Source of the DNA: Halieaceae bacterium
GTDB lineage: Bacteria > Pseudomonadota > Gammaproteobacteria > Pseudomonadales > Halieaceae
NCBI GenBank assembly: GCA_036350855.1
Contig: JAZBNW010000366.1
Location: 1 to 54,732 of the forward strand
Length of the DNA: 54,732 nt
Direction of reading: 5' to 3'
Position numbers and translations under genes: made by a program. Positions 1 to 54,732 of the stretch are shown piece by piece; the first letter of the stretch is position 1; every line of letters begins with the position of its first letter. Under the pieces are notes generated by a model that saw nothing but the letters and a program-made list of their open reading frames with translations, did no database searches and was not told where the DNA came from.

Positions 1-1
1 C

Positions 2-133
2 GCCGCCGAGGCCGCCACGCTGCTGGTGGAGGTGGATCTGCGGCGCAGCGAGGATGTGCGGCGCATCTGGCCCTTCCTGCGGGACCGCCGCGTCGACGCC
101 TACCAGAACATCGTCAGCCGGTTTATTGACTGA
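2..133 (+). CDS. 3' end of an upstream gene (partial; product unknown)
   Basis: Frame 2 is open from the window edge (AAEAATLLVEVDLRRSEDVRRIWPFLRDRRVDAYQNIVSRFID) to TGA at 131-133. Codon usage resembles the neighbours. Too short to assign a family. Confidence 0.35.
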   Translation, partial: AAEAATLLVEVDLRRSEDVRRIWPFLRDRRVDAYQNIVSRFID

Positions 134-258
134 TTCGATTGTTAGCGCCGCGGAATGTGACTATGTTACTCCTGTTGGCCCCGCCCCTGCCGGCCGTTAC
201 CTGCCGCTAGACCAGGGTTCGGTGGCCACCACAAAAACAGCTAACAGGAGTACAGCAA

Positions 259-1635
259 ATGGCCCTGGTCGAATCATTGCGTTCCATCATTGGCGAGCAG
301 GCCGTCCTGGATGCCACCGATGTGGCCACCCGTTCCGCCGGAGTATGGCGACCCGACAACCTGCAGGCCGCCGCCCTCGCGCGCCCAGCCAACACCGATG
401 AAGTGGCCCGGGTTCTGCGCTGGTGCCATGCCAATAATGTCTCGGTCGTCACCCAGGGCGGTCTGACCGGCCTGGTCCACGGCGGCGACGCGGGCCCCGA
501 CCAGCTAATCCTGTCGCTGGAACGCATGCGGGCCATCGAGGAGATCAATCCCCGGCAACGCACCGCCACCGTACAGGCGGGGGTCACCCTGCAGGCCCTG
601 CAGGAAGCCGTGGAGGAACACCAGCTGATGTTCCCGCTGGACCTGGGCGCCCGCGGGACGGCAACCCTCGGGGGCAACGCGGCTACCAACGCCGGCGGCA
701 ACCGGGTAATCCGCTACGGCATGATGCGCGACATGGTGCTGGGACTGGAAGCGGTGCTGGCCGACGGCACAGTGGTGTCCTCCCTGAACCACCTGATAAA
801 GAACAATACGGGCTATGACCTGAAGCAGCTGTTCATGGGCTCCGAGGGCACCCTGGGTGTCATCACCCGGCTGGTGCTGCGACTGCGGGAGCAGCCCGTT
901 ACCCGCAATATGGCCTTTGTGGGCGTGGATAACTTCGACCACCTCGCCGCCTTCCTGCGGCATATGGACCGCTCCCTGGGCGGCACGCTGTCGGCCTTCG
1001 AAGTGATGTGGCAGGCATTCTACCGGCTGGTCACAAGCCCACCGGCAAAGGGCACGCCGCCCATCGCCCAGGACTACCCCTATTACGTGCTGGTGGAAAG
1101 CCAGGGGGCCGATCGCGAACTCGACACCCAGCGGTTCAACAACGCGATGGAATCCGCCTATGAGTCAGGCCTGATCGTGGATGCCGCCATCTCCCAGTCG
1201 GAAGCGGACTGCCACCATTTCTGGGCGCTGCGCGACGACGTGGAACAGGTGATGCACGCCGGCTTGCCTGTTATTTTCGACATCTCCCTGCCCGTGGAGG
1301 AAATGCAAAACTACAGCGAGGGCCTGCGCCGGAACCTGGAAGCGGCAATCGGCGAGCACAAGTTGTATATTTTCGGCCACCTGGGGGATGGCAATCTCCA
1401 CGTCGCCGTACCGGTGCAGCCCGAGGATTACCTGCGCCTGCGCCCCGTCATCGAGCAGCAGGTCTACGCCCCGCTCGCGGCCTTCCAGGGTTCCGTGTCC
1501 GCCGAGCACGGTATCGGCCTGGAGAAAAAGCCCTACCTGCATATCAGCCGCTCCGAGCCCGAACTGGCACTGATGCGCAGCCTGAAAACAGCGCTGGATC
1601 CGCGGGGCATACTCAATCCCGGCAAGATACTCTGA
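259..1635 (+). CDS. FAD-binding oxidoreductase (GlcD / D-lactate or D-2-hydroxyacid dehydrogenase family)
   Basis: 458 aa. The N-terminal PCMH-type FAD-binding region (VVTQGGLTGLVHG ... GGNAATNAGG) and the C-terminal SAEHGIGLEKK ... LDPRGILNPGK are typical of FAD-linked oxidases. A CAGGAG RBS lies upstream of the ATG. Confidence 0.85.
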   Translation: MALVESLRSIIGEQAVLDATDVATRSAGVWRPDNLQAAALARPANTDEVARVLRWCHANNVSVVTQGGLTGLVHGGDAGPDQLILSLERMRAIEEINPRQRTATVQAGVTLQALQEAVEEHQLMFPLDLGARGTATLGGNAATNAGGNRVIRYGMMRDMVLGLEAVLADGTVVSSLNHLIKNNTGYDLKQLFMGSEGTLGVITRLVLRLREQPVTRNMAFVGVDNFDHLAAFLRHMDRSLGGTLSAFEVMWQAFYRLVTSPPAKGTPPIAQDYPYYVLVESQGADRELDTQRFNNAMESAYESGLIVDAAISQSEADCHHFWALRDDVEQVMHAGLPVIFDISLPVEEMQNYSEGLRRNLEAAIGEHKLYIFGHLGDGNLHVAVPVQPEDYLRLRPVIEQQVYAPLAAFQGSVSAEHGIGLEKKPYLHISRSEPELALMRSLKTALDPRGILNPGKIL

Positions 1636-1742
1636 GCGAAAAAAACGCCGGGGCAATATAACGGCCAGCGGATACAGACCTGCTCCTGCGCCTCACGCGC
1701 GTGTTCACAGTGCGCACCATGCTGCTGGTCGAGCCGTTCTGA

Positions 1743-3419
1743 CTAACTTCCCTGCACAGCCCGTTCAAGCCTGCCGGCGTCGGGTACCAGTGGCTTGTCC
1801 AGCAGGTCGAGGATGAGCGCGTCGCGATCGTAGGGATCGCGCTTGAACTCCACCTCACCGTCCTCGCGCACCTGCACTGTCCAGTAGACGAGATAGACCG
1901 GCACGGGCTCGCGCAGGGAGACGCGTCGTGTCTCCTTCGCCGCGATGGCGGCATTGACCGCGGGCAGGCTCCACTGCTCGGGATCATCCAGCACCAGCGC
2001 CGCCAGTTGCTCGGCGTTCTCCACCCGTATACAGCCCGAGCTGAAGGTGCGCTCGCTGCGCCTGAACAGCTCGCGGCTGGGGGTGTCGTGCAGGTAGACC
2101 ATATGCTCATTGGGAAACATGATCTTGAGGCGTCCCAGGGCATTCGCCGGGCCCGGTCGCTGGCGGATCATATAGGGGAAGCCCTGCCGCGGGTACAGAT
2201 CCCAGTCGATGCTCGCGGGATCCACCTCCCGGCCATCCATGGTGAGGACCTGCATGTCCCGCTTCTCGAGGTACGCGGGATCGCGCTTTATCGCCGGTAG
2301 CACATCCTTCCTGAATATTGTCGGCGGTACCGTCCAGGTCGGGTTGAATTCGATATAGGTGATGGTGTCGCTGAACACCGGCGTGCTGCGGTAGGGGCGC
2401 CCCACCTGCGCGCGACCGGTGAACAGGCGCTGGCCGTCCCGGAACATCGACACCTCGAATCCCGCGATATCGACCACGACCGCCGTATCGGGGATATCCC
2501 GCAATACCCGGGCGCGCTCCAGGTTGACCCGCAGCTGGCCCACCCGGCGCTCTATGGGCACGTTCATCGCCGCCACGGTCTGCTTGCCGACGACCCCGTC
2601 GGCATCCAGCCGGTGGCGCCGCTGGAAACGGACGATCGCCTGCTCCAGGCCGGGGTCGAAGACCCGGGGATCGACACCGGTCGCCGCTGCGGCCGCCAGG
2701 TCACCTTCCGCCTGCAGGCGCAGGCGCAGTTGCGCAACCCGCGGCCCACTGTCGCCCACCCTGAGCGTCGGCCCCTCATCCACGCCGCCCCAGCCGCCTG
2801 CGGCCGCCAGGGCGCGGTATCTCGCCAGTGCCTCCACCATATTTTTGTAGGTGGCGGTGCTCGGCTTGAGCCGGTCGAGTCCCGCGCCGATGCCACCGGC
2901 CGCGATCACCTGCCCCATCCACGCCACGGGATCCGTTTGCGGCAGTTCCCGGTCGAAGTTCCACGAAGCGACATAATCCCGGGGATCTACCTTGCCCAGC
3001 GCATAGTGGTAAGTCAGGCGGACCAGGCTGTCGGTCAGCAGCAGGTCCCTTGAAGGGACATCCAGGTCCAGCGACCCGTCGAGCAGGCCCTGGACCTGCT
3101 GCTGGTGGTAGTCCTGTCCACTCATCCCCTCGCGCCAGGCCTGTTCGATGGCAGCCGCCAGCTCGGCAATGGATTCCGGGCGGGTCCAGGCGGGGGCCCA
3201 GTCGCTGCGCTGATAGTACTGCTGCGTCACCCGCAGATCGTAGACGGTCGCACCCGCGATCTCGAGTCGACCCTGCGTCGCCAGCTGGCGCAGCAGCGCT
3301 TGCATGGGCTCCTCGTCAGCCCCGAGCAGGGTGAGGGGCTGCAGCAGCACAACGCACAACCACCACAGGCAGGCCAGTGCCGTGCCGCGTCCGGATACAA
3401 TTTTTGCTGTAATTCGCAC
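1743..3419 (-). CDS. L,D-transpeptidase, YcbB/LdtD-like (PG-binding domain plus YkuD domain)
   Basis: 558 aa with an N-terminal signal/anchor. It has a PG_binding_1-like segment (VRFQRRHRLDADGVVGKQTVAAMN). The YkuD catalytic motif is present, with the Cys in HDTPSRELFRRSERTFSSGCIRV. Confidence 0.85.
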   Translation of the reverse strand: MRITAKIVSGRGTALACLWWLCVVLLQPLTLLGADEEPMQALLRQLATQGRLEIAGATVYDLRVTQQYYQRSDWAPAWTRPESIAELAAAIEQAWREGMSGQDYHQQQVQGLLDGSLDLDVPSRDLLLTDSLVRLTYHYALGKVDPRDYVASWNFDRELPQTDPVAWMGQVIAAGGIGAGLDRLKPSTATYKNMVEALARYRALAAAGGWGGVDEGPTLRVGDSGPRVAQLRLRLQAEGDLAAAAATGVDPRVFDPGLEQAIVRFQRRHRLDADGVVGKQTVAAMNVPIERRVGQLRVNLERARVLRDIPDTAVVVDIAGFEVSMFRDGQRLFTGRAQVGRPYRSTPVFSDTITYIEFNPTWTVPPTIFRKDVLPAIKRDPAYLEKRDMQVLTMDGREVDPASIDWDLYPRQGFPYMIRQRPGPANALGRLKIMFPNEHMVYLHDTPSRELFRRSERTFSSGCIRVENAEQLAALVLDDPEQWSLPAVNAAIAAKETRRVSLREPVPVYLVYWTVQVREDGEVEFKRDPYDRDALILDLLDKPLVPDAGRLERAVQGS

Positions 3420-3479
3420 TGTTATTCCTGTAAATTCTTCGGCTATAACACGTGTGATCTGCGGGGCAGCAGCAACGAC

Positions 3480-4040
3480 ATGTCTGATGAAAATACCTTG
3501 ATAAGCCCGATCGACGCCAGCCGCCGACGGCTCCTGAAAGCATCCCTGGCTGGCTCTGTACTGGCCATGGCACCCCTGTCAGGGGTCTGGGCGGCAAACG
3601 AACGCAGCCTCTCGCTGCACAATCTCCATACCGGCGAACGGGTCAACCAGCCCTACTGGATGGCCGGCAACTACCTGCCGGAATCGCTCTCCGCCATAAA
3701 CACCGTCCTGCGCGACCATCGCAGCGGGGAAGTATACCCGATGGACCCCGGCCTTCTCGACCTTTTGTCAGCATTGCAACAGCGCGTGGGGTCACGTCAC
3801 GGCTATGAAGTGATATCCGGCTATCGTTCACCTGCCAGTAACGCCATGCTGAACAAGAACAGCAGCGGTGTGGCCAAGCGCAGCCTGCATATGCAGGGCA
3901 AGGCCATTGATATCCGGCTGCCGGGCACCCGGCTCGGCGCCTTGCACGGCGCCGCAAAAGAGATGAAGTCAGGCGGTGTGGGCCTTTACACCGCCTCCAA
4001 TTTCATTCACATCGATACGGGTAACGTCCGTTACTGGTAG
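3480..4040 (+). CDS. mepK: DUF882 / peptidase M15A YcbK(MepK)-like murein endopeptidase with Tat signal
   Basis: I re-set the start to ATG 3480 (MSDENTL...). The ORF-track start at 3105 overlaps the divergent gene. Twin-arginine signal SRRRLLKASLAGSVLAMAP. Conserved GYRSPASN ... SLHMQGKAIDI ... FIHIDTG zinc-peptidase pattern. It lies divergent to the LdtD-like gene; E. coli ycbB and ycbK are adjacent. Confidence 0.8.
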   Translation: MSDENTLISPIDASRRRLLKASLAGSVLAMAPLSGVWAANERSLSLHNLHTGERVNQPYWMAGNYLPESLSAINTVLRDHRSGEVYPMDPGLLDLLSALQQRVGSRHGYEVISGYRSPASNAMLNKNSSGVAKRSLHMQGKAIDIRLPGTRLGALHGAAKEMKSGGVGLYTASNFIHIDTGNVRYW

Positions 4041-4139
4041 CGGCTGACGCCCCGCGTCAGCCAATTCTGTCCATTTGCAGCATTGCGGCTGTCCGGCGAC
4101 CGTTGTCTACTGGCACGACGATGACATAGGGGGCACGCC

Positions 4140-5765
4140 GTGCGTCTTTTACCCGCTACCCCATTCACGTACGCCCTGGCGGCGCTGCTGGCAGCCACGG
4201 TGCTGCCGTCGGCCCCGGCCACCGCTTTCGAGATGCCACCGCGCAACCCCTGGCTGGCCGATTCAAGTTACGCCATGGGGCATGGCGACCCGGCGCAACA
4301 GGATGCGGTGCCCCAGGGCGGGCCGATGGGACCGTCCCGGGCACTGGCCCCGGAGGAATTGCAGTACACGTTTACCGGTCCCGGTTTTTTCGGCATCAAC
4401 ACCTCCGGTATCTACGCGGACGGCAGGCGCGTGTTCTGGGGCAACGGCCTCGATCGCCTGGTCAAGCTCGATTACCACAGCTACCGCACGATCGCCGAGA
4501 AATTCTTTCCCGATGCGCAGCACTACACACAGGCCCAGTCCGAACGGGCCATCGCCACATTCGACGCCCGCAACGGCGGCATCCTCGCGCTCTATGACGC
4601 CTACCGGGAGGCGCAGAAACTGCGCAACCTGTCCAATCTCTACACCCTGCTGGACCGGGACAATACCTATTACGTCGGCAGCAAATCCGGCCTGATCACC
4701 GCCTATGGCGATGAAGAGCCGCGCAACTCGCGCTCGGCCATCGTCGAATTGCGTCGATTCCAGCTTCCATCCGAGGCCACCGGCCCGGTCATGGGCCTGA
4801 ACATGAGCTACGACGGCTGGCTCATCGTCGCAACAGAGCACGGCTACCTGGCCGCAATCAAGCGCGATTTCTCGGACTATCGCCTGATCCGCATCAAGCA
4901 CAGCGAAGGCGCCGAGCACAAGGCCACCGGACGCACCGGCTATGGCTGGATCCGCAACGGTTTCGCGATAGACAGGGACGGCGGCATCTACATCGCCTCC
5001 CAGGCGCACATGCACAAGGTTATCTGGACCGGCGACCAGCTCAGCACACAGGAGAAGGACGGGGCGTGGTCAGTGCCCTACCTCAATGACTGGGGTCACG
5101 GCACCGGCGCCACGCCCTCGCTGATGGGTTTCGGCGAGGAAGACCAGTTCGTGGTGATCACCGACGGCCAGCCACAAATGAACCTGGTGCTGTTCTGGCG
5201 CAATGCCATCCCCGCGGACTGGCAGCAACTGCCGGGCACACCCGCCCGGCGCATTGCCGGCCAGTTGCCGGTCACCATGGACGACCCGGCGCTGACGCAG
5301 ATCCAGTCCGAGCAGTCGGTGGTGGTGGCCGGTTACGGCGCCCTGGTGGTGAACAACCACCCGCGCAATATTCCCTGGTATCTCCCCCGACAGGCCGCCA
5401 CCCTGCTGATCAGTTACCTCGGCAGCAATCCGCGGCACCAGCCCTATGGGGTGCAAAAATTTGCATGGGACCCGCAGGCGCGGACCCTGCGCGAAAGCTG
5501 GGTGAACAGGTCGGTGAGTTCGCCCAGTGCCGTTCCCATCGTGGGCGTCGGTTCAGATACCGTTTATCTCATCGGCGCCCGCGCCAACAGCTGGACCCTG
5601 GAGGCAATGGACTGGACCAGCGGGGAGTCCCGCTTTCACTACATTATCGGCGGCCAGCGCTACAACGTGCTGTTCTCGGGCACACTGCTGGACGAGGACG
5701 GCAGGATCCACTACGGCACACCCTGGGGCCGGGTCCGGCTGGCACCAGCAGGTGGGTCGCAGTAG
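4140..5765 (+). CDS. secreted hypothetical protein (family not recognised)
   Basis: 541 aa with a GTG start. Sec-type signal peptide (ALAALLAATVLPSAPATA/FE). Coding-like composition over the full length. Repetitive beta-rich segments, but no motif I can name. Confidence 0.6.
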   Translation: MRLLPATPFTYALAALLAATVLPSAPATAFEMPPRNPWLADSSYAMGHGDPAQQDAVPQGGPMGPSRALAPEELQYTFTGPGFFGINTSGIYADGRRVFWGNGLDRLVKLDYHSYRTIAEKFFPDAQHYTQAQSERAIATFDARNGGILALYDAYREAQKLRNLSNLYTLLDRDNTYYVGSKSGLITAYGDEEPRNSRSAIVELRRFQLPSEATGPVMGLNMSYDGWLIVATEHGYLAAIKRDFSDYRLIRIKHSEGAEHKATGRTGYGWIRNGFAIDRDGGIYIASQAHMHKVIWTGDQLSTQEKDGAWSVPYLNDWGHGTGATPSLMGFGEEDQFVVITDGQPQMNLVLFWRNAIPADWQQLPGTPARRIAGQLPVTMDDPALTQIQSEQSVVVAGYGALVVNNHPRNIPWYLPRQAATLLISYLGSNPRHQPYGVQKFAWDPQARTLRESWVNRSVSSPSAVPIVGVGSDTVYLIGARANSWTLEAMDWTSGESRFHYIIGGQRYNVLFSGTLLDEDGRIHYGTPWGRVRLAPAGGSQ

Positions 5766-5842
5766 CGGGGTTGTGAGGGAGTCCCCGCTGAGCACCCGCG
5801 GGGGCGCTCAGCGGGAAGACAGCGGGCACAGCCCGCCGGGCG

Positions 5843-8170
5843 CTAGAAATTGTAGCGGGCCGTCATGCCGAAGACGCGTTCGCGCAGGGTGTTGGTCTGG
5901 GTGTAGGAACCGTCACTGATGGCGATATCGTACTGGTCCGGACCCTGCTGGAACACCACCGCGTCCTCGTCGGTGACGTTCTTGGCCCATACTGACAGAT
6001 CCCACTGGTAGGAACTGCTGCGCCAGCCCACGAACAGGTCGAGTATCTGGTAGGACTCGAAGTCGGTGTCGACATTGTAGGTGCCTGCAGACGCCTCGGT
6101 GTTGATGCGATCGTCGGTGTACTTGAACAGGCCCCGCACGTATACCTCGGTGTCACCGATCGGGTAGTAATACTCCGAATTCAGTGAGAACGACCATTCC
6201 GGCTCGCCACCCAGAGGCTCGCCGTCGATATCGCAGCTGCCCAGCACTTCGCCGGGGGATCGCTCGTTACAGGGCTGCGAGGCACCGTCCCATTCGCCCT
6301 TGCTGTAGCTCATGGCGCCGCCAGCGTTCCAGGTCTCGGTGAGCAGCACCTGGCTCTCGATTTCCACCCCCCAGATATTGGCATCGCCATTGAAGACGAT
6401 ACCGCCGGGCAGGTCCACCGGCTGGCCGAGGTCATTGAGCACCTGTACGCCGCGCACGAAGCCCAGGTAGCCATCGAAGGTCTGGTAGTACAGGGCCGTG
6501 TTCAGGGTGGCCCTGCCCTCCCACAGGCGGCTCTTGGAGCCGATCTCAAACGCGTCGCTGGTCTCCTCATCGTAGAGCAGGTCGTCCACCCCGTTGGGCA
6601 GGAACTGCACATCCGGGCTGGGTATTATCGAGATGCCGCTGGGCCGGTAACCACGGTTGTAGGACGCGTAGAGATTGGTGTCGTCGCGCCAGTCCCAGCG
6701 CAGGGCGACGGAGCCGGTGACTGCGTCCTCGTTGTCCGAATCCTTGTCGGCGGGAACCGCCTCGATCGGGAAGTTGGCGGCAAAACCGGCCTCGATGATG
6801 TCTTTAAATGGCTCCAGACCCGGGGGCACCCAGGTCAGGCCGCCAAAATAGACATCGGCGCGGCGAAATTGCTCATACTTGGTCCAGCGCAAACCGAGTT
6901 CCAGTTGCAGGGTATCGGTGAGGTCCAGTGTGTTGAAAGTGAACACCGCGAAATTGTTGGAGTTCACCGGCAGCACGCCGCTGGTAAGGAATCCCAGGCC
7001 GGAGACATCGAGCCGGACACCGTTGGAGTTGAACTTGGTTTTGGTATTCTGGTCCTGGTAGTACAGGCCCACCATGTAGTTCCAGAAGTCGTTGTCCATC
7101 GAGGCCGCCCGCAACTCATAGGAGATGCTGTCAGTCTTGGTCTGGGTATCCTGGAAGCTGGGTGCCTGGGTATTTGCATACTGCAGGGAGTAGGCCCGGT
7201 CGTTCTCGGTCTGGGCGGTCTTGGTGGACTCCTGGTAGGCGATAATGGCGGTGACCTGGTGATTCAGCACCTCCCAGTCGGTGTTCAGGTTGGCCAGGTT
7301 GAAATCCAGGTCGCCAAAATCGTTGCTGTTGCCCAGGGCCTTGCGGTCATCGGGCTCGAGGGTCGGGCGCCCGCCCAGGACATCGGCACCGCTCATGGCC
7401 TTGGGGTCGTCGGTGCTGCGATCGAGATACTGGTAGATAAGCTGGGTCTGGAGCGTCTCCATCGGCTGCCAGATGGTGCTCAGGCGACCCGAATAGGCCT
7501 CCGCCTCCTGGTCGTCAAAGCCCGTCGTGATGTTATTGACATTGGTGCCGTTATTGCTGTCGTAGACACCCGCAACGCGGACGCCGAACGTACCCGGTAT
7601 CAGCGCTGCACCGTAGGCGAGCTGTCCGTTGTAGCCGTCGTTATCGGACACGGAGCCCTGGACGTAGCCGCTGCTCTCATCCAGCGGGGCGCGCCGGGTG
7701 ATCATGTTAATGGCGCCGGCCGGCGAAGTCCTGCCCTGCAGGGTGCCCTGGGGGCCGCGCAGGACTTCAATCCGCTCCAGGTCGTACATCTGGTTGAATA
7801 CGATGTCTGCGCGCACGTTGGCGTCGTTCCAGAATACGTCGACCGCGGCAGCGACACCCGCCTCGGGGTCGATGCTGATACCGCGCATGGAGATGGTATT
7901 ATTGCGGGCGTTCGGTTGCGCCAGGGTCAGGCCCGCCGTCTGCTGCTGGATGGAGGTGAAATCGAAGGCGGCGAACCTGTCGATGTCCTGGCCGCTCAAC
8001 ACGTTTACGGTGGCGGCAATATCCTGCACGTTTTCGACCCGCTTCTGCGCCGTCACTATCACCTCTTCCAGCACCAGCTCCTGCGCCAGGGCGGGAACTG
8101 ACATCAGTGCCAGGGCGGCAGCGATGGCTGTCCGGGGAAACGGAAAAACGGCTTTGCTCTCTCGTGACAT
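5843..8170 (-). CDS. TonB-dependent receptor
   Basis: 775 aa. It has a signal peptide, a plug region (EEVIVTAQKRVENVQDIAATVNVLSG ... RGPQGTLQGR) and a beta-barrel ending in the terminal ...TARYNF aromatic residue. Confidence 0.9.
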   Translation of the reverse strand: MSRESKAVFPFPRTAIAAALALMSVPALAQELVLEEVIVTAQKRVENVQDIAATVNVLSGQDIDRFAAFDFTSIQQQTAGLTLAQPNARNNTISMRGISIDPEAGVAAAVDVFWNDANVRADIVFNQMYDLERIEVLRGPQGTLQGRTSPAGAINMITRRAPLDESSGYVQGSVSDNDGYNGQLAYGAALIPGTFGVRVAGVYDSNNGTNVNNITTGFDDQEAEAYSGRLSTIWQPMETLQTQLIYQYLDRSTDDPKAMSGADVLGGRPTLEPDDRKALGNSNDFGDLDFNLANLNTDWEVLNHQVTAIIAYQESTKTAQTENDRAYSLQYANTQAPSFQDTQTKTDSISYELRAASMDNDFWNYMVGLYYQDQNTKTKFNSNGVRLDVSGLGFLTSGVLPVNSNNFAVFTFNTLDLTDTLQLELGLRWTKYEQFRRADVYFGGLTWVPPGLEPFKDIIEAGFAANFPIEAVPADKDSDNEDAVTGSVALRWDWRDDTNLYASYNRGYRPSGISIIPSPDVQFLPNGVDDLLYDEETSDAFEIGSKSRLWEGRATLNTALYYQTFDGYLGFVRGVQVLNDLGQPVDLPGGIVFNGDANIWGVEIESQVLLTETWNAGGAMSYSKGEWDGASQPCNERSPGEVLGSCDIDGEPLGGEPEWSFSLNSEYYYPIGDTEVYVRGLFKYTDDRINTEASAGTYNVDTDFESYQILDLFVGWRSSSYQWDLSVWAKNVTDEDAVVFQQGPDQYDIAISDGSYTQTNTLRERVFGMTARYNF

Positions 8171-8252
8171 AACGGTTTACCTGGGTAATGGCCCTCGGCT
8201 TACGGCCAGATAAATGGCCTGCACCGGAGCACGTTTATAATTAGATGTGCGA

Positions 8253-8282
8253 CCAGGCAGGACGTTGCGGACCACTGCCTGG
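8253..8282 (-). other. GC-rich hairpin (CCAGGCAG-N14-CTGCCTGG) between the AraC gene stop and the TonB-receptor start
   Basis: A perfect 8-bp inverted repeat read directly from the sequence. There is no U-tract, so a terminator role is uncertain. It could separate the araC-type transcript from the receptor promoter. Confidence 0.3.
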
Positions 8283-8352
8283 AGGCGCAATCATACCGGT
8301 TAAGTGCCTGGATGAAACGCGCCTGAAGTACATATACATGACCAGGGCAGAC

Positions 8353-8386
8353 AATTCACAAAACAAAAACAGTCAATAATTCACAA
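8353..8386. repeat. 9-bp direct repeat AATTCACAA x2 (8353-8361 and 8378-8386, 25-bp period) upstream of the TonB-dependent receptor
   Basis: Exact repeat read from the sequence, inside an unusually AT-rich intergenic stretch. AraC/XylS regulators classically bind direct repeats, so a regulatory role is inference only. Confidence 0.4.
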
Positions 8387-8446
8387 CTTTTCAGGAGACG
8401 GCGCGGCTGTCTGCACGCGTTCGACGTCGCTAGCCGACATTACGTT

Positions 8447-9445
8447 TCAGCGATAGCTCCCCGGGGACTGGCCGGTCCACTTCTTGAACGACCGGTGAAA
8501 GGCGCTGGGGTCACTGAAACCCGTCTGCTCCGCCACTTCACTCACCGTGAGGCCATTGCGGCTCAGCAGGGTGATGGCGACATCGCGCCGGGCATTGTCC
8601 TTGATGCGCTGGTAGGAGGTACCCTCCTTCTCGAGCCGACGCCGCAGGGTCCTGGCGGACATATTGAGCAGCCGGGTGAGCTCCTCGAAACTGGGCATCT
8701 CCTGGCGAAAATCATCCCCCAGGATCTCCCGGATGCGATGGGTGATGCCCAGGTTGGTCGCCGCCGGGTCGATGACGACATAGTAGGGCGCCAGTTTCAG
8801 AAAAGCCTCGAGTTGCTCTTCGCTGCGGGAAACGGTCGCGTCGAGATGGCGCGCACTGAACGTCACTGAATTGACCCGCTGGTCGTAAGTCACCGGGCAC
8901 GGGAAGAAATGTCTAATGCCGGCCGTAAAGTCCGGCTGTGGCCCGGCACAGGCGGCCTCGATAATGTCGATGTGCTGGCCTATCAACCAGCCGCAAAAGC
9001 GCAACCACATCGCCAGGCCACACAGGATATTGTGCTGGGCACCGGGATCATCGCCGACACGGTAGTAGCAAAGTGACGCCTCCTTGCGTTCGCTGTCGAC
9101 GTCTACCCGGTTGATGAGCCGGGCACCCTGCCTGACCCGGCAAACCGCATTGAATTCGATGGCCCGCTTGAGCGCAGCCGCCAGGGAGCGGTTGTTGAGC
9201 ATACTCAGGGCGATAAGCCGCATGGTCCCGGGTGGGGTCTGGACATCAGGCATGACGCCACCGGACTCGTCGCCGATGGCGCGAAACAGTTCGAGGCAGA
9301 GACGGCTGTAGTGCTCCCGGGAAACAAATGCGGTTTGAACGCTTTGCCGCAAGGGATCAAAGGGAAAGCCGGCGGCCTGCAAAATGGCGTCCACATCGAC
9401 ACCGTGCGCACGCGCCTGCACCAGCAGCGCCCGGGTAAATTCCAT
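8447..9445 (-). CDS. AraC family transcriptional regulator
   Basis: I re-set the start to ATG 9445 (MEFTRALLVQARAHGVD...). The C-terminal double HTH (ARTLRRRLEKEGTSYQRIKDNARRDVAITLL ... VSEVAEQTGFSDPSAFHRSFKKWTGQSPGSYR) is canonical AraC. Confidence 0.85.
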   Translation of the reverse strand: MEFTRALLVQARAHGVDVDAILQAAGFPFDPLRQSVQTAFVSREHYSRLCLELFRAIGDESGGVMPDVQTPPGTMRLIALSMLNNRSLAAALKRAIEFNAVCRVRQGARLINRVDVDSERKEASLCYYRVGDDPGAQHNILCGLAMWLRFCGWLIGQHIDIIEAACAGPQPDFTAGIRHFFPCPVTYDQRVNSVTFSARHLDATVSRSEEQLEAFLKLAPYYVVIDPAATNLGITHRIREILGDDFRQEMPSFEELTRLLNMSARTLRRRLEKEGTSYQRIKDNARRDVAITLLSRNGLTVSEVAEQTGFSDPSAFHRSFKKWTGQSPGSYR

Positions 9446-9619
9446 GGGCACCGTCTCGTTATAGGGCCGGGCAGAGGCGACTAAGCCAGACAACTCATTT
9501 CCTCGTATGCATGTGCGGCCCGGCAGTATAGCGGAACCGGCCCGACTGTCGAAAATCACCGGATTGCGGCGTCAACAGTTCCGCCGCGGGGCTCGGCTCC
9601 AACTGGGGACTGTGCGCTG

Positions 9620-10180
9620 TCAAAACAACAGGCCCAGGGTTGGCAGCTCGATGTCGGCGTAATCCAGTATCACCTCGCGCCGCTGCAGCATGAATTGATC
9701 GCCGGCAGCCCGCAGCAGGTCCCGGCGCTGGCCGCTGTAGATAAAACACTCGCTGCCGGGCCGGGCGTAGTACAGGTGAAAGTTACTCACAACCGCATAG
9801 TCGTCCCTGTCCTTCGCCATCAGCTCGACGTTGCCAACCAGCCTGCGGGTGCGGGCCGGGGGGTTTTCCGACCATGAGTTGATTTTATAGGCCCGCTCAA
9901 CCCGGAGCATCAGGTGCATGTAGCTCTCCTCACGGATGGGACAGCCCATTGACTCCGCGCCCTCCAGCTCGCACTCGACACTGATCATATCTTCACTGCC
10001 ATGCTGGCGGTTATCCACCTGCGCGTTGACCCGGGCGGGCAGCACATAGTGGACATCCTGGCTGACCAGTTGCAGCCACTGGCGATACTGCCGGTTGTCG
10101 AGCAGGCGGGCCTCCCGGTAATAGAACGCCTCCAGCGCACGCTGCTGCTCTGGACTGGTGATCGCGGCAATGCTGTTCAT
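9620..10180 (-). CDS. aromatic ring-hydroxylating dioxygenase, beta (small) subunit
   Basis: 186 aa with the NTF2/SnoaL-like small-subunit pattern (FYYREARLLDNRQYRQWLQL ...). Its start overlaps the alpha-subunit stop by 4 nt (ATGA at 10177-10180). Confidence 0.85.
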   Translation of the reverse strand: MNSIAAITSPEQQRALEAFYYREARLLDNRQYRQWLQLVSQDVHYVLPARVNAQVDNRQHGSEDMISVECELEGAESMGCPIREESYMHLMLRVERAYKINSWSENPPARTRRLVGNVELMAKDRDDYAVVSNFHLYYARPGSECFIYSGQRRDLLRAAGDQFMLQRREVILDYADIELPTLGLLF

Positions 10181-11490
10181 ACGCCGCCCTCCACCGCCCG
10201 CAGGTCATCGCGCCAGCGCAAAAAAAACTGCCGCGCGTAGAATTCATTGGCGGTGACGCTCACCAGCCCGGGCAACTGCGGATGAGGCGCCTCCTCGCCC
10301 AGGCCGAGGCCGTAGAAGTAAGGGCGGTCGTCGGCAAAATCGATATTGCTGCCCCTGAATTGCTGTACCCAGACCTCGGAGTCCTCCTGTTCGAGGATGC
10401 CACCCGGCCCGAAGAATGAACTGTAATTGGTACGCAACACCTGTTTGACGGCGTCCGGCGCGTCGGCCGGTACCACGGCCCAGGACCAGTACTCCACTTT
10501 TCCCGGGCCCCTGGGATGGGACACCTTGAAAGAGGCATTCGACCACAGAAAGGAGAGGTTCGGGTAAATGCCGTAGGTCAGCCCTTTCATCCGGGCGCGC
10601 AAGGGCCCGACCCGCTCCGCCGCCCGGGCCTGCACCTCCCGCAGGTAATCCTGCACCTCGGCGCCGCCGAACATACCGCCCATGCCCTCCATGCCCCAGG
10701 CCACCTCGTCCACCGGGGCGTCGGCGGGCATCAGGCGGAAAGTGGCGCCGTGACCCGGGGAGGTCACCACGCTGTAGCCCAGTGCCTCGATCAGGTCCTG
10801 GGCTTCCCGGGGAATAATCGCGCTGTGCAGGAATGCCCCGTGGTTCACGTCGCCCAGCTGGTTCTCCACCGGGAGTTTCCAGTTGGCATCCAGCACCCAG
10901 CGGTGCGGTGCGCCCATGAACTCGATTCCCCCGGGAAAGCGGCCGAGAAAGGCATCCAGGTAAAAGCGCATGTCCCCCAGGTACTCCTCCAGGGGAATGA
11001 TGTCGGGATCAAAGCTGCCGAAAATCAAGCCGCGCCAGGACTCCACCCGGGGTACCCGTTTCAGGCCCAGCTTGCTTTTGTCCGGCTTGCCGGCGAGGGC
11101 GCCCTCCTGGGGAATGGTGGCAAGCTCACCCTCCACGGTATAGGACCAGTTGTGGTAGGGGCAGACAAAGCGCCTGGCGTTACCGTGATCGGCGCGGCAC
11201 ACCGGCAGGCCCCGGTGACTGCAGCTGTTGATATTGGCGTATATACCGCAGTCCTGGCCCCGGGACAGGATGATCGGTGTCTCGCACATATAGGCCTGGA
11301 CAAAATCCCCCGGCAGGCGAATCTGCGACTCGTGTCCGAGGAATAACCAGGCGCGGCCGAAGATACCGCGCTTTTCCAGCTCGTATACCGTCTGGTCAGT
11401 CCAGCAGCGGCGACTGACCAGACTGGGATCCCCGTTGACCAGCTCTCTTGCCTGGAGCAAAGCGCACCTCCGCTCATGTCTGTCAGTCAT
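10177..11490 (-). CDS. aromatic ring-hydroxylating dioxygenase, alpha (Rieske) subunit
   Basis: 437 aa. Rieske motif CSH-x17-CPYH (CSHRGLPVCRADHGNARRFVCPYHNWSY). Mononuclear-iron motif D-x2-H-x4-H (GDVNHGAFLHS). Confidence 0.9.
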   Translation of the reverse strand: MTDRHERRCALLQARELVNGDPSLVSRRCWTDQTVYELEKRGIFGRAWLFLGHESQIRLPGDFVQAYMCETPIILSRGQDCGIYANINSCSHRGLPVCRADHGNARRFVCPYHNWSYTVEGELATIPQEGALAGKPDKSKLGLKRVPRVESWRGLIFGSFDPDIIPLEEYLGDMRFYLDAFLGRFPGGIEFMGAPHRWVLDANWKLPVENQLGDVNHGAFLHSAIIPREAQDLIEALGYSVVTSPGHGATFRLMPADAPVDEVAWGMEGMGGMFGGAEVQDYLREVQARAAERVGPLRARMKGLTYGIYPNLSFLWSNASFKVSHPRGPGKVEYWSWAVVPADAPDAVKQVLRTNYSSFFGPGGILEQEDSEVWVQQFRGSNIDFADDRPYFYGLGLGEEAPHPQLPGLVSVTANEFYARQFFLRWRDDLRAVEGGV

Positions 11491-11512
11491 CGAATCCTCC
11501 CGCCTTTATCAA

Positions 11513-12013
11513 TCAGGTGGAACGCTTCAGCGCCTTCAAGGCCGCCGCCGTGGTCGGCTTTCCGGTTTCGTAAAAGAGCTGCATCGAGACCGCGACATCG
11601 TCGATGGTAGACTGCACGAGCTTTTCCATGCGCTTTTCCAGCCAGGCGCCCAGGGCACCCCAGGGCAGTTGGTATTCGAGGCTGGCGGTGAACAGGGTTT
11701 TGTCCACGCCCTCATCGGCCAGCTCATAGCGAAACCAGGCGTTGCGGAACGGCGGGGCGGGCCCGTCGCCCCGGTGCAGGCGGATGAGGAAGCCCCGCCC
11801 CTCATCCCACGCCACCACGGTTTCCTGGATATAACTTTTTGCATTGCGGTAGACGTATCGACTGGCGCCAACGCCCTCGCGCTGCTCGCTGACGATCTCG
11901 GTTTTGACGATACCGGGCACATAGTTGTGCGCCAGCGAGATGTCGCGCAGCTTTTCCCAGGCCCGGTCACGGGGCATATCCAGCACCCGCTGTGAGCTCA
12001 CCTTGCGTGTCAT
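11513..12013 (-). CDS. SRPBCC (polyketide cyclase/dehydrase-like) family protein
   Basis: 166 aa. Size and pattern are typical of SRPBCC ligand-binding proteins. Its start overlaps the TetR stop by 4 nt (12010-12013), and it lies 22 nt upstream of the dioxygenase alpha gene. Confidence 0.7.
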   Translation of the reverse strand: MTRKVSSQRVLDMPRDRAWEKLRDISLAHNYVPGIVKTEIVSEQREGVGASRYVYRNAKSYIQETVVAWDEGRGFLIRLHRGDGPAPPFRNAWFRYELADEGVDKTLFTASLEYQLPWGALGAWLEKRMEKLVQSTIDDVAVSMQLFYETGKPTTAAALKALKRST

Positions 12014-12624
12014 ACACTCGCTTCCTTGAGCTGCGCCCTGAGGGCATTGATGATGAGCGGCAGACCAATCGCAATCTGGTCCCGCTTAAGGAAGGAGCGC
12101 AGTTCGCCCTGGATAGCCCGCGCACCTTGCCTGCCATGGTCCTGTGCCCCGGTGTCTGGCCTCGCATCGAGTGAGGCGCGCAGGCAGACCGCACCGACAA
12201 CGACCTGGATAACCGCGAAATAGGCCTGCAAAGCCTGTTCAACCGTGAACCCCGCCTCGCACAGCCTGCGGACAAATGCCTCGGTGACCGCGATCGCCTG
12301 CTCACCGACGCGCAGTGAACCCAGCAGCGGCACCCAGCTCAATTCGCGACACAGGGCCTCATACATGCCGCCCGCGGCATGCTCAACCCACTGCTCCCAG
12401 GGCAGCGCGGCGTCCGGTATAACCCTGGCCCGCGCGATAAACTCCTCGAGTGACGCGGCCAGCAGGTCGTCCTTGGTCGGGAAGTGTTTGTACATCGCCA
12501 TCGGACTGACATTGAGTCGCGTTGCCACGTTCCTCATCGATAACTTGTCGACACCCACATCGGCGATAACCTCGAGTGCCGCCTCGACATAGGCGCCGCG
12601 GTTCAGGGCGGCCCTGACCGCCAT
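12010..12624 (-). CDS. TetR/AcrR family transcriptional regulator
   Basis: I re-set the start to ATG 12624 (MAVRAALNRGAYVEAALEVIADVGVDKLSMRNVATRLNVSPMAMYKHFPTKDDLL), a canonical TetR N-terminal HTH. The ORF-track extension to 12813 has no family support. Confidence 0.85.
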   Translation of the reverse strand: MAVRAALNRGAYVEAALEVIADVGVDKLSMRNVATRLNVSPMAMYKHFPTKDDLLAASLEEFIARARVIPDAALPWEQWVEHAAGGMYEALCRELSWVPLLGSLRVGEQAIAVTEAFVRRLCEAGFTVEQALQAYFAVIQVVVGAVCLRASLDARPDTGAQDHGRQGARAIQGELRSFLKRDQIAIGLPLIINALRAQLKEASV

Positions 12625-12742
12625 CAGTCGCACCCAGCCTGGCCGACAGGGGCGGCGGGGAAAGTCAGATGCTGTTGGTACTCGCGGTTCCTGCACATAC
12701 TGCAGCCTCGCTGGCGTCGATGCTTGGCATCCTAGCAAGACT

Positions 12743-12759
12743 GGTTTACAGTGTAAACC
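12743..12759. promoter_or_regulatory. perfect palindrome GGTTTACA-G-TGTAAACC, candidate operator of the adjacent TetR
   Basis: An 8+1+8 perfect inverted repeat read from the sequence. It sits in the divergent region between the TetR gene (start 12624) and the DUF3604 gene (start 12843). Confidence 0.5.
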
Positions 12760-12842
12760 TCCGCCCCGCGACGGGCGGGCAGCCCGGGCCGCAGGGAGAG
12801 CCCCGGGGTGCATGAATTGGGATCAACCGGCCGGGATACAAC

Positions 12843-14909
12843 ATGAAGAAAACCATACGACCGCGCATCAGTGCCCGATATGGCCTGGCGCTGCCCCTTG
12901 CGCTGATGCTGGCCGGGGCCGGCAAAAGCCCGCTGCTGAATGCGCAGGTCGCCGCGCAGGGCAGCAGCACCACACCGACCTTCCAGCGCACCGAGGAGCG
13001 AGAGCCCTGCGCCGATTTCCAGGGCACCGGCCGCCCCCTGTTCGGCGACCTGCACGTCCATACCAGCTACTCCTTCGATTCCTACCTGTCCAGCCAGCGC
13101 CGCGATCCCTGGGACGCCTACCGCTACGCCCGGGGTGAGGCGATCATCCTGCCGGACGCGAACGGCAGGCAGACTGTCAGGGCGACGATAGGCCGCCCCC
13201 TGGATTTCACCGCCGTCACCGACCACGCCGAGTTCTTTGGCCAGATCAACGTCTGCACCCTCGACAGCGGCAAGGCCGGCTACTGGTGGCCCCACTGCAT
13301 GATGACCCGGGCCCGCAACATCTGGCTGCAATTACTCGCCGCCACCTGGTGGACCGACCTGGGCGGCCAGCTGGAGAACCCGCCGAGAAAGTCCTTTGCC
13401 TGCACCCTGTCGGACTGCGACGAGGCCGACGCCGAGACATGGCTGCGCACCCAACAGGCGGCGGAAGACAACTACGATCGCAGCGCGTCCTGCGAATTCA
13501 CCACCTTCGTGGGTTACGAGTACACCGAGGCCTTCGACCAGAACAACATGCATCGCAACGTGATTTTTCGCAACGCGAACGTCACGGATTCACCGGTCTC
13601 GGTCTATGACACGGGTTACGACAGTTTTCCCAGCCTGTGGCGGCAGTTGCGCGAGCGCTGCACCGACCTCGATAACGGCTGTGACGTGATGGCCATACCA
13701 CACAACTCCAACCTCTCGGGTGGACGCATGTTCCGGGATCCCGAATCCACCGAGGAACTGGAGAACCGCCTGTTCTTCGAGCCGGTGGTGGAACTGGTAC
13801 AACACAAGGGCGCCTCGGAGTGCCGCTACGACCGCCTGCGCGGCATGGGGCTGGATACGGTGGACGAACAGTGCGATTTCGAACAGATCGCCGCAGACAA
13901 TCTCAACATGCTCGGATCGGTACACGGCGAGGTGCGCACCGAGCGCGCCAGCGCCGTCCCGCTGGAGGACTTCGCGCGCCGCAATATGGTGCGCAACGCC
14001 CTGAAGGACGGACTGCTGCTGGCAGACAAACTCGGCGCCAACCCCTTCGTGATGGGTTTTATCGGCAGCACCGATACCCACAGCGCCGCCCCGGGCAGCG
14101 CCGAGGAAGACAATTATGTCGGGCACCTGGGCCGGCGCGACTCCCAGTACAACAACGTGCAGGACCACTTCTACTCGAACCCCGGCGGCCTCGCGGTGGT
14201 CTGGGCGCAGGAGAACTCCCGCGACAGCATCTTCGAGGCGATCCGGCGCAAGGAGACCTACGCCACCAGCGGCACCCGGCCCGTCCTGCGCTTCTTTGCC
14301 GGCGAGCTCGATCGGGACCTGTGCGATTCACCGGACCTGGTCCGCCAGGCCTACGAACAGGGAGTGCCCATGGGCGGCACGCTGACAGCGGGAGCAGCCC
14401 CACCCAGGTTCCTGGTGAGCGCCCACAAGGATGCAGGCACCCTGCGATCGGAGGGTACCGACCTGCAGCGGGTGCAGATCATCAAGGGCTGGGTCGATGA
14501 AACCGGCCAGGCGCGGGAGACGGTGTTCGATATCGCGGGGAGCGCCGACAACGGCGCCAGCGTGAACCCGGAAAATTGCGCCCGGGTGGGCCGGGGCATG
14601 CAACAATCCTGCACCGTGTGGGAGGATCCTCAATTCAATCCCCGGGAAGACGCATTCTATTACGTGCGGGTACTGGAGAACCCCAGCTGCCGCTGGAGCA
14701 CCCTGCAGTGCCAGGCCGCGGGGGTGAACCCCTTCGCCGAAGACTGCGCAGCGCAGGCCGAACGCGCCACCGCGAGCGCGCTGGACGATGGTGCCTCGGG
14801 TGATGTGTTCGGCAAATGCTGTATCGACCCGGCAGCCGAGGCGTTCTACTCGCCGCTGATCCAGGAGCGCGCCTGGTCCTCGCCCATCTGGTATGAGCCG
14901 GGTGGTTAG
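12843..14909 (+). CDS. DUF3604-type secreted protein (PHP-like metal-dependent hydrolase fold, function unknown)
   Basis: 688 aa with a signal peptide (LALPLALMLAGAG). PHP-like N-terminal metal motif GDLHVHTSYSFDS and later HNSN / GSTDTHS motifs. The length and Cys-rich C-terminus match what I recall of DUF3604. Confidence 0.7.
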   Translation: MKKTIRPRISARYGLALPLALMLAGAGKSPLLNAQVAAQGSSTTPTFQRTEEREPCADFQGTGRPLFGDLHVHTSYSFDSYLSSQRRDPWDAYRYARGEAIILPDANGRQTVRATIGRPLDFTAVTDHAEFFGQINVCTLDSGKAGYWWPHCMMTRARNIWLQLLAATWWTDLGGQLENPPRKSFACTLSDCDEADAETWLRTQQAAEDNYDRSASCEFTTFVGYEYTEAFDQNNMHRNVIFRNANVTDSPVSVYDTGYDSFPSLWRQLRERCTDLDNGCDVMAIPHNSNLSGGRMFRDPESTEELENRLFFEPVVELVQHKGASECRYDRLRGMGLDTVDEQCDFEQIAADNLNMLGSVHGEVRTERASAVPLEDFARRNMVRNALKDGLLLADKLGANPFVMGFIGSTDTHSAAPGSAEEDNYVGHLGRRDSQYNNVQDHFYSNPGGLAVVWAQENSRDSIFEAIRRKETYATSGTRPVLRFFAGELDRDLCDSPDLVRQAYEQGVPMGGTLTAGAAPPRFLVSAHKDAGTLRSEGTDLQRVQIIKGWVDETGQARETVFDIAGSADNGASVNPENCARVGRGMQQSCTVWEDPQFNPREDAFYYVRVLENPSCRWSTLQCQAAGVNPFAEDCAAQAERATASALDDGASGDVFGKCCIDPAAEAFYSPLIQERAWSSPIWYEPGG

Positions 14910-14947
14910 TGGCCTGTGCCTGGAGAATAACTGATGAAGCCGGCAGG

Positions 14948-15928
14948 TCAGGGGTTGGCCAGATAGTAGTCCACGGCCTCGGCCACCGACTGTTCTATCG
15001 GCCGGGGTTGCCAGTCCAACTCCCGCCGGGCTTTTGCACTATCGACATCGGGTAGCAGTGTGGAGCAGCGCAACGAGGCGATGCTGAAACGATTGTCCCT
15101 GCGCGTGAACACGGACGCCAGGTCGGCCATCGCCGCCATGGCGTACAACACCGGCAGTGGTATTCGCTTGCGCGGCGGCGAGATACCGGCCCGGCTCGCC
15201 GCCAGGGCAAACAACTCTTCGTAATCCAGCCAGCGCTCCGCCACGATATAGCGCTCCCCCACCCGACCCCTGGTCTCCGCCAGCAGCAGCGCCCTTGCGG
15301 CGTCGCGCACACCCACGCAGGGGCCGCCGCCATCCCAGTAGTAGGGCATCCGGCCCAGAGCCACATCCTTCACCACGTTGCCGTGAGGCGTGGGCGCCAC
15401 ATCGTCGGCCCCATAGGTATTACCCACGCAGCAGGCGACGCCCGGAAGACCCCTGTCACGACAGTATTCGAGAAACATATCCTCCGCCTGTACCCGGCAT
15501 TTCACATAGTCGGGCGCGCGGTCCCACCAGTTGAATGTGTCGAGCTCGGTGGAGATACCGCTGGCGTTGAGACCGATGGTCGCGTAGGTACTGGTGAAGA
15601 CAAAATGCTTCAGTGGGAGGGTGACGGCGACGTCCAGTACAGCGCGCAGCCCATCGACATTGGTGGCGTACAGCGGCGCGGGGTCCCGCAGCCAGGCCCG
15701 GGTGTCGACGATGCAGTAGAACACGGAGTCACAGCCGCTCATCGCGGCGGCAACCGCATCGCTGTCGCCGGGCCCACCCACGACCCGCTCCAGGGGCAGG
15801 TGGTCGATGGCCCGGGTGTCGCTGCTGGCGCGAACCATCACCCGCACATCCCTGCCCGCGGCGACCAGTTCCTTCACCACGTGGCTGCCCAGAAAACCGC
15901 TCGCCCCCATCACCAGTACTTTTGCCAT
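14948..15928 (-). CDS. NAD-dependent epimerase/dehydratase family protein (extended SDR)
   Basis: I re-set the start to ATG 15928 (MAKVLVMGASGFLGSHVVKELVAAGRDVRV), which carries the Rossmann GxxGxxG. The ORF-track extension to 16291 overlaps the upstream gene. Confidence 0.8.
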   Translation of the reverse strand: MAKVLVMGASGFLGSHVVKELVAAGRDVRVMVRASSDTRAIDHLPLERVVGGPGDSDAVAAAMSGCDSVFYCIVDTRAWLRDPAPLYATNVDGLRAVLDVAVTLPLKHFVFTSTYATIGLNASGISTELDTFNWWDRAPDYVKCRVQAEDMFLEYCRDRGLPGVACCVGNTYGADDVAPTPHGNVVKDVALGRMPYYWDGGGPCVGVRDAARALLLAETRGRVGERYIVAERWLDYEELFALAASRAGISPPRKRIPLPVLYAMAAMADLASVFTRRDNRFSIASLRCSTLLPDVDSAKARRELDWQPRPIEQSVAEAVDYYLANP

Positions 15929-15971
15929 CGCTTGCACCCTCGACTCCGTTATGAACAGTCCGGCCCCGCCC

Positions 15972-16535
15972 CTACTCTTCCTCGCGCAGACGGATCGGGC
16001 CGAATCTCCCGGGGAACTTGCCATGCATGCCCGCGTAAAAGTCGCGAAAATACTGCATGTCAGCGCGCACATCTCCGGACACGGCCCGCGGAGGGCCAAA
16101 GCCCCCGCGCTTGCGGCCAAAATCGAGGAACGACGGCACGATCGGCACACCCGCCTGGCGGGCGATGTGGTAGAAACCGGATTTCCAGTATTCCGTGCGC
16201 TCCCGGGTGCCCTCGGTGGGAACCACCAGCACCTGGTGACTGGCGCGGTCGAACACCGACACCATGGAATCGACCACGTTCCTGTTTTCATGCCGCACGA
16301 TCGGCAGGCCCCCCATGGCCCGCATTATCCAGCCCATGGGCGCGAAGAACAGGCTGTGCTTCGCCATCCAGCTGACCTTGATATCAAAGGCAGCGGCAAA
16401 GGCCAGCATCAGGGGAAAATCCCAGTTGGAGGTATGGGGAGCCGCGATCAGGACATAGCGGTCAAGCGCCGGGGCCGCGCCCTCTATCTGCCAGCCTGCC
16501 AGCTGCAGTAACCATCGGGCAAAGCGCCTTTTCAT
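15972..16535 (-). CDS. lysophospholipid (PlsC-type) acyltransferase family protein
   Basis: 187 aa. H-x4-D acyltransferase motif (AAPHTSNWDF) and a downstream PTEGTR block. Confidence 0.8.
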   Translation of the reverse strand: MKRRFARWLLQLAGWQIEGAAPALDRYVLIAAPHTSNWDFPLMLAFAAAFDIKVSWMAKHSLFFAPMGWIMRAMGGLPIVRHENRNVVDSMVSVFDRASHQVLVVPTEGTRERTEYWKSGFYHIARQAGVPIVPSFLDFGRKRGGFGPPRAVSGDVRADMQYFRDFYAGMHGKFPGRFGPIRLREEE

Positions 16536-16591
16536 CGATTGTTCTACTACTCAGCGAAGGGCCGCCAAGCTTACACCTGACAAGGGAATCG

Positions 16592-18964
16592 TCAAGCCGG
16601 ATCGAGCAGCTCGACCCTGCCGCTGTCCCCGTCCAGCCGCACCCGGTCTCCGGTCTGGAAAAAGCGTGTGCCCTGGCGGGTATTGACGACACAGGGCAGG
16701 CCGTACTCCCTGGCGATGACCGCGCCGTGGGATACCGAGCTGCCCAGGTCGGTCACCAGACCGCCGATCATGCTGAAATAGGGTGTCCAGCCGATATCGG
16801 TGATCGGGGTCACCAGTATTTCACCGGGCTGCAGTTGCGCTGCCTCCGCCAGTGTGTGGGCTACCCGCACGATCCCCTCGACGACACCCCGGGAAGCGGG
16901 CCGGCCGAGCAGGATGCCGTCCGCCATGTCCACTTCGCGCGGTTCCAGCGGCTGTGGCATGCCCACCGATATTTCGGGGAATTCGAACTGTTGCTGGCAG
17001 GGCAGCACACTGCGCCTGCCGAGCGCCCGCGCCACCGCGGCGGCGGAGGGGGCGGCTATGAAAGCCGGCAGCTCCTCAAACGTGAAAAAATAGACAAGGT
17101 CCGCATCCGGCAGGCTGCCCTCCTGCGCCAGCAGTTTGCCGAGATGGCGAAACGCCAGCTTGAAGTGATGGCCCACCTGTACCAGCTGCGACTTGGTGTG
17201 TTCCCTGCGACGGATGGCGTTGTGTGCCCGGGGCAGGAGCCAGCGCAGGCCCCGGTCCAGCGCCGCCCAGTCGATAGCGGCGGTATGCAGATGGCGATGC
17301 CCGCCCGTCGCCAGGCGGGCGTGAACCGCTGCCTGCATGCTCTGGATCAGCGGCGCCGGGTCATCACCCCAGGAGGGGTCGCGCATGCACAGCTCGCGAT
17401 AACCGCGGTGCCCATGGGCTGCCAGAAAATCCGCGAACTCACCGGCCAGGGGTGATGTTGCGCGCAACCACTGCAGGGCCTGCTCTACCGTGGCCTGCTG
17501 GAACGCGGGCTCCGCCTCGGGGTGTGCTGCAATATGATCCAGCAGGGCGTCCAGTTGCTCGAGCATCAGGGCGCTCTCGACCCCACTGGCACCCGCCAGC
17601 AAGCGCACCGCCTCACCCTGGTCCTCGCCGGTGCTGTTGCTGGATTTACCGGAGACCATGTTCTCCACCACGGCGCACAGAAAACCCGACAGTGCCGAGG
17701 ACTGGATATGCACGGCCATACAGTGTTCAAAGAACCAGGATTTCGCTTCGAGCTCCGCCCACATGGCGCCAGAGTCCGGTTTGTGGGTTATGCCAAATCG
17801 CCCCAGTTCCTCCCCGAAACGATCGACCACGGCGGGCGCCGTGAGGGCGAAACGCAACAGTTTTACCGTATTGAGCAGGCGTCGCCAGAACGGCAGCGGG
17901 GGAAACTCCCTGAGCTCCGGCACAATGCGTCCGCACAGGGTCTGGGCGGTCTGGTCTGCGCTGGAGCCCAGCACCGCCGCCGACATCACCACGTTGCCAG
18001 TGAGATTCAAAAACAGGTGACCGTAGGCCTGGGCGGTGACCTGCCAGTCTTTCTCGATCCGCGGCCTGGCCCCCACCGCCACCTGCATGAACTGCAGGCC
18101 GTAATCGATACCCCAGCCGGTAAAGGAACCGGTGAGGGGGCAGACGGCGCCCGGCATCATCTCGCTGACATTGCTGATCGTCAGCACGTCATCCGGGCGC
18201 GGCAACGGCGTATCGAGCTCGTTCGGGTCTGCCGGCAGTGTCGTGATGGGCCTGGCCTGCAACCAGAAAAGCTTGCCGTCCCGGTCTATGGCCCACTCCA
18301 GGTCCAGTGCTTGCCCCTCGTGCCCGGCGGCGCTTCTTGCCTGGCTCGCAATAGCCGCGAGCTCCAGGTCACTCAGCAGGGCGCTGTCCCCCACCAGCTG
18401 CCGCCGCACCACGACGCCAGCGGCGTTTACCGCGTAGTGATCCGGTGTGGCCTCACCGCTGACCAGGGTCTCCCCGAGGCCCGCCACCGCGTCAATCACC
18501 AGCAGGTCCCGCCGCGCACTGACCGGGTCCGCGGTAAACACCACGCCGGCGACCCTGGCGTCCACCATGCGCTGGACCACGATGTTCATCACCACCGGAG
18601 CGGCGCCCGACTTGTCCTGCTGGTACTGCCGGGCGCGCTCACTGACAACAGACGCCGCGCAGTTGTCGATAGCCCGGTGCAGGTCGGCAAGCCCCTGCAC
18701 ATTGAGCACCGTGTCGTACTGGCCGGCAAAGGAGGCCTCGCCGCCGTCTTCCCCCAGCGCCGAAGAGCGCACGGCTACCTTGCCGGTGCCCAGCGCCCCA
18801 TAGCGGCGCTCGAGATCGGCCGGGAACTCCCCGGGCCTGGCGTTGCGAATCACGAAGCCGGGCGGCACGGCCAGCTGCATGGCCAGCAGTCGCGCCAGGC
18901 CATAGGCCTTGCCGCCCGCGGTGGCGTCGGTTACCTGATGCAATTCGAGAATGTCTGTATCCAC
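16592..18964 (-). CDS. PEP-utilising-enzyme family dikinase, rifampicin-phosphotransferase-like architecture (no PEP/pyruvate TIM-barrel domain)
   Basis: 790 aa. The N-terminal PPDK_N/ATP-grasp region (GGKAYGLARLL ... VAVRSSALGEDG) is followed by a long central region. The C-terminal swivel domain carries the phospho-His (TDLGSSVSHGAVIAREYGLPCV). The protein ends directly after the swivel domain. Confidence 0.85.
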   Translation of the reverse strand: MDTDILELHQVTDATAGGKAYGLARLLAMQLAVPPGFVIRNARPGEFPADLERRYGALGTGKVAVRSSALGEDGGEASFAGQYDTVLNVQGLADLHRAIDNCAASVVSERARQYQQDKSGAAPVVMNIVVQRMVDARVAGVVFTADPVSARRDLLVIDAVAGLGETLVSGEATPDHYAVNAAGVVVRRQLVGDSALLSDLELAAIASQARSAAGHEGQALDLEWAIDRDGKLFWLQARPITTLPADPNELDTPLPRPDDVLTISNVSEMMPGAVCPLTGSFTGWGIDYGLQFMQVAVGARPRIEKDWQVTAQAYGHLFLNLTGNVVMSAAVLGSSADQTAQTLCGRIVPELREFPPLPFWRRLLNTVKLLRFALTAPAVVDRFGEELGRFGITHKPDSGAMWAELEAKSWFFEHCMAVHIQSSALSGFLCAVVENMVSGKSSNSTGEDQGEAVRLLAGASGVESALMLEQLDALLDHIAAHPEAEPAFQQATVEQALQWLRATSPLAGEFADFLAAHGHRGYRELCMRDPSWGDDPAPLIQSMQAAVHARLATGGHRHLHTAAIDWAALDRGLRWLLPRAHNAIRRREHTKSQLVQVGHHFKLAFRHLGKLLAQEGSLPDADLVYFFTFEELPAFIAAPSAAAVARALGRRSVLPCQQQFEFPEISVGMPQPLEPREVDMADGILLGRPASRGVVEGIVRVAHTLAEAAQLQPGEILVTPITDIGWTPYFSMIGGLVTDLGSSVSHGAVIAREYGLPCVVNTRQGTRFFQTGDRVRLDGDSGRVELLDPA

Positions 18965-18988
18965 GGCTACACGTTCCGACGGGCGGGG

Positions 18989-20446
18989 CTACGCGAGGTC
19001 ATATTCATGCAAGCCACTGTCGTCCTGCAGCTTGCTGTACTCCCTGAAGTTGCCAGGAAACAGGAAGGGGGCGTGACCCGCGGCATTGCGGTAGTAACTC
19101 TGGCAGTCCTGCGAAGCCCAGGAAAACCGGGAAAAACGCGCCGCCAGCCAGTCGTTGTAGCGCTCGAAAACGTCCCGCTTCACCGCCATCTCACTGGCGC
19201 CTGCCGACTGCTTTTCCCGCAGGAGCCGCACTATCGTTTCCACATTTTTCTCTGCCGTGACGAAGTAGGACACCGTCAACGGCAGGCCGTTGGGGCCGAC
19301 GGCAAAAAAGTAATTGGGGAAACCCGGAACCGCGATCCCCTTGTGTGCCCTGGGCTCATCCGCCATCACGTCCGCCAGCGACTCGCCACCGGCGCCCACC
19401 ACCTCGATGCGATCAAAGTCCAGAATGCGGTAGCCGGTACAGTAGATGATCACATCCACGTCAACGGCACGGCCACTTGCCGTCACCAGCCCGGTGGCGG
19501 TGACCTCCTGCAGGCCGGAGGGAATCAGTTCCACATTGTCCCGGTTCAGGGCCGGGTAGAAGTCGTCGGAGACCAGGCCACGCTTGCAACCATAGCGGCT
19601 GTCGGGAATAAGGGCCTCGCGCAACGCCGGTTCGTCGACACTGCGCGCGATATATTTGCGGACCACGTTCTCGAACTGGTCCATGCGCTTGTGGCCCAGG
19701 GTTACCGCATACTGGACCTGTCCCATCAGCGCAGCCTGCCACTTGCGCGTCAGCGTGATGATGACAGGAAAGCGCCGGGCGCGCCGCCGCTGTTTCTCGC
19801 TGTAGGTCTTTTTACCCCGCGGCATGATCCAGTTGGCGGAACGCTGCAACACGGTCAGGTGAGCGGCGACTTTTGCGACCTCCGGTACGATCTGCACCGC
19901 ACTGGCCGCAGAACCGATCACCGCAACGCGTTTGCCGCGCAGATCCACGTCGTGGTTCCAGCGCGTGCCGTGCCAGCTGTCGCCCTGAAACAGGTCCATC
20001 CCTTTCACGTCCGGGTAATTCGGTGTGTGCTGGTTGCCCATCGCGTTGATCACCACATCGCACTCGAACTGCTCGCCGTCCCCGGTTTGCAGTTGCCAGG
20101 TACCGCCCTGCCGGTAGTGCGCACTGGTGATCCGGGTGTTGAACCGGAAGTGGGGGTCCAGTCCAAACTGTGTGGCACAGCGGGCAAGGTAAGCCTGGAT
20201 TTCGGGCTGGTCGACAAAACTGGCGCTCCAGTCCGGATTGGGCGCATAGGAAAAGGTATAGGAGTGCGCCCACACATCGCAGGCCAGGCCCGGGTAGGTA
20301 TGCAGGCGCCAGGTGCCGCCGGGGGCGTCCAGCGCATCGAAGATGGTAATGTCGTCAAAGCCATTGCGCAGCAGCTCGCGCCCCGCGGCGATACCCGCGG
20401 GGCCGGCACCGATAATCGCTACCCGCAGTTGCCTGTCGTCCAGCAT
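18989..20446 (-). CDS. type I Baeyer-Villiger / flavin-containing monooxygenase
   Basis: I re-set the start to ATG 20446 (MLDDRQLRVAIIGAGPAGIAAG). BVMO fingerprint FxGxxxHxxxW is present (FQGDSWHGTRW). Second Rossmann motif GKRVAVIGSAASAVQ. Confidence 0.85.
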   Translation of the reverse strand: MLDDRQLRVAIIGAGPAGIAAGRELLRNGFDDITIFDALDAPGGTWRLHTYPGLACDVWAHSYTFSYAPNPDWSASFVDQPEIQAYLARCATQFGLDPHFRFNTRITSAHYRQGGTWQLQTGDGEQFECDVVINAMGNQHTPNYPDVKGMDLFQGDSWHGTRWNHDVDLRGKRVAVIGSAASAVQIVPEVAKVAAHLTVLQRSANWIMPRGKKTYSEKQRRRARRFPVIITLTRKWQAALMGQVQYAVTLGHKRMDQFENVVRKYIARSVDEPALREALIPDSRYGCKRGLVSDDFYPALNRDNVELIPSGLQEVTATGLVTASGRAVDVDVIIYCTGYRILDFDRIEVVGAGGESLADVMADEPRAHKGIAVPGFPNYFFAVGPNGLPLTVSYFVTAEKNVETIVRLLREKQSAGASEMAVKRDVFERYNDWLAARFSRFSWASQDCQSYYRNAAGHAPFLFPGNFREYSKLQDDSGLHEYDLA

Positions 20447-20575
20447 GATCCTGCCCCTGTTATTGCGGACGAGTTTCACACCTATTGCTGCCAAGGTCCA
20501 AGCCGGCATCCGATCATGGGCTGCCAGACCAGGAAGTTAAACCCTGGGCGTCAGGGCCCCGACAACTGGCGTCCG

Positions 20576-22648
20576 TCAGCCGAAGCGACCACCCTTTTCG
20601 GCCAGGTCGACGAGATACTGGCTGGGCTGCCAGAAGTCACTGCCAGTGCTCTTGCGGTAGCCGCGCAGCTTCTCCACCACCTTGTCCAGGCCGAGGCTGT
20701 TGGCGTAGTGCATGGGACCACCGCGGTAAACCGGCCAGCCATAGCCGTACACATAGACGACGTCGATGTCGCTGGCGCGAATGGCGATGCCCTCCTCCAG
20801 TATCTTCGCGCCCTCATTGATCATCGGCAGGATGCAACGCTCCAGTATCTCCTCATCGGAAATCTCGCGCTGGCTGATGCCGGCTTTGGCGGCAAACTCC
20901 GCATACAGGGCCTGTACGATGGGCGCCGGTGTCGGCGTGCGGTTTTCATCGTAGTCGTAGAAGCCGGCGGAGGTCTTCTGTCCACGCCTGTCCATTTCGC
21001 AGAGCCGCTCGCGCACAGTGGCGCCTTTCGACGTACTGGCATTCCAGCCGATATCCAGCCCGGCGAGATCGGACATCTGGAAGGCGCCCATGGGAAAGCC
21101 GAAGTCGAACAACACCTTGTCGATACGGTGCGGCGGCGCGCCCTCCAGCGCCAGCTGCTCTGCCTGGTGCTGGCGCACGAACAGAATGCGATTGCCGACG
21201 AAGCCGTGGCAAACGCCGACCAGCACCGCCACTTTACGGATGCGTTTGGCGAAGGACATGCAGGTCTTGATCACCTCTTTCGAGGTCTTGTCGCCGCGTA
21301 CCACTTCCAGCAACTTCATCACGTTGGCCGGCGAGAAAAAGTGCAGACCGATCACGGACTCAGGGCGTTTCGTGACGGCGGCTATCTCGTTGATATCGAG
21401 GGCAGATGTGTTTGAAGCGAGAATGGCGCCGGGCCGGGCAATGGCGTCGAGCCGGCTGAAGATGTCTTTCTTGACCGCCATATCCTCGAATACCGCCTCG
21501 ATGATCAGGTCGCAGTCGGCCAGGTCCTCCAGCGCCAGGGAGCCGGTAATCAGGCCCATCCGGTTCTCCACGTCGGTCTCGCTGATCCGGCCCTTGCGGG
21601 CCGTGTTCTCGTAGTTCCTGCGAATAACGCCCAGGCCGCGCTCCAGCGCCTCCTGTTTTACCTCCACGATAGTCACGGGAATCCCCACATTCAACATGTT
21701 CATGGCGATACCACCGCCCATGGTGCCGGAGCCGATGACACCGACTTTGGCAATGTGAATCTCGGGGGTATCCCTCGGCACATCGGGTATCTTGCCGGCC
21801 TGGCGCTCGGCAAAGAAAAAATACTGCTGGGCCGCCGCCTGGGGGCCGCTCATCAGCTCCATGAAAAGCTTGCGCTCGGTTTTCATACCCTCGTCGAAGG
21901 GCTGCTTCACCGCCGCCTCTATGCAGCGAATATTGTACTCCGGTGCGAGGAACCCCCGGGTCTTGCGCGCGATCGCCTGGCGGAAGCGGTCGAACACCTC
22001 GGGGTGCTCCCTGGCTGCCAGCAGTTTGTCGTCGCGATCGCGAATCCGCGTCAGTTTGCCGCCCCCGGCGACTTTCTCCCGGGCGAAGGCCAGGGCGCCC
22101 TCGCGCAGGTCGCCCTCGACAATGCGATCGACAAGCCCGGTTTCCAGCGCTTCGGCCGCGCCTATCGGCACACCCGAGGTCACCATCTGCAGGGCTTTTT
22201 CCACCCCGACCACCCGCGGCAGGCGCTGGGTACCGCCGGCGCCCGGCAGCAGGCCCAGGTTGACTTCCGGCAGGCCCAGCCTGGCGCCGGGCACGGCCAC
22301 CCTGAAATGACAACACAGCGCCGTCTCCAGCCCGCCGCCCAGGGCCGTGCCGTGGATAGCGGCGACGATCGGCTTGGCGGAGTTGTCAATCGCCTCGAGG
22401 ACCTCATGCAGCCCCGGCTCCACCGGTCCGCTGGCAAACTCGGTAATGTCCGCGCCGGCGATAAAGGTACCGCCCCTGCAGTGAATCACAATTGCCCGGG
22501 CAGTATCGTCGGCCAGCGCTTTGGCGACGCCCTCCTTCAGGCCCTGGCGCACGCCCTGGCTGAGCGCGTTCACCGGGGGGTTGTCCAGGGTGAGGACCGC
22601 CACGGAGTCCTCGACGTCGTAGTCGACCATGTTCGTCAGTTGTACCAT
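20576..22648 (-). CDS. bifunctional enoyl-CoA hydratase / 3-hydroxyacyl-CoA dehydrogenase (FadB/FadJ-like)
   Basis: I re-set the start to ATG 22648, preceded by a GGAGAG RBS. N-terminal crotonase fold (FIAGADI ... [13 protein letters not shown]). C-terminal 3HCDH Rossmann ([14 protein letters not shown]). Confidence 0.9.
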
Positions 22649-22698
22649 TGTTGCTCTCCTCAAATCATCGGCTTATCCGCAGGCGGTCCTGCGAACAT

Positions 22699-23637
22699 TC
22701 AGCCCGGGTACTGTTGCGACAGTCCCCTGACGGACTGGTAGAAACCGGCAATGGTGTCATCGATGATCTGCCTGGCGCTGAGCACCGCGTCGATGCGCCC
22801 GCATACTTCCCCTGACAGCGGTATTGCCGCCTCCATATCGCCACCGAAATAAAGCTGGGGAATCCCGGCCATATTTTCCATGACGTTGAATTTGCCCAGC
22901 GGCTCCAGCGCCGCCGTGCGATTCGTACGCAGGGCGCGCAGGGCGGGGCGCGACTGCTGGTTGAGAAACACGGTATCGGTTTCCCGCGCCGCCACCACCG
23001 CCTGTTTCCAGTTGTCGTGTACCGGCGACTCCAGTGAGGACAGCATCCGCGTCCCCATCTGCACCCCCTCGGCGCCCAGGGCGAAGGCGGCCGCCATCGA
23101 CGGGCCGTCACTGATGCCACCGGCGGCGATGATCGGCACATCGACCCTGGAGCGGATCAGCGGCAGCAACACCATGGTCGACACCGGGCTGGGGTTCTTG
23201 AAGCCGCCCCCTTCACCGCCCTCCACCACCAGTCCGTCGACGCCGGCATCGATGGCCTTCATCGCCATCTCCAGGGTGGGCACCACATGAAACACGGTGA
23301 TTCCCGCCGCCTGGAAATCCTTCGTGCAGACACTCGGGCTGCCGGAAGACGTGGTGACGAACCTGATGCCCTGCTCGATCACGAAATCGATGATATTGCC
23401 GCCCTTGACGTAGGACAGCGCGACGTTCATGCCAAAGGGCTTGTCGGTCAGCTCGCGCATCAGCTGGACCTCGCGCTTGATATTGTCCAGTTCGCCCGAG
23501 GAGGTCTCGATGATGCCCAGCCCCCCGGCGTTGCTGACCGCCGAGGCCAGCCGGGATCGGGCGATCCAGCCCATGGGGGCCTGTATGATCGGGTACCGGG
23601 TGCCTGTCAGCCTGGTCACGCGGTTATCAATTGTCAT
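22699..23637 (-). CDS. nitronate monooxygenase (NMO / 2-nitropropane dioxygenase / FabK-like) family protein, copy 1
   Basis: 312 aa FMN TIM-barrel pattern (YPIIQAPMGWIA ... SNAGGLGII ... IIAAGGISDG ... ALGAEGVQMGTR). It is a clear paralog of the gene at 33277-34248. Confidence 0.85.
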   Translation of the reverse strand: MTIDNRVTRLTGTRYPIIQAPMGWIARSRLASAVSNAGGLGIIETSSGELDNIKREVQLMRELTDKPFGMNVALSYVKGGNIIDFVIEQGIRFVTTSSGSPSVCTKDFQAAGITVFHVVPTLEMAMKAIDAGVDGLVVEGGEGGGFKNPSPVSTMVLLPLIRSRVDVPIIAAGGISDGPSMAAAFALGAEGVQMGTRMLSSLESPVHDNWKQAVVAARETDTVFLNQQSRPALRALRTNRTAALEPLGKFNVMENMAGIPQLYFGGDMEAAIPLSGEVCGRIDAVLSARQIIDDTIAGFYQSVRGLSQQYPG

Positions 23638-23670
23638 GGCGTATTTCCTCGTGTGGTTGATCTGCCGGGT

Positions 23671-24717
23671 TCACTGCGGGGCTGTCATCATATTCTCACA
23701 GCCGGTGCCGGCCAACAGCGCATCGACCCGCGCCCTGTCGGCAGCGCCCAGGTCCCGGTACTCCTGGTTGATCCAGCCGAGGCACTTGGCCTGGTAGGGA
23801 AACGCCTGCTGGCTCCACTGCTTGCCGTCGATGACGGCCTGCCAGTGCTTTTCACCGGCCCGCACCGCCCGGGCATTGGCCAGCAGCGCGGGCACATACA
23901 CCCGCCCGATTTCCACCAGGATTTCCCGCAGGCTGGCGGGCAGGGCCTCGGGGGCATGCCAGTCGGCGTCCACCGGTTCCAGTCCGGACAGGTCCTCCGC
24001 CAGCCCCGTCCACCCCACGGTGCGCATCGACAGGTCGTGAGCAATTGCGCGCGGGGTGGGATCACAGCCCACCAGCTGGCTGAACTGCCCGAACAGGGCA
24101 AAATCACCGGCGCCCGGGCGGCGCCCCAGCAGGAATGGCAGCTCGGCAAAGTGGTTTTCGAGGGCCCGAAGCAGGCGGCGGTAACTGGCGTCGATGACGG
24201 GCGCCGTGTCGTCGTTGGACCCGACGTAGCGCAGGCGACCAACCTGGCGCTCGCTGAACACCGCCTTGAATTGCCGCCAGTTGTCAGCGGGCAGGGTGAC
24301 ATCCATGTAGGTGGGCAGCAGGCTGCCCGCATTGTCGGCATCCTCGGCAAAATGCCAGCGGTAGTGGAACATGTACTTGGTGCACCATTCGTCGGCGAAG
24401 TCTTCCAGCAGGTAGTCGATAAACGCCAGGGCCGGGTCCGCCGGCACTACGCTGCGACCGCCAAATGCCTGCTCAAGCTCCCGGATGATGGGGGTGGAGT
24501 CACTGCGCGGTACGCTGTTGCCCGTATCGTCCCGGTAGAGAAAGGTGGGCAGGAAAACCAGCCTGGGCGCCGGGATAGCCCGCTTCCCCAGTTCCGCAGT
24601 CGGATCGCCCCAGATCATCCGGTAGGGAATCCGGCGGTAGCGCAAAAGCGCGAGCATCTTGCGGGTATAGGGTGATCCGGGAGATCCGATCAGCTCGACA
24701 GGTTGCGGTATTTGCAT
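23671..24717 (-). CDS. long GST-like protein (thioredoxin-like N-domain plus extended C-domain), paralog A
   Basis: 348 aa. GST N-domain-like start (GSPGSPYTRKMLALLRYRRIPY). It shares HYRW and LLG-RPG-GDF blocks with the 29713-30843 protein. Confidence 0.7.
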   Translation of the reverse strand: MQIPQPVELIGSPGSPYTRKMLALLRYRRIPYRMIWGDPTAELGKRAIPAPRLVFLPTFLYRDDTGNSVPRSDSTPIIRELEQAFGGRSVVPADPALAFIDYLLEDFADEWCTKYMFHYRWHFAEDADNAGSLLPTYMDVTLPADNWRQFKAVFSERQVGRLRYVGSNDDTAPVIDASYRRLLRALENHFAELPFLLGRRPGAGDFALFGQFSQLVGCDPTPRAIAHDLSMRTVGWTGLAEDLSGLEPVDADWHAPEALPASLREILVEIGRVYVPALLANARAVRAGEKHWQAVIDGKQWSQQAFPYQAKCLGWINQEYRDLGAADRARVDALLAGTGCENMMTAPQ

Positions 24718-24808
24718 TGAAATTTTCCTCGACGTGAATCCAGAGAGATTGTGGCGACGGGTTTTATAGCCCCTGCGCCGCTGCAGGGCAACCCGGCCGC
24801 CATTATAT

Positions 24809-24825
24809 TGGCATGTTTAGTGCCA
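24809..24825. promoter_or_regulatory. operator-like palindrome, site a: TGGCATGTTTAGTGCCA
   Basis: AT-flanked (ATATT...TTATG). It lies in the divergent region, 92 nt from the minus-strand GST-like start and 82 nt from the plus-strand GST start. An extra half-site, TTATGTCAC, follows at 24826-24834. Confidence 0.55.
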
Positions 24826-24906
24826 TTATGTCACACTTTCCTCCCGGGCAGACTGTCAGCGAGAATAGCGTTGCCACCCCATTCGGACCAGAGAAGGAGA
24901 GACACC

Positions 24907-25590
24907 ATGATCGACCTGTACACAGCGCCCACGCCCAATGGCTACAAGGCGTCCTGCACACTGGAAGAACTGGGCATGGCGTATTCTGTGAAGGTGGTGG
25001 ACATCCGCGCGGGCGACCAGCACAGGCCGGAATTCAGGGCCCTGAACCCCAATGGTCGCATCCCGGTGATCGTCGACCGTGCCAATGACGACTTCGCGGT
25101 ATTCGAGTCGGGCGCCATCATGATCTACCTGGCCGAGCAGGCCGGCGCCCTGCTGCCGACGGACGTCAAGGGGCGCTCCCGGGTAATCCAGTGGCTGATG
25201 TTCCAGATCGGCGGCATCGGGCCGATGATGGGCCAGGCCAACGTTTTTTATCGCTATTTCCCGGAGAAAATCGAAGCCGCCATCAACCGCTACCAGCACG
25301 AGGGCCGCCGGCTGTTCGAGGTGCTGGACACCCGCCTGGGCCAGAGCGAATGGCTGGCGGACGACTACTCCATTGCCGATATCGCCAACTGGTGCTGGGT
25401 GAGAACCTACAAGTGGTCCGGGATCTCCCGGGACGGTCTCGACAACCTCGATCGCTGGCTCAACGTGATGAAGGAGAAACCCGGTCTCCAGCGGGGCGTC
25501 ACCGTGCCCATCGCGATAGACAGCCTTATCGAGGACAAGGAAAAAGCGGAAGAATTCGCCAGGAACGCACGCAGCTCACTGCAGACCTGA
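24907..25590 (+). CDS. glutathione S-transferase, Nu-class (YfcG/YghU-like)
   Basis: I re-set the start to ATG 24907 after a [35 protein letters not shown] ... [11 protein letters not shown] ... [12 protein letters not shown] is typical of Nu-class GSTs. Confidence 0.85.
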
Positions 25591-25636
25591 GCCGGCAGAC
25601 AAGCCATGCCGGGGAGTCCCCGAGGCACCCCCTGGT

Positions 25637-26689
25637 TCAACTCGTCAGGGAGTGGACGAAACCCGCCAGCGCCTCGGCGTAAGCCTGCACTTTTTCCGCG
25701 GGCAAGCCCCAGATGGGTGGCGTCGGGCACATGCTGTCCGCTATCTGCCAGAACGGCTCTACCTTCTCGGCCACCTCGTCCATGGGGCCACAGGCAGCGA
25801 AGGCCTCGACCATCTCGTCGGGCACGTGCTGCTTGAGCGCCTCCACGTCCACTCCCTGCTTGATTTCGTGCTGGCAGGCCCGGGCCTCTTTGGCAAAGCC
25901 GTGAGCATCAAAGAACGAGTCGTAGACACTGATACTGGCATAGAAGGCGACCGTACCGCGAGCATCCTCAACCGCCTGCTTGCGGTCATCGTTTATCGCC
26001 ATCCACGGCCAGACGTTAACCTCCAGCTCGCTGCGCTTGCGACCCGACTTTGCCAGGGCATCATCGATGACCGGACCCATCTCATTGACCGCCCAGCTGG
26101 GGGACCACATGGGATGGCCGATAACGCCATCGGCAATCTCCACCCCGGTTCGCAGCAGTGTCTCCCGCAGCGCCGCCACCCAGATCGGGATCTCGGTGCG
26201 CACCGGCGGGTCAGTGGGTTTCAGCTCCCGGAACGTGGCCTTGAAGTATTCACCCTCATAGGGTTCAAGCCCCTTGTGGGCACCGGCGATAATGTGGCGG
26301 ACCGCGGCGACGGTGTCGCGCAACTGCGCGACGGGTTTGTAATGCGGGCTGCCGAAGATATCGCTGGTCCAGACCGGGGCACTGGAGCCCAGGCCGAGAA
26401 TGAAGCGCCCGCCGCTGATGCGATCCACATCAATGGCGGCCATGGCGGTCTCGAAGGGGCTGCGCGTACCGGCAATCGCGATGCCGGTGGCCACTTTCAG
26501 GCGGGTGGTGGCTGCCGCGGCAACCGCCAGTGGAATAAAGGGCGGGCCGAATACCTGGTAGCTGAAGGCGCCGGTGTAACCCAGATCCTCCATCAGCTTC
26601 GCGGTTTCCATCAACTGCTGGCCTGGCATGACCGGGATGACTCCCCAGTACTCGCGCTTCCCCCCCACTGCATTCTTCTTGTCTGACAT
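25637..26689 (-). CDS. LLM-class (luciferase-like) flavin/F420-dependent oxidoreductase
   Basis: I re-set the start to ATG 26689 after an AGGGAG RBS. TIM-barrel LLM pattern (RLKVATGIAIAGTRSPFETAMAAIDVDRISGGRFILGLGSS). Confidence 0.8.
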   Translation of the reverse strand: MSDKKNAVGGKREYWGVIPVMPGQQLMETAKLMEDLGYTGAFSYQVFGPPFIPLAVAAAATTRLKVATGIAIAGTRSPFETAMAAIDVDRISGGRFILGLGSSAPVWTSDIFGSPHYKPVAQLRDTVAAVRHIIAGAHKGLEPYEGEYFKATFRELKPTDPPVRTEIPIWVAALRETLLRTGVEIADGVIGHPMWSPSWAVNEMGPVIDDALAKSGRKRSELEVNVWPWMAINDDRKQAVEDARGTVAFYASISVYDSFFDAHGFAKEARACQHEIKQGVDVEALKQHVPDEMVEAFAACGPMDEVAEKVEPFWQIADSMCPTPPIWGLPAEKVQAYAEALAGFVHSLTS

Positions 26690-26768
26690 CACCGACTCCC
26701 TCTTGATAAATGACATTCCTGAGTGTGACACAAAATCAGGAAAATGACTGTTGCCTCGTGTACCTCGT

Positions 26769-28346
26769 CTAGAAGCGATAACGCGACATCAGCTGCAACT
26801 GTGTTGCGTCGCCCTCCTCGCCGTTTTCATTCTGACGTTGCCCCCACAGGTACTCCACGCCCAGGTCAATGCGCCTGGTGGGTGACCAGAGCAGGTTGGT
26901 GGCGAAACGATAGGTGCGTTTGTAAGCATCAGCAGCAACAAACCCGGGGTTGTTGACGTCGACAAAACCAAACGTGAAATTCGATCTGAAATTTCTCTCA
27001 CCACCCCACCAGTGTTGCCAGGACGTATAGCCGGCCAGCACGTCGAACAGCTGCAGATCGCCATCGACCGGGTCAAATATGCCGTCAAAGTTGCCAACGC
27101 TCGCAAGGTCATTGACATAGCGGCCTATGCCATCACCCTGGCTGAGCTGGAATACCAGGCTGTCGCGCTCGTCAAAGTAGGGCGTCACAAAACGTCCGCT
27201 GGCGGAGACACCCCAGGCGTATTGCTTGGACACGCCCGCACCGAAGCCCGGGTCGGCCTGACCGCGTATCTGGCGCCCCAGCACGCTGAGCTTCATGTGC
27301 AGCCTGTCGTTGGGGTTGAAGCGGCCGGACACCACGACATCGGGCGCGCGGGTGACACCACCGCCATTCTGTATTTCGGGATTGGGGTCTTCGAGAGAGA
27401 GTTCCAGGCCGTACTCGGCACCCCGTTTCGGCATCAGCCTTACCTGTGCCTGACGCACGTTGATACGCCCGTTCAGGCCTTCAAAATCGACCTCTTCCGG
27501 GCTGGCGTCGGTGTCCATGAAGGCAGACCAGGTTTTACCGGCAAGAACCCGGTTCCACTGCCCAAAGGCGTGGCGCAGGCGGAATGTGTCGCCATCTCCG
27601 GCAAAATCACCCTCGATAAAAGCGCGCAAGATGCCTACGTCGGTGGGCTCCCGAAGATCGAAGTTGAGCCGCGACTGGGAGGCGGTGATACTGCTTTCCG
27701 CCTCGGCAGTGGATGCGTTGTTCTGTCCCACGGGGATAGAACCGACAATAAACCGGTCCGCGATCTCCAGGGGATCGAAATTATAGACAACAGCTGTTTT
27801 GACAAAGCCGCCGATCCGCAGGGCCGCGTCAGTCCCCGGCAGCCGCCAGCCACCGACAAAGTCTGACAGCAGGACCCGGGTAGGGTCATCCACCTGGGCT
27901 TTTGCCACGGACTTTCCCAGGTCCGCTTGCTGCTGCTGGGTGCTTGGCGGTTGATCCTGAACCTCCACGGCAACAAGCTGCTGCTCCGTATCTGCGGGTA
28001 TTGCCGGCCGGGGCTCGGCAGTCGGCGTGTCAGCAGTGACCACTGGCGGCTCGCCCGAGGCCACCACCGCCACCGCGCTTACCGGTGCCGCGGGAGCGCG
28101 CAGCACAACGAGTTCGTTTTCCAGGTTGCTGATCTGCAGCGCCTGGGCCTCCAGCAGTTTCCGTTGCTCTGCGAGCTCTTTCTGCTGCTGCTGTAACAGG
28201 GCAATGACCTGGCTCATATCCATACCCGGTTCGGGTGCGGAGGCCTGACTTTGGGATTGGTCTTCAGGTCCATCGGCGAGCGCGCCATAAGCTGACGTCG
28301 ACAGGATACTGAGCACTAACGCAATACAGCGGGCAAAAACTGGCAT
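26769..28346 (-). CDS. DcaP-like outer-membrane porin (N-terminal coiled coil plus beta-barrel)
   Basis: 525 aa with a signal peptide. Gln/Leu-rich coiled-coil segment (LLQQQQKELAEQRKLLEAQALQISNLENELVVL). Alternating beta-strand pattern, with the C-terminal ...LMSRYRF aromatic end typical of outer-membrane proteins. Confidence 0.7.
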   Translation of the reverse strand: MPVFARCIALVLSILSTSAYGALADGPEDQSQSQASAPEPGMDMSQVIALLQQQQKELAEQRKLLEAQALQISNLENELVVLRAPAAPVSAVAVVASGEPPVVTADTPTAEPRPAIPADTEQQLVAVEVQDQPPSTQQQQADLGKSVAKAQVDDPTRVLLSDFVGGWRLPGTDAALRIGGFVKTAVVYNFDPLEIADRFIVGSIPVGQNNASTAEAESSITASQSRLNFDLREPTDVGILRAFIEGDFAGDGDTFRLRHAFGQWNRVLAGKTWSAFMDTDASPEEVDFEGLNGRINVRQAQVRLMPKRGAEYGLELSLEDPNPEIQNGGGVTRAPDVVVSGRFNPNDRLHMKLSVLGRQIRGQADPGFGAGVSKQYAWGVSASGRFVTPYFDERDSLVFQLSQGDGIGRYVNDLASVGNFDGIFDPVDGDLQLFDVLAGYTSWQHWWGGERNFRSNFTFGFVDVNNPGFVAADAYKRTYRFATNLLWSPTRRIDLGVEYLWGQRQNENGEEGDATQLQLMSRYRF

Positions 28347-28516
28347 CTACTATCCTCCTGGCCTGACGGACGTGCAGGCTGCTGGCCGGATAAAGGGTAA
28401 CTGATTTTGACTTTGCCCTGTATACCCGAAACAGCCGGAGGTGTTGACAGCGTCGTCCTGAGCGGCAGACACTGCATGCTTTGCACAACGCCACTGATTG
28501 AGAAGGGAACCCGGCG

Positions 28517-28972
28517 ATGGCTGACAGTAATAATGCAGTGAGGGGCGTGAACCCACCCAAGTGGATTCTGAAAACCATGTCGCGCACGCATATCTTCCTG
28601 AACAAGCTGACCGGCGGCAAGATGTTCAATACCCTGGCGGGCGACGAGGTCTGCTTTGTCACCATGACCGGCGCAAAGTCCGGTCGCGGTATCACCATGC
28701 CGCTGATGTATGTTCCCTACAACCAGGGTGTCCTGCTGGTGGCTTCCATGGGCGGGGCAGTGAAAAACCCTGTCTGGTACTACAATATTGCCAGGAACCC
28801 TGAAATTTCCGTCAGGTATCGCGGCAAGCAGATGACGCTGCGGGCAAGGCTCGCCACAGCGGAAGAAAAACCCGCTCTCTGGCCGCTGTGTGACGCGGCC
28901 TATGCACCCTATGCCGACTACCGTGCACGGACCGATCGCGACATTCCGATTTTTGTCTGCGAACCGGTTTAG
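28517..28972 (+). CDS. deazaflavin-dependent nitroreductase (DDN / PF04075-type) family oxidoreductase
   Basis: 151 aa. Family-typical blocks are TGAKSGRGITMPLMY, GGAVKNPVWYYNIARNP and YADYRARTDRDIPIFVCEP. Confidence 0.8.
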   Translation: MADSNNAVRGVNPPKWILKTMSRTHIFLNKLTGGKMFNTLAGDEVCFVTMTGAKSGRGITMPLMYVPYNQGVLLVASMGGAVKNPVWYYNIARNPEISVRYRGKQMTLRARLATAEEKPALWPLCDAAYAPYADYRARTDRDIPIFVCEPV

Positions 28973-29080
28973 CGCGGGATCTCACCAGGGCCTGCATGCC
29001 TGCGCGGAGCGGGTGCAGGATGCCCCGGGCCATCTGGTTGGCACTGGTGCTGACTTTTGAGGTGGTTGCCGCGCCAGGGT

Positions 29081-29716
29081 TCAGCCGATGTCGAAGTAGA
29101 GCCGCAGCGTTTCGTGGACCACGTCCATGCTGCTTTTTACCGAGAGCCCCTGGTGCAGGCGCAGCCGGCTCCATGTCTCGAAGGAGGTGACGGCATCGAT
29201 CGCCTCCCTTCTCACCACAGGCAGGTCGGCGATCTCCGGCAGCCAATCGGCGAGGTCCTTGCGCAGGCCGCGCTGGTTCCTGGCGTAGTTTTTCTGCAAC
29301 ACCGGGGAACGCCACATCTGGGCCCGGGTCGACAGCATCAGTGAGGACAGTTTCTCGTAGGCCGTCGCCCTGCGCTCGATGACATGCAGGATACGCTCCT
29401 CGAGGGTACCGGCGCGGTCGCCGCCGGCAAACAGGCCCTCATAGCTCTCCCGCAACTGTGTGTCCATGGTCGCAAACAGGGTTTCCATGTCGGCGAAGTG
29501 CCGGAATACCGTGCGAATGCCGACGCCAGCCCGCTCCGCCACGGTCTGCGCCGTGGGCACCAGAACGCCCTCATTTACCAGCGCCTGCAGGGCATCGATA
29601 ATCTGCTGCCGGCTGCGCTCGGTGCGCAGCAGCCGCCCGTCGGGCTTCTTCGCAGCGCCGGCTTGCCCGCTGCCAGGGCGGCTTTTAACGCTGGCGGGTT
29701 TGTCGGTCTTGTTCAT
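29081..29716 (-). CDS. TetR/AcrR family transcriptional regulator (candidate regulator of the palindrome regulon)
   Basis: 211 aa. HTH region RSRQQIIDALQALVNEGVLVPTAQTVAERAGVGIRTVFRHF. Its start overlaps the stop of the upstream GST-like gene by 4 nt (29713-29716). Confidence 0.85.
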   Translation of the reverse strand: MNKTDKPASVKSRPGSGQAGAAKKPDGRLLRTERSRQQIIDALQALVNEGVLVPTAQTVAERAGVGIRTVFRHFADMETLFATMDTQLRESYEGLFAGGDRAGTLEERILHVIERRATAYEKLSSLMLSTRAQMWRSPVLQKNYARNQRGLRKDLADWLPEIADLPVVRREAIDAVTSFETWSRLRLHQGLSVKSSMDVVHETLRLYFDIG

Positions 29717-30843
29717 TTGCCGCTTGTTCCCCCACTATCCGGCCGGGCTTCCACCAGCTCGAGCTGACCCGGCTTGCGCGCTACCCAGCGGGTAATGTCC
29801 GTATTGAGCGCATCAAACCCGCCTATGGCCTTTAACAGCACATCCGCCGCCGCCCGCTCCTGCGGCGGCAGGGAATGGTAGTGCGCCCAGGGCCGCTGGA
29901 ACATCCACTGGGCGTAGCTGTGGACGACCCGCTCGCCCGAGGCGGACCCGATCCGGAAGGGATGCATGCCCAGGTAACGGGGAATGTCCCCGCCGGGATT
30001 CTGCTCCAGCCAGCTGGCATTGTGGCGAATAACATCCAGTACATCGGGCAGCTGGTCGCGGCACATGGTCTGCAGTATCGGCAGCAGCGTCGCCGGAATC
30101 TCGTCATCCGACAGGAACTCACCGGCAAGGGGCGCCGGATTGTTCATCCGCTCCACCCAGGCGTGGACATTGGGTGCGCGCGCCTGCATCAGGGCTTTTG
30201 GCACCGGGTCGCGGCCGAGGTGGGCATACAGTGGCCCCATCAAGCCGAAGTCGCCAATACCGGGGCGGGAACCCAGCAGGAAGTCAAACTGGCTGAAATG
30301 GCGATCCAGCTGGTCGAGCAGTTCGAGGTAGGTTTCCTCGATCGCCGGTATGGTGTCCGCAGTGATACCCAGCATCGGTACCGAACCGCGAAACATCTTC
30401 GAGGTGCGCTCGCCGATCACCACCTGCTCCTCGTGGGTCGCATCGGGTGCGCTCATTCTGCCGAATTCCGCCATAATGAAATCGTGTTGCTGGTCCAGCA
30501 CACTCCAGCGGTAATGCATGGCGGGAATGACCAGCCACTCGTCACCGTAGAGTTCCAGCATCAAGGCCACCAGTTTCTGCAGGGGCGTGTCGGGGTATAC
30601 GGAAACGGCGGGGTGGGCCGCCTCGAGAAAGTCGATGATGTCGGTGGTATCCTGCACATACAGGCCGTCCGCGGTCGCCAGCACCGGCACGATGGCCGCG
30701 CCGATAGTTGGCAAAATAATCGATTTGTAGATTTCCCCGGTAGCGGTCACCTCCTCCCAGTCGAGCCCCTTGAAGCGCATGTAAGCGCGCGCCTTACCGG
30801 TATAAAGTGAGTGGTCAGCACCGTATAGAATGTAATCTGTCAT
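29713..30843 (-). CDS. long GST-like protein, paralog B
   Basis: 376 aa. GST N-domain-like start (YILYGADHSLYTGKARAYMRFKGLDWEEV). It shares HYRW and LLGSRPGIGDFGLMG blocks with the 23671-24717 protein. Confidence 0.7.
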   Translation of the reverse strand: MTDYILYGADHSLYTGKARAYMRFKGLDWEEVTATGEIYKSIILPTIGAAIVPVLATADGLYVQDTTDIIDFLEAAHPAVSVYPDTPLQKLVALMLELYGDEWLVIPAMHYRWSVLDQQHDFIMAEFGRMSAPDATHEEQVVIGERTSKMFRGSVPMLGITADTIPAIEETYLELLDQLDRHFSQFDFLLGSRPGIGDFGLMGPLYAHLGRDPVPKALMQARAPNVHAWVERMNNPAPLAGEFLSDDEIPATLLPILQTMCRDQLPDVLDVIRHNASWLEQNPGGDIPRYLGMHPFRIGSASGERVVHSYAQWMFQRPWAHYHSLPPQERAAADVLLKAIGGFDALNTDITRWVARKPGQLELVEARPDSGGTSGK

Positions 30844-30924
30844 AGCAGGCTCCCGGCGAAGGCTGTGTCTCCAGGCCGCTTCACGCCGCCCCTGAAAAGT
30901 GTCTCCGGACGGATTAGATCATAT

Positions 30925-30941
30925 TGTCACTTTGCATGCCA
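30925..30941. promoter_or_regulatory. operator-like palindrome, site c: TGTCACTTTGCATGCCA
   Basis: AT-flanked (CATAT...TAATC). It lies 82 nt from the GST-like/TetR operon start and 182 nt from the acyl-CoA synthetase start. Confidence 0.5.
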
Positions 30942-31122
30942 TAATCCTCGCGACCGGACTGTCCGGCCCCGCGCGGGCAACACAGTCCGCCGGCGTCGAC
31001 ACATAGCTGACTATAGCGTCACCCGACAAGGCAGGCCAGCGGGCCTGGTTGCAAGCTGCCGCCAGACGTGCAGAATGGGCGGTTCTCAAGCAGGACTGAT
31101 TTTACGCAGGAGTACCCATAAT

Positions 31123-32826
31123 ATGTATAAAGAACTTCAGGAAACCATCGCCGCGATGACCGCCCCGGGCCAGATGTTCAGCATCGCCGAGGTCGAGGTC
31201 GGCGGCCAGCCGGTAAAAGCCTGGGCCATGGCCCCCGGCTCCCTGCGCGACATATGGCTCAGCACCGCCGGCCATGCCGACAAGGACTACCTGGTCTATC
31301 GTGACGAGCGCTGGACCTACGCCCAGGCACACGAGCAGGTCGCCCGCATTGCCAACTGGCTGGTGGCCAACGGTATCGGCCAACAGGACCGCGTCGCCAT
31401 CGCCATGCGCAACTACCCGGAATGGATGCTCTCCTACTGGGCGATCGCCAGCATCGGTGCCGTGTCGGTGGGTGTCAACGCCTGGTGGGTGCCGGAGGAA
31501 TTGAAATACGGCCTGAAAGACTCCGGCACCAAACTGCTTATCTGCGACAGCGAGCGCCTGTCCCGTTTCGATGAAATCCGCGGCGATTTCCCCGACCTGA
31601 AGGTCGCCGCGGTCCGCGTTGACGACGTGCCATCCTGGGCCTCGCCCTGGACCGAGGTGCTGGCAGCAGAGCCTGCCATGCCCGGGGTCAGCATCCACCC
31701 GGACGACGACGCCTGCATTTTCTATACCTCCGGCACTACCGGCGCGCCCAAGGGTGCCCAGCTGACCCATCGCGGTTGTGTCAACAACCTGCTCAGCGTG
31801 ATCTTTGGCACCATGTCCCAGGCAACGGCACAGGCCAGGGCCCAGGGCAAAACCCCGCCCGACCTGCTCGGCGGCAGCCAGACACAGATGGCGTCGATCG
31901 TCGCGACACCGCTGTTTCATGTCACCGCCAACAATTGCCTCGCACAGACCGCGACTATCGCCGGTGGCAAACTGGTACATATGCACAAGTGGGATCCGGG
32001 CGAGGCGCTGCGCATTATCGAGGAGGAGAAAATCACCGTGTTCAGCGGCGTGCCCACCATGAGCAGGGAGATAATCAATCACCCGGACTTCGCCACCCGC
32101 GACACCTCGACCCTGACGTCGCTGAACGGCGGCGGCGCCGCGGTGCAGCCGGACCTGGTTGGCAAGATTGACAAAGGCGGTCGCGGTGCCCAGCCGGGCC
32201 AGGGCTACGGCATGACCGAGGTGTGCGGCATTATCAGCACCTCCACCGGGTTTTTCCTCTCGGACAAACCCAGCAGCGCCGGCATGGTAGTACCGATCTA
32301 CGACGTAAAGTGCATCGACAAGCAGGGCAATACGCTGGCAGTGGGCGAGACCGGCGAGGTCTGTGTCAGGGGCGCACAGGTCATCAAGGGCTATCTCAAC
32401 CGCCCCGAGGCAACCGAGGAAGCCATCGTCGACGGCTGGTTGCATACCGGTGATATCGGTTATATCGACGAGGACAATTTCATCTACCTGGTCGACCGCG
32501 CCAAGGACATGGTGCTGCGCGGCGGGGAAAACGTCTTCTGCTCCGAGGTGGAAACCGCGCTATACAAGCACCCGGACGTGGCTGAGTGTACTGTTTTCTC
32601 GGTGCCCGACGAGCGCCTGGGTGAGGAAGTGGGCGCTGCGATCTTCCCGGCCCAGGGCAAAAGCCCGACGGCCGAGGAGCTTCGCGCCTTCTGTAAAACC
32701 CAGCTGGCCGCCTACAAGGCGCCCCGCTACATCTGGATACTGGACGAGCCCCTGCCGCGCAACGCCAGCGGCAAATTCGTCAAACGCGCCCTGCAGGACA
32801 GCCTGGCGCTGGCGGATGCCGGTTAG
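31123..32826 (+). CDS. acyl-CoA synthetase (AMP-binding, ANL superfamily)
   Basis: I re-set the start to ATG 31123 (MYKELQETIAAM...). AMP-binding motif IFYTSGTTGAPKGAQLTH, plus the GYGMTE, TGDIGYIDEDNFIYLVDRAKD and PRNASGK motifs. Confidence 0.9.
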   Translation: MYKELQETIAAMTAPGQMFSIAEVEVGGQPVKAWAMAPGSLRDIWLSTAGHADKDYLVYRDERWTYAQAHEQVARIANWLVANGIGQQDRVAIAMRNYPEWMLSYWAIASIGAVSVGVNAWWVPEELKYGLKDSGTKLLICDSERLSRFDEIRGDFPDLKVAAVRVDDVPSWASPWTEVLAAEPAMPGVSIHPDDDACIFYTSGTTGAPKGAQLTHRGCVNNLLSVIFGTMSQATAQARAQGKTPPDLLGGSQTQMASIVATPLFHVTANNCLAQTATIAGGKLVHMHKWDPGEALRIIEEEKITVFSGVPTMSREIINHPDFATRDTSTLTSLNGGGAAVQPDLVGKIDKGGRGAQPGQGYGMTEVCGIISTSTGFFLSDKPSSAGMVVPIYDVKCIDKQGNTLAVGETGEVCVRGAQVIKGYLNRPEATEEAIVDGWLHTGDIGYIDEDNFIYLVDRAKDMVLRGGENVFCSEVETALYKHPDVAECTVFSVPDERLGEEVGAAIFPAQGKSPTAEELRAFCKTQLAAYKAPRYIWILDEPLPRNASGKFVKRALQDSLALADAG

Positions 32827-32919
32827 CGATGCCGGGCGCTATCGGGCGGGCGTTACACGAGCAGCGGTATCTATCCGCAAATACCAGCAGCACCAGGCCA
32901 AACACTTGAGGAGAACAAT

Positions 32920-33210
32920 ATGCCCATTGGAGTGATCGCAAAACTTTCGATACAGCCAGGCAAGAACGCGGAGTTCGAGAGCGTCTTTGGCAAGCTGGCA
33001 GCGGAGGTAAACAGCAGGGAAAGCGGCTGCCACTTCTACGCACTGCACCAGTCCCGCATCGACCCGCAGAGTTACGTGGTACTGGAACAGTACAGCGATG
33101 AAGAGGCCCTGGCGCTACATGGCAAAACCGATTACTTTCGCAGCGCGGGCGCCGAGCTGGCGCCCTGTATGGCGGCCGCGCCGGAAATAGAGTACTTCGA
33201 CGCGGTTTAG
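32920..33210 (+). CDS. antibiotic-biosynthesis-monooxygenase (ABM / YgiN-like) domain protein
   Basis: 96 aa with a ferredoxin-like ABM pattern (IAKLSIQPGKNAEFESVF ... VVLEQYSDEEALALHGKTDYF). Confidence 0.75.
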   Translation: MPIGVIAKLSIQPGKNAEFESVFGKLAAEVNSRESGCHFYALHQSRIDPQSYVVLEQYSDEEALALHGKTDYFRSAGAELAPCMAAAPEIEYFDAV

Positions 33211-33216
33211 CCCCAC

Positions 33217-33236
33217 CCCCGGCTGCGCGGCCGGGG
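33217..33236. terminator. GC-rich hairpin CCCCGGC-N6-GCCGGGG between convergent genes
   Basis: A perfect 7-bp stem read from the sequence, placed between the ABM stop (33210) and the NMO stop (33277). There is no U-tract on either strand, so the terminator call is tentative. Confidence 0.35.
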
Positions 33237-33276
33237 AGCCATTCACGCTACAGACTCTGGCAGGCTATTGCGCCTG

Positions 33277-34248
33277 TCAGTACAGGCCGTTCAGGCGCTT
33301 GTGGATAATGCTGTCCGCCTCGGACATGATTCGGTCGATCAACTCCTTGACGCTCGGGATGTCGTAGACCAGCCCCGCCACCATGCCGCAGGACCAGGCG
33401 CCGACATCCATATCACCGTTGAGCATGATCTTCGGGTAGACCCCCGCGACTTCCTCGATGATATCCTCGAACTTGAGATCCGCCCCCAGTGCCTTCTCTT
33501 TTTCCAGCAGGCGCTCCACCGCGGCGTTGTTCATCACGCGCTCGGTATTGCGCAGGGGGCGCATGACCAGCCGGGTGTCCAGCTCGGACGCGGCCACGAT
33601 CGCCTGCTTGACGTTTTCATGCACCGGTGCCTCTTTGGTGGCGATGAAGCGCGTGCCCATATTCATGCCATCGGCACCCAGGGCCAGTGCGGCCACCAGG
33701 GAGCGGGCATCCGCCATGCCGCCGGAGGCGACGAAGGGGATGGACAGTTCGTCCGCGGCGCGCGGCAGCAGGATGAAATTGGGAATGTCGTCCTCGCCCG
33801 GGTGGCCGCCACACTCGAAACCGTCGACGGAAACAGCGTCACAACCGATGGACTGGGCCTTGAGGGCGTGTCGCACCGCGGTGCACTTGTGTATTACCTT
33901 GATACCCGCTTCCTTGAGCATGGGCATCCACTGCTGCGGGTTGTTGCCGGCGGTCTCCACCACCTTGACGCCGCCGTCGATAATGGCCTGGAACAGCCCC
34001 GGGTAGTCCGGCGGGGTCAGCGTGGGCAGGAAGGTGATATTGACCCCGAACGGCTTGTCGGTCATGGTGCGGCAGCGGGCGATTTCAGCGGCCAGCTTTT
34101 CCGGTGTGCCCTGGGTCAGGCCGGTGATGATGCCGAGTCCGCCCGCGTTGGACACGGCGGCGGCCAGTTCGGCAAATCCGACAAAGTGCATGCCGCCCTG
34201 GATGATCGGGTGTTCGATGCCCAGCATTTCCGTGATACGCGTTTTCAT
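33277..34248 (-). CDS. nitronate monooxygenase (NMO/FabK-like) family protein, copy 2
   Basis: 323 aa. HPIIQGGMHFVG ... SNAGGLGII ... FVASGGMADA ... ALGADGMNMGTR. It is a paralog of the gene at 22699-23637. Confidence 0.85.
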   Translation of the reverse strand: MKTRITEMLGIEHPIIQGGMHFVGFAELAAAVSNAGGLGIITGLTQGTPEKLAAEIARCRTMTDKPFGVNITFLPTLTPPDYPGLFQAIIDGGVKVVETAGNNPQQWMPMLKEAGIKVIHKCTAVRHALKAQSIGCDAVSVDGFECGGHPGEDDIPNFILLPRAADELSIPFVASGGMADARSLVAALALGADGMNMGTRFIATKEAPVHENVKQAIVAASELDTRLVMRPLRNTERVMNNAAVERLLEKEKALGADLKFEDIIEEVAGVYPKIMLNGDMDVGAWSCGMVAGLVYDIPSVKELIDRIMSEADSIIHKRLNGLY

Positions 34249-34274
34249 TTCTTTCTCCTGTCGTCTGGTTTTGC

Positions 34275-35477
34275 CTACTTGAGTTCACTGGAACTCTTGC
34301 CGAGCACCTGCCGGGCAATGATCAGCTGTTGTATCTGCTGGGTGCCCTCGTAGATATCGATAATCTTGGAATCGCGGGCGAACTTCTCCAGCAAATGGGT
34401 TTTGCTGTAACCCAGCTGTCCGCAGATCTCCACGCACTTCAGGGCCACCTGGTTGCCCATGCGCCCGGCCTTGGCCTTGGACATGGACGCATTTTTCGAG
34501 TTCGGTTGCTTGTTGTCGGCCATCCACGCCGCCTTCAATACCAGCAGGCGCGCGGTTTCGTATTCCGCCTCCAGCTCGTACAGGTCGTTCTCGAGGGCGC
34601 TCATCTGGTGATAGTTTTTGTCGTAGTCCAGTTCAACGCCCTTTTCCGCCAGCAATTCATAGGTCAGATCCAGCGCCGCCCGGGCCACACCCAGTGCCTG
34701 GGCCGCCACCATCGGCCGGGTGTTGTCGAAGGTCTGCATAACGCCGCCGAAGGCTTTTTTGCGCGCCTCGGCGGTCCTGGCGATCTCGGGATTGCCCAAC
34801 AGGTTGGCCTTCGGCACCCGGCAGTTCTCGAACACGATCTGCGCGGTATCGGACGCCCGGATACCCAGTTTGTGCTCGACCCGGGTGACGGTCATTCCCG
34901 GCGTACCCTTGGGCACCAGGAACGACTTGATGGCGGCCTTGCCCAGTGACAGGTCGAGGGAGGCCCACACCACCACCTGCTTGCTGCGATAGCCGTCGGT
35001 GACGAAGATTTTTTCACCGTTGATCACCCACTCATCCCCGTCGAGCACGGCGGTGGTCTTGATCGCGGCGGAATCCGAACCGGCACCGGGTTCGGTGATG
35101 GCCATGGCGGCAAACAGCTCGCCCCACTCCTCTTTCTGCTCCTGCGTGGCGACGGCACTGACCGCGGCATTGCCCAGTCCGACATTGGGCAGCGCCAGGA
35201 ACAGGCCGACATCACCCCAGCAGATTTCCGCGGAGGACACGACCATGCTCATGTTGTTGGCATTGCGATTACCGCCCTCAGGGGCGGTATCGGCAGCGGA
35301 CTCCCCGCGACTCCTGCCGCCACCGAGCAGCCTGGCGAGGTCGTACAGCTCCTGCGGCATCTCCTTCTGCTCGAGCAGATCGTACTTGCGCGAAATGGGG
35401 CGCAGCCCCCCCTCGGAAAACTGCCGCAGCAGGGCCCTTGTATCTTCTATTTTTTTCGGTAATTCGAGGTTAATCAT
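34275..35477 (-). CDS. acyl-CoA dehydrogenase, catalytic-type subunit
   Basis: I re-set the start to ATG 35477 (MINLELPKKIEDTRALL...). ACAD fold with the conserved C-terminal catalytic-base context DIYEGTQQIQQLIIAR. Confidence 0.9.
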   Translation of the reverse strand: MINLELPKKIEDTRALLRQFSEGGLRPISRKYDLLEQKEMPQELYDLARLLGGGRSRGESAADTAPEGGNRNANNMSMVVSSAEICWGDVGLFLALPNVGLGNAAVSAVATQEQKEEWGELFAAMAITEPGAGSDSAAIKTTAVLDGDEWVINGEKIFVTDGYRSKQVVVWASLDLSLGKAAIKSFLVPKGTPGMTVTRVEHKLGIRASDTAQIVFENCRVPKANLLGNPEIARTAEARKKAFGGVMQTFDNTRPMVAAQALGVARAALDLTYELLAEKGVELDYDKNYHQMSALENDLYELEAEYETARLLVLKAAWMADNKQPNSKNASMSKAKAGRMGNQVALKCVEICGQLGYSKTHLLEKFARDSKIIDIYEGTQQIQQLIIARQVLGKSSSELK

Positions 35478-35532
35478 AGCGTCACCCTTCCCAATTGACC
35501 TGCCAATTGCCTTGTCTTCCCGCGCGGGGCCA

Positions 35533-36642
35533 TCAAACCAGTAACATGCCGTCCAGCACCGCCAGGGCGCGCAGGTTCCGGTACCACATCTCCACCGGGT
35601 GTTCGCGAGTAAAGCCGTGGCCGCCCAGGAGCTGCACACCGTCAGTACCGATTTTCATGCCGTACCTGATCGCACTGCGATGCGCCAGAAACGCGATGCG
35701 GGTGCAATCCAGCCCGCGCTCCGCCTGGGCAGCAGCACGGTAAACCATCAGCCGCAGGCCCTCGATCTCAGTGGCCATGTCGGCCACCATAAAGGCCACT
35801 GCCTGCCGGTTCGAAACGGGTTCACCGAAGGCGACACGCTCATTCACATAGGGAATGACATAGTCCAGTACCGCCTGGCAGGTACCCACGGCCAGTGCCG
35901 CTGTCGCTATTTTGCCCAGGCTCAGGGTTCGTTTGAGATCGAAGTTGGAGCCCAGCCGCGCCGAGGCCGGCACCACGACATTCTGCAGTGCCATGCCATA
36001 CAGCGGCAGGGGCCGCAGCCCCATATAGTCCTCTTTTTCGAAGCTGATGCCAGGGGTGTCGCCAGCCAGGAGAAACGCCTGGGTGCCCTCTTTCACCGTA
36101 TCGGCGAAGACCAGCAACAGCTTCGCCTCGGGCCCGAAGGCGACCATGCTCTTGGCACCCTCGATGACATAACTGCCGTCGTCGCGCAGCAGTGCAGTGG
36201 TCGCCGGCTGCCGCGGGTCAAAGCCGATTGCCGGCTCCATCAACGCCATGGCCGCCGGGGTAAAGTCCGCACTGGCCAGGGTGTGGCTCACCCGTTCCTT
36301 CTGGGCGTCGGTGCCGTAATCCATCACGCAATTGATGACGGACAGTGGCGCCAGGGCGGCAATCGCCATCGACATATCGCCCCAGGCGAGATCCTCTATA
36401 TTCAGGGCGTTGGAGATCGGGCTGCGGCCCGCGCCGACACCTCCCAGTGCCTCGGGAACGGGCATGAAATTCAGGCCGAGGTCTACTGTCCTGAGCAGGA
36501 AGCCCTCGGGCAAGGCCCCGGCTTCATCAGCGGGCCGCGCCGCACTGGCCATTTCCTCCCGGGCAAAGCGTCTCATCACCTCCCGGGTCATCTGCTGTTC
36601 CTCGGTGGGTGTCAGGTCGAACAGCAGTTCTGCATCGCTCAT
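35533..36642 (-). CDS. acyl-CoA dehydrogenase-family protein lacking the canonical YEG catalytic glutamate (putative non-catalytic partner subunit)
   Basis: 369 aa with the ACAD fold (GGHGFTREHPVEMWYRNLRALAVLDGMLLV). The position of the usual I-Y-E-G reads V-L-D-G. It lies 55 nt upstream of the second ACAD gene. Confidence 0.8.
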   Translation of the reverse strand: MSDAELLFDLTPTEEQQMTREVMRRFAREEMASAARPADEAGALPEGFLLRTVDLGLNFMPVPEALGGVGAGRSPISNALNIEDLAWGDMSMAIAALAPLSVINCVMDYGTDAQKERVSHTLASADFTPAAMALMEPAIGFDPRQPATTALLRDDGSYVIEGAKSMVAFGPEAKLLLVFADTVKEGTQAFLLAGDTPGISFEKEDYMGLRPLPLYGMALQNVVVPASARLGSNFDLKRTLSLGKIATAALAVGTCQAVLDYVIPYVNERVAFGEPVSNRQAVAFMVADMATEIEGLRLMVYRAAAQAERGLDCTRIAFLAHRSAIRYGMKIGTDGVQLLGGHGFTREHPVEMWYRNLRALAVLDGMLLV

Positions 36643-36785
36643 GGGAAATCCTCTTCAGTTCACCAGGACAGGCCACCACGCTGAAGCCTGCTCACGCTTC
36701 CCGCCAGGCCGGCTATCGCGGCGGCTCATTGTGTTACCGAAAAACCAATACTTCAAGCACGTCATTGTCCGCCACCCTACAGTAT

Positions 36786-36802
36786 TGGCATGTTTAATGC
36801 CA
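36786..36802. promoter_or_regulatory. operator-like palindrome, site b: TGGCATGTTTAATGCCA (perfect 6-N5-6)
   Basis: AT-flanked (AGTAT...TATTA). It lies 144 nt from the ACAD operon start and 140 nt from the MDR oxidoreductase start. It matches site a at 16 of 17 positions. Confidence 0.55.
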
Positions 36803-36941
36803 TATTAGTTTGAATTGGGCCCGGCGACCACATCCGGTCCCTGCGGCCATCAATTTCTGGAGGCCAGCGACAGCGAATTCGCCCTGCGCTGGTTCCTTGT
36901 TGGCTATACTGGGGTACAAGCAGACTTCAGGAAACGCGACT

Positions 36942-38039
36942 ATGACAATGAACAGACGGGAATTCAGCCTGACCGCACTGGCATCGGCAGCTGCCCTTGC
37001 GCTCAATCCGGCCCGGGCAGCGGAGCCCGCGATCAACCGCCGGATCGTGCTGGCGTCGCGGCCCACCGGCAAGCCGACCCCGGAGAATTTTCGCCTGGAA
37101 AGTGCAGCTGTGCCCGAACCGGGGGACGGCGAAGTATTACTGCAGACCCTCTATCTTTCCCTCGACCCCTATATGCGGGGCAGGATGAGTGCGCGCGAGA
37201 GCTACGCCCCCTCCGTCGCACTGGGCGCGGTCATGGTCGGCGGCACGGTCAGCAAGGTGGTCAACTCCCGCAACCCCGGGTTCGCACCCGGTGACCTGGT
37301 GACGGCCTATGCCGGCTGGCAGGACTACGCACTTTCCGATGGCAGTGATCTGATGAAACTGGACCCGCGCATCGCGCGACCGTCCTACGCGCTGGGCGTA
37401 CTCGGCATGCCGGGCCTCACCGCCTATGTGGGACTGCTGGACATAGGCCAGCCCAAACCCGGGGACACGGTGGTACTGGCGGCGGCCACCGGGGCGGTGG
37501 GCTCCGTGGTCGGACAGATCGCCAGGCTCAAGGGCTGCAGGGTGGTGGGTATCGCCGGGGCGGCCGAGAAGTGTCGCTACGCAGTCGAGGAGCTGGGCTA
37601 CGATGCCTGTGTCAGCCACTATGACAAGGACATGGCGCAGCAACTGGCCGCTGCCTGCCCCGACGGCATCGATGTCTACTTCGAGAATGTCGGCGGCAGC
37701 TCGTGGGAAGCCGTGATGCCATTGCTTAACAACTTTGCCCGCGTACCCGTATGCGGACTGATAGCCCACTACAACCAGACGGAACTGCCGCCCGGACCGG
37801 ATCGCATGAGCCAGTTGCAGGCGCTGATATTACAGCGGAGCCTGAAAATGCAGGGGTTTATCGTCGGCAACTACCGCGACCGCATCCCCGACTTCGTCCG
37901 CGACATGAGCGGGTGGCTGGCCGCCGGCAAGGTCAAGTATCGCGAGGACATGGTGGAGGGGCTGGAACGGGCGCCGGAGGCTTTCCTGGGCCTGTTCTCG
38001 GGAGAAAACTTCGGCAAGCTGGTGGTGAAGGTCAATTAG
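36942..38039 (+). CDS. NADP-dependent medium-chain oxidoreductase (CurA/YncB / alkenal-one reductase type) with an apparent Tat signal peptide
   Basis: I re-set the start to ATG 36942. The MDR body begins at NRRIVLASRPTGKPTPENFRLE (compare the E. coli CurA N-terminus). Rossmann motif AAATGAVGSVVGQIA. It is preceded by MTMNRREFSLTALASAAALALNPARA/AE. Confidence 0.85.
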   Translation: MTMNRREFSLTALASAAALALNPARAAEPAINRRIVLASRPTGKPTPENFRLESAAVPEPGDGEVLLQTLYLSLDPYMRGRMSARESYAPSVALGAVMVGGTVSKVVNSRNPGFAPGDLVTAYAGWQDYALSDGSDLMKLDPRIARPSYALGVLGMPGLTAYVGLLDIGQPKPGDTVVLAAATGAVGSVVGQIARLKGCRVVGIAGAAEKCRYAVEELGYDACVSHYDKDMAQQLAAACPDGIDVYFENVGGSSWEAVMPLLNNFARVPVCGLIAHYNQTELPPGPDRMSQLQALILQRSLKMQGFIVGNYRDRIPDFVRDMSGWLAAGKVKYREDMVEGLERAPEAFLGLFSGENFGKLVVKVN

Positions 38040-38086
38040 CAGTGGCGGGTCAAACTGGCCGGCCGTGATCAGCCTGGACTGAGCGT

Positions 38087-39025
38087 GTGACGAGGGCGAT
38101 TTCGCTGGCCGTTACCGCCTGGGCCCCGCGTTCCGGCTGGCGTGCACAGAGCCTGTGCCGCCAGGCGGAGGCGGCCCAGGCCATGGGTTTCCACTCCTTC
38201 TGGTTGCCGGAAAATCACTTCGGCGACCAGCGCTCGATCCCCTCACCACTGACTCTCCTGGCCGCCGTGGCCGCGCGCACGGACACGATCGGCCTCGGCT
38301 CCACCTCCTACCTGCTGCCGATCAGGCACCCGCTGCTGGCGGCCGAGGAAGTGGCGGTGCTCGATCAGCTGTCGAACGGCAGGGTGATCCTGGGCGTGGG
38401 TCGCGGTATCCAAAGCGCCGTGTTCGAGGCGTTCAATATCCCGCCCGGGGACAAGCGCAAACTGTTCCAGGCCAACCTGGCGCTCATGCTCGCCGCCTGG
38501 CGGGGGGAGCCGATAGCGCAGGATGCAGACGGCAAACCGGTATTCCTCGCGCCCCTGCCGGTACAACGCCCCCACCCCCCGATATGGGTTGCCGCGTTCG
38601 GTCCGCTGGCACTGCGGCAGGTGGCGAGCCTGGGCCTGCCTTATCTCGCCTCGCCGATCGAGCCCCTGGACGTGCTCGCACAGAACTACGACAACTACCA
38701 CCGCGCCTTGCACGACGCCGGCCAGCCCCCGGTGAGCACGATCCCGGTGATGCGCACGATCTTTGTCACCGACAGCCAGGGCCTGGCCGCGGACCTGCGC
38801 TCACGACTGCAGGGCGCTGTACCCGCGGCCATGCGAAAAGCCGACGTGGCCGTGGATGACTGGAGCATCATCGGGGATCGCAGCTACGTCAGGGACAAGC
38901 TCAGCGAGTATGTCGAGCGCCTCGGTATAAGCCACCTGATCGCCAGGGGGGGATTGCCGGGAGTGGACGACAGGGCCCAGCTGCAGAGCCATGAGGCCCT
39001 GATCTCCATCGCCTCGAGCCTGTGA
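38087..39025 (+). CDS. LLM-class flavin-dependent oxidoreductase
   Basis: 312 aa with a GTG start, which is uncertain. LLM pattern FHSFWLPENHF ... IGLGSTSYLLPIRHPLLAAEEVAVLDQLSNGRVILGVGRG. Confidence 0.75.
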   Translation: MTRAISLAVTAWAPRSGWRAQSLCRQAEAAQAMGFHSFWLPENHFGDQRSIPSPLTLLAAVAARTDTIGLGSTSYLLPIRHPLLAAEEVAVLDQLSNGRVILGVGRGIQSAVFEAFNIPPGDKRKLFQANLALMLAAWRGEPIAQDADGKPVFLAPLPVQRPHPPIWVAAFGPLALRQVASLGLPYLASPIEPLDVLAQNYDNYHRALHDAGQPPVSTIPVMRTIFVTDSQGLAADLRSRLQGAVPAAMRKADVAVDDWSIIGDRSYVRDKLSEYVERLGISHLIARGGLPGVDDRAQLQSHEALISIASSL

Positions 39026-39118
39026 TTCCATGGCGCAGGCCTTGTCTCCCATAGTGTTTTCATGGCGTTTGGCTACAATAGCGCCCTCTGATTCGACTGC
39101 CCGGAGGCAGATCCAGCG

Positions 39119-40333
39119 ATGACCCACCTGATGAAGTCCCAGAAACTGCACGGCGTACTCTATGATATTCGCGGCCCGGTGCTGGATCACGCCAATCGCC
39201 TGGAGGACGACGGCCACAAAATCCTCAAGCTGAATATCGGCAACCCCGGCGCCTTCGGCTTTGACGCCCCGGACGAGATTTATCGCGACGTCATCCACAA
39301 CCTGCGGGAGGCCCAGGGGTACTGCCACTCGAAGGGGCTGTTTGCGGCGCGCAAGGCGATTATGCAACGCTACCAGGTGGAGGGTGTCCGGGACGTCGAC
39401 GTGGAAGATATCATCCTCGGCAATGGCGTCAGCGAACTGATCGTGATGGCCATGCAGGCCCTGCTGAACACCGGCGACGAAATGCTCATACCCTCTCCGG
39501 ATTATCCCCTGTGGACCGCGGCAGTGTCCCTCAGCGGCGGCAGGCCGGTCCATTACCGTTGCGACGAGGCCAATGACTGGCAACCGGATCTCGACGACAT
39601 CGAGTCCAGGATCACAGCCAATACCCGGGGCATCGTGGTGATCAACCCCAACAATCCCACCGGGGCGGTGTACAGCCGTGAGACGCTGGAAAAAATAGTC
39701 GAGCTCGCCAGGCGTCACGGGCTGGTGATCTACGCCGATGAAATCTATGACCGCATCCTGTACGACGACGCGCAACACACGCCCCTGGCCGCACTGGCAA
39801 GCGACGTGCTTTGCGTTACCTTCAACGGCCTGTCGAAGACCTATCGGATGGCCGGTTTTCGATCCGGCTGGATGATGCTCAGCGGCGCCAAGGAGAGTGC
39901 CGGAAGTTATATCGAGGGGCTGGAGATGCTGGCCTCGATGCGCCTGTGCGCCAATGTGCCGGCCATGCTCGCCGTGCAGACCGCGCTGGGTGGCTACCAG
40001 AGTATCAATGACCTCATTTTACCGGGCGGCAGGTTGAAAGAGCAGCGCGACCTGGCCTACGAACTGATTACCGCCATCCCCGGCGTCAGCTGCGTCAAGC
40101 CGCGGGCGGCAATGTACCTGTTCCCCCGGCTGGACCCGGCCATGTACCCGATCGAGGACGACCAGCAAATGGTGCTCCGGCTTCTCAAGGAAGAGCACAT
40201 GCTGCTGGTCCAGGGCACCGCCTTCAACTGGGCGGACAAGCAGCACTTCAGGATGGTTTTCCTGCCGGACAGGGATCAACTGATAGAGGCGATCGGGCGC
40301 TTCAGCCGTTTCCTGGAGCGGCTGCGGGGCTGA
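39119..40333 (+). CDS. alaA: alanine (glutamate-pyruvate) aminotransferase AlaA
   Basis: 404 aa, near-colinear with E. coli AlaA as I recall it. Shared blocks include YDIRGPVL, LKLNIGNP..FGFDAP, GNGVSELI and SPDYPLWTAAVSLSGG. Also shared are INPNNPTGAVYS, FNGLSKTYR.AGFR and LASMRLCANVPA. Confidence 0.9.
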   Translation: MTHLMKSQKLHGVLYDIRGPVLDHANRLEDDGHKILKLNIGNPGAFGFDAPDEIYRDVIHNLREAQGYCHSKGLFAARKAIMQRYQVEGVRDVDVEDIILGNGVSELIVMAMQALLNTGDEMLIPSPDYPLWTAAVSLSGGRPVHYRCDEANDWQPDLDDIESRITANTRGIVVINPNNPTGAVYSRETLEKIVELARRHGLVIYADEIYDRILYDDAQHTPLAALASDVLCVTFNGLSKTYRMAGFRSGWMMLSGAKESAGSYIEGLEMLASMRLCANVPAMLAVQTALGGYQSINDLILPGGRLKEQRDLAYELITAIPGVSCVKPRAAMYLFPRLDPAMYPIEDDQQMVLRLLKEEHMLLVQGTAFNWADKQHFRMVFLPDRDQLIEAIGRFSRFLERLRG

Positions 40334-40414
40334 TTGGCCGATTTCCCGCCCTGGTGCGGGACACGATAGCGCCTATAATCGAATGAAGTCACTGTAATGC
40401 GAGGGATCAAATCG

Positions 40415-41197
40415 ATGTTGGAACACCTGTTCTCCATGCAAGGCAAGGTCTGTGTCGTTACCGGCGGCTCCCGCGGGCTGGGCGAGTTCATGGCCAAGGG
40501 TTTTCTGCAGGCCGGGGCCAGCCGCGTGTATATTACCGCCCGCAACGCCGAGGACTGCCAGGCAACCGCCGAACACCTGGCGCAGTATGGGGAGTGTATC
40601 GCCCTGCCCGGCAACCTCAGTTCAATGGACGAAATCAAGGCGCTGGCGGCGGAACTGTCGCGGCGCGAGCCGGCCATTCACGTGCTGGTCAACAACGCGG
40701 GCACCGGCTGGGGCGCCGAACTCGACACCTACCCGGAAAAGGGCTGGGACAAGGTCATGGACCTCAACGTAAAGACCCCGTTTTTCCTGACCCAGGCCAT
40801 GCTGCCGCTGCTGCGGGAGGGTGGCAGCGCCGACAGTACCGCCAGCGTGCTCAATATCGGCTCGATCGCGGGTATTATCGGCGACGGTTTCCTGAATTAC
40901 AGCTATGGTCCCAGCAAGGCGGCGATACACCAGTTGACCCGCAACCTGGCAAAGGACCTGGCGGAGGACCATATCAGGGTAAACGCGATTGCACCGGGTC
41001 GCTTCTTCTCCAGATTGACCGAGTACGCCAGCAGGGACAAGGCGGCCTATGACGCCGAAATCGAGATGATACCCCTGCATCGCTGGGGCGAGGAAAACGA
41101 TATCGCCGGGGTCGCCATCATGTTGTGCAGCAACGCCGGCGCGTTTATCACCGGCCAGATCATCCCGGTGGATGGCGGCACCACCCTGGTGTCATAG
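40415..41197 (+). CDS. SDR family oxidoreductase (RhlG/FabG-like)
   Basis: I chose ATG 40415 (MLEHLFSMQGKVCVVTGGSRGLG) with a GAGGGA RBS 9 nt upstream. TGxxxGxG and NNAG motifs and the YxxxK catalytic motif (YGPSKAA) are present. Confidence 0.85.
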   Translation: MLEHLFSMQGKVCVVTGGSRGLGEFMAKGFLQAGASRVYITARNAEDCQATAEHLAQYGECIALPGNLSSMDEIKALAAELSRREPAIHVLVNNAGTGWGAELDTYPEKGWDKVMDLNVKTPFFLTQAMLPLLREGGSADSTASVLNIGSIAGIIGDGFLNYSYGPSKAAIHQLTRNLAKDLAEDHIRVNAIAPGRFFSRLTEYASRDKAAYDAEIEMIPLHRWGEENDIAGVAIMLCSNAGAFITGQIIPVDGGTTLVS

Positions 41198-41214
41198 CCG
41201 CCAGGGCAGGGTGT

Positions 41215-41529
41215 TCAGCCGCGCGGAGGCATGCCATGAACCATGGTCAGAAACGCCAGTTTTGTGCCGGCCCTGCGATGTTCTGACAGGGCCTGGTACT
41301 CGGGATCTGCATACCAGTCCTGCGCTGACCGTTCAGAGGGAAAACGGAAGATAATCATCCTGCCCTCGCGGGGCGCATCACCTTCCAGGGTAAGCGGCTT
41401 GTCGTCATAGGTGATGAATTCACCACCATACTTTTTCAGTATGCCAAAAAAGCCTTTTTCGTAATTGCGATACGCGTCGGCGTCGGTGACAGCCAGATTC
41501 ACTACCATATACACGGGTACATCAGACAC
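41215..41529 (-). CDS. DUF1330 domain protein
   Basis: I chose GTG 41529, with an AGGAGA RBS 7 nt upstream. VYMVVNLAVTDADAYRNYEKGF ... MIIFRFPSERSAQDWYADPEYQAL is the typical DUF1330 dimeric alpha-beta-barrel pattern. Confidence 0.75.
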   Translation of the reverse strand: MSDVPVYMVVNLAVTDADAYRNYEKGFFGILKKYGGEFITYDDKPLTLEGDAPREGRMIIFRFPSERSAQDWYADPEYQALSEHRRAGTKLAFLTMVHGMPPRG

Positions 41530-41554
41530 TATTTTCTCCTTGCGCAGGGTTGAG

Positions 41555-42439
41555 TCAGTCCAGGGTATCCATCCAGCGGGAAACAGCCTGCCCGATTTCC
41601 CGGGGGGAGTCCTCCTGGACAAAGTGATTGCCTTTCACCGTGACCTCGGTCTGGTTGGGCCAGCTACGGCAAAACTCCCGGGGCCTGCCGGTCAAAATCG
41701 AACCGGGATCGGCGTTGATAAACAGCTTGGGCAATTGTTCATTGCGCGCAAGCCACTGCCCGTAGCCATCAACCAGTTCCACCATGTCGGCGGGCTCGCC
41801 GTCGATGGGTATCTGGCGCGGCCAGTTGAGTGTGGGCTGGCGGTCGTCGGGCGTTGCAAAGGGCGCCAGGTAGTGCCGCATTTCCTCCTCGCCCAGCTTG
41901 CGGATAATCGAGCTGGGTAGCACCGCCTCGACGAACATATTGCGTTGCAACACCAGTTCCTCCCCCTTGGGCGACCTGAAACCCTGGAAGATGCCGCGGG
42001 CCGCCTCGGGCCAGTCCTCCCAGGTGACCGGGCAGACGATGCCTTCCATATAGGCGATACCGCGCACCGCGTCCGGGTGTTGCTGCGCCCAGTAAAAACC
42101 CAGGGCGCTGCCCCAGTCGTGGACGACCAGGGTGACATTGCGGTCGGCGCCAATGGCAGCCAGCAGGCCGTCGAGGTAGTGATAGGCGGTAAGAAAGCTG
42201 TAGCGCCCGGGGCCGTCGCTGGCAGGCAGTTTTTCCGAATCACCCTGGCCGATCAGGTCCGGGGCGATCACCCGGCCCCGGCCCTCCAGTTCGGGTATCA
42301 CGTTGCGCCACAGGTAGGAGGACGTGGGGTTACCGTGCAGCAACACAATCGGCTCTCCCGCGCCCGCCTCGACATAGGCGATCTTTTTTCCGTCCACATC
42401 CTGGTACTGTTTTTCGTAGGGCATTTTCGCAGAAATCAT
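41555..42439 (-). CDS. haloalkane dehalogenase, HLD-II (DhaA/LinB-like)
   Basis: 294 aa with strong colinearity to DhaA. Shared blocks are LLHGNPTSSYLWRNVIP (halide-binding Asn) and VVHDWGSALGFYWA (nucleophile Asp plus Trp). MEGIV (Glu) and GNHFVQEDSP (His) are also shared. Confidence 0.85.
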   Translation of the reverse strand: MISAKMPYEKQYQDVDGKKIAYVEAGAGEPIVLLHGNPTSSYLWRNVIPELEGRGRVIAPDLIGQGDSEKLPASDGPGRYSFLTAYHYLDGLLAAIGADRNVTLVVHDWGSALGFYWAQQHPDAVRGIAYMEGIVCPVTWEDWPEAARGIFQGFRSPKGEELVLQRNMFVEAVLPSSIIRKLGEEEMRHYLAPFATPDDRQPTLNWPRQIPIDGEPADMVELVDGYGQWLARNEQLPKLFINADPGSILTGRPREFCRSWPNQTEVTVKGNHFVQEDSPREIGQAVSRWMDTLD

Positions 42440-42465
42440 ATGTTCTCCTCCCGATGGGGTATGGG

Positions 42466-43212
42466 TTAAATCTGGTCTACGATCGTTTTGCCGTTGCGGA
42501 AATACACGAAGGGCCCGGGCTCTTCCGGCTCGTGCCCGCGCTCGAGCCGCCGCTCGACCTCGGCCAGCACCATTCGGGTGATGCTGGGCAGTGCCAGTTC
42601 CCGGGCATCCGCCAGTGACACCCAGTGCAGGCGCAGCAACTCGCCGGAACCCTGGGGCGCCTCATGCACGTCACCCTGGATGAGATCGGCATCCGCCATG
42701 AAGAAACGCGCGTCGTAACGCCGGTTGCGATAGGGTGGCGTGATGGCCCGGGCCACCAGGTGCAGGCTGTCCAGCCGCGGATTGACGTCATACTGCAGGA
42801 AGTCGCGCCAGTGGGGCGAGCGGGTTTTCAGGGTTGGGGTATGGGGTTCGCCCAGCACCAGCCCGGTCTCCTCGTAAGTCTCGCGGATCGCCGCCATCGC
42901 CAGGGCTCTCGCACGGGTTTCGCTGCAGCTGCGGGTCAGCCGCGCCATCACCGCGGGGTGCAGGTCGTGGGGAGGCTGCAGCCGGTGGTCACCGGCATCC
43001 ACCTTGCCGCCGGGGAACACAAATTTGTTGGGCATGAACCTGTGCCCGGCAGCGCGCTGCCCCATCAGTAACCGGGGCCGCCTGCCGTCCCTGCGCACAA
43101 TAATCAGGCTTGCCGCGTCCCGGGGCCTGACCGCCCTGCCACCGGTGCGGTACTCGCTACCCGCTATATACTTCGGATCGTAGACTGGCTCAGCTGTCAT
43201 TAGTCCCGGCAC
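42466..43212 (-). CDS. NUDIX hydrolase family protein
   Basis: 248 aa. Nudix-box second half AAIRETYEETGLVLG lies after PGGKVDAGD, with an insertion between the two. The GTG start is 5 nt after the sulfatase stop. An alternative ATG sits at 43200. Confidence 0.7.
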   Translation of the reverse strand: MPGLMTAEPVYDPKYIAGSEYRTGGRAVRPRDAASLIIVRRDGRRPRLLMGQRAAGHRFMPNKFVFPGGKVDAGDHRLQPPHDLHPAVMARLTRSCSETRARALAMAAIRETYEETGLVLGEPHTPTLKTRSPHWRDFLQYDVNPRLDSLHLVARAITPPYRNRRYDARFFMADADLIQGDVHEAPQGSGELLRLHWVSLADARELALPSITRMVLAEVERRLERGHEPEEPGPFVYFRNGKTIVDQI

Positions 43213-43217
43213 CTGTG

Positions 43218-44894
43218 TCAGTTCGGCCAGTAAATATACTCATCGCCCTCTGCATAGGGCACCCCACCGGGCTTATCGATGAGTTGCGGACTCTGGATCA
43301 CGCTGGGCCACAGGGGCTTCGCCTGCCGGGCATTGTGTTCCGCCAGCAGTGCCTCCAGGGCCGCTACCTTCCCGGGCAATTGCGCTGCCAGGTTGGTCTG
43401 TTCCGTCGGGTCATCGGCGAGCTTGAACAGCCACTTCTTCTGGCCGCTGCCGACAGGCATGTCGGGCTGGTCGGACCGGATCAGCTTCCAGCCGTCATCG
43501 AGTACGCTCTGGTGGTAGCCCTCGCGCCAGAACAGGGTCCGGTGGGGGACACCAGTTGCCTCGCCGCGCACAAAGGGCAGCAGGTCGACGCCATCCAGCT
43601 TCCGGTCCGTCGGTACCGGTGCGGCCGCGGCGGCGGCGAAGGTCTGGAACAGGTCGAAGTGGTGAACGGGGTCGGACACCACCGAACCGGGCTCGATACG
43701 CTTTGGCCATTTCGCCATGAAGGGCACATGGATGCCGCCCTCGAAGTGGTTGAGCTTCCAGCCGCGATAGGGCTTGTTGATATCCGGCAGGCCGATATAG
43801 CCGGCGCCGCCGTTGTCGCTGGTAAATACGATCAGTGTATTGTCGCTGAGGCCGTTGTCCTCCAGCGCCTGGACAATGCGACCGACGCTGCGGTCCAGTG
43901 CGCGGATCATGCCCGCGTAGACCCGCAGGGCGTGGTTCTCGATATGCGGAAAAGCGTCGTAGTCTTCCCGGGTCGCCTGCAGCGGGTTGTGAATCCCCCA
44001 GTGGGCCAGGTACAGGAAGAAGGGGCGGTTGCGGTTGGCCTCTATCACCTTTATCGCTTCATCGGTGTAGTAGTCCGTCAGATAGCCGTCCGGCTCGAAG
44101 CGCTCGCCGCTGTTGAACTGGGCCGCATAGCGGGCCGTGGCCCAGACCATACGGTCGATACCCTCGTTTTCCTGCTTGGCATTGACCACGCCGGGATCAT
44201 TCTCCGGCAGGTAGAGGGTGCCCGCCAGGTTCAGGCTGTCGTCAAAGCCCTGGTCCTCCGGACGCATGCCTTCCAGCGAGCCAAGATGCCACTTGCCGAT
44301 ATGGGCGGTGTAATAGCCCCGGGGCTTCAACACCTCGGCAATGGTAATCTCCGACCCCGGCATGCCCAGCTCCTGGAATGGCGGCAGGGTCTTCGCAGTC
44401 GCGTGGTCGATAAACATCGGCAGCGGTGGCGGATCCAGGTCGCTCATCCACTGGAAGATCGTCGTGCCCACATTCATGAAGGGGGTAAATTCAAAGCCAA
44501 ACCGGGTCGAGTAGCGCCCGGTCATCAGGGATGCCCGGGACGGCGCACACACGGCGTTGGCGGCGTAGCCATCCTCGAACAGCACTCCCTGCCGGGCTAT
44601 GGCGTCGATATGGGGTGTCATGACGCTGCCATCCGCGGCCCCGCCGTTGTACAGGGAGATGTCGTTGAAGCCCATGTCATCGGCCAGGATGAAGACGATA
44701 TTGGGGGGACGCCGGTCCGGGGGCTGGCTGGCGGTGGCCGGACCCGCGGGCCATTCCACCGGGATGTTGGGCCCGATGGGTTTAAGCACCGCACTCACCA
44801 CGGGTATCCCCCAGACCAGCAGGTTGACCCTGTTCTGCCAGCCGATATAGGCGCCAACACCCAGCACAAGTATTACGACAATAAATTTTTTCAT
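43218..44894 (-). CDS. Cys-type (formylglycine) sulfatase with N-terminal membrane anchor/signal
   Basis: I re-set the start to ATG 44894 (MKKFIVVILVLGVGAYIGW). Sulfatase signature NIVFILADDMGFND ... CAPSRASLMTGR (C-x-P-x-R). Confidence 0.85.
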   Translation of the reverse strand: MKKFIVVILVLGVGAYIGWQNRVNLLVWGIPVVSAVLKPIGPNIPVEWPAGPATASQPPDRRPPNIVFILADDMGFNDISLYNGGAADGSVMTPHIDAIARQGVLFEDGYAANAVCAPSRASLMTGRYSTRFGFEFTPFMNVGTTIFQWMSDLDPPPLPMFIDHATAKTLPPFQELGMPGSEITIAEVLKPRGYYTAHIGKWHLGSLEGMRPEDQGFDDSLNLAGTLYLPENDPGVVNAKQENEGIDRMVWATARYAAQFNSGERFEPDGYLTDYYTDEAIKVIEANRNRPFFLYLAHWGIHNPLQATREDYDAFPHIENHALRVYAGMIRALDRSVGRIVQALEDNGLSDNTLIVFTSDNGGAGYIGLPDINKPYRGWKLNHFEGGIHVPFMAKWPKRIEPGSVVSDPVHHFDLFQTFAAAAAAPVPTDRKLDGVDLLPFVRGEATGVPHRTLFWREGYHQSVLDDGWKLIRSDQPDMPVGSGQKKWLFKLADDPTEQTNLAAQLPGKVAALEALLAEHNARQAKPLWPSVIQSPQLIDKPGGVPYAEGDEYIYWPN

Positions 44895-44954
44895 GCTCGC
44901 CTCAGCAGTCCTCGAACGCGGCATACGACACGACTACGGCCGGGGGATCGACAC

Positions 44955-46040
44955 TCACAGCAGCGATACCATCAGGCCGCGGTCGGGCGACACCCTGTTG
45001 TCCAGCAACTCGTTCCACGCCGACGCCAGGGCCTCGGGATCACGTATCCACTCCACCTGCAACGCTTCCCCGGCTGCTTTTGCGACCTCCGCACTGGCCA
45101 TCATCGCTTTCATCATCGCCACCCCCGGGCCCCACTCGGCGTCACGTTTGGCTATCTGCGCCGGTGCGAAAAAGAAGGTGGGTTTCGCTCCAGGCAGGGA
45201 GCCGGTGTCGCCGCGCTGCTCCCAGTGCGTCAGGCCCACCATGGCGCTTTCCACCATGTTTTCGCCCAGCAGCTTGTGGAGCGTGGTGGTCAGGCCGGCA
45301 TCCCCCGACATATCCACGTAAGCCGCCGGCAGCGCGGCGTCGATACTGGCCTCCTGGCCATAGACCACGACCTCGTCGCAACAACCCAGCCGCTCGACGA
45401 AGGCGACATTACCGGCCGAGGTGAGACCGACAATACGCTGCGTGACCTGCGGGTCCCGGTGGAGCATCCGGGCCAGGCCGAAACCGGTCTTGGAGGACAC
45501 CGACCCTATCAGCACCTGCTTTGCGCCGAAGAAGTCATTGTCCACAAGGTAGTCGTAGATCAACCAGGAGGTGGCGAACAGGGGAAACAGCAGACAGCGC
45601 TCCACTTCCATGGCCTGCAGGAAATCCGGTTCTGCCCGGGTGCGTCGGTAACCGTTATACAGCGCCGGCAGGGCCGCCCGGTGTCCGGCGACATCGATAA
45701 ACTGGTCCTCGCGAATCTTGCCGGGACGCAATACCGCGTGACTCGCCATGGGGAAGAAGCCCCAGAGCCGCTCACCCACCGGCACCTCGGCACACCGGGA
45801 TGCGACCACGTTGGCGCAACCCCACACCGGCACCTTGCCCCAGTTACCCCCTGCCGGGTAGTAACCCCAGTAGCCGATCATGTCGCCCGCGACAGCGTAA
45901 CTGACATTGTTCGAGGTCAGGCCGAAGCGGTCGATGGCGACCAGCACCTCACCCTCGTCCGGTGTCGGCACCTCGGTGCTGACGATCCGGGTACTTCTGT
46001 AGTCGCTGCGGTCTACCCACAGTTCAGTAGACTGGGTCAT
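44955..46040 (-). CDS. DUF2855-type protein (MDR/GroES-like N-terminus, function unknown)
   Basis: 361 aa. The N-terminal EGEVLVAIDRFGLTSNNVSYAVAGDMIGYWGYYP and the size match my recollection of DUF2855. The family name is from memory and unverified. Confidence 0.55.
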   Translation of the reverse strand: MTQSTELWVDRSDYRSTRIVSTEVPTPDEGEVLVAIDRFGLTSNNVSYAVAGDMIGYWGYYPAGGNWGKVPVWGCANVVASRCAEVPVGERLWGFFPMASHAVLRPGKIREDQFIDVAGHRAALPALYNGYRRTRAEPDFLQAMEVERCLLFPLFATSWLIYDYLVDNDFFGAKQVLIGSVSSKTGFGLARMLHRDPQVTQRIVGLTSAGNVAFVERLGCCDEVVVYGQEASIDAALPAAYVDMSGDAGLTTTLHKLLGENMVESAMVGLTHWEQRGDTGSLPGAKPTFFFAPAQIAKRDAEWGPGVAMMKAMMASAEVAKAAGEALQVEWIRDPEALASAWNELLDNRVSPDRGLMVSLL

Positions 46041-46162
46041 ATCTTTGCTCCTGCGTCGGGTGGCAAGCGCCCGGCGCTTTCAGTGAATCCCTGCCTGTGC
46101 CGATCTCCTGCGCTCGCTGCGGGGGCAGGCGGGCTGGAAATACTACCACCCCCGCCTGATAA

Positions 46163-46179
46163 TGGCACTTTATATGTCA
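46163..46179. promoter_or_regulatory. operator-like palindrome, site d: TGGCACTTTATATGTCA
   Basis: AT-flanked (GATAA...CTACA). It lies 123 nt from the DUF2855 operon start and 187 nt from the ACAD start. A possible -10 (TACAAT, 46181-46186) abuts it. Confidence 0.5.
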
Positions 46180-46365
46180 CTACAATGGGCCGCGGCATTG
46201 TGAGTATAGGACATGCCCGAACGTCCGTGACGCTGGCGTCGGTGCCAGAGGCCAGACGATGACAGTACCGGCATGCGCGAGCGCTTCCGTCCGGCGCGGG
46301 TGCAGAGACAATGAGACTGTACTATCCGGGGCAAGCTCGCTAGTCTTCCCCCTCCCCTTCAGGAG

Positions 46366-47595
46366 ATGTCAAACGTGTATCAATTCAGTGAGAAATCCCG
46401 GCAGTACCAGACCCAGCTAAAGGCCTTCATGGATGAGCACATCTATCCCAACGAGCACGCCTACGAGGAACAGCTGGCAAACTCCCCCAGCCGCTTCGCC
46501 GCGCTGCCCCTGATGGACGAGCTGAAGGCAAAAGCCCGCGAGGCCGGCCTGTGGAACCTGTTCATCCCCCCCAGCCTGGCCAGCTTCAGCGACCACGGCG
46601 GCCTCAGCAATTTTGATTACGCCCCACTGGCGGAAATAATGGGGCGGGTGCTGTGGTCACCGGAGGTATTCAACTGTAACGCCCCGGATACCGGCAACAT
46701 GGAAGTGTTCATGAAATACGCCACCCCGGCCCAGCAGGAAAAGTGGCTGCCGGCGCTGCTCGCGGGGGAAATCAGCTCCTGCTACGTGATGACGGAGCCG
46801 CAGGTGGCCTCCAGCGACGCCACCAACATCGAATTGAGCATCCTGCGCGACGGCGATGAATGGGTGCTGAACGGCCGCAAGTGGTTCGCCACCAACGCCA
46901 TGTACGAACGCACCCGGATCTATATCGTGATGGGCAAGTCCGACCCGGACAACCCCAATCGCCACAAGCAGCAGTCACAGGTGCTGGTGCCCCGGGGCAC
47001 GCCGGGAATGACAATGCTGCGCCCGCTCACCACCCTGGGCTATGACGATGCCCCCCTGGGCCATGCGGAGATCGAGTTTAAAGACGTCCGTGTGCCCCTG
47101 GAGAATATGCTGCTGGGAGAGGGCCGCGGCTTCGAAATCGCCCAGGGACGACTGGGGCCGGGCCGCATGCACCATTGCATGCGCCTGATCGGCGCCGCCC
47201 AGCGCTCGCTGGAGCTGGCCTGCAAGCGGGTGACCACCCGCTCCACCTTCGGCCGCACCCTCAGCCAGCACCAGTCGGTGCGCGAGGATATCGCCAAATC
47301 CTTTGCGGAGATCGAGATGGCGCGCCTGCTGGTGCTCAAGTCCTGCCACCGCATGGACGAGGTGGGCGCGCAGGAGGCCCGGGACATGATCGCCGCCGCC
47401 AAGATCAGTGTGCCGATCATGGTACAGACCATTATCGACCGCTGTATGCAGGTACACGGCGCGGGCGGCCTGACCGCTGATTATTTTATGGCGGAGGCCT
47501 TCAATTACGCGCGCTGGTGTCGCCAGGCGGACGGCCCGGACCAGGTGCACCAGATGGCCCTGGGCAAACAGGTGATCAACACCTACGCCGATTGA
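46366..47595 (+). CDS. acyl-CoA dehydrogenase (ACAD10/11 / FadE2-like)
   Basis: 409 aa with the ACAD fold. The C-terminal RQADGPDQVHQMALG block is typical of the ACAD10/11 subgroup. The AGGAG sits directly against the ATG, so GTG at 46375 is an alternative start. Confidence 0.9.
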   Translation: MSNVYQFSEKSRQYQTQLKAFMDEHIYPNEHAYEEQLANSPSRFAALPLMDELKAKAREAGLWNLFIPPSLASFSDHGGLSNFDYAPLAEIMGRVLWSPEVFNCNAPDTGNMEVFMKYATPAQQEKWLPALLAGEISSCYVMTEPQVASSDATNIELSILRDGDEWVLNGRKWFATNAMYERTRIYIVMGKSDPDNPNRHKQQSQVLVPRGTPGMTMLRPLTTLGYDDAPLGHAEIEFKDVRVPLENMLLGEGRGFEIAQGRLGPGRMHHCMRLIGAAQRSLELACKRVTTRSTFGRTLSQHQSVREDIAKSFAEIEMARLLVLKSCHRMDEVGAQEARDMIAAAKISVPIMVQTIIDRCMQVHGAGGLTADYFMAEAFNYARWCRQADGPDQVHQMALGKQVINTYAD

Positions 47596-47735
47596 TAGCC
47601 TGGCCGGCCGGGCCGCAAGCCCGGGATTGTGCCTGTCCAGCTGAAGCGGTATAAAGATGGGCCTTTTTGTTCCCGGAACCGGCTGCAGGGTCCCGGTCAG
47701 TCACCCCACCAAGCGCAAGCCACAGGAGAAAATGC

Positions 47736-48503
47736 ATGTCAGACGATGTCGTATTGGTAGATGTAGCCGATGGCGTAATGACCATCACGATCAACCGCCC
47801 CGCCGCAAAAAACGCGGTCAACAAGGCCGTGGCGGAGGGTATCTCTGCGGCGATCGACGAACTGGAAAGCAACGACCAACTGCGCGTGGCTATCATCACC
47901 GGCGCCGGTGGCACGTTCTGCTCCGGCATGGACCTGAAAGCCTTTGTCACCGGTGAGTTGCCCGTCGTGGAGGGCCGCGGCTTCGCCGGCCTGGTGGAGT
48001 ACCTGGTGAAAAAGCCGGTCATCGCCGCCGTGGAAGGCTATGCCCTGGCCGGTGGTTTCGAAGTGGCCATCAGCTGCGACCTTATCGTGGTTTCCGAGGA
48101 GGCGAAGTTCGGTATCCCCGAGGTCAAGCGTGGCCTGGCGGCCGCTGGCGGCGGCCTGATCAAGCTGCCCAGGCAGATCCCCTCGCGCATTGCGATGGAA
48201 CTCGCCCTGACCGGGGACTTCATCAGTGCCGGGCGCGCCTATGAACTGGGCCTGGTCAACCAGGTCGTACCGGCTGGCACGGCGCTGGAAGCGGCCAAAG
48301 CCCTGGCTGCCAGAATCGCCGCCAATGGTCCGCTGGCGGTAGCCGCGAGCAAGCAGGTCGTGGCCAGGGCCCAGGACTGGGACAGCGGGGAAATGTTTGC
48401 CCAACAACAGAAGATCGTTCTGCCGGTACTGACCAGCGAGGACGCCATAGAGGGCGCCACTGCATTCGCGCAGAAGCGCGCCCCCAACTGGAAAGGTAAA
48501 TAG
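47736..48503 (+). CDS. enoyl-CoA hydratase (crotonase family)
   Basis: I re-set the start to ATG 47736 after an ACAGGAGAA RBS. ITINRPAAKNAV ... GAGGTFCSGMDL ... AAVEGYALAGGFE crotonase motifs. Confidence 0.9.
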   Translation: MSDDVVLVDVADGVMTITINRPAAKNAVNKAVAEGISAAIDELESNDQLRVAIITGAGGTFCSGMDLKAFVTGELPVVEGRGFAGLVEYLVKKPVIAAVEGYALAGGFEVAISCDLIVVSEEAKFGIPEVKRGLAAAGGGLIKLPRQIPSRIAMELALTGDFISAGRAYELGLVNQVVPAGTALEAAKALAARIAANGPLAVAASKQVVARAQDWDSGEMFAQQQKIVLPVLTSEDAIEGATAFAQKRAPNWKGK

Positions 48504-48514
48504 GGAGTAAGGAC

Positions 48515-49747
48515 ATGAGCGAAGCATGGATTATCGACGCCTGCAGGACACCGCGCGGTATCGGCAAGAAAGGCAAGGGCGCCCTCGCCCACCTGCACCC
48601 ACAACACCTGGGTGCCACGGTGCTGAAAGCTATCGCCGAACGCAACAAGCTGGATACGGCCCAGGTGGACGACATCATTTTCGGCACCAGCTCCCAGCGC
48701 GGCCAGCAGGGCGGTGACCTGGCCCGCATGGCGGCACTGGATGCGGGTTACGACACCCTCGCCTCCGGTGTCACCCTGGACCGCTTCTGTGGCTCGGGTA
48801 TCACAGCAGTCAACCTTGCGGCGGCCAGTATCATGTCCGGCATGGAAGACCTGGTGATCGGTGGCGGCTGCGAAATGATGTCCACCTTTGGCCAGGACCC
48901 GAACCAGTCGCCGTTCCTGGACAGCGACAACCTCCACCTGCGGGAGCGGTATCCCCAGCCCCACCAGGGTGTCTGTGCCGATGCCATCGCCACTCTCGAG
49001 GGTATCGACCGCAACGCGGTGGATCAACTGGCGGTGGTCTCCCAGCAGCGCGCCGACCACGCCATCAGGAACGGTCACTTCGACAGGAGCCTGGTGCCGG
49101 TCTATAACCTCGACGGCAGCATTGCCCTGGACCACGAGGAGTTCCCCCGCCCCCAGACCACCCTGCAGAGCCTGGCGGAACTGAAGCCCTCATTCGAGGC
49201 GATGGCCAACTACCCGCTGAACGACAGCGGCGTCACCTTCGGCTCGGAGATACGCCGGGCGTTTCCCGACCTGGTCATCAAGCACGTTCACCACGCGGGC
49301 AATTCCTCCGGAGTGGTGGATGGCGCGGCTGCGATATTGCTGGCCTCACCCGACTATGCGCGGGCGCACGGCCTGAAACCCAGGGCCCGCTTCGTGGCGA
49401 TGGCCAACATTGGCGACTCTCCCACCCTGATGCTCAACGCCCCGGTGCCGGCGGCACGGAAAGTACTGAAAAAAGCCGGCCTGCAGTTATCGGACATCGA
49501 CCTGTTCGAGATCAACGAGGCGTTCTCGGTAGTGGCGGAGAAATTCATCCGCGACCTGAACCTCGACCGGGACAAGGTCAACGTCAATGGCGGCGCCATG
49601 GCGCTGGGTCATCCCATCGGTGCGACCGGCTCGGTACTGATCGGGACCCTGCTGGACGAACTGGAGCGGCGCGACCTGCAGTTTGGCCTGGTTACCATGT
49701 GCGCCGCTGGCGGCATGGCCCCGGCCATCATCATAGAGCGGATCTAG
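48515..49747 (+). CDS. acetyl-CoA C-acyltransferase (thiolase)
   Basis: 410 aa. Active-site Cys context DRFCGSGITAV. C-terminal NVNGGAMALGHPIGATG and the GLVTMCAAGGMA thiolase signatures. Confidence 0.9.
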   Translation: MSEAWIIDACRTPRGIGKKGKGALAHLHPQHLGATVLKAIAERNKLDTAQVDDIIFGTSSQRGQQGGDLARMAALDAGYDTLASGVTLDRFCGSGITAVNLAAASIMSGMEDLVIGGGCEMMSTFGQDPNQSPFLDSDNLHLRERYPQPHQGVCADAIATLEGIDRNAVDQLAVVSQQRADHAIRNGHFDRSLVPVYNLDGSIALDHEEFPRPQTTLQSLAELKPSFEAMANYPLNDSGVTFGSEIRRAFPDLVIKHVHHAGNSSGVVDGAAAILLASPDYARAHGLKPRARFVAMANIGDSPTLMLNAPVPAARKVLKKAGLQLSDIDLFEINEAFSVVAEKFIRDLNLDRDKVNVNGGAMALGHPIGATGSVLIGTLLDELERRDLQFGLVTMCAAGGMAPAIIIERI

Positions 49748-49790
49748 GCCCATCACAGGCCCAGCCCCCGGTAAGCAAAGGGAGATTCTG

Positions 49791-50771
49791 ATGGACTATG
49801 TCAATCTGGGACACAGCGGACTCAAGGTCTCCCGGCTCTGCCTTGGCTGCATGAGTTTCGGCGAGAGCGACCGCGGCATGCACCCGTGGACCCTGGATGA
49901 AAAAACCAGCCGGCCCCTGATCAGGCAGGCGGTGGAGGCGGGAATCAATTTTTTCGACACGGCCAACGCCTACTCGGACGGCTCTTCCGAGGAGATCACC
50001 GGCCGCGCCCTGAAAGAATTTTGCCAACGCGATGAAGTGGTCATTGCCACCAAACTCTACATACCCTGGCGCGAGGCGCCCAATACCGGCGGACTGTCGC
50101 GCAAGGCGGTGTTCCACGCGGTGGACGACAGCCTGAAGCGCCTGGGCACCGACTATATCGATCTCTACCAGATTCACCGCTGGGACCAGCATACACCGAT
50201 CGAGGAAACCATGGAGGCGCTGCACGACCTGGTGAAATCGGGCAAGGTGCGCTACCTGGGAGCCTCGTCGATGTACGCCTGGCAGTTCGCCAAGGCCCAG
50301 CACACCGCCGAGCGCCACGGCTGGACCCGATTTATTACCATGCAGAATCACCTCAACCTGCTCAATCGGGAGGAGGAACGGGAGATGTTACCCCTGTGCC
50401 GCGACCAGGGCGTGGGCGTCATCCCCTGGAGTCCGCTCGCCCGGGGCCGGCTGACAAGGGACTGGGACGCCGCCACCGAGCGCTCGGCAAACGACTTTTT
50501 CGGTGACTACCTGTATGCGGCAACCGCGGAGGCGGATCGCAGGGTGGTCGAGGTGGTGGCCGACATCGCCAGGGAGCGGGACCTGCCCCGGGCCCAGGTG
50601 GCTCTCGCCTGGGTGCTGCAACACCGCGATGTCACCGCGCCCATTATCGGTGTGACCAGGGAGCATCACCTGAGCGATGCCCTGGCTGCGCTGGAGGTGG
50701 TCCTGTCCGGGGAAGAAATCAGTCGCCTCGAGGCCCCTTACGTTCCGCACGCCGTGGTGGGATACCAGTAG
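49791..50771 (+). CDS. aldo/keto reductase
   Basis: 326 aa. GCMSFG ... [17 protein letters not shown] ... [12 protein letters not shown] ... [10 protein letters not shown] are classical AKR blocks. Confidence 0.9.
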
Positions 50772-50826
50772 ACTTTGCCGCAGGCAGTGGCAGGGACCGC
50801 GCCGGCCCCCTGCCACTGCAACACCA

Positions 50827-51519
50827 CTAGGATGCGTGGGCCAGCTGTGTCACCGCCGTGTTTTTGTGGATGGAGGCCACCAGCGGCTCCGGCAGCTCGA
50901 GTCGATGTGCCAGTTCGGCCAGGTAGAGTCCGGCCGCCGCGCAGGTCGTATCCACCATCAGCGCAGCCGCCGTATAGACCTCTATGGCAAGTACCGGGTC
51001 GCTGACCTGGGCCGCCAGCACCTTGCAGGACAGGGGATTGCGAAGCTCGTCGAAAAGCGTATCCCTTTCCTCGGGCGTCAGTCCCAGCCTGTCCAGCCGA
51101 TCAAAAATCCGTGCCTGCTCCAGCGGGCTGAGATGCCCGTCGGCCATCGCGGCGGAGATCATCGCGCGCAGGACAAGCATGCCCTGGGAGCCGGACCCAT
51201 CCGCGGACAGCGTTTCGAACTGCTGCTGCGGCAGTTGCTGCCACTCCCGCCGCACTGCCGCGGGTGGTGAAACCGGATTCGCCTCGACTGCTTGCGCTGA
51301 CGTGCCGCCGGCGCTGTCACCCTGGTACCTTTTGTAGGCCGTCCAGGCCAGCGCGCCGACCGCCGCCAGCCCTCCAACCTTGGCGACGGACTTGGCCGCC
51401 TTGCGTCCGGACTTGGTGGTCAGCGCGCTGACCAGCGCTCCTCCCGCCACGCCTCCGGCCAGGCCCGCGCCCATGCCGCTACCAGTGATCGACGCTACCA
51501 ACTTGTTGAAATCTACCAT
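50827..51519 (-). CDS. DUF533 / TerB-like membrane protein (YebE-like)
   Basis: I re-set the start to ATG 51519. A Gly/Ala-rich membrane segment (GMGAGLAGGVAGGALVSAL ... VGGLAAVGALAWTAYKRY) is followed by a TerB-like C-domain (LVLRAMISAAMADGHLSPLEQARIFD). Confidence 0.7.
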   Translation of the reverse strand: MVDFNKLVASITGSGMGAGLAGGVAGGALVSALTTKSGRKAAKSVAKVGGLAAVGALAWTAYKRYQGDSAGGTSAQAVEANPVSPPAAVRREWQQLPQQQFETLSADGSGSQGMLVLRAMISAAMADGHLSPLEQARIFDRLDRLGLTPEERDTLFDELRNPLSCKVLAAQVSDPVLAIEVYTAAALMVDTTCAAAGLYLAELAHRLELPEPLVASIHKNTAVTQLAHAS

Positions 51520-51602
51520 CGTGTCATCCTCTTTCGGTTGTACTGTGTTTAAACTTTCAGGTCCCACTGTTCGCGTGTAAAGCCCGGCGCCCGGGGCGGC
51601 CG

Positions 51603-52298
51603 CTAGGCATCCTCCCCGCCAAGGAAGCCGAAAATATGCAGCAGGCTGGCAAACAGGTTGTAGATCGAGACGAACAGTGACACCGTCGCCATGATGTAAT
51701 TCGTTTCACCGCCGCGCACGATATTCTGGGTCTCAAACATGATCAGACCGCTCATGAGCAGGACGAACAGTCCCGACACGGCGAGGGACAGTGCCGGCAT
51801 CTGGAAAAAGATTGCCGCGAGCCCCAGACAGAAAGCAGTGATGATACCGATCATCAGGAAAGAGCCCCAGTTGGCCGTGTTCACCGCCGCCGGGCTGCGC
51901 GCATACCAGGACAGCCCGAGGAAGGTCACCGCGGTCACGCCCATGGTCGTCGCGACCAGCTGGCCGCCGTTGGCCATGCCCAGGTAGTGACCGATCACCG
52001 GGCCGAGGGTATAGCCCATGAACCCTGTGAGAGCGAAGACAGACGCCAGGCCCCACACACTGTTGCGCAGGCGGAAGGTGAGGAACAGCAGTCCGAAATA
52101 GCCGGCGAGTGTCAGCAACAGCCCCGGCGCCGGCAGCTTGAGTACGGCGCTGGTGCCCGCAATGACTGCGGAGAAAAGCAGGGTTGCGGACAGCAGGCGA
52201 TAGGTATCGCGCAGCACTTTCCCTGTGCTGCCGGTACGCAGCTCAGCAACGGTTTGCGCTGTCGTGGCAGTGGCCTGCTTGTTGATGTCGGTGTACAT
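51603..52298 (-). CDS. BAX inhibitor-1 / YccA family membrane protein
   Basis: 231 aa with seven hydrophobic segments. Family-typical N-terminus (LRDTYRLLSATLLFSA) and the C-terminal FVSIYNLFASLLHIFGFLGG. Confidence 0.85.
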   Translation of the reverse strand: MYTDINKQATATTAQTVAELRTGSTGKVLRDTYRLLSATLLFSAVIAGTSAVLKLPAPGLLLTLAGYFGLLFLTFRLRNSVWGLASVFALTGFMGYTLGPVIGHYLGMANGGQLVATTMGVTAVTFLGLSWYARSPAAVNTANWGSFLMIGIITAFCLGLAAIFFQMPALSLAVSGLFVLLMSGLIMFETQNIVRGGETNYIMATVSLFVSIYNLFASLLHIFGFLGGEDA

Positions 52299-52509
52299 AA
52301 CGTGAACCTCCTGTGGTTGTCACGCCCCGAGTATCAGCAGTCGCGCAGATCAGGTCTATTCGAATATTTCTTGTGGATACAGCGCTTTTACCGATGTACT
52401 ATTATTCGTATTTATCGATGTAATATTCAGTATAAATCGGATTTTTCATAGTCTGGAATACACCGAGACTAGCGCCTCAACGTTCATGGATATATCAAGG
52501 AAGTGCTCA

Positions 52510-52677
52510 ATGGAACTACTGCTTCTGATGCTCCTCACGACCCTGTCACTGGTCGCCCTGTCCTTTGCCGCTCTGGCGCTGCACACGGCGATCGAGAGAC
52601 AGAAGACGCAGCAATTGGTTGCGATCAGGGCCCGCGCAGGCGGCGACAGGGTAACTACGACACGTCAGCGTAGATGA
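52510..52677 (+). CDS. possible small single-pass membrane protein, translationally coupled to the LysR gene
   Basis: ATG 52510 with an AAGGAAG RBS 6 nt upstream. One hydrophobic helix (ELLLLMLLTTLSLVALSFAALAL) and then a basic tail. Its stop overlaps the LysR start (ATGA at 52674-52677). No homology support. Confidence 0.3.
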   Translation: MELLLLMLLTTLSLVALSFAALALHTAIERQKTQQLVAIRARAGGDRVTTTRQRR

Positions 52678-53576
52678 GGCACCTAAACTACAACCATCTC
52701 CTGTATTTCTGGACCGTTGCCCGGGAAGGCAGCATCGCGAAGGCGACCCAGAGTCTGCACCTGACGCCCCAGACGATCAGTGGCCAGTTGAAACTGCTCG
52801 AGGAATCCGTGGGAGAGCCCCTGTTCAACCGGGTGGGCCGCGGGCTGGTGATGACGGAAACCGGCCACATGGTGTACCAGTACGCGGACGAGATATTCAC
52901 CCTTGGGGCGGAACTCACCTCCCGGGTCAAGACCGGGCGGGTCGTGGTGCCCGCATTGCTGGCGGTGGGCGTGGTGAACTCCATTCCCAAGCTGGTTGCC
53001 TCGAGAATTCTACAGCCGGTTCTGCACTCTGAGATTGCGATAAGGCTGGTGTGCAGGGAGGGAGGACTGGAGGCCCTGCTGGGCGACCTGGCGGTACATC
53101 AGCTGGACCTGGTATTGTCGGACCGCCCTATACCTTCCGGTCTCTCGGTCAAGGCTTTCAGTCACGCGCTGGGCTCCAGTCAGATCGCCCTGTTCGCCAG
53201 GAAAGGCAGTACCCGCCAATACGAGAAGAACTTCCCGCGCTCACTGGACAAGGCACCCATACTGCTGCCGACAATGGACAATCCCATCAGGCGAGCGCTG
53301 GACGAATGGTTCGACCAGCAGGACATCTCGCCGATACTGGTCGGCGAATTCGAAGACAGCGCACTGATGAAAGCCTTTGGCGAAGCCGGAAACGGGATAT
53401 TCCCCGCCCCGGCGGCCATCAGTCACGAGGTGGAGCAGATGTACAGCTGCCGACGCATCGGTCCTGCGATCCCCGTGGAGGAGAACTACTACGCCATATC
53501 CCCGGAGCGCAAGCTCAAACACCCCGCGGTCCTCAAGATCATCGAAAACGCCAGGAGCGAGTTGTCACTGGATTGA
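52674..53576 (+). CDS. nhaR: LysR family transcriptional regulator, NhaR-like
   Basis: 300 aa. The N-terminus LNYNHLLYFWTVAREGSIAKATQSLHLTPQTISGQLKLLEESVGEPLFNRVGRGLVMTETG closely parallels E. coli NhaR. The symbol denotes family resemblance only. Confidence 0.75.
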   Translation: MRHLNYNHLLYFWTVAREGSIAKATQSLHLTPQTISGQLKLLEESVGEPLFNRVGRGLVMTETGHMVYQYADEIFTLGAELTSRVKTGRVVVPALLAVGVVNSIPKLVASRILQPVLHSEIAIRLVCREGGLEALLGDLAVHQLDLVLSDRPIPSGLSVKAFSHALGSSQIALFARKGSTRQYEKNFPRSLDKAPILLPTMDNPIRRALDEWFDQQDISPILVGEFEDSALMKAFGEAGNGIFPAPAAISHEVEQMYSCRRIGPAIPVEENYYAISPERKLKHPAVLKIIENARSELSLD

Positions 53577-53891
53577 CGCCTGACCCCAGGGGTTGACCCG
53601 GGCGCGGCTCATCCGGGTAATGGCCCTTCTTGCACGGGCGATAGCACCCTCTATTGCCAGATTGGCATCGGGCTGGTGGTTGTAAAGCAGGTGTCTTTCA
53701 CCGTTGCCCTCTGTCACCTCCAGTTTGCAGCTGTAGGTTACGCCGCTGCCGCGCTGCACGGGAGTCTGTGCGAACTCGATTTCCACCCGGCTGATGTAGG
53801 TCAGCATGGAGCCCAGCATCAACTGCAGTTTTGCTTCCAGAACCGGCATCCACTCGGGCTCGGCCCGGTTCCTGATCACTATTTTTGCCAT
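53565..53891 (-). CDS. small HPF/RaiA-fold-like protein (tentative)
   Basis: I re-set the start to ATG 53891 (MAKIVIRN...), giving 108 aa. The predicted beta-alpha-beta-beta-beta-alpha order and the basic helix AIEGAIARARRAITRMSR resemble the PF02482 fold. The RBS is weak. Confidence 0.45.
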   Translation of the reverse strand: MAKIVIRNRAEPEWMPVLEAKLQLMLGSMLTYISRVEIEFAQTPVQRGSGVTYSCKLEVTEGNGERHLLYNHQPDANLAIEGAIARARRAITRMSRARVNPWGQASIQ

Positions 53892-53923
53892 CGTTACTTC
53901 CCAGCTATGAGACACCGTTATGG

Positions 53924-53939
53924 TGGTGCAATGTTTGCC
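53924..53939 (+). promoter_or_regulatory. weak sigma-54-like -24/-12 element TGGTGC-N5-TTGCC
   Basis: GG (53925-53926) and GC (53937-53938) sit at the canonical 10-nt spacing. The element lies about 280 nt upstream of the next plus-strand gene, and no enhancer-binding protein gene is in the window. Confidence 0.2.
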
Positions 53940-54219
53940 TTGTGACCATCCGGAACTCCGGTTGCTGAAGTTCGTCAATTTCGATTGATGGACGGACAGC
54001 CCTCGTGTTACGCCCGGATACCAACGGCAAAGAGATGTTCGGCTAGAGGCAAAAGAGACCATAAAAACCGCAATACGCGGTGCCAACAGCTTTGTTGACG
54101 AAAGCCGGAGCGCGCAGATTCTCACTTCGGGATATCCTGAGCGCCGTCTCGAATACTCCGACTATACGAAAGATTGGTCCCCGGTAAGATGAGTCCGTCA
54201 CCAATTGAGGAGCGACGTT

Positions 54220-54582
54220 ATGAGAATCTATTTACAAGCCCAGGGCTTTGAACTCACTTCCGCGATAGATGCCTATGTAAGACGACAGCTGGCCCGCAAC
54301 CTCGCGGGCTCGCAGGACGATATCATCGCGGTCGATGTTTTCCTGGGAGACATCAACGGGCCCAAAGGCGGCATGGACAAGAAGGCGCTGGTCTGCGTAC
54401 AGCTGGCCTCTCGCCTGTCGGTCCGCTTTGAGGCCGTCCACGGCGACCTGTACCGCGCGGTCTCGGTCGCGGCGCGCAAGGCGAGGCGATCGGTAAAACG
54501 TACGCTGCGCAGACACAGGCGTATGGACAAGCTGGAACTGCGGAGCATGCGCCAGTTCCCCGGTGACTACCTGACGGGCTGA
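54220..54582 (+). CDS. HPF/RaiA family (ribosome-associated, sigma-54 modulation protein-like) small protein
   Basis: ATG 54220 with a GAGGAG RBS, giving 120 aa. MRIYLQAQGFELTSAIDAYVRRQLARNL ... IIAVDVFL ... ALVCVQL ... DLYRAVSVAARKARRSVKRTLRRHRR fits the short-HPF pattern with a basic C-terminus. Confidence 0.6.
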   Translation: MRIYLQAQGFELTSAIDAYVRRQLARNLAGSQDDIIAVDVFLGDINGPKGGMDKKALVCVQLASRLSVRFEAVHGDLYRAVSVAARKARRSVKRTLRRHRRMDKLELRSMRQFPGDYLTG

Positions 54583-54610
54583 GCCCGCCAACTTGCAAAC
54601 ACTGGCGGGC
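54583..54610 (+). terminator. hairpin GCCCGCCA-N12-TGGCGGGC immediately after the HPF-like stop
   Basis: A perfect 8-bp stem starts 1 nt after the stop codon. No U-tract follows. Confidence 0.4.
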
Positions 54611-54625
54611 AGGACCCACGCCCTG

Positions 54626-54732
54626 TCAATGCCGCAACCAGAGCGCGTCCGACACCAGGCAGATACCGCCGCTGCTGGAGAGCAGCGGGCGCACCGCCTC
54701 GAGGATGCGATCGACAGTAGCCTGACTGTCGC
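54626..54732 (-). CDS. 3' end of a minus-strand gene running in from the window edge (product unknown)
   Basis: The reverse frame reads DSQATVDRILEAVRPLLSSSGGICLVSDALWLRH then TGA (54626-54628). Only 34 codons are visible. Confidence 0.3.
   Translation of the reverse strand, partial: DSQATVDRILEAVRPLLSSSGGICLVSDALWLRH

Follow-up and report, generated by a model that had tools for sequence, protein, structure and literature searches.

A conserved palindromic operator motif in divergent promoter regions of a Halieaceae bacterium and its candidate TetR-family regulator

Among coastal heterotrophs, the Halieaceae (OM60/NOR5 group) are abundant; to our knowledge, gene regulation in this family is essentially unstudied. 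A stretch of 54,732 nucleotides from a Halieaceae bacterium, referred to here as the window, was described in preliminary form as carrying one 17-bp palindrome in four separate divergent promoter regions. This raised the question of whether the four palindromes are operators of a single regulon and, if so, which protein binds to them. The coordinates and sequences of the four 17-mers all matched those originally described. The sites, their flanking genes, and their scores against a position weight matrix (PWM) are as follows.

24805 to 24829, no strand: operator a (core 24809-24825, TGGCATGTTTAGTGCCA), flanked by the leftward gene for a GST-like protein of 348 aa and a rightward GST gene; 28.6 bits
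30921 to 30945, no strand: operator c (core 30925-30941, TGTCACTTTGCATGCCA), flanked by the operon for a GST-like protein of 376 aa and TetR and by the acyl-CoA synthetase-ABM operon; 22.1 bits
36782 to 36806, no strand: operator b (core 36786-36802, TGGCATGTTTAATGCCA), flanked by the ACAD-ACAD-NMO operon and the CurA-like reductase-LLM operon; 24.6 bits
46159 to 46183, no strand: operator d (core 46163-46179, TGGCACTTTATATGTCA), flanked by the DUF2855-sulfatase-NUDIX-hydrolase-DUF1330 operon and the ACAD-ECH-thiolase-AKR operon; 26.5 bits

The distances from the sites to the start codons on the two sides were 92/82, 82/182, 144/140, and 123/187 nt, in agreement with the proposed range of 82-187 nt. 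As had also been claimed, the surroundings were AT rich, and these flanks (atat/ataa...ttat/taat) were part of the motif, which formed a unit of about 25 bp. The half-site had been read as strict TGGCA; across related loci it was TG[G/A]CA instead, and the refined consensus was ATAATG[G/A]CA-N7-TG[C/T]CATTAT. The arms were mismatched in sites c and d. An additional TGTCA half-site was present 3 nt past operator a, at 24829-24833. Thus, the observation in the preliminary description was confirmed and its interpretation largely supported, but the half-site and the unit length were revised.

The 25-bp weight matrix was trained on 80 loci of other genomes only, with the window excluded. The runner-up position in the window was coding and scored 8.5 bits, compared to 22.1-28.6 bits for the four sites, and composition-preserving local shuffles gave 0.075 matches of at least 10 bits per window. 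The degenerate pattern TGNCA-N7-TGNCA had 7 matches versus 1.16 expected, a number that none of 100 shuffles reached; the three matches outside the operators (21736, 36153, and 37610) were within coding ORFs. When TGGCAT-N5-ATGCCA was allowed 2 mismatches, 7 matches were found versus 3.1 expected, which was weak by itself. The divergent regions that had been listed as free of the motif contained no PWM match.

The genes next to the four operators are listed below, together with the candidate regulator. Operon extents are predicted.

14948 to 24717, minus strand: operon(s) left of operator a, encoding a GST-like protein of 348 aa, NMO, a FadB-like protein, a BVMO/FMO, a PEP-utilising dikinase-like protein, an acyltransferase, and an epimerase (Pfam)
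24907 to 25590, plus strand: GST (YfcG/Nu-class-like), right of operator a (Pfam, NCBIfam)
29081 to 29716, minus strand: TetR-family regulator, candidate binder (Pfam TetR_N)
29713 to 30843, minus strand: GST-like protein of 376 aa, leading the TetR operon (Pfam)
31123 to 33210, plus strand: acyl-CoA synthetase and ABM monooxygenase, right of operator c (Pfam)
33277 to 36642, minus strand: two acyl-CoA dehydrogenases and NMO, left of operator b (Pfam; synteny with the site conserved)
36942 to 41197, plus strand: CurA-like NADPH enone reductase and LLM, right of operator b (Pfam, NCBIfam)
41215 to 46040, minus strand: DUF2855, sulfatase, NUDIX, alpha/beta hydrolase, and DUF1330, left of operator d (Pfam)
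46366 to 50771, plus strand: ACAD, enoyl-CoA hydratase, thiolase, and aldo-keto reductase, right of operator d (Pfam)

Pfam agreed with the genes originally assigned to these operons, including the acyltransferase at 15972-16535, except that the proposed haloalkane dehalogenase was confirmed only as an alpha/beta hydrolase. The extent of the leftward operon of operator a past 16592 is uncertain, and an aminotransferase and an SDR farther along the rightward operon of operator b are possible members.

Two expectations of the preliminary description, that the sites would favor intergenic over coding DNA and that they would be conserved upstream of orthologous operons, were borne out. In 1.47 Mb of related Halieaceae DNA, about 84% of which was called coding, 220 of the 230 PWM matches were intergenic. 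The score distribution in this DNA was bimodal, with 219 positions at 16 bits or more and only 256 at 6 bits or more. The 210 classified sites were distributed over divergent (141), tandem (61), and convergent (8) gaps, for which the background counts were 229, 412, and 149, respectively. Sites a, b, and c had counterparts in the matching intergenic regions of relatives with conserved synteny (loci L001, L047, L004, L008, and others), where the half-sites were kept and the spacer varied freely. An ortholog of site a was located between the GST and GST-like/NMO genes in L001, L047, L002, L004, L009, and L012, and the GST-like/NMO/FadB/BVMO/PPDK order was kept downstream of orthologous site a in L001-L009. 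Orthologs of site c were located between the acyl-CoA synthetase and GST-like genes in L001 (8438), L004 (7434), and L008 (7297); in L003, site c was apparently lost. When site b was aligned with its counterparts in L001, L047, L004, and L008, ATATGGCAT-N5-TGYCAATA was invariant and the surrounding DNA had diverged. In the case of site d, L055 and L049 had homologs of DUF2855 and of the site d ACAD adjoining sites.

The protein families next to the sites were also shared among genomes. The GST-like cluster had 37 site-adjacent members at 30 loci and was second only to TetR as a site neighbor. With the window gene counted in each case, the GST, acyl-CoA synthetase, and CurA-like clusters had 9, 7, and 5 site-adjacent members, respectively. 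Site-adjacent sulfatases were found at 6 loci (7 proteins) and site-adjacent alpha/beta hydrolases at 13 loci. The proposed regulon was not confined to the window; it is a putative regulon conserved in marine Gammaproteobacteria.

The TetR-family gene at 29081-29716 had been named as the obvious candidate binder. Its product had an N-terminal TetR-type HTH (PF00440, 25.7 bits versus a cut-off of 24) and an all-helical two-domain fold (AF2 model with 10 helices, pLDDT 81), and every significant Foldseek match in the PDB was a TetR-family protein. The tetR start and the GST-like stop overlapped by 4 nt, which suggested that tetR is transcribed from the operator c promoter. When we searched for a named family, NCBIfam, PDB sequence searches, AF2 plus Foldseek, and cluster names returned generic TetR/AcrR labels only; no NCBIfam model passed its cut-off, and the PDB sequence matches covered only the HTH, with E values of at least 1e-4. 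The protein is a member of an uncharacterized subfamily found in marine Gammaproteobacteria, with representatives in Halieaceae, in further Cellvibrionales, and in one or more Alteromonadales genomes. Literature searches for the motif strings, for TetR with TGGCA/TGCCA, and for Halieaceae regulons yielded no paper describing the operator. The second TetR gene in the window (12010-12813) was rejected as the binder; it encodes a TetR(C_1)-type protein, and the motif was absent nearby.

The 80 comparison loci were selected for encoding a TetR homolog, so the co-occurrence of motif and regulator rests on positional preference and not on an unbiased sample. In 56 of 76 TetR homologs, a site ended 62-197 nt upstream of the codon for the conserved N-terminal D26, compared to about 1.7 of 76 expected by chance from the overall site density. 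In a further 7, the site was 1.07-1.62 kb upstream and headed the preceding gene, which was GST-like in L001, as in the window; the remaining 13 had no site within 1.7 kb upstream. These positions support the candidacy of TetR as the binder. The putative operator was found in the regulator's own or divergent promoter, which in the window is reached via the GST-like-TetR operon at site c. The recognition helix, GVGIRTVFRHF, did not vary across 13 homologs, the most distant of which had 60% identity. It was also kept in a Glaciecola homolog (43% identity) and in a homolog with 35% identity, and both had the same motif and target families as the window. The Glaciecola locus had sites of 26.2, 20.8, 19.8, and 14.6 bits upstream of an acyl-CoA synthetase/TetR pair, a TonB receptor gene, and a GST-like gene, with the 26.2-bit site between the divergent acyl-CoA synthetase and TetR genes. 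The locus of the 35%-identity homolog had 3 sites, by two GST genes and a hydrolase-TetR operon. P0255, a still more distant homolog (profile E of about 1e-32), was in an unrelated polysaccharide/kinase context and is not counted as evidence for the reach of the regulon. In several genomes, at least two TetR paralogs shared one motif, so any of these paralogs may occupy a given site. The results showed a genuine and conserved motif with specificity for 5' regions and a link to the TetR family of the window.

A genuine operator could nevertheless be bound by a different, unlinked transcription factor, with the TetR gene being only a frequent member of the regulon. The tie between TetR and the motif is one of co-localization in loci selected for TetR, and the 13 homologs without a nearby site would fit such an arrangement. 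We consider it unlikely, however, given the fixed short upstream distance in the 56 homologs and the persistence of the motif with the 43% and 35% identity homologs that keep the recognition helix. Moreover, no other regulator family was found in the annotated site-adjacent clusters (6 of the 30 largest had no Pfam match or were unscanned), and a 17-bp dyad core is typical for TetR dimers.

The motif also resembles the σ54 promoter consensus, TGGCAC-N5-TTGCW (-24 GG/-12 GC), and a palindromic version of such a promoter could fire both ways. The TGGCA-N7-TGC spacing was exact, and both strands of sites a and b conformed to it. The exact consensus also matched TGGCAC-N5-TTGC in unrelated low-GC metagenomic DNA: motif-first sampling of metagenomes yielded 120 stretches, mostly unrelated low-GC DNA that included σ54-like sequences, only 4 of which had a TetR homolog, and this swamped sample was of no use as an unbiased control. 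A locus from it, L109, was nonetheless of use. The likeness to σ54 promoters proved superficial, however. GG and GC were both kept in only 64 of 212 conserved sites (30%), sites c and d had one element broken per strand, and T was never found at position 12, although σ54 promoters favor TTGC. In addition, the motif was symmetric, its conserved CCA and AT flanks are not needed by σ54, and no enhancer-binding protein was found among the Pfam-scanned window genes. The symmetry, the small compatible fraction, and the lack of T at position 12 led us to reject σ54 promoters, whose probability we regard as negligible. We give as little credence to the idea that the palindromes are structural elements such as REP-like repeats, RNA/DNA hairpins, or terminators. 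A terminator scan did flag site b (a 6-bp stem and then a T-rich tail), but few of the classified sites (8 of 210) were in convergent gaps compared to 141 in divergent gaps, and sites c and d have mismatched arms. Furthermore, the arm sequence was conserved, and its lone variable position showed no covariation: positions 3 and 15 were independent (chi-square p=0.67), as expected of two monomers and not of a hairpin. Location and absent covariation ruled this reading out.

The direction of control was considered from promoter geometry. In paralogs with a short N terminus, the core ended about 32-40 nt before the start codon, and a TTGCAA shared by 17 orthologous TetR promoters (TTGTAC in L017) was located 5 nt upstream of the core, so that the operator would fill the spacer and -10 region. 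Double operators started about 30 nt from TonB-receptor start codons. At site d, a σ70-like TGGAAA-17-GATAAT, with GATAAT resembling a -10 element, ended on the first core base; the promoter scan found no good σ70 consensus overlapping sites a, b, or c. The AT flanks may be -10 boxes of face-to-face promoters, since the left flank consensus is TATAAT; however, the symmetrised profile contained no fixed -35 to +/-45 nt, and the consensus promoter scan gave one weak match, at site d. Another possibility is that TetR binds the sites but activates, or regulates dually, at some promoters. About 40 nt from site b is a conserved σ70-like block, TTGAAG-17-CACAAT; if it serves as the ACAD promoter, the operator would lie near -72, a position more usual for an activator. 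The distance from the window sites to the start codons leaves room for downstream promoters, and no consensus promoter overlapped sites a-c. On the other hand, the TetR-paralog and TonB-receptor promoters, with an operator about 30-40 nt from the start and a -35-like TTGCAA flank, have the geometry of repression. TetR-family proteins characterized so far are mostly repressors, and we regard activation or dual regulation as improbable.

In our preferred model, which we hold to be quite probable, the TetR protein encoded at 29081-29716 binds the four operators of one conserved regulon, represses the flanking operons, and is released by a ligand. From the sequence data we infer direct binding, repression, and ligand release. 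TetR would bind as a dimer whose monomers each contact one half-site, and an occupied operator would most likely repress both divergent operons beside it. Occupancy of operator c would mean that TetR also controls its own synthesis, via the GST-like-TetR operon. A small ligand in the C-terminal domain would release TetR; the likeliest kind is a lipid-derived acyl-CoA or another hydrophobic or electrophilic catabolite, with the beta-oxidation content of the regulon as the only basis for suggesting an acyl-CoA. The controlled genes, a set directed at lipids or xenobiotics, would serve the uptake and breakdown of hydrophobic substrates. Predicted targets are GST-like proteins, GSTs, NMO-type flavoenzymes, acyl-CoA synthetase, acyl-CoA dehydrogenases, hydratases, thiolase, FadB, BVMO, luciferase-like monooxygenases, enone reductase, sulfatase, and hydrolases, as well as TonB-dependent receptors in other genomes.

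Among the closest parallels were KstR and KstR2, repressors of cholesterol/lipid catabolism in actinomycetes. Like the proposed window system, they are of the autoregulated TetR type with a short inverted-repeat operator that is found in several intergenic regions of divergent catabolic operons clustered near the regulator gene, and acyl-CoA synthetases, ACADs, hydratases, and thiolases are shared targets. KstR2 recognizes a 14-bp palindrome, AnCAAGnnCTTGnT, at three sites and has a 15-gene regulon (PMC3068626). However, these systems belong to another phylum. The KstR NCBIfam model (NF033703) scored 21.6 bits against the window TetR versus a cut-off of 280, and identity to the solved KstR structures was 17-20% (Foldseek). 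The KstR and KstR2 operators (TnnAACnnGTTnnA and AnCAAGnnCTTGnT) differ from the 17-bp core TGRCA-N7-TGYCA with AT flanks, and the window regulon, unlike theirs, is rich in GSTs, TonB receptors, and sulfatases. Thus, the window TetR did not fall within KstR/KstR2.

PsrA was set apart by its box, G/CAAAC-N2-4-GTTTG/C, which is unrelated to TGRCA-N7-TGYCA, a distinction between boxes and not a direct sequence comparison. The targets acyl-CoA synthetase, ACAD, FadB, and thiolase are common to PsrA/FadP and the regulon described here, and ETF/ETF-QO were present in the Glaciecola locus; GST-like proteins, TonB receptors, and MBL-fold proteins, in contrast, are core targets in the window-type regulon. 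PsrA and FadP regulate fatty acid degradation in Gamma- and Betaproteobacteria. For TetR regulators of this type in Proteobacteria, control over more than 10 beta-oxidation genes in each genome has been predicted or shown (PMC5343134). By NCBIfam models and Foldseek, we found no orthology of the window TetR to PsrA, FadP, Bacillus FadR, or DesT: the Bacillus FadR NCBIfam model was not matched, and the Foldseek similarity to FadR_Bs and DesT (TM 0.6-0.65, 17-20% identity) was generic for TetR proteins.

Palindromic operators placed in divergent promoters and read by a TetR repressor are a textbook arrangement, and what is new is the regulon and its ecology, not the mechanism. Tentatively, marine Gammaproteobacteria (Cellvibrionales and Alteromonadales) may share this TetR subfamily as the master switch of a glutathione-dependent pathway, in which lipid-derived electrophiles would be imported through TonB receptors and then degraded. 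Candidate electrophiles would be algal oxylipins, polyunsaturated aldehydes, and sulfated or isoprenoid lipids, and the pathway would join GST-like proteins, enone reductase, DJ-1, AKR, sulfatase, and PhyH to beta-oxidation. Several paralogs per genome might read one operator, and strictly phased 25-bp double operators might give graded or cooperative control. The regulon provides a shared physiological context for many genes without an assigned role, among them those for the 350-376 aa GST-like proteins and DUF2855, and for DUF1330 by predicted operon membership only. With a sharply defined operator, a candidate regulator, and conserved targets (GST-like proteins, TonB receptors, NMO, MBL-fold proteins, hydrolases, sulfatases, and beta-oxidation enzymes), the bounds of a large catabolic regulon can be traced directly in any Halieaceae genome, and the regulon guides the search for the inducing substrate.

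The preliminary description had placed a 17-bp palindrome, TGGCAT-N5-ATGCCA, in four divergent promoter regions of the window. When the sequence was re-checked, all four 17-mers lay exactly at the positions claimed, as follows.

24809-24825, site a, between the GST-like/NMO operon and a GST gene
30925-30941, site c, between the GST-like-TetR operon and an acyl-CoA synthetase gene
36786-36802, site b, between the ACAD-ACAD-NMO operon and the CurA-like-LLM operon
46163-46179, site d, between the DUF2855-sulfatase operon and an ACAD gene

The looser pattern TGNCA-N7-TGNCA occurred seven times versus 1.16 expected, a count that none of 100 shuffles attained, and the three additional matches were all within coding ORFs. 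Other parts of the description also held: flanks of the form atat/ataa...ttat/taat surrounded all four sites in DNA that was otherwise 63% GC, the eight flanking start codons were 82-187 nt from the sites, and the gene list agreed with Pfam, including the acyltransferase at 15972-16535.

To build a motif model, we used 80 loci of up to 20 kb each, which came from a TetR-homolog scan of one genome per species and were nearly all from Halieaceae (Haliea, Halioglobus, Congregibacter, Parahaliea, and others). The strict pattern recurred in these loci with AT flanks identical to those in the window. An iterated, symmetrised 25-bp PWM was trained on the 80 loci only, with the window left out, and the refined motif was A-T-A-A-T-G-[G 55%/A 40%]-C-A-[T/C]-N5-[A/G]-T-G-[C/T]-C-A-T-T-A-T. 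Core positions C4/A5 and T13/G14 were essentially invariant, A was absent from position 6, and no added information was seen in the 80 loci outside about 6 nt on either side of the core. Scores over 1.47 Mb were strongly bimodal, with 219 positions at 16 bits or more and only 256 at 6 bits or more. The window sites scored 28.6, 22.1, 24.6, and 26.5 bits (a, c, b, and d, respectively); the fifth-best position in the window scored 8.5 bits and was coding, and local shuffles yielded 0.075 matches of at least 10 bits per window.

The preliminary description had proposed comparing coding with intergenic match rates and looking for the sites at orthologous intergenic regions, and both comparisons came out in its favor. 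In the 1.47 Mb, about 84% of which was called coding, 220 of 230 PWM matches were intergenic. Of the classifiable sites, 141 fell in divergent, 61 in tandem, and 8 in convergent gaps, versus 229, 412, and 149 gaps of these kinds, respectively, in the background. In the closest syntenic relatives (L001, L047, L002, L004, L008, L009, and L012), sites were present at three orthologous junctions, namely, GST versus GST-like/NMO (a), CurA-like reductase versus ACAD (b), and acyl-CoA synthetase versus GST-like (c). When the site b region was aligned, the half-sites and flanks were invariant, the 5- to 7-nt spacer was different in each genome, and the neighboring DNA had diverged. Arm positions 3 and 15 varied independently (p=0.67), which fits recognition by two protein monomers rather than a hairpin; a hairpin or REP element was ruled out by site placement and the absent covariation. 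It is practically certain, in our judgment, that the motif is a genuine conserved cis-regulatory site.

The half-site spacing TGGCA-N7-TGC equals that of a σ54 -24/-12 promoter, so we considered whether the sites could be σ54 promoters. However, GG and GC were both kept in only 64 of 212 sites, T was absent from position 12 whereas σ54 prefers TTGC, sites c and d were broken on both strands, and the motif was symmetric with conserved flanks. The probability that the sites are σ54 promoters is thus negligible. The exact consensus, ATAATGGCA-N7-TGCCATTAT, was also found in unrelated low-GC metagenomic DNA (L081-L200, stretches from the motif scan), where a single conserved sequence, ATAATGGCACTTAATTTGCCATTAT on one strand or the other, occurred 23 times and reads as a σ54 -24/-12 element (TGGCAC-N5-TTGC). 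The resemblance to σ54 is explained by such matches.

The window carries four regulator genes.

8447-9559, AraC
12010-12813, TetR(C_1)-type protein
29081-29716 (-), TetR, candidate binder
52674-53576, LysR

The start of the candidate binder gene and the stop of the GST-like gene share 4 nt; thus, the TetR gene would be transcribed from the promoter region holding site c. The protein had 892 database homologs, which were mostly from metagenomes, and the few named ones were from Gammaproteobacteria or Halioglobus. Members of the family are encoded in the genomes of Congregibacter variabilis (NZ_CP136864.1), C. brevis (NZ_CP136865.1), and Halioglobus (OZ253569.1). Its earlier nomination as the binder gained comparative support: in 56 of 76 TetR homologs, a site ended 62-197 nt ahead of the codon for the conserved Asp26 (about 1.7 were predicted from overall site density), and in 7 more a site 1.07-1.62 kb upstream headed an upstream gene (in L001 a GST-like gene, like in the window). 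The HTH and recognition helix (PTAQ.VAERAGVGIRTVFRHF) were invariant among homologs down to 60% identity. A 35%-identity homolog on a metagenome contig (L109) retained VAERAGVGLRTVFRHF, and its locus had three sites, which adjoined an operon of hydrolase and TetR genes as well as two divergent GST genes. In Glaciecola petra (Alteromonadales, 40% GC), a homolog with 43% identity retained IRTVFRHF. Four sites (26.2, 20.8, 19.8, and 14.6 bits) in its locus (L201; JAVRHX010000007.1, 68575-81156) preceded the pair formed by the acyl-CoA synthetase and TetR genes, a TonB-dependent receptor gene, and a GST-like gene. Here an acyl-CoA synthetase-ETF-ETF:quinone oxidoreductase operon ran divergently to the TetR homolog, which was flanked by the TonB receptor, two GST-like genes, DJ-1, and a sulfatase. 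Because the motif, TetR subfamily, and target families occurred together in both loci, the linkage holds across two orders, and L201 indicates that the regulon core predates Halieaceae. A more distant relative, P0255, had an unrelated genomic context.

No other regulator family was found among the annotated site-adjacent clusters, although six of the 30 largest had no Pfam match or were unscanned. That a different factor binds the sites is unlikely, and nothing spoke in its favor; from the sequence comparisons, the TetR family very probably binds the motif. The regulon interpretation has three independent comparative tests behind it, those of coding versus intergenic rates, orthologous sites, and the TetR link.

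At least two TetR-subfamily paralogs per genome were seen in L004/L076 and L015/L034 (one contig per pair) and L053/L057 (one assembly, separate contigs). They were 55-76% identical to the window's protein, and all had the motif upstream except L015 (nearest site just beyond the gene) and L053 (no site found). Since paralogs in one genome share the motif, cross-regulation or heterodimers are possible.

We think it likely that the TetR represses, and four features of promoter geometry favor this. In the short-N-terminus paralogs, the core ended only about 32-40 nt before the start codon. Seventeen orthologous TetR promoters shared a -35-like TTGCAA (TTGTAC in L017) located 5 nt upstream of the core, so the operator would occupy the spacer and -10 region. 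The 14 double operators were all upstream of a single TonB-receptor orthologous group, with the nearer site beginning about 30 nt before the start codon and a centre-to-centre spacing of exactly 25 bp in 13 and 26 bp in one (L033 16168/16193, L036 8772/8797, L044, L048, L052, L057, L060, L062, L064, L065, L072, L073, L075, and L076); the window's own TonB receptor (5843-8170) had no site. Finally, a -10-like GATAAT abutted the core of site d. On the other hand, the window operators are as far as 82-187 nt from start codons, a consensus scan placed no promoter over sites a to c, and a conserved TTGAAG-17-CACAAT by site b would make the operator lie at about -72 relative to the ACAD promoter. 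These points suit an activator or dual regulator at some promoters, which we regard as improbable next to repression.

Other conserved elements lay close to the operators. In about 17 loci (L019-L042, L067, and L071), the TetR paralog's own promoter, roughly 100 nt ahead of the gene, was near-identical, cTTGCAAacaaa-TGRCAYATATGSTGTCA-ttaa, followed after 11-12 nt by a conserved CGCAAG; the divergent partner was a 226-aa enoyl-CoA hydratase. On the ACAD side of operator b, 25-65 nt away (36722-36760, minus-strand reading), GCTTGAAGTATTGGTTTTTCGGTAACACAATGAGCCGCC aligned in L001, L047, and L004 and exceeded the length needed for a promoter; it may be a 5'-UTR element or a σ70 promoter (TTGAAG-17-CACAAT) combined with a further site. 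Near the CurA start (36899-36912) was CAGTATAGCCAACA, which is also conserved but shorter. At 24826-24838, 3 nt beyond the core of site a, was a third half-site, TGCCAttaTGTCA, equivalent to tgacataaTGGCA. It was conserved in the site a family (L001 15985, L002 5122, L004 17190, L009/L010 12543, L012 12499, and L047 17219) and could be the -35-like GTGACA of a leftward promoter or an extra contact.

Gene families adjacent to sites (cluster sizes in the 80 loci, any window member counted in)
TetR itself: 41 loci
GST-like, 350-376 aa: 37, in 30 loci
TonB-dependent receptors: 21
MBL-fold proteins: 20
NMO-type flavoenzymes: 18
Small enoyl-CoA hydratase divergent from TetR paralog: 18
Alpha/beta hydrolases: 13
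Tail-specific protease: 12
GSTs: 9
PhyH dioxygenases: 8
Acyl-CoA synthetases: 7
Sulfatases: 7
CurA-like enone reductases: 5
DJ-1: 5
WS/DGAT, ACADs, FadB: a few each

The picture suggested by these families is a regulon that would serve uptake and oxidation of hydrophobic, lipid-like substrates, possibly electrophilic or sulfated, with heavy glutathione chemistry. Three genes between operators a and c (25637-28972), for an LLM, a porin of the DcaP type, and an F420H2-quinone-reductase-like protein, have no site in their divergent region (28347-28516); the last gene adjoins TetR in most of the close relatives (L001, L003, L004, L007, L008, and L047).

The window's TetR exceeded the cut-off only for generic TetR_N in Pfam. 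Its top NCBIfam match was KstR (21.6 bits versus a cut-off of 280), and PDB sequence matches covered the HTH only (E≥1e-4). An AF2 model (pLDDT 81) was similar to many TetR structures (TM ≤0.65, identity ≤21%). A profile search returned 167 clusters (50% identity level) with full-length matches at E≤1e-30, which indicates a distinct subfamily; the members looked up had generic names only. Literature searches turned up neither the operator nor any TetR regulon in Halieaceae. The nearest analogues by architecture are KstR/KstR2 of actinomycetes, which are autoregulated and whose 14-bp palindrome lies between divergent operons for lipid catabolism (PMC3068626), and the nearest by proteobacterial role are PsrA/FadP (PMC5343134). 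The window's system would function like KstR/KstR2, PsrA, and FadP, yet it belongs to none of them. The mechanism itself is unsurprising, and the result is solid and of use to marine microbial physiology. It comprises a previously undescribed TetR subfamily, its probable operator of ~25 bp, and a catabolic regulon conserved among marine Gammaproteobacteria.
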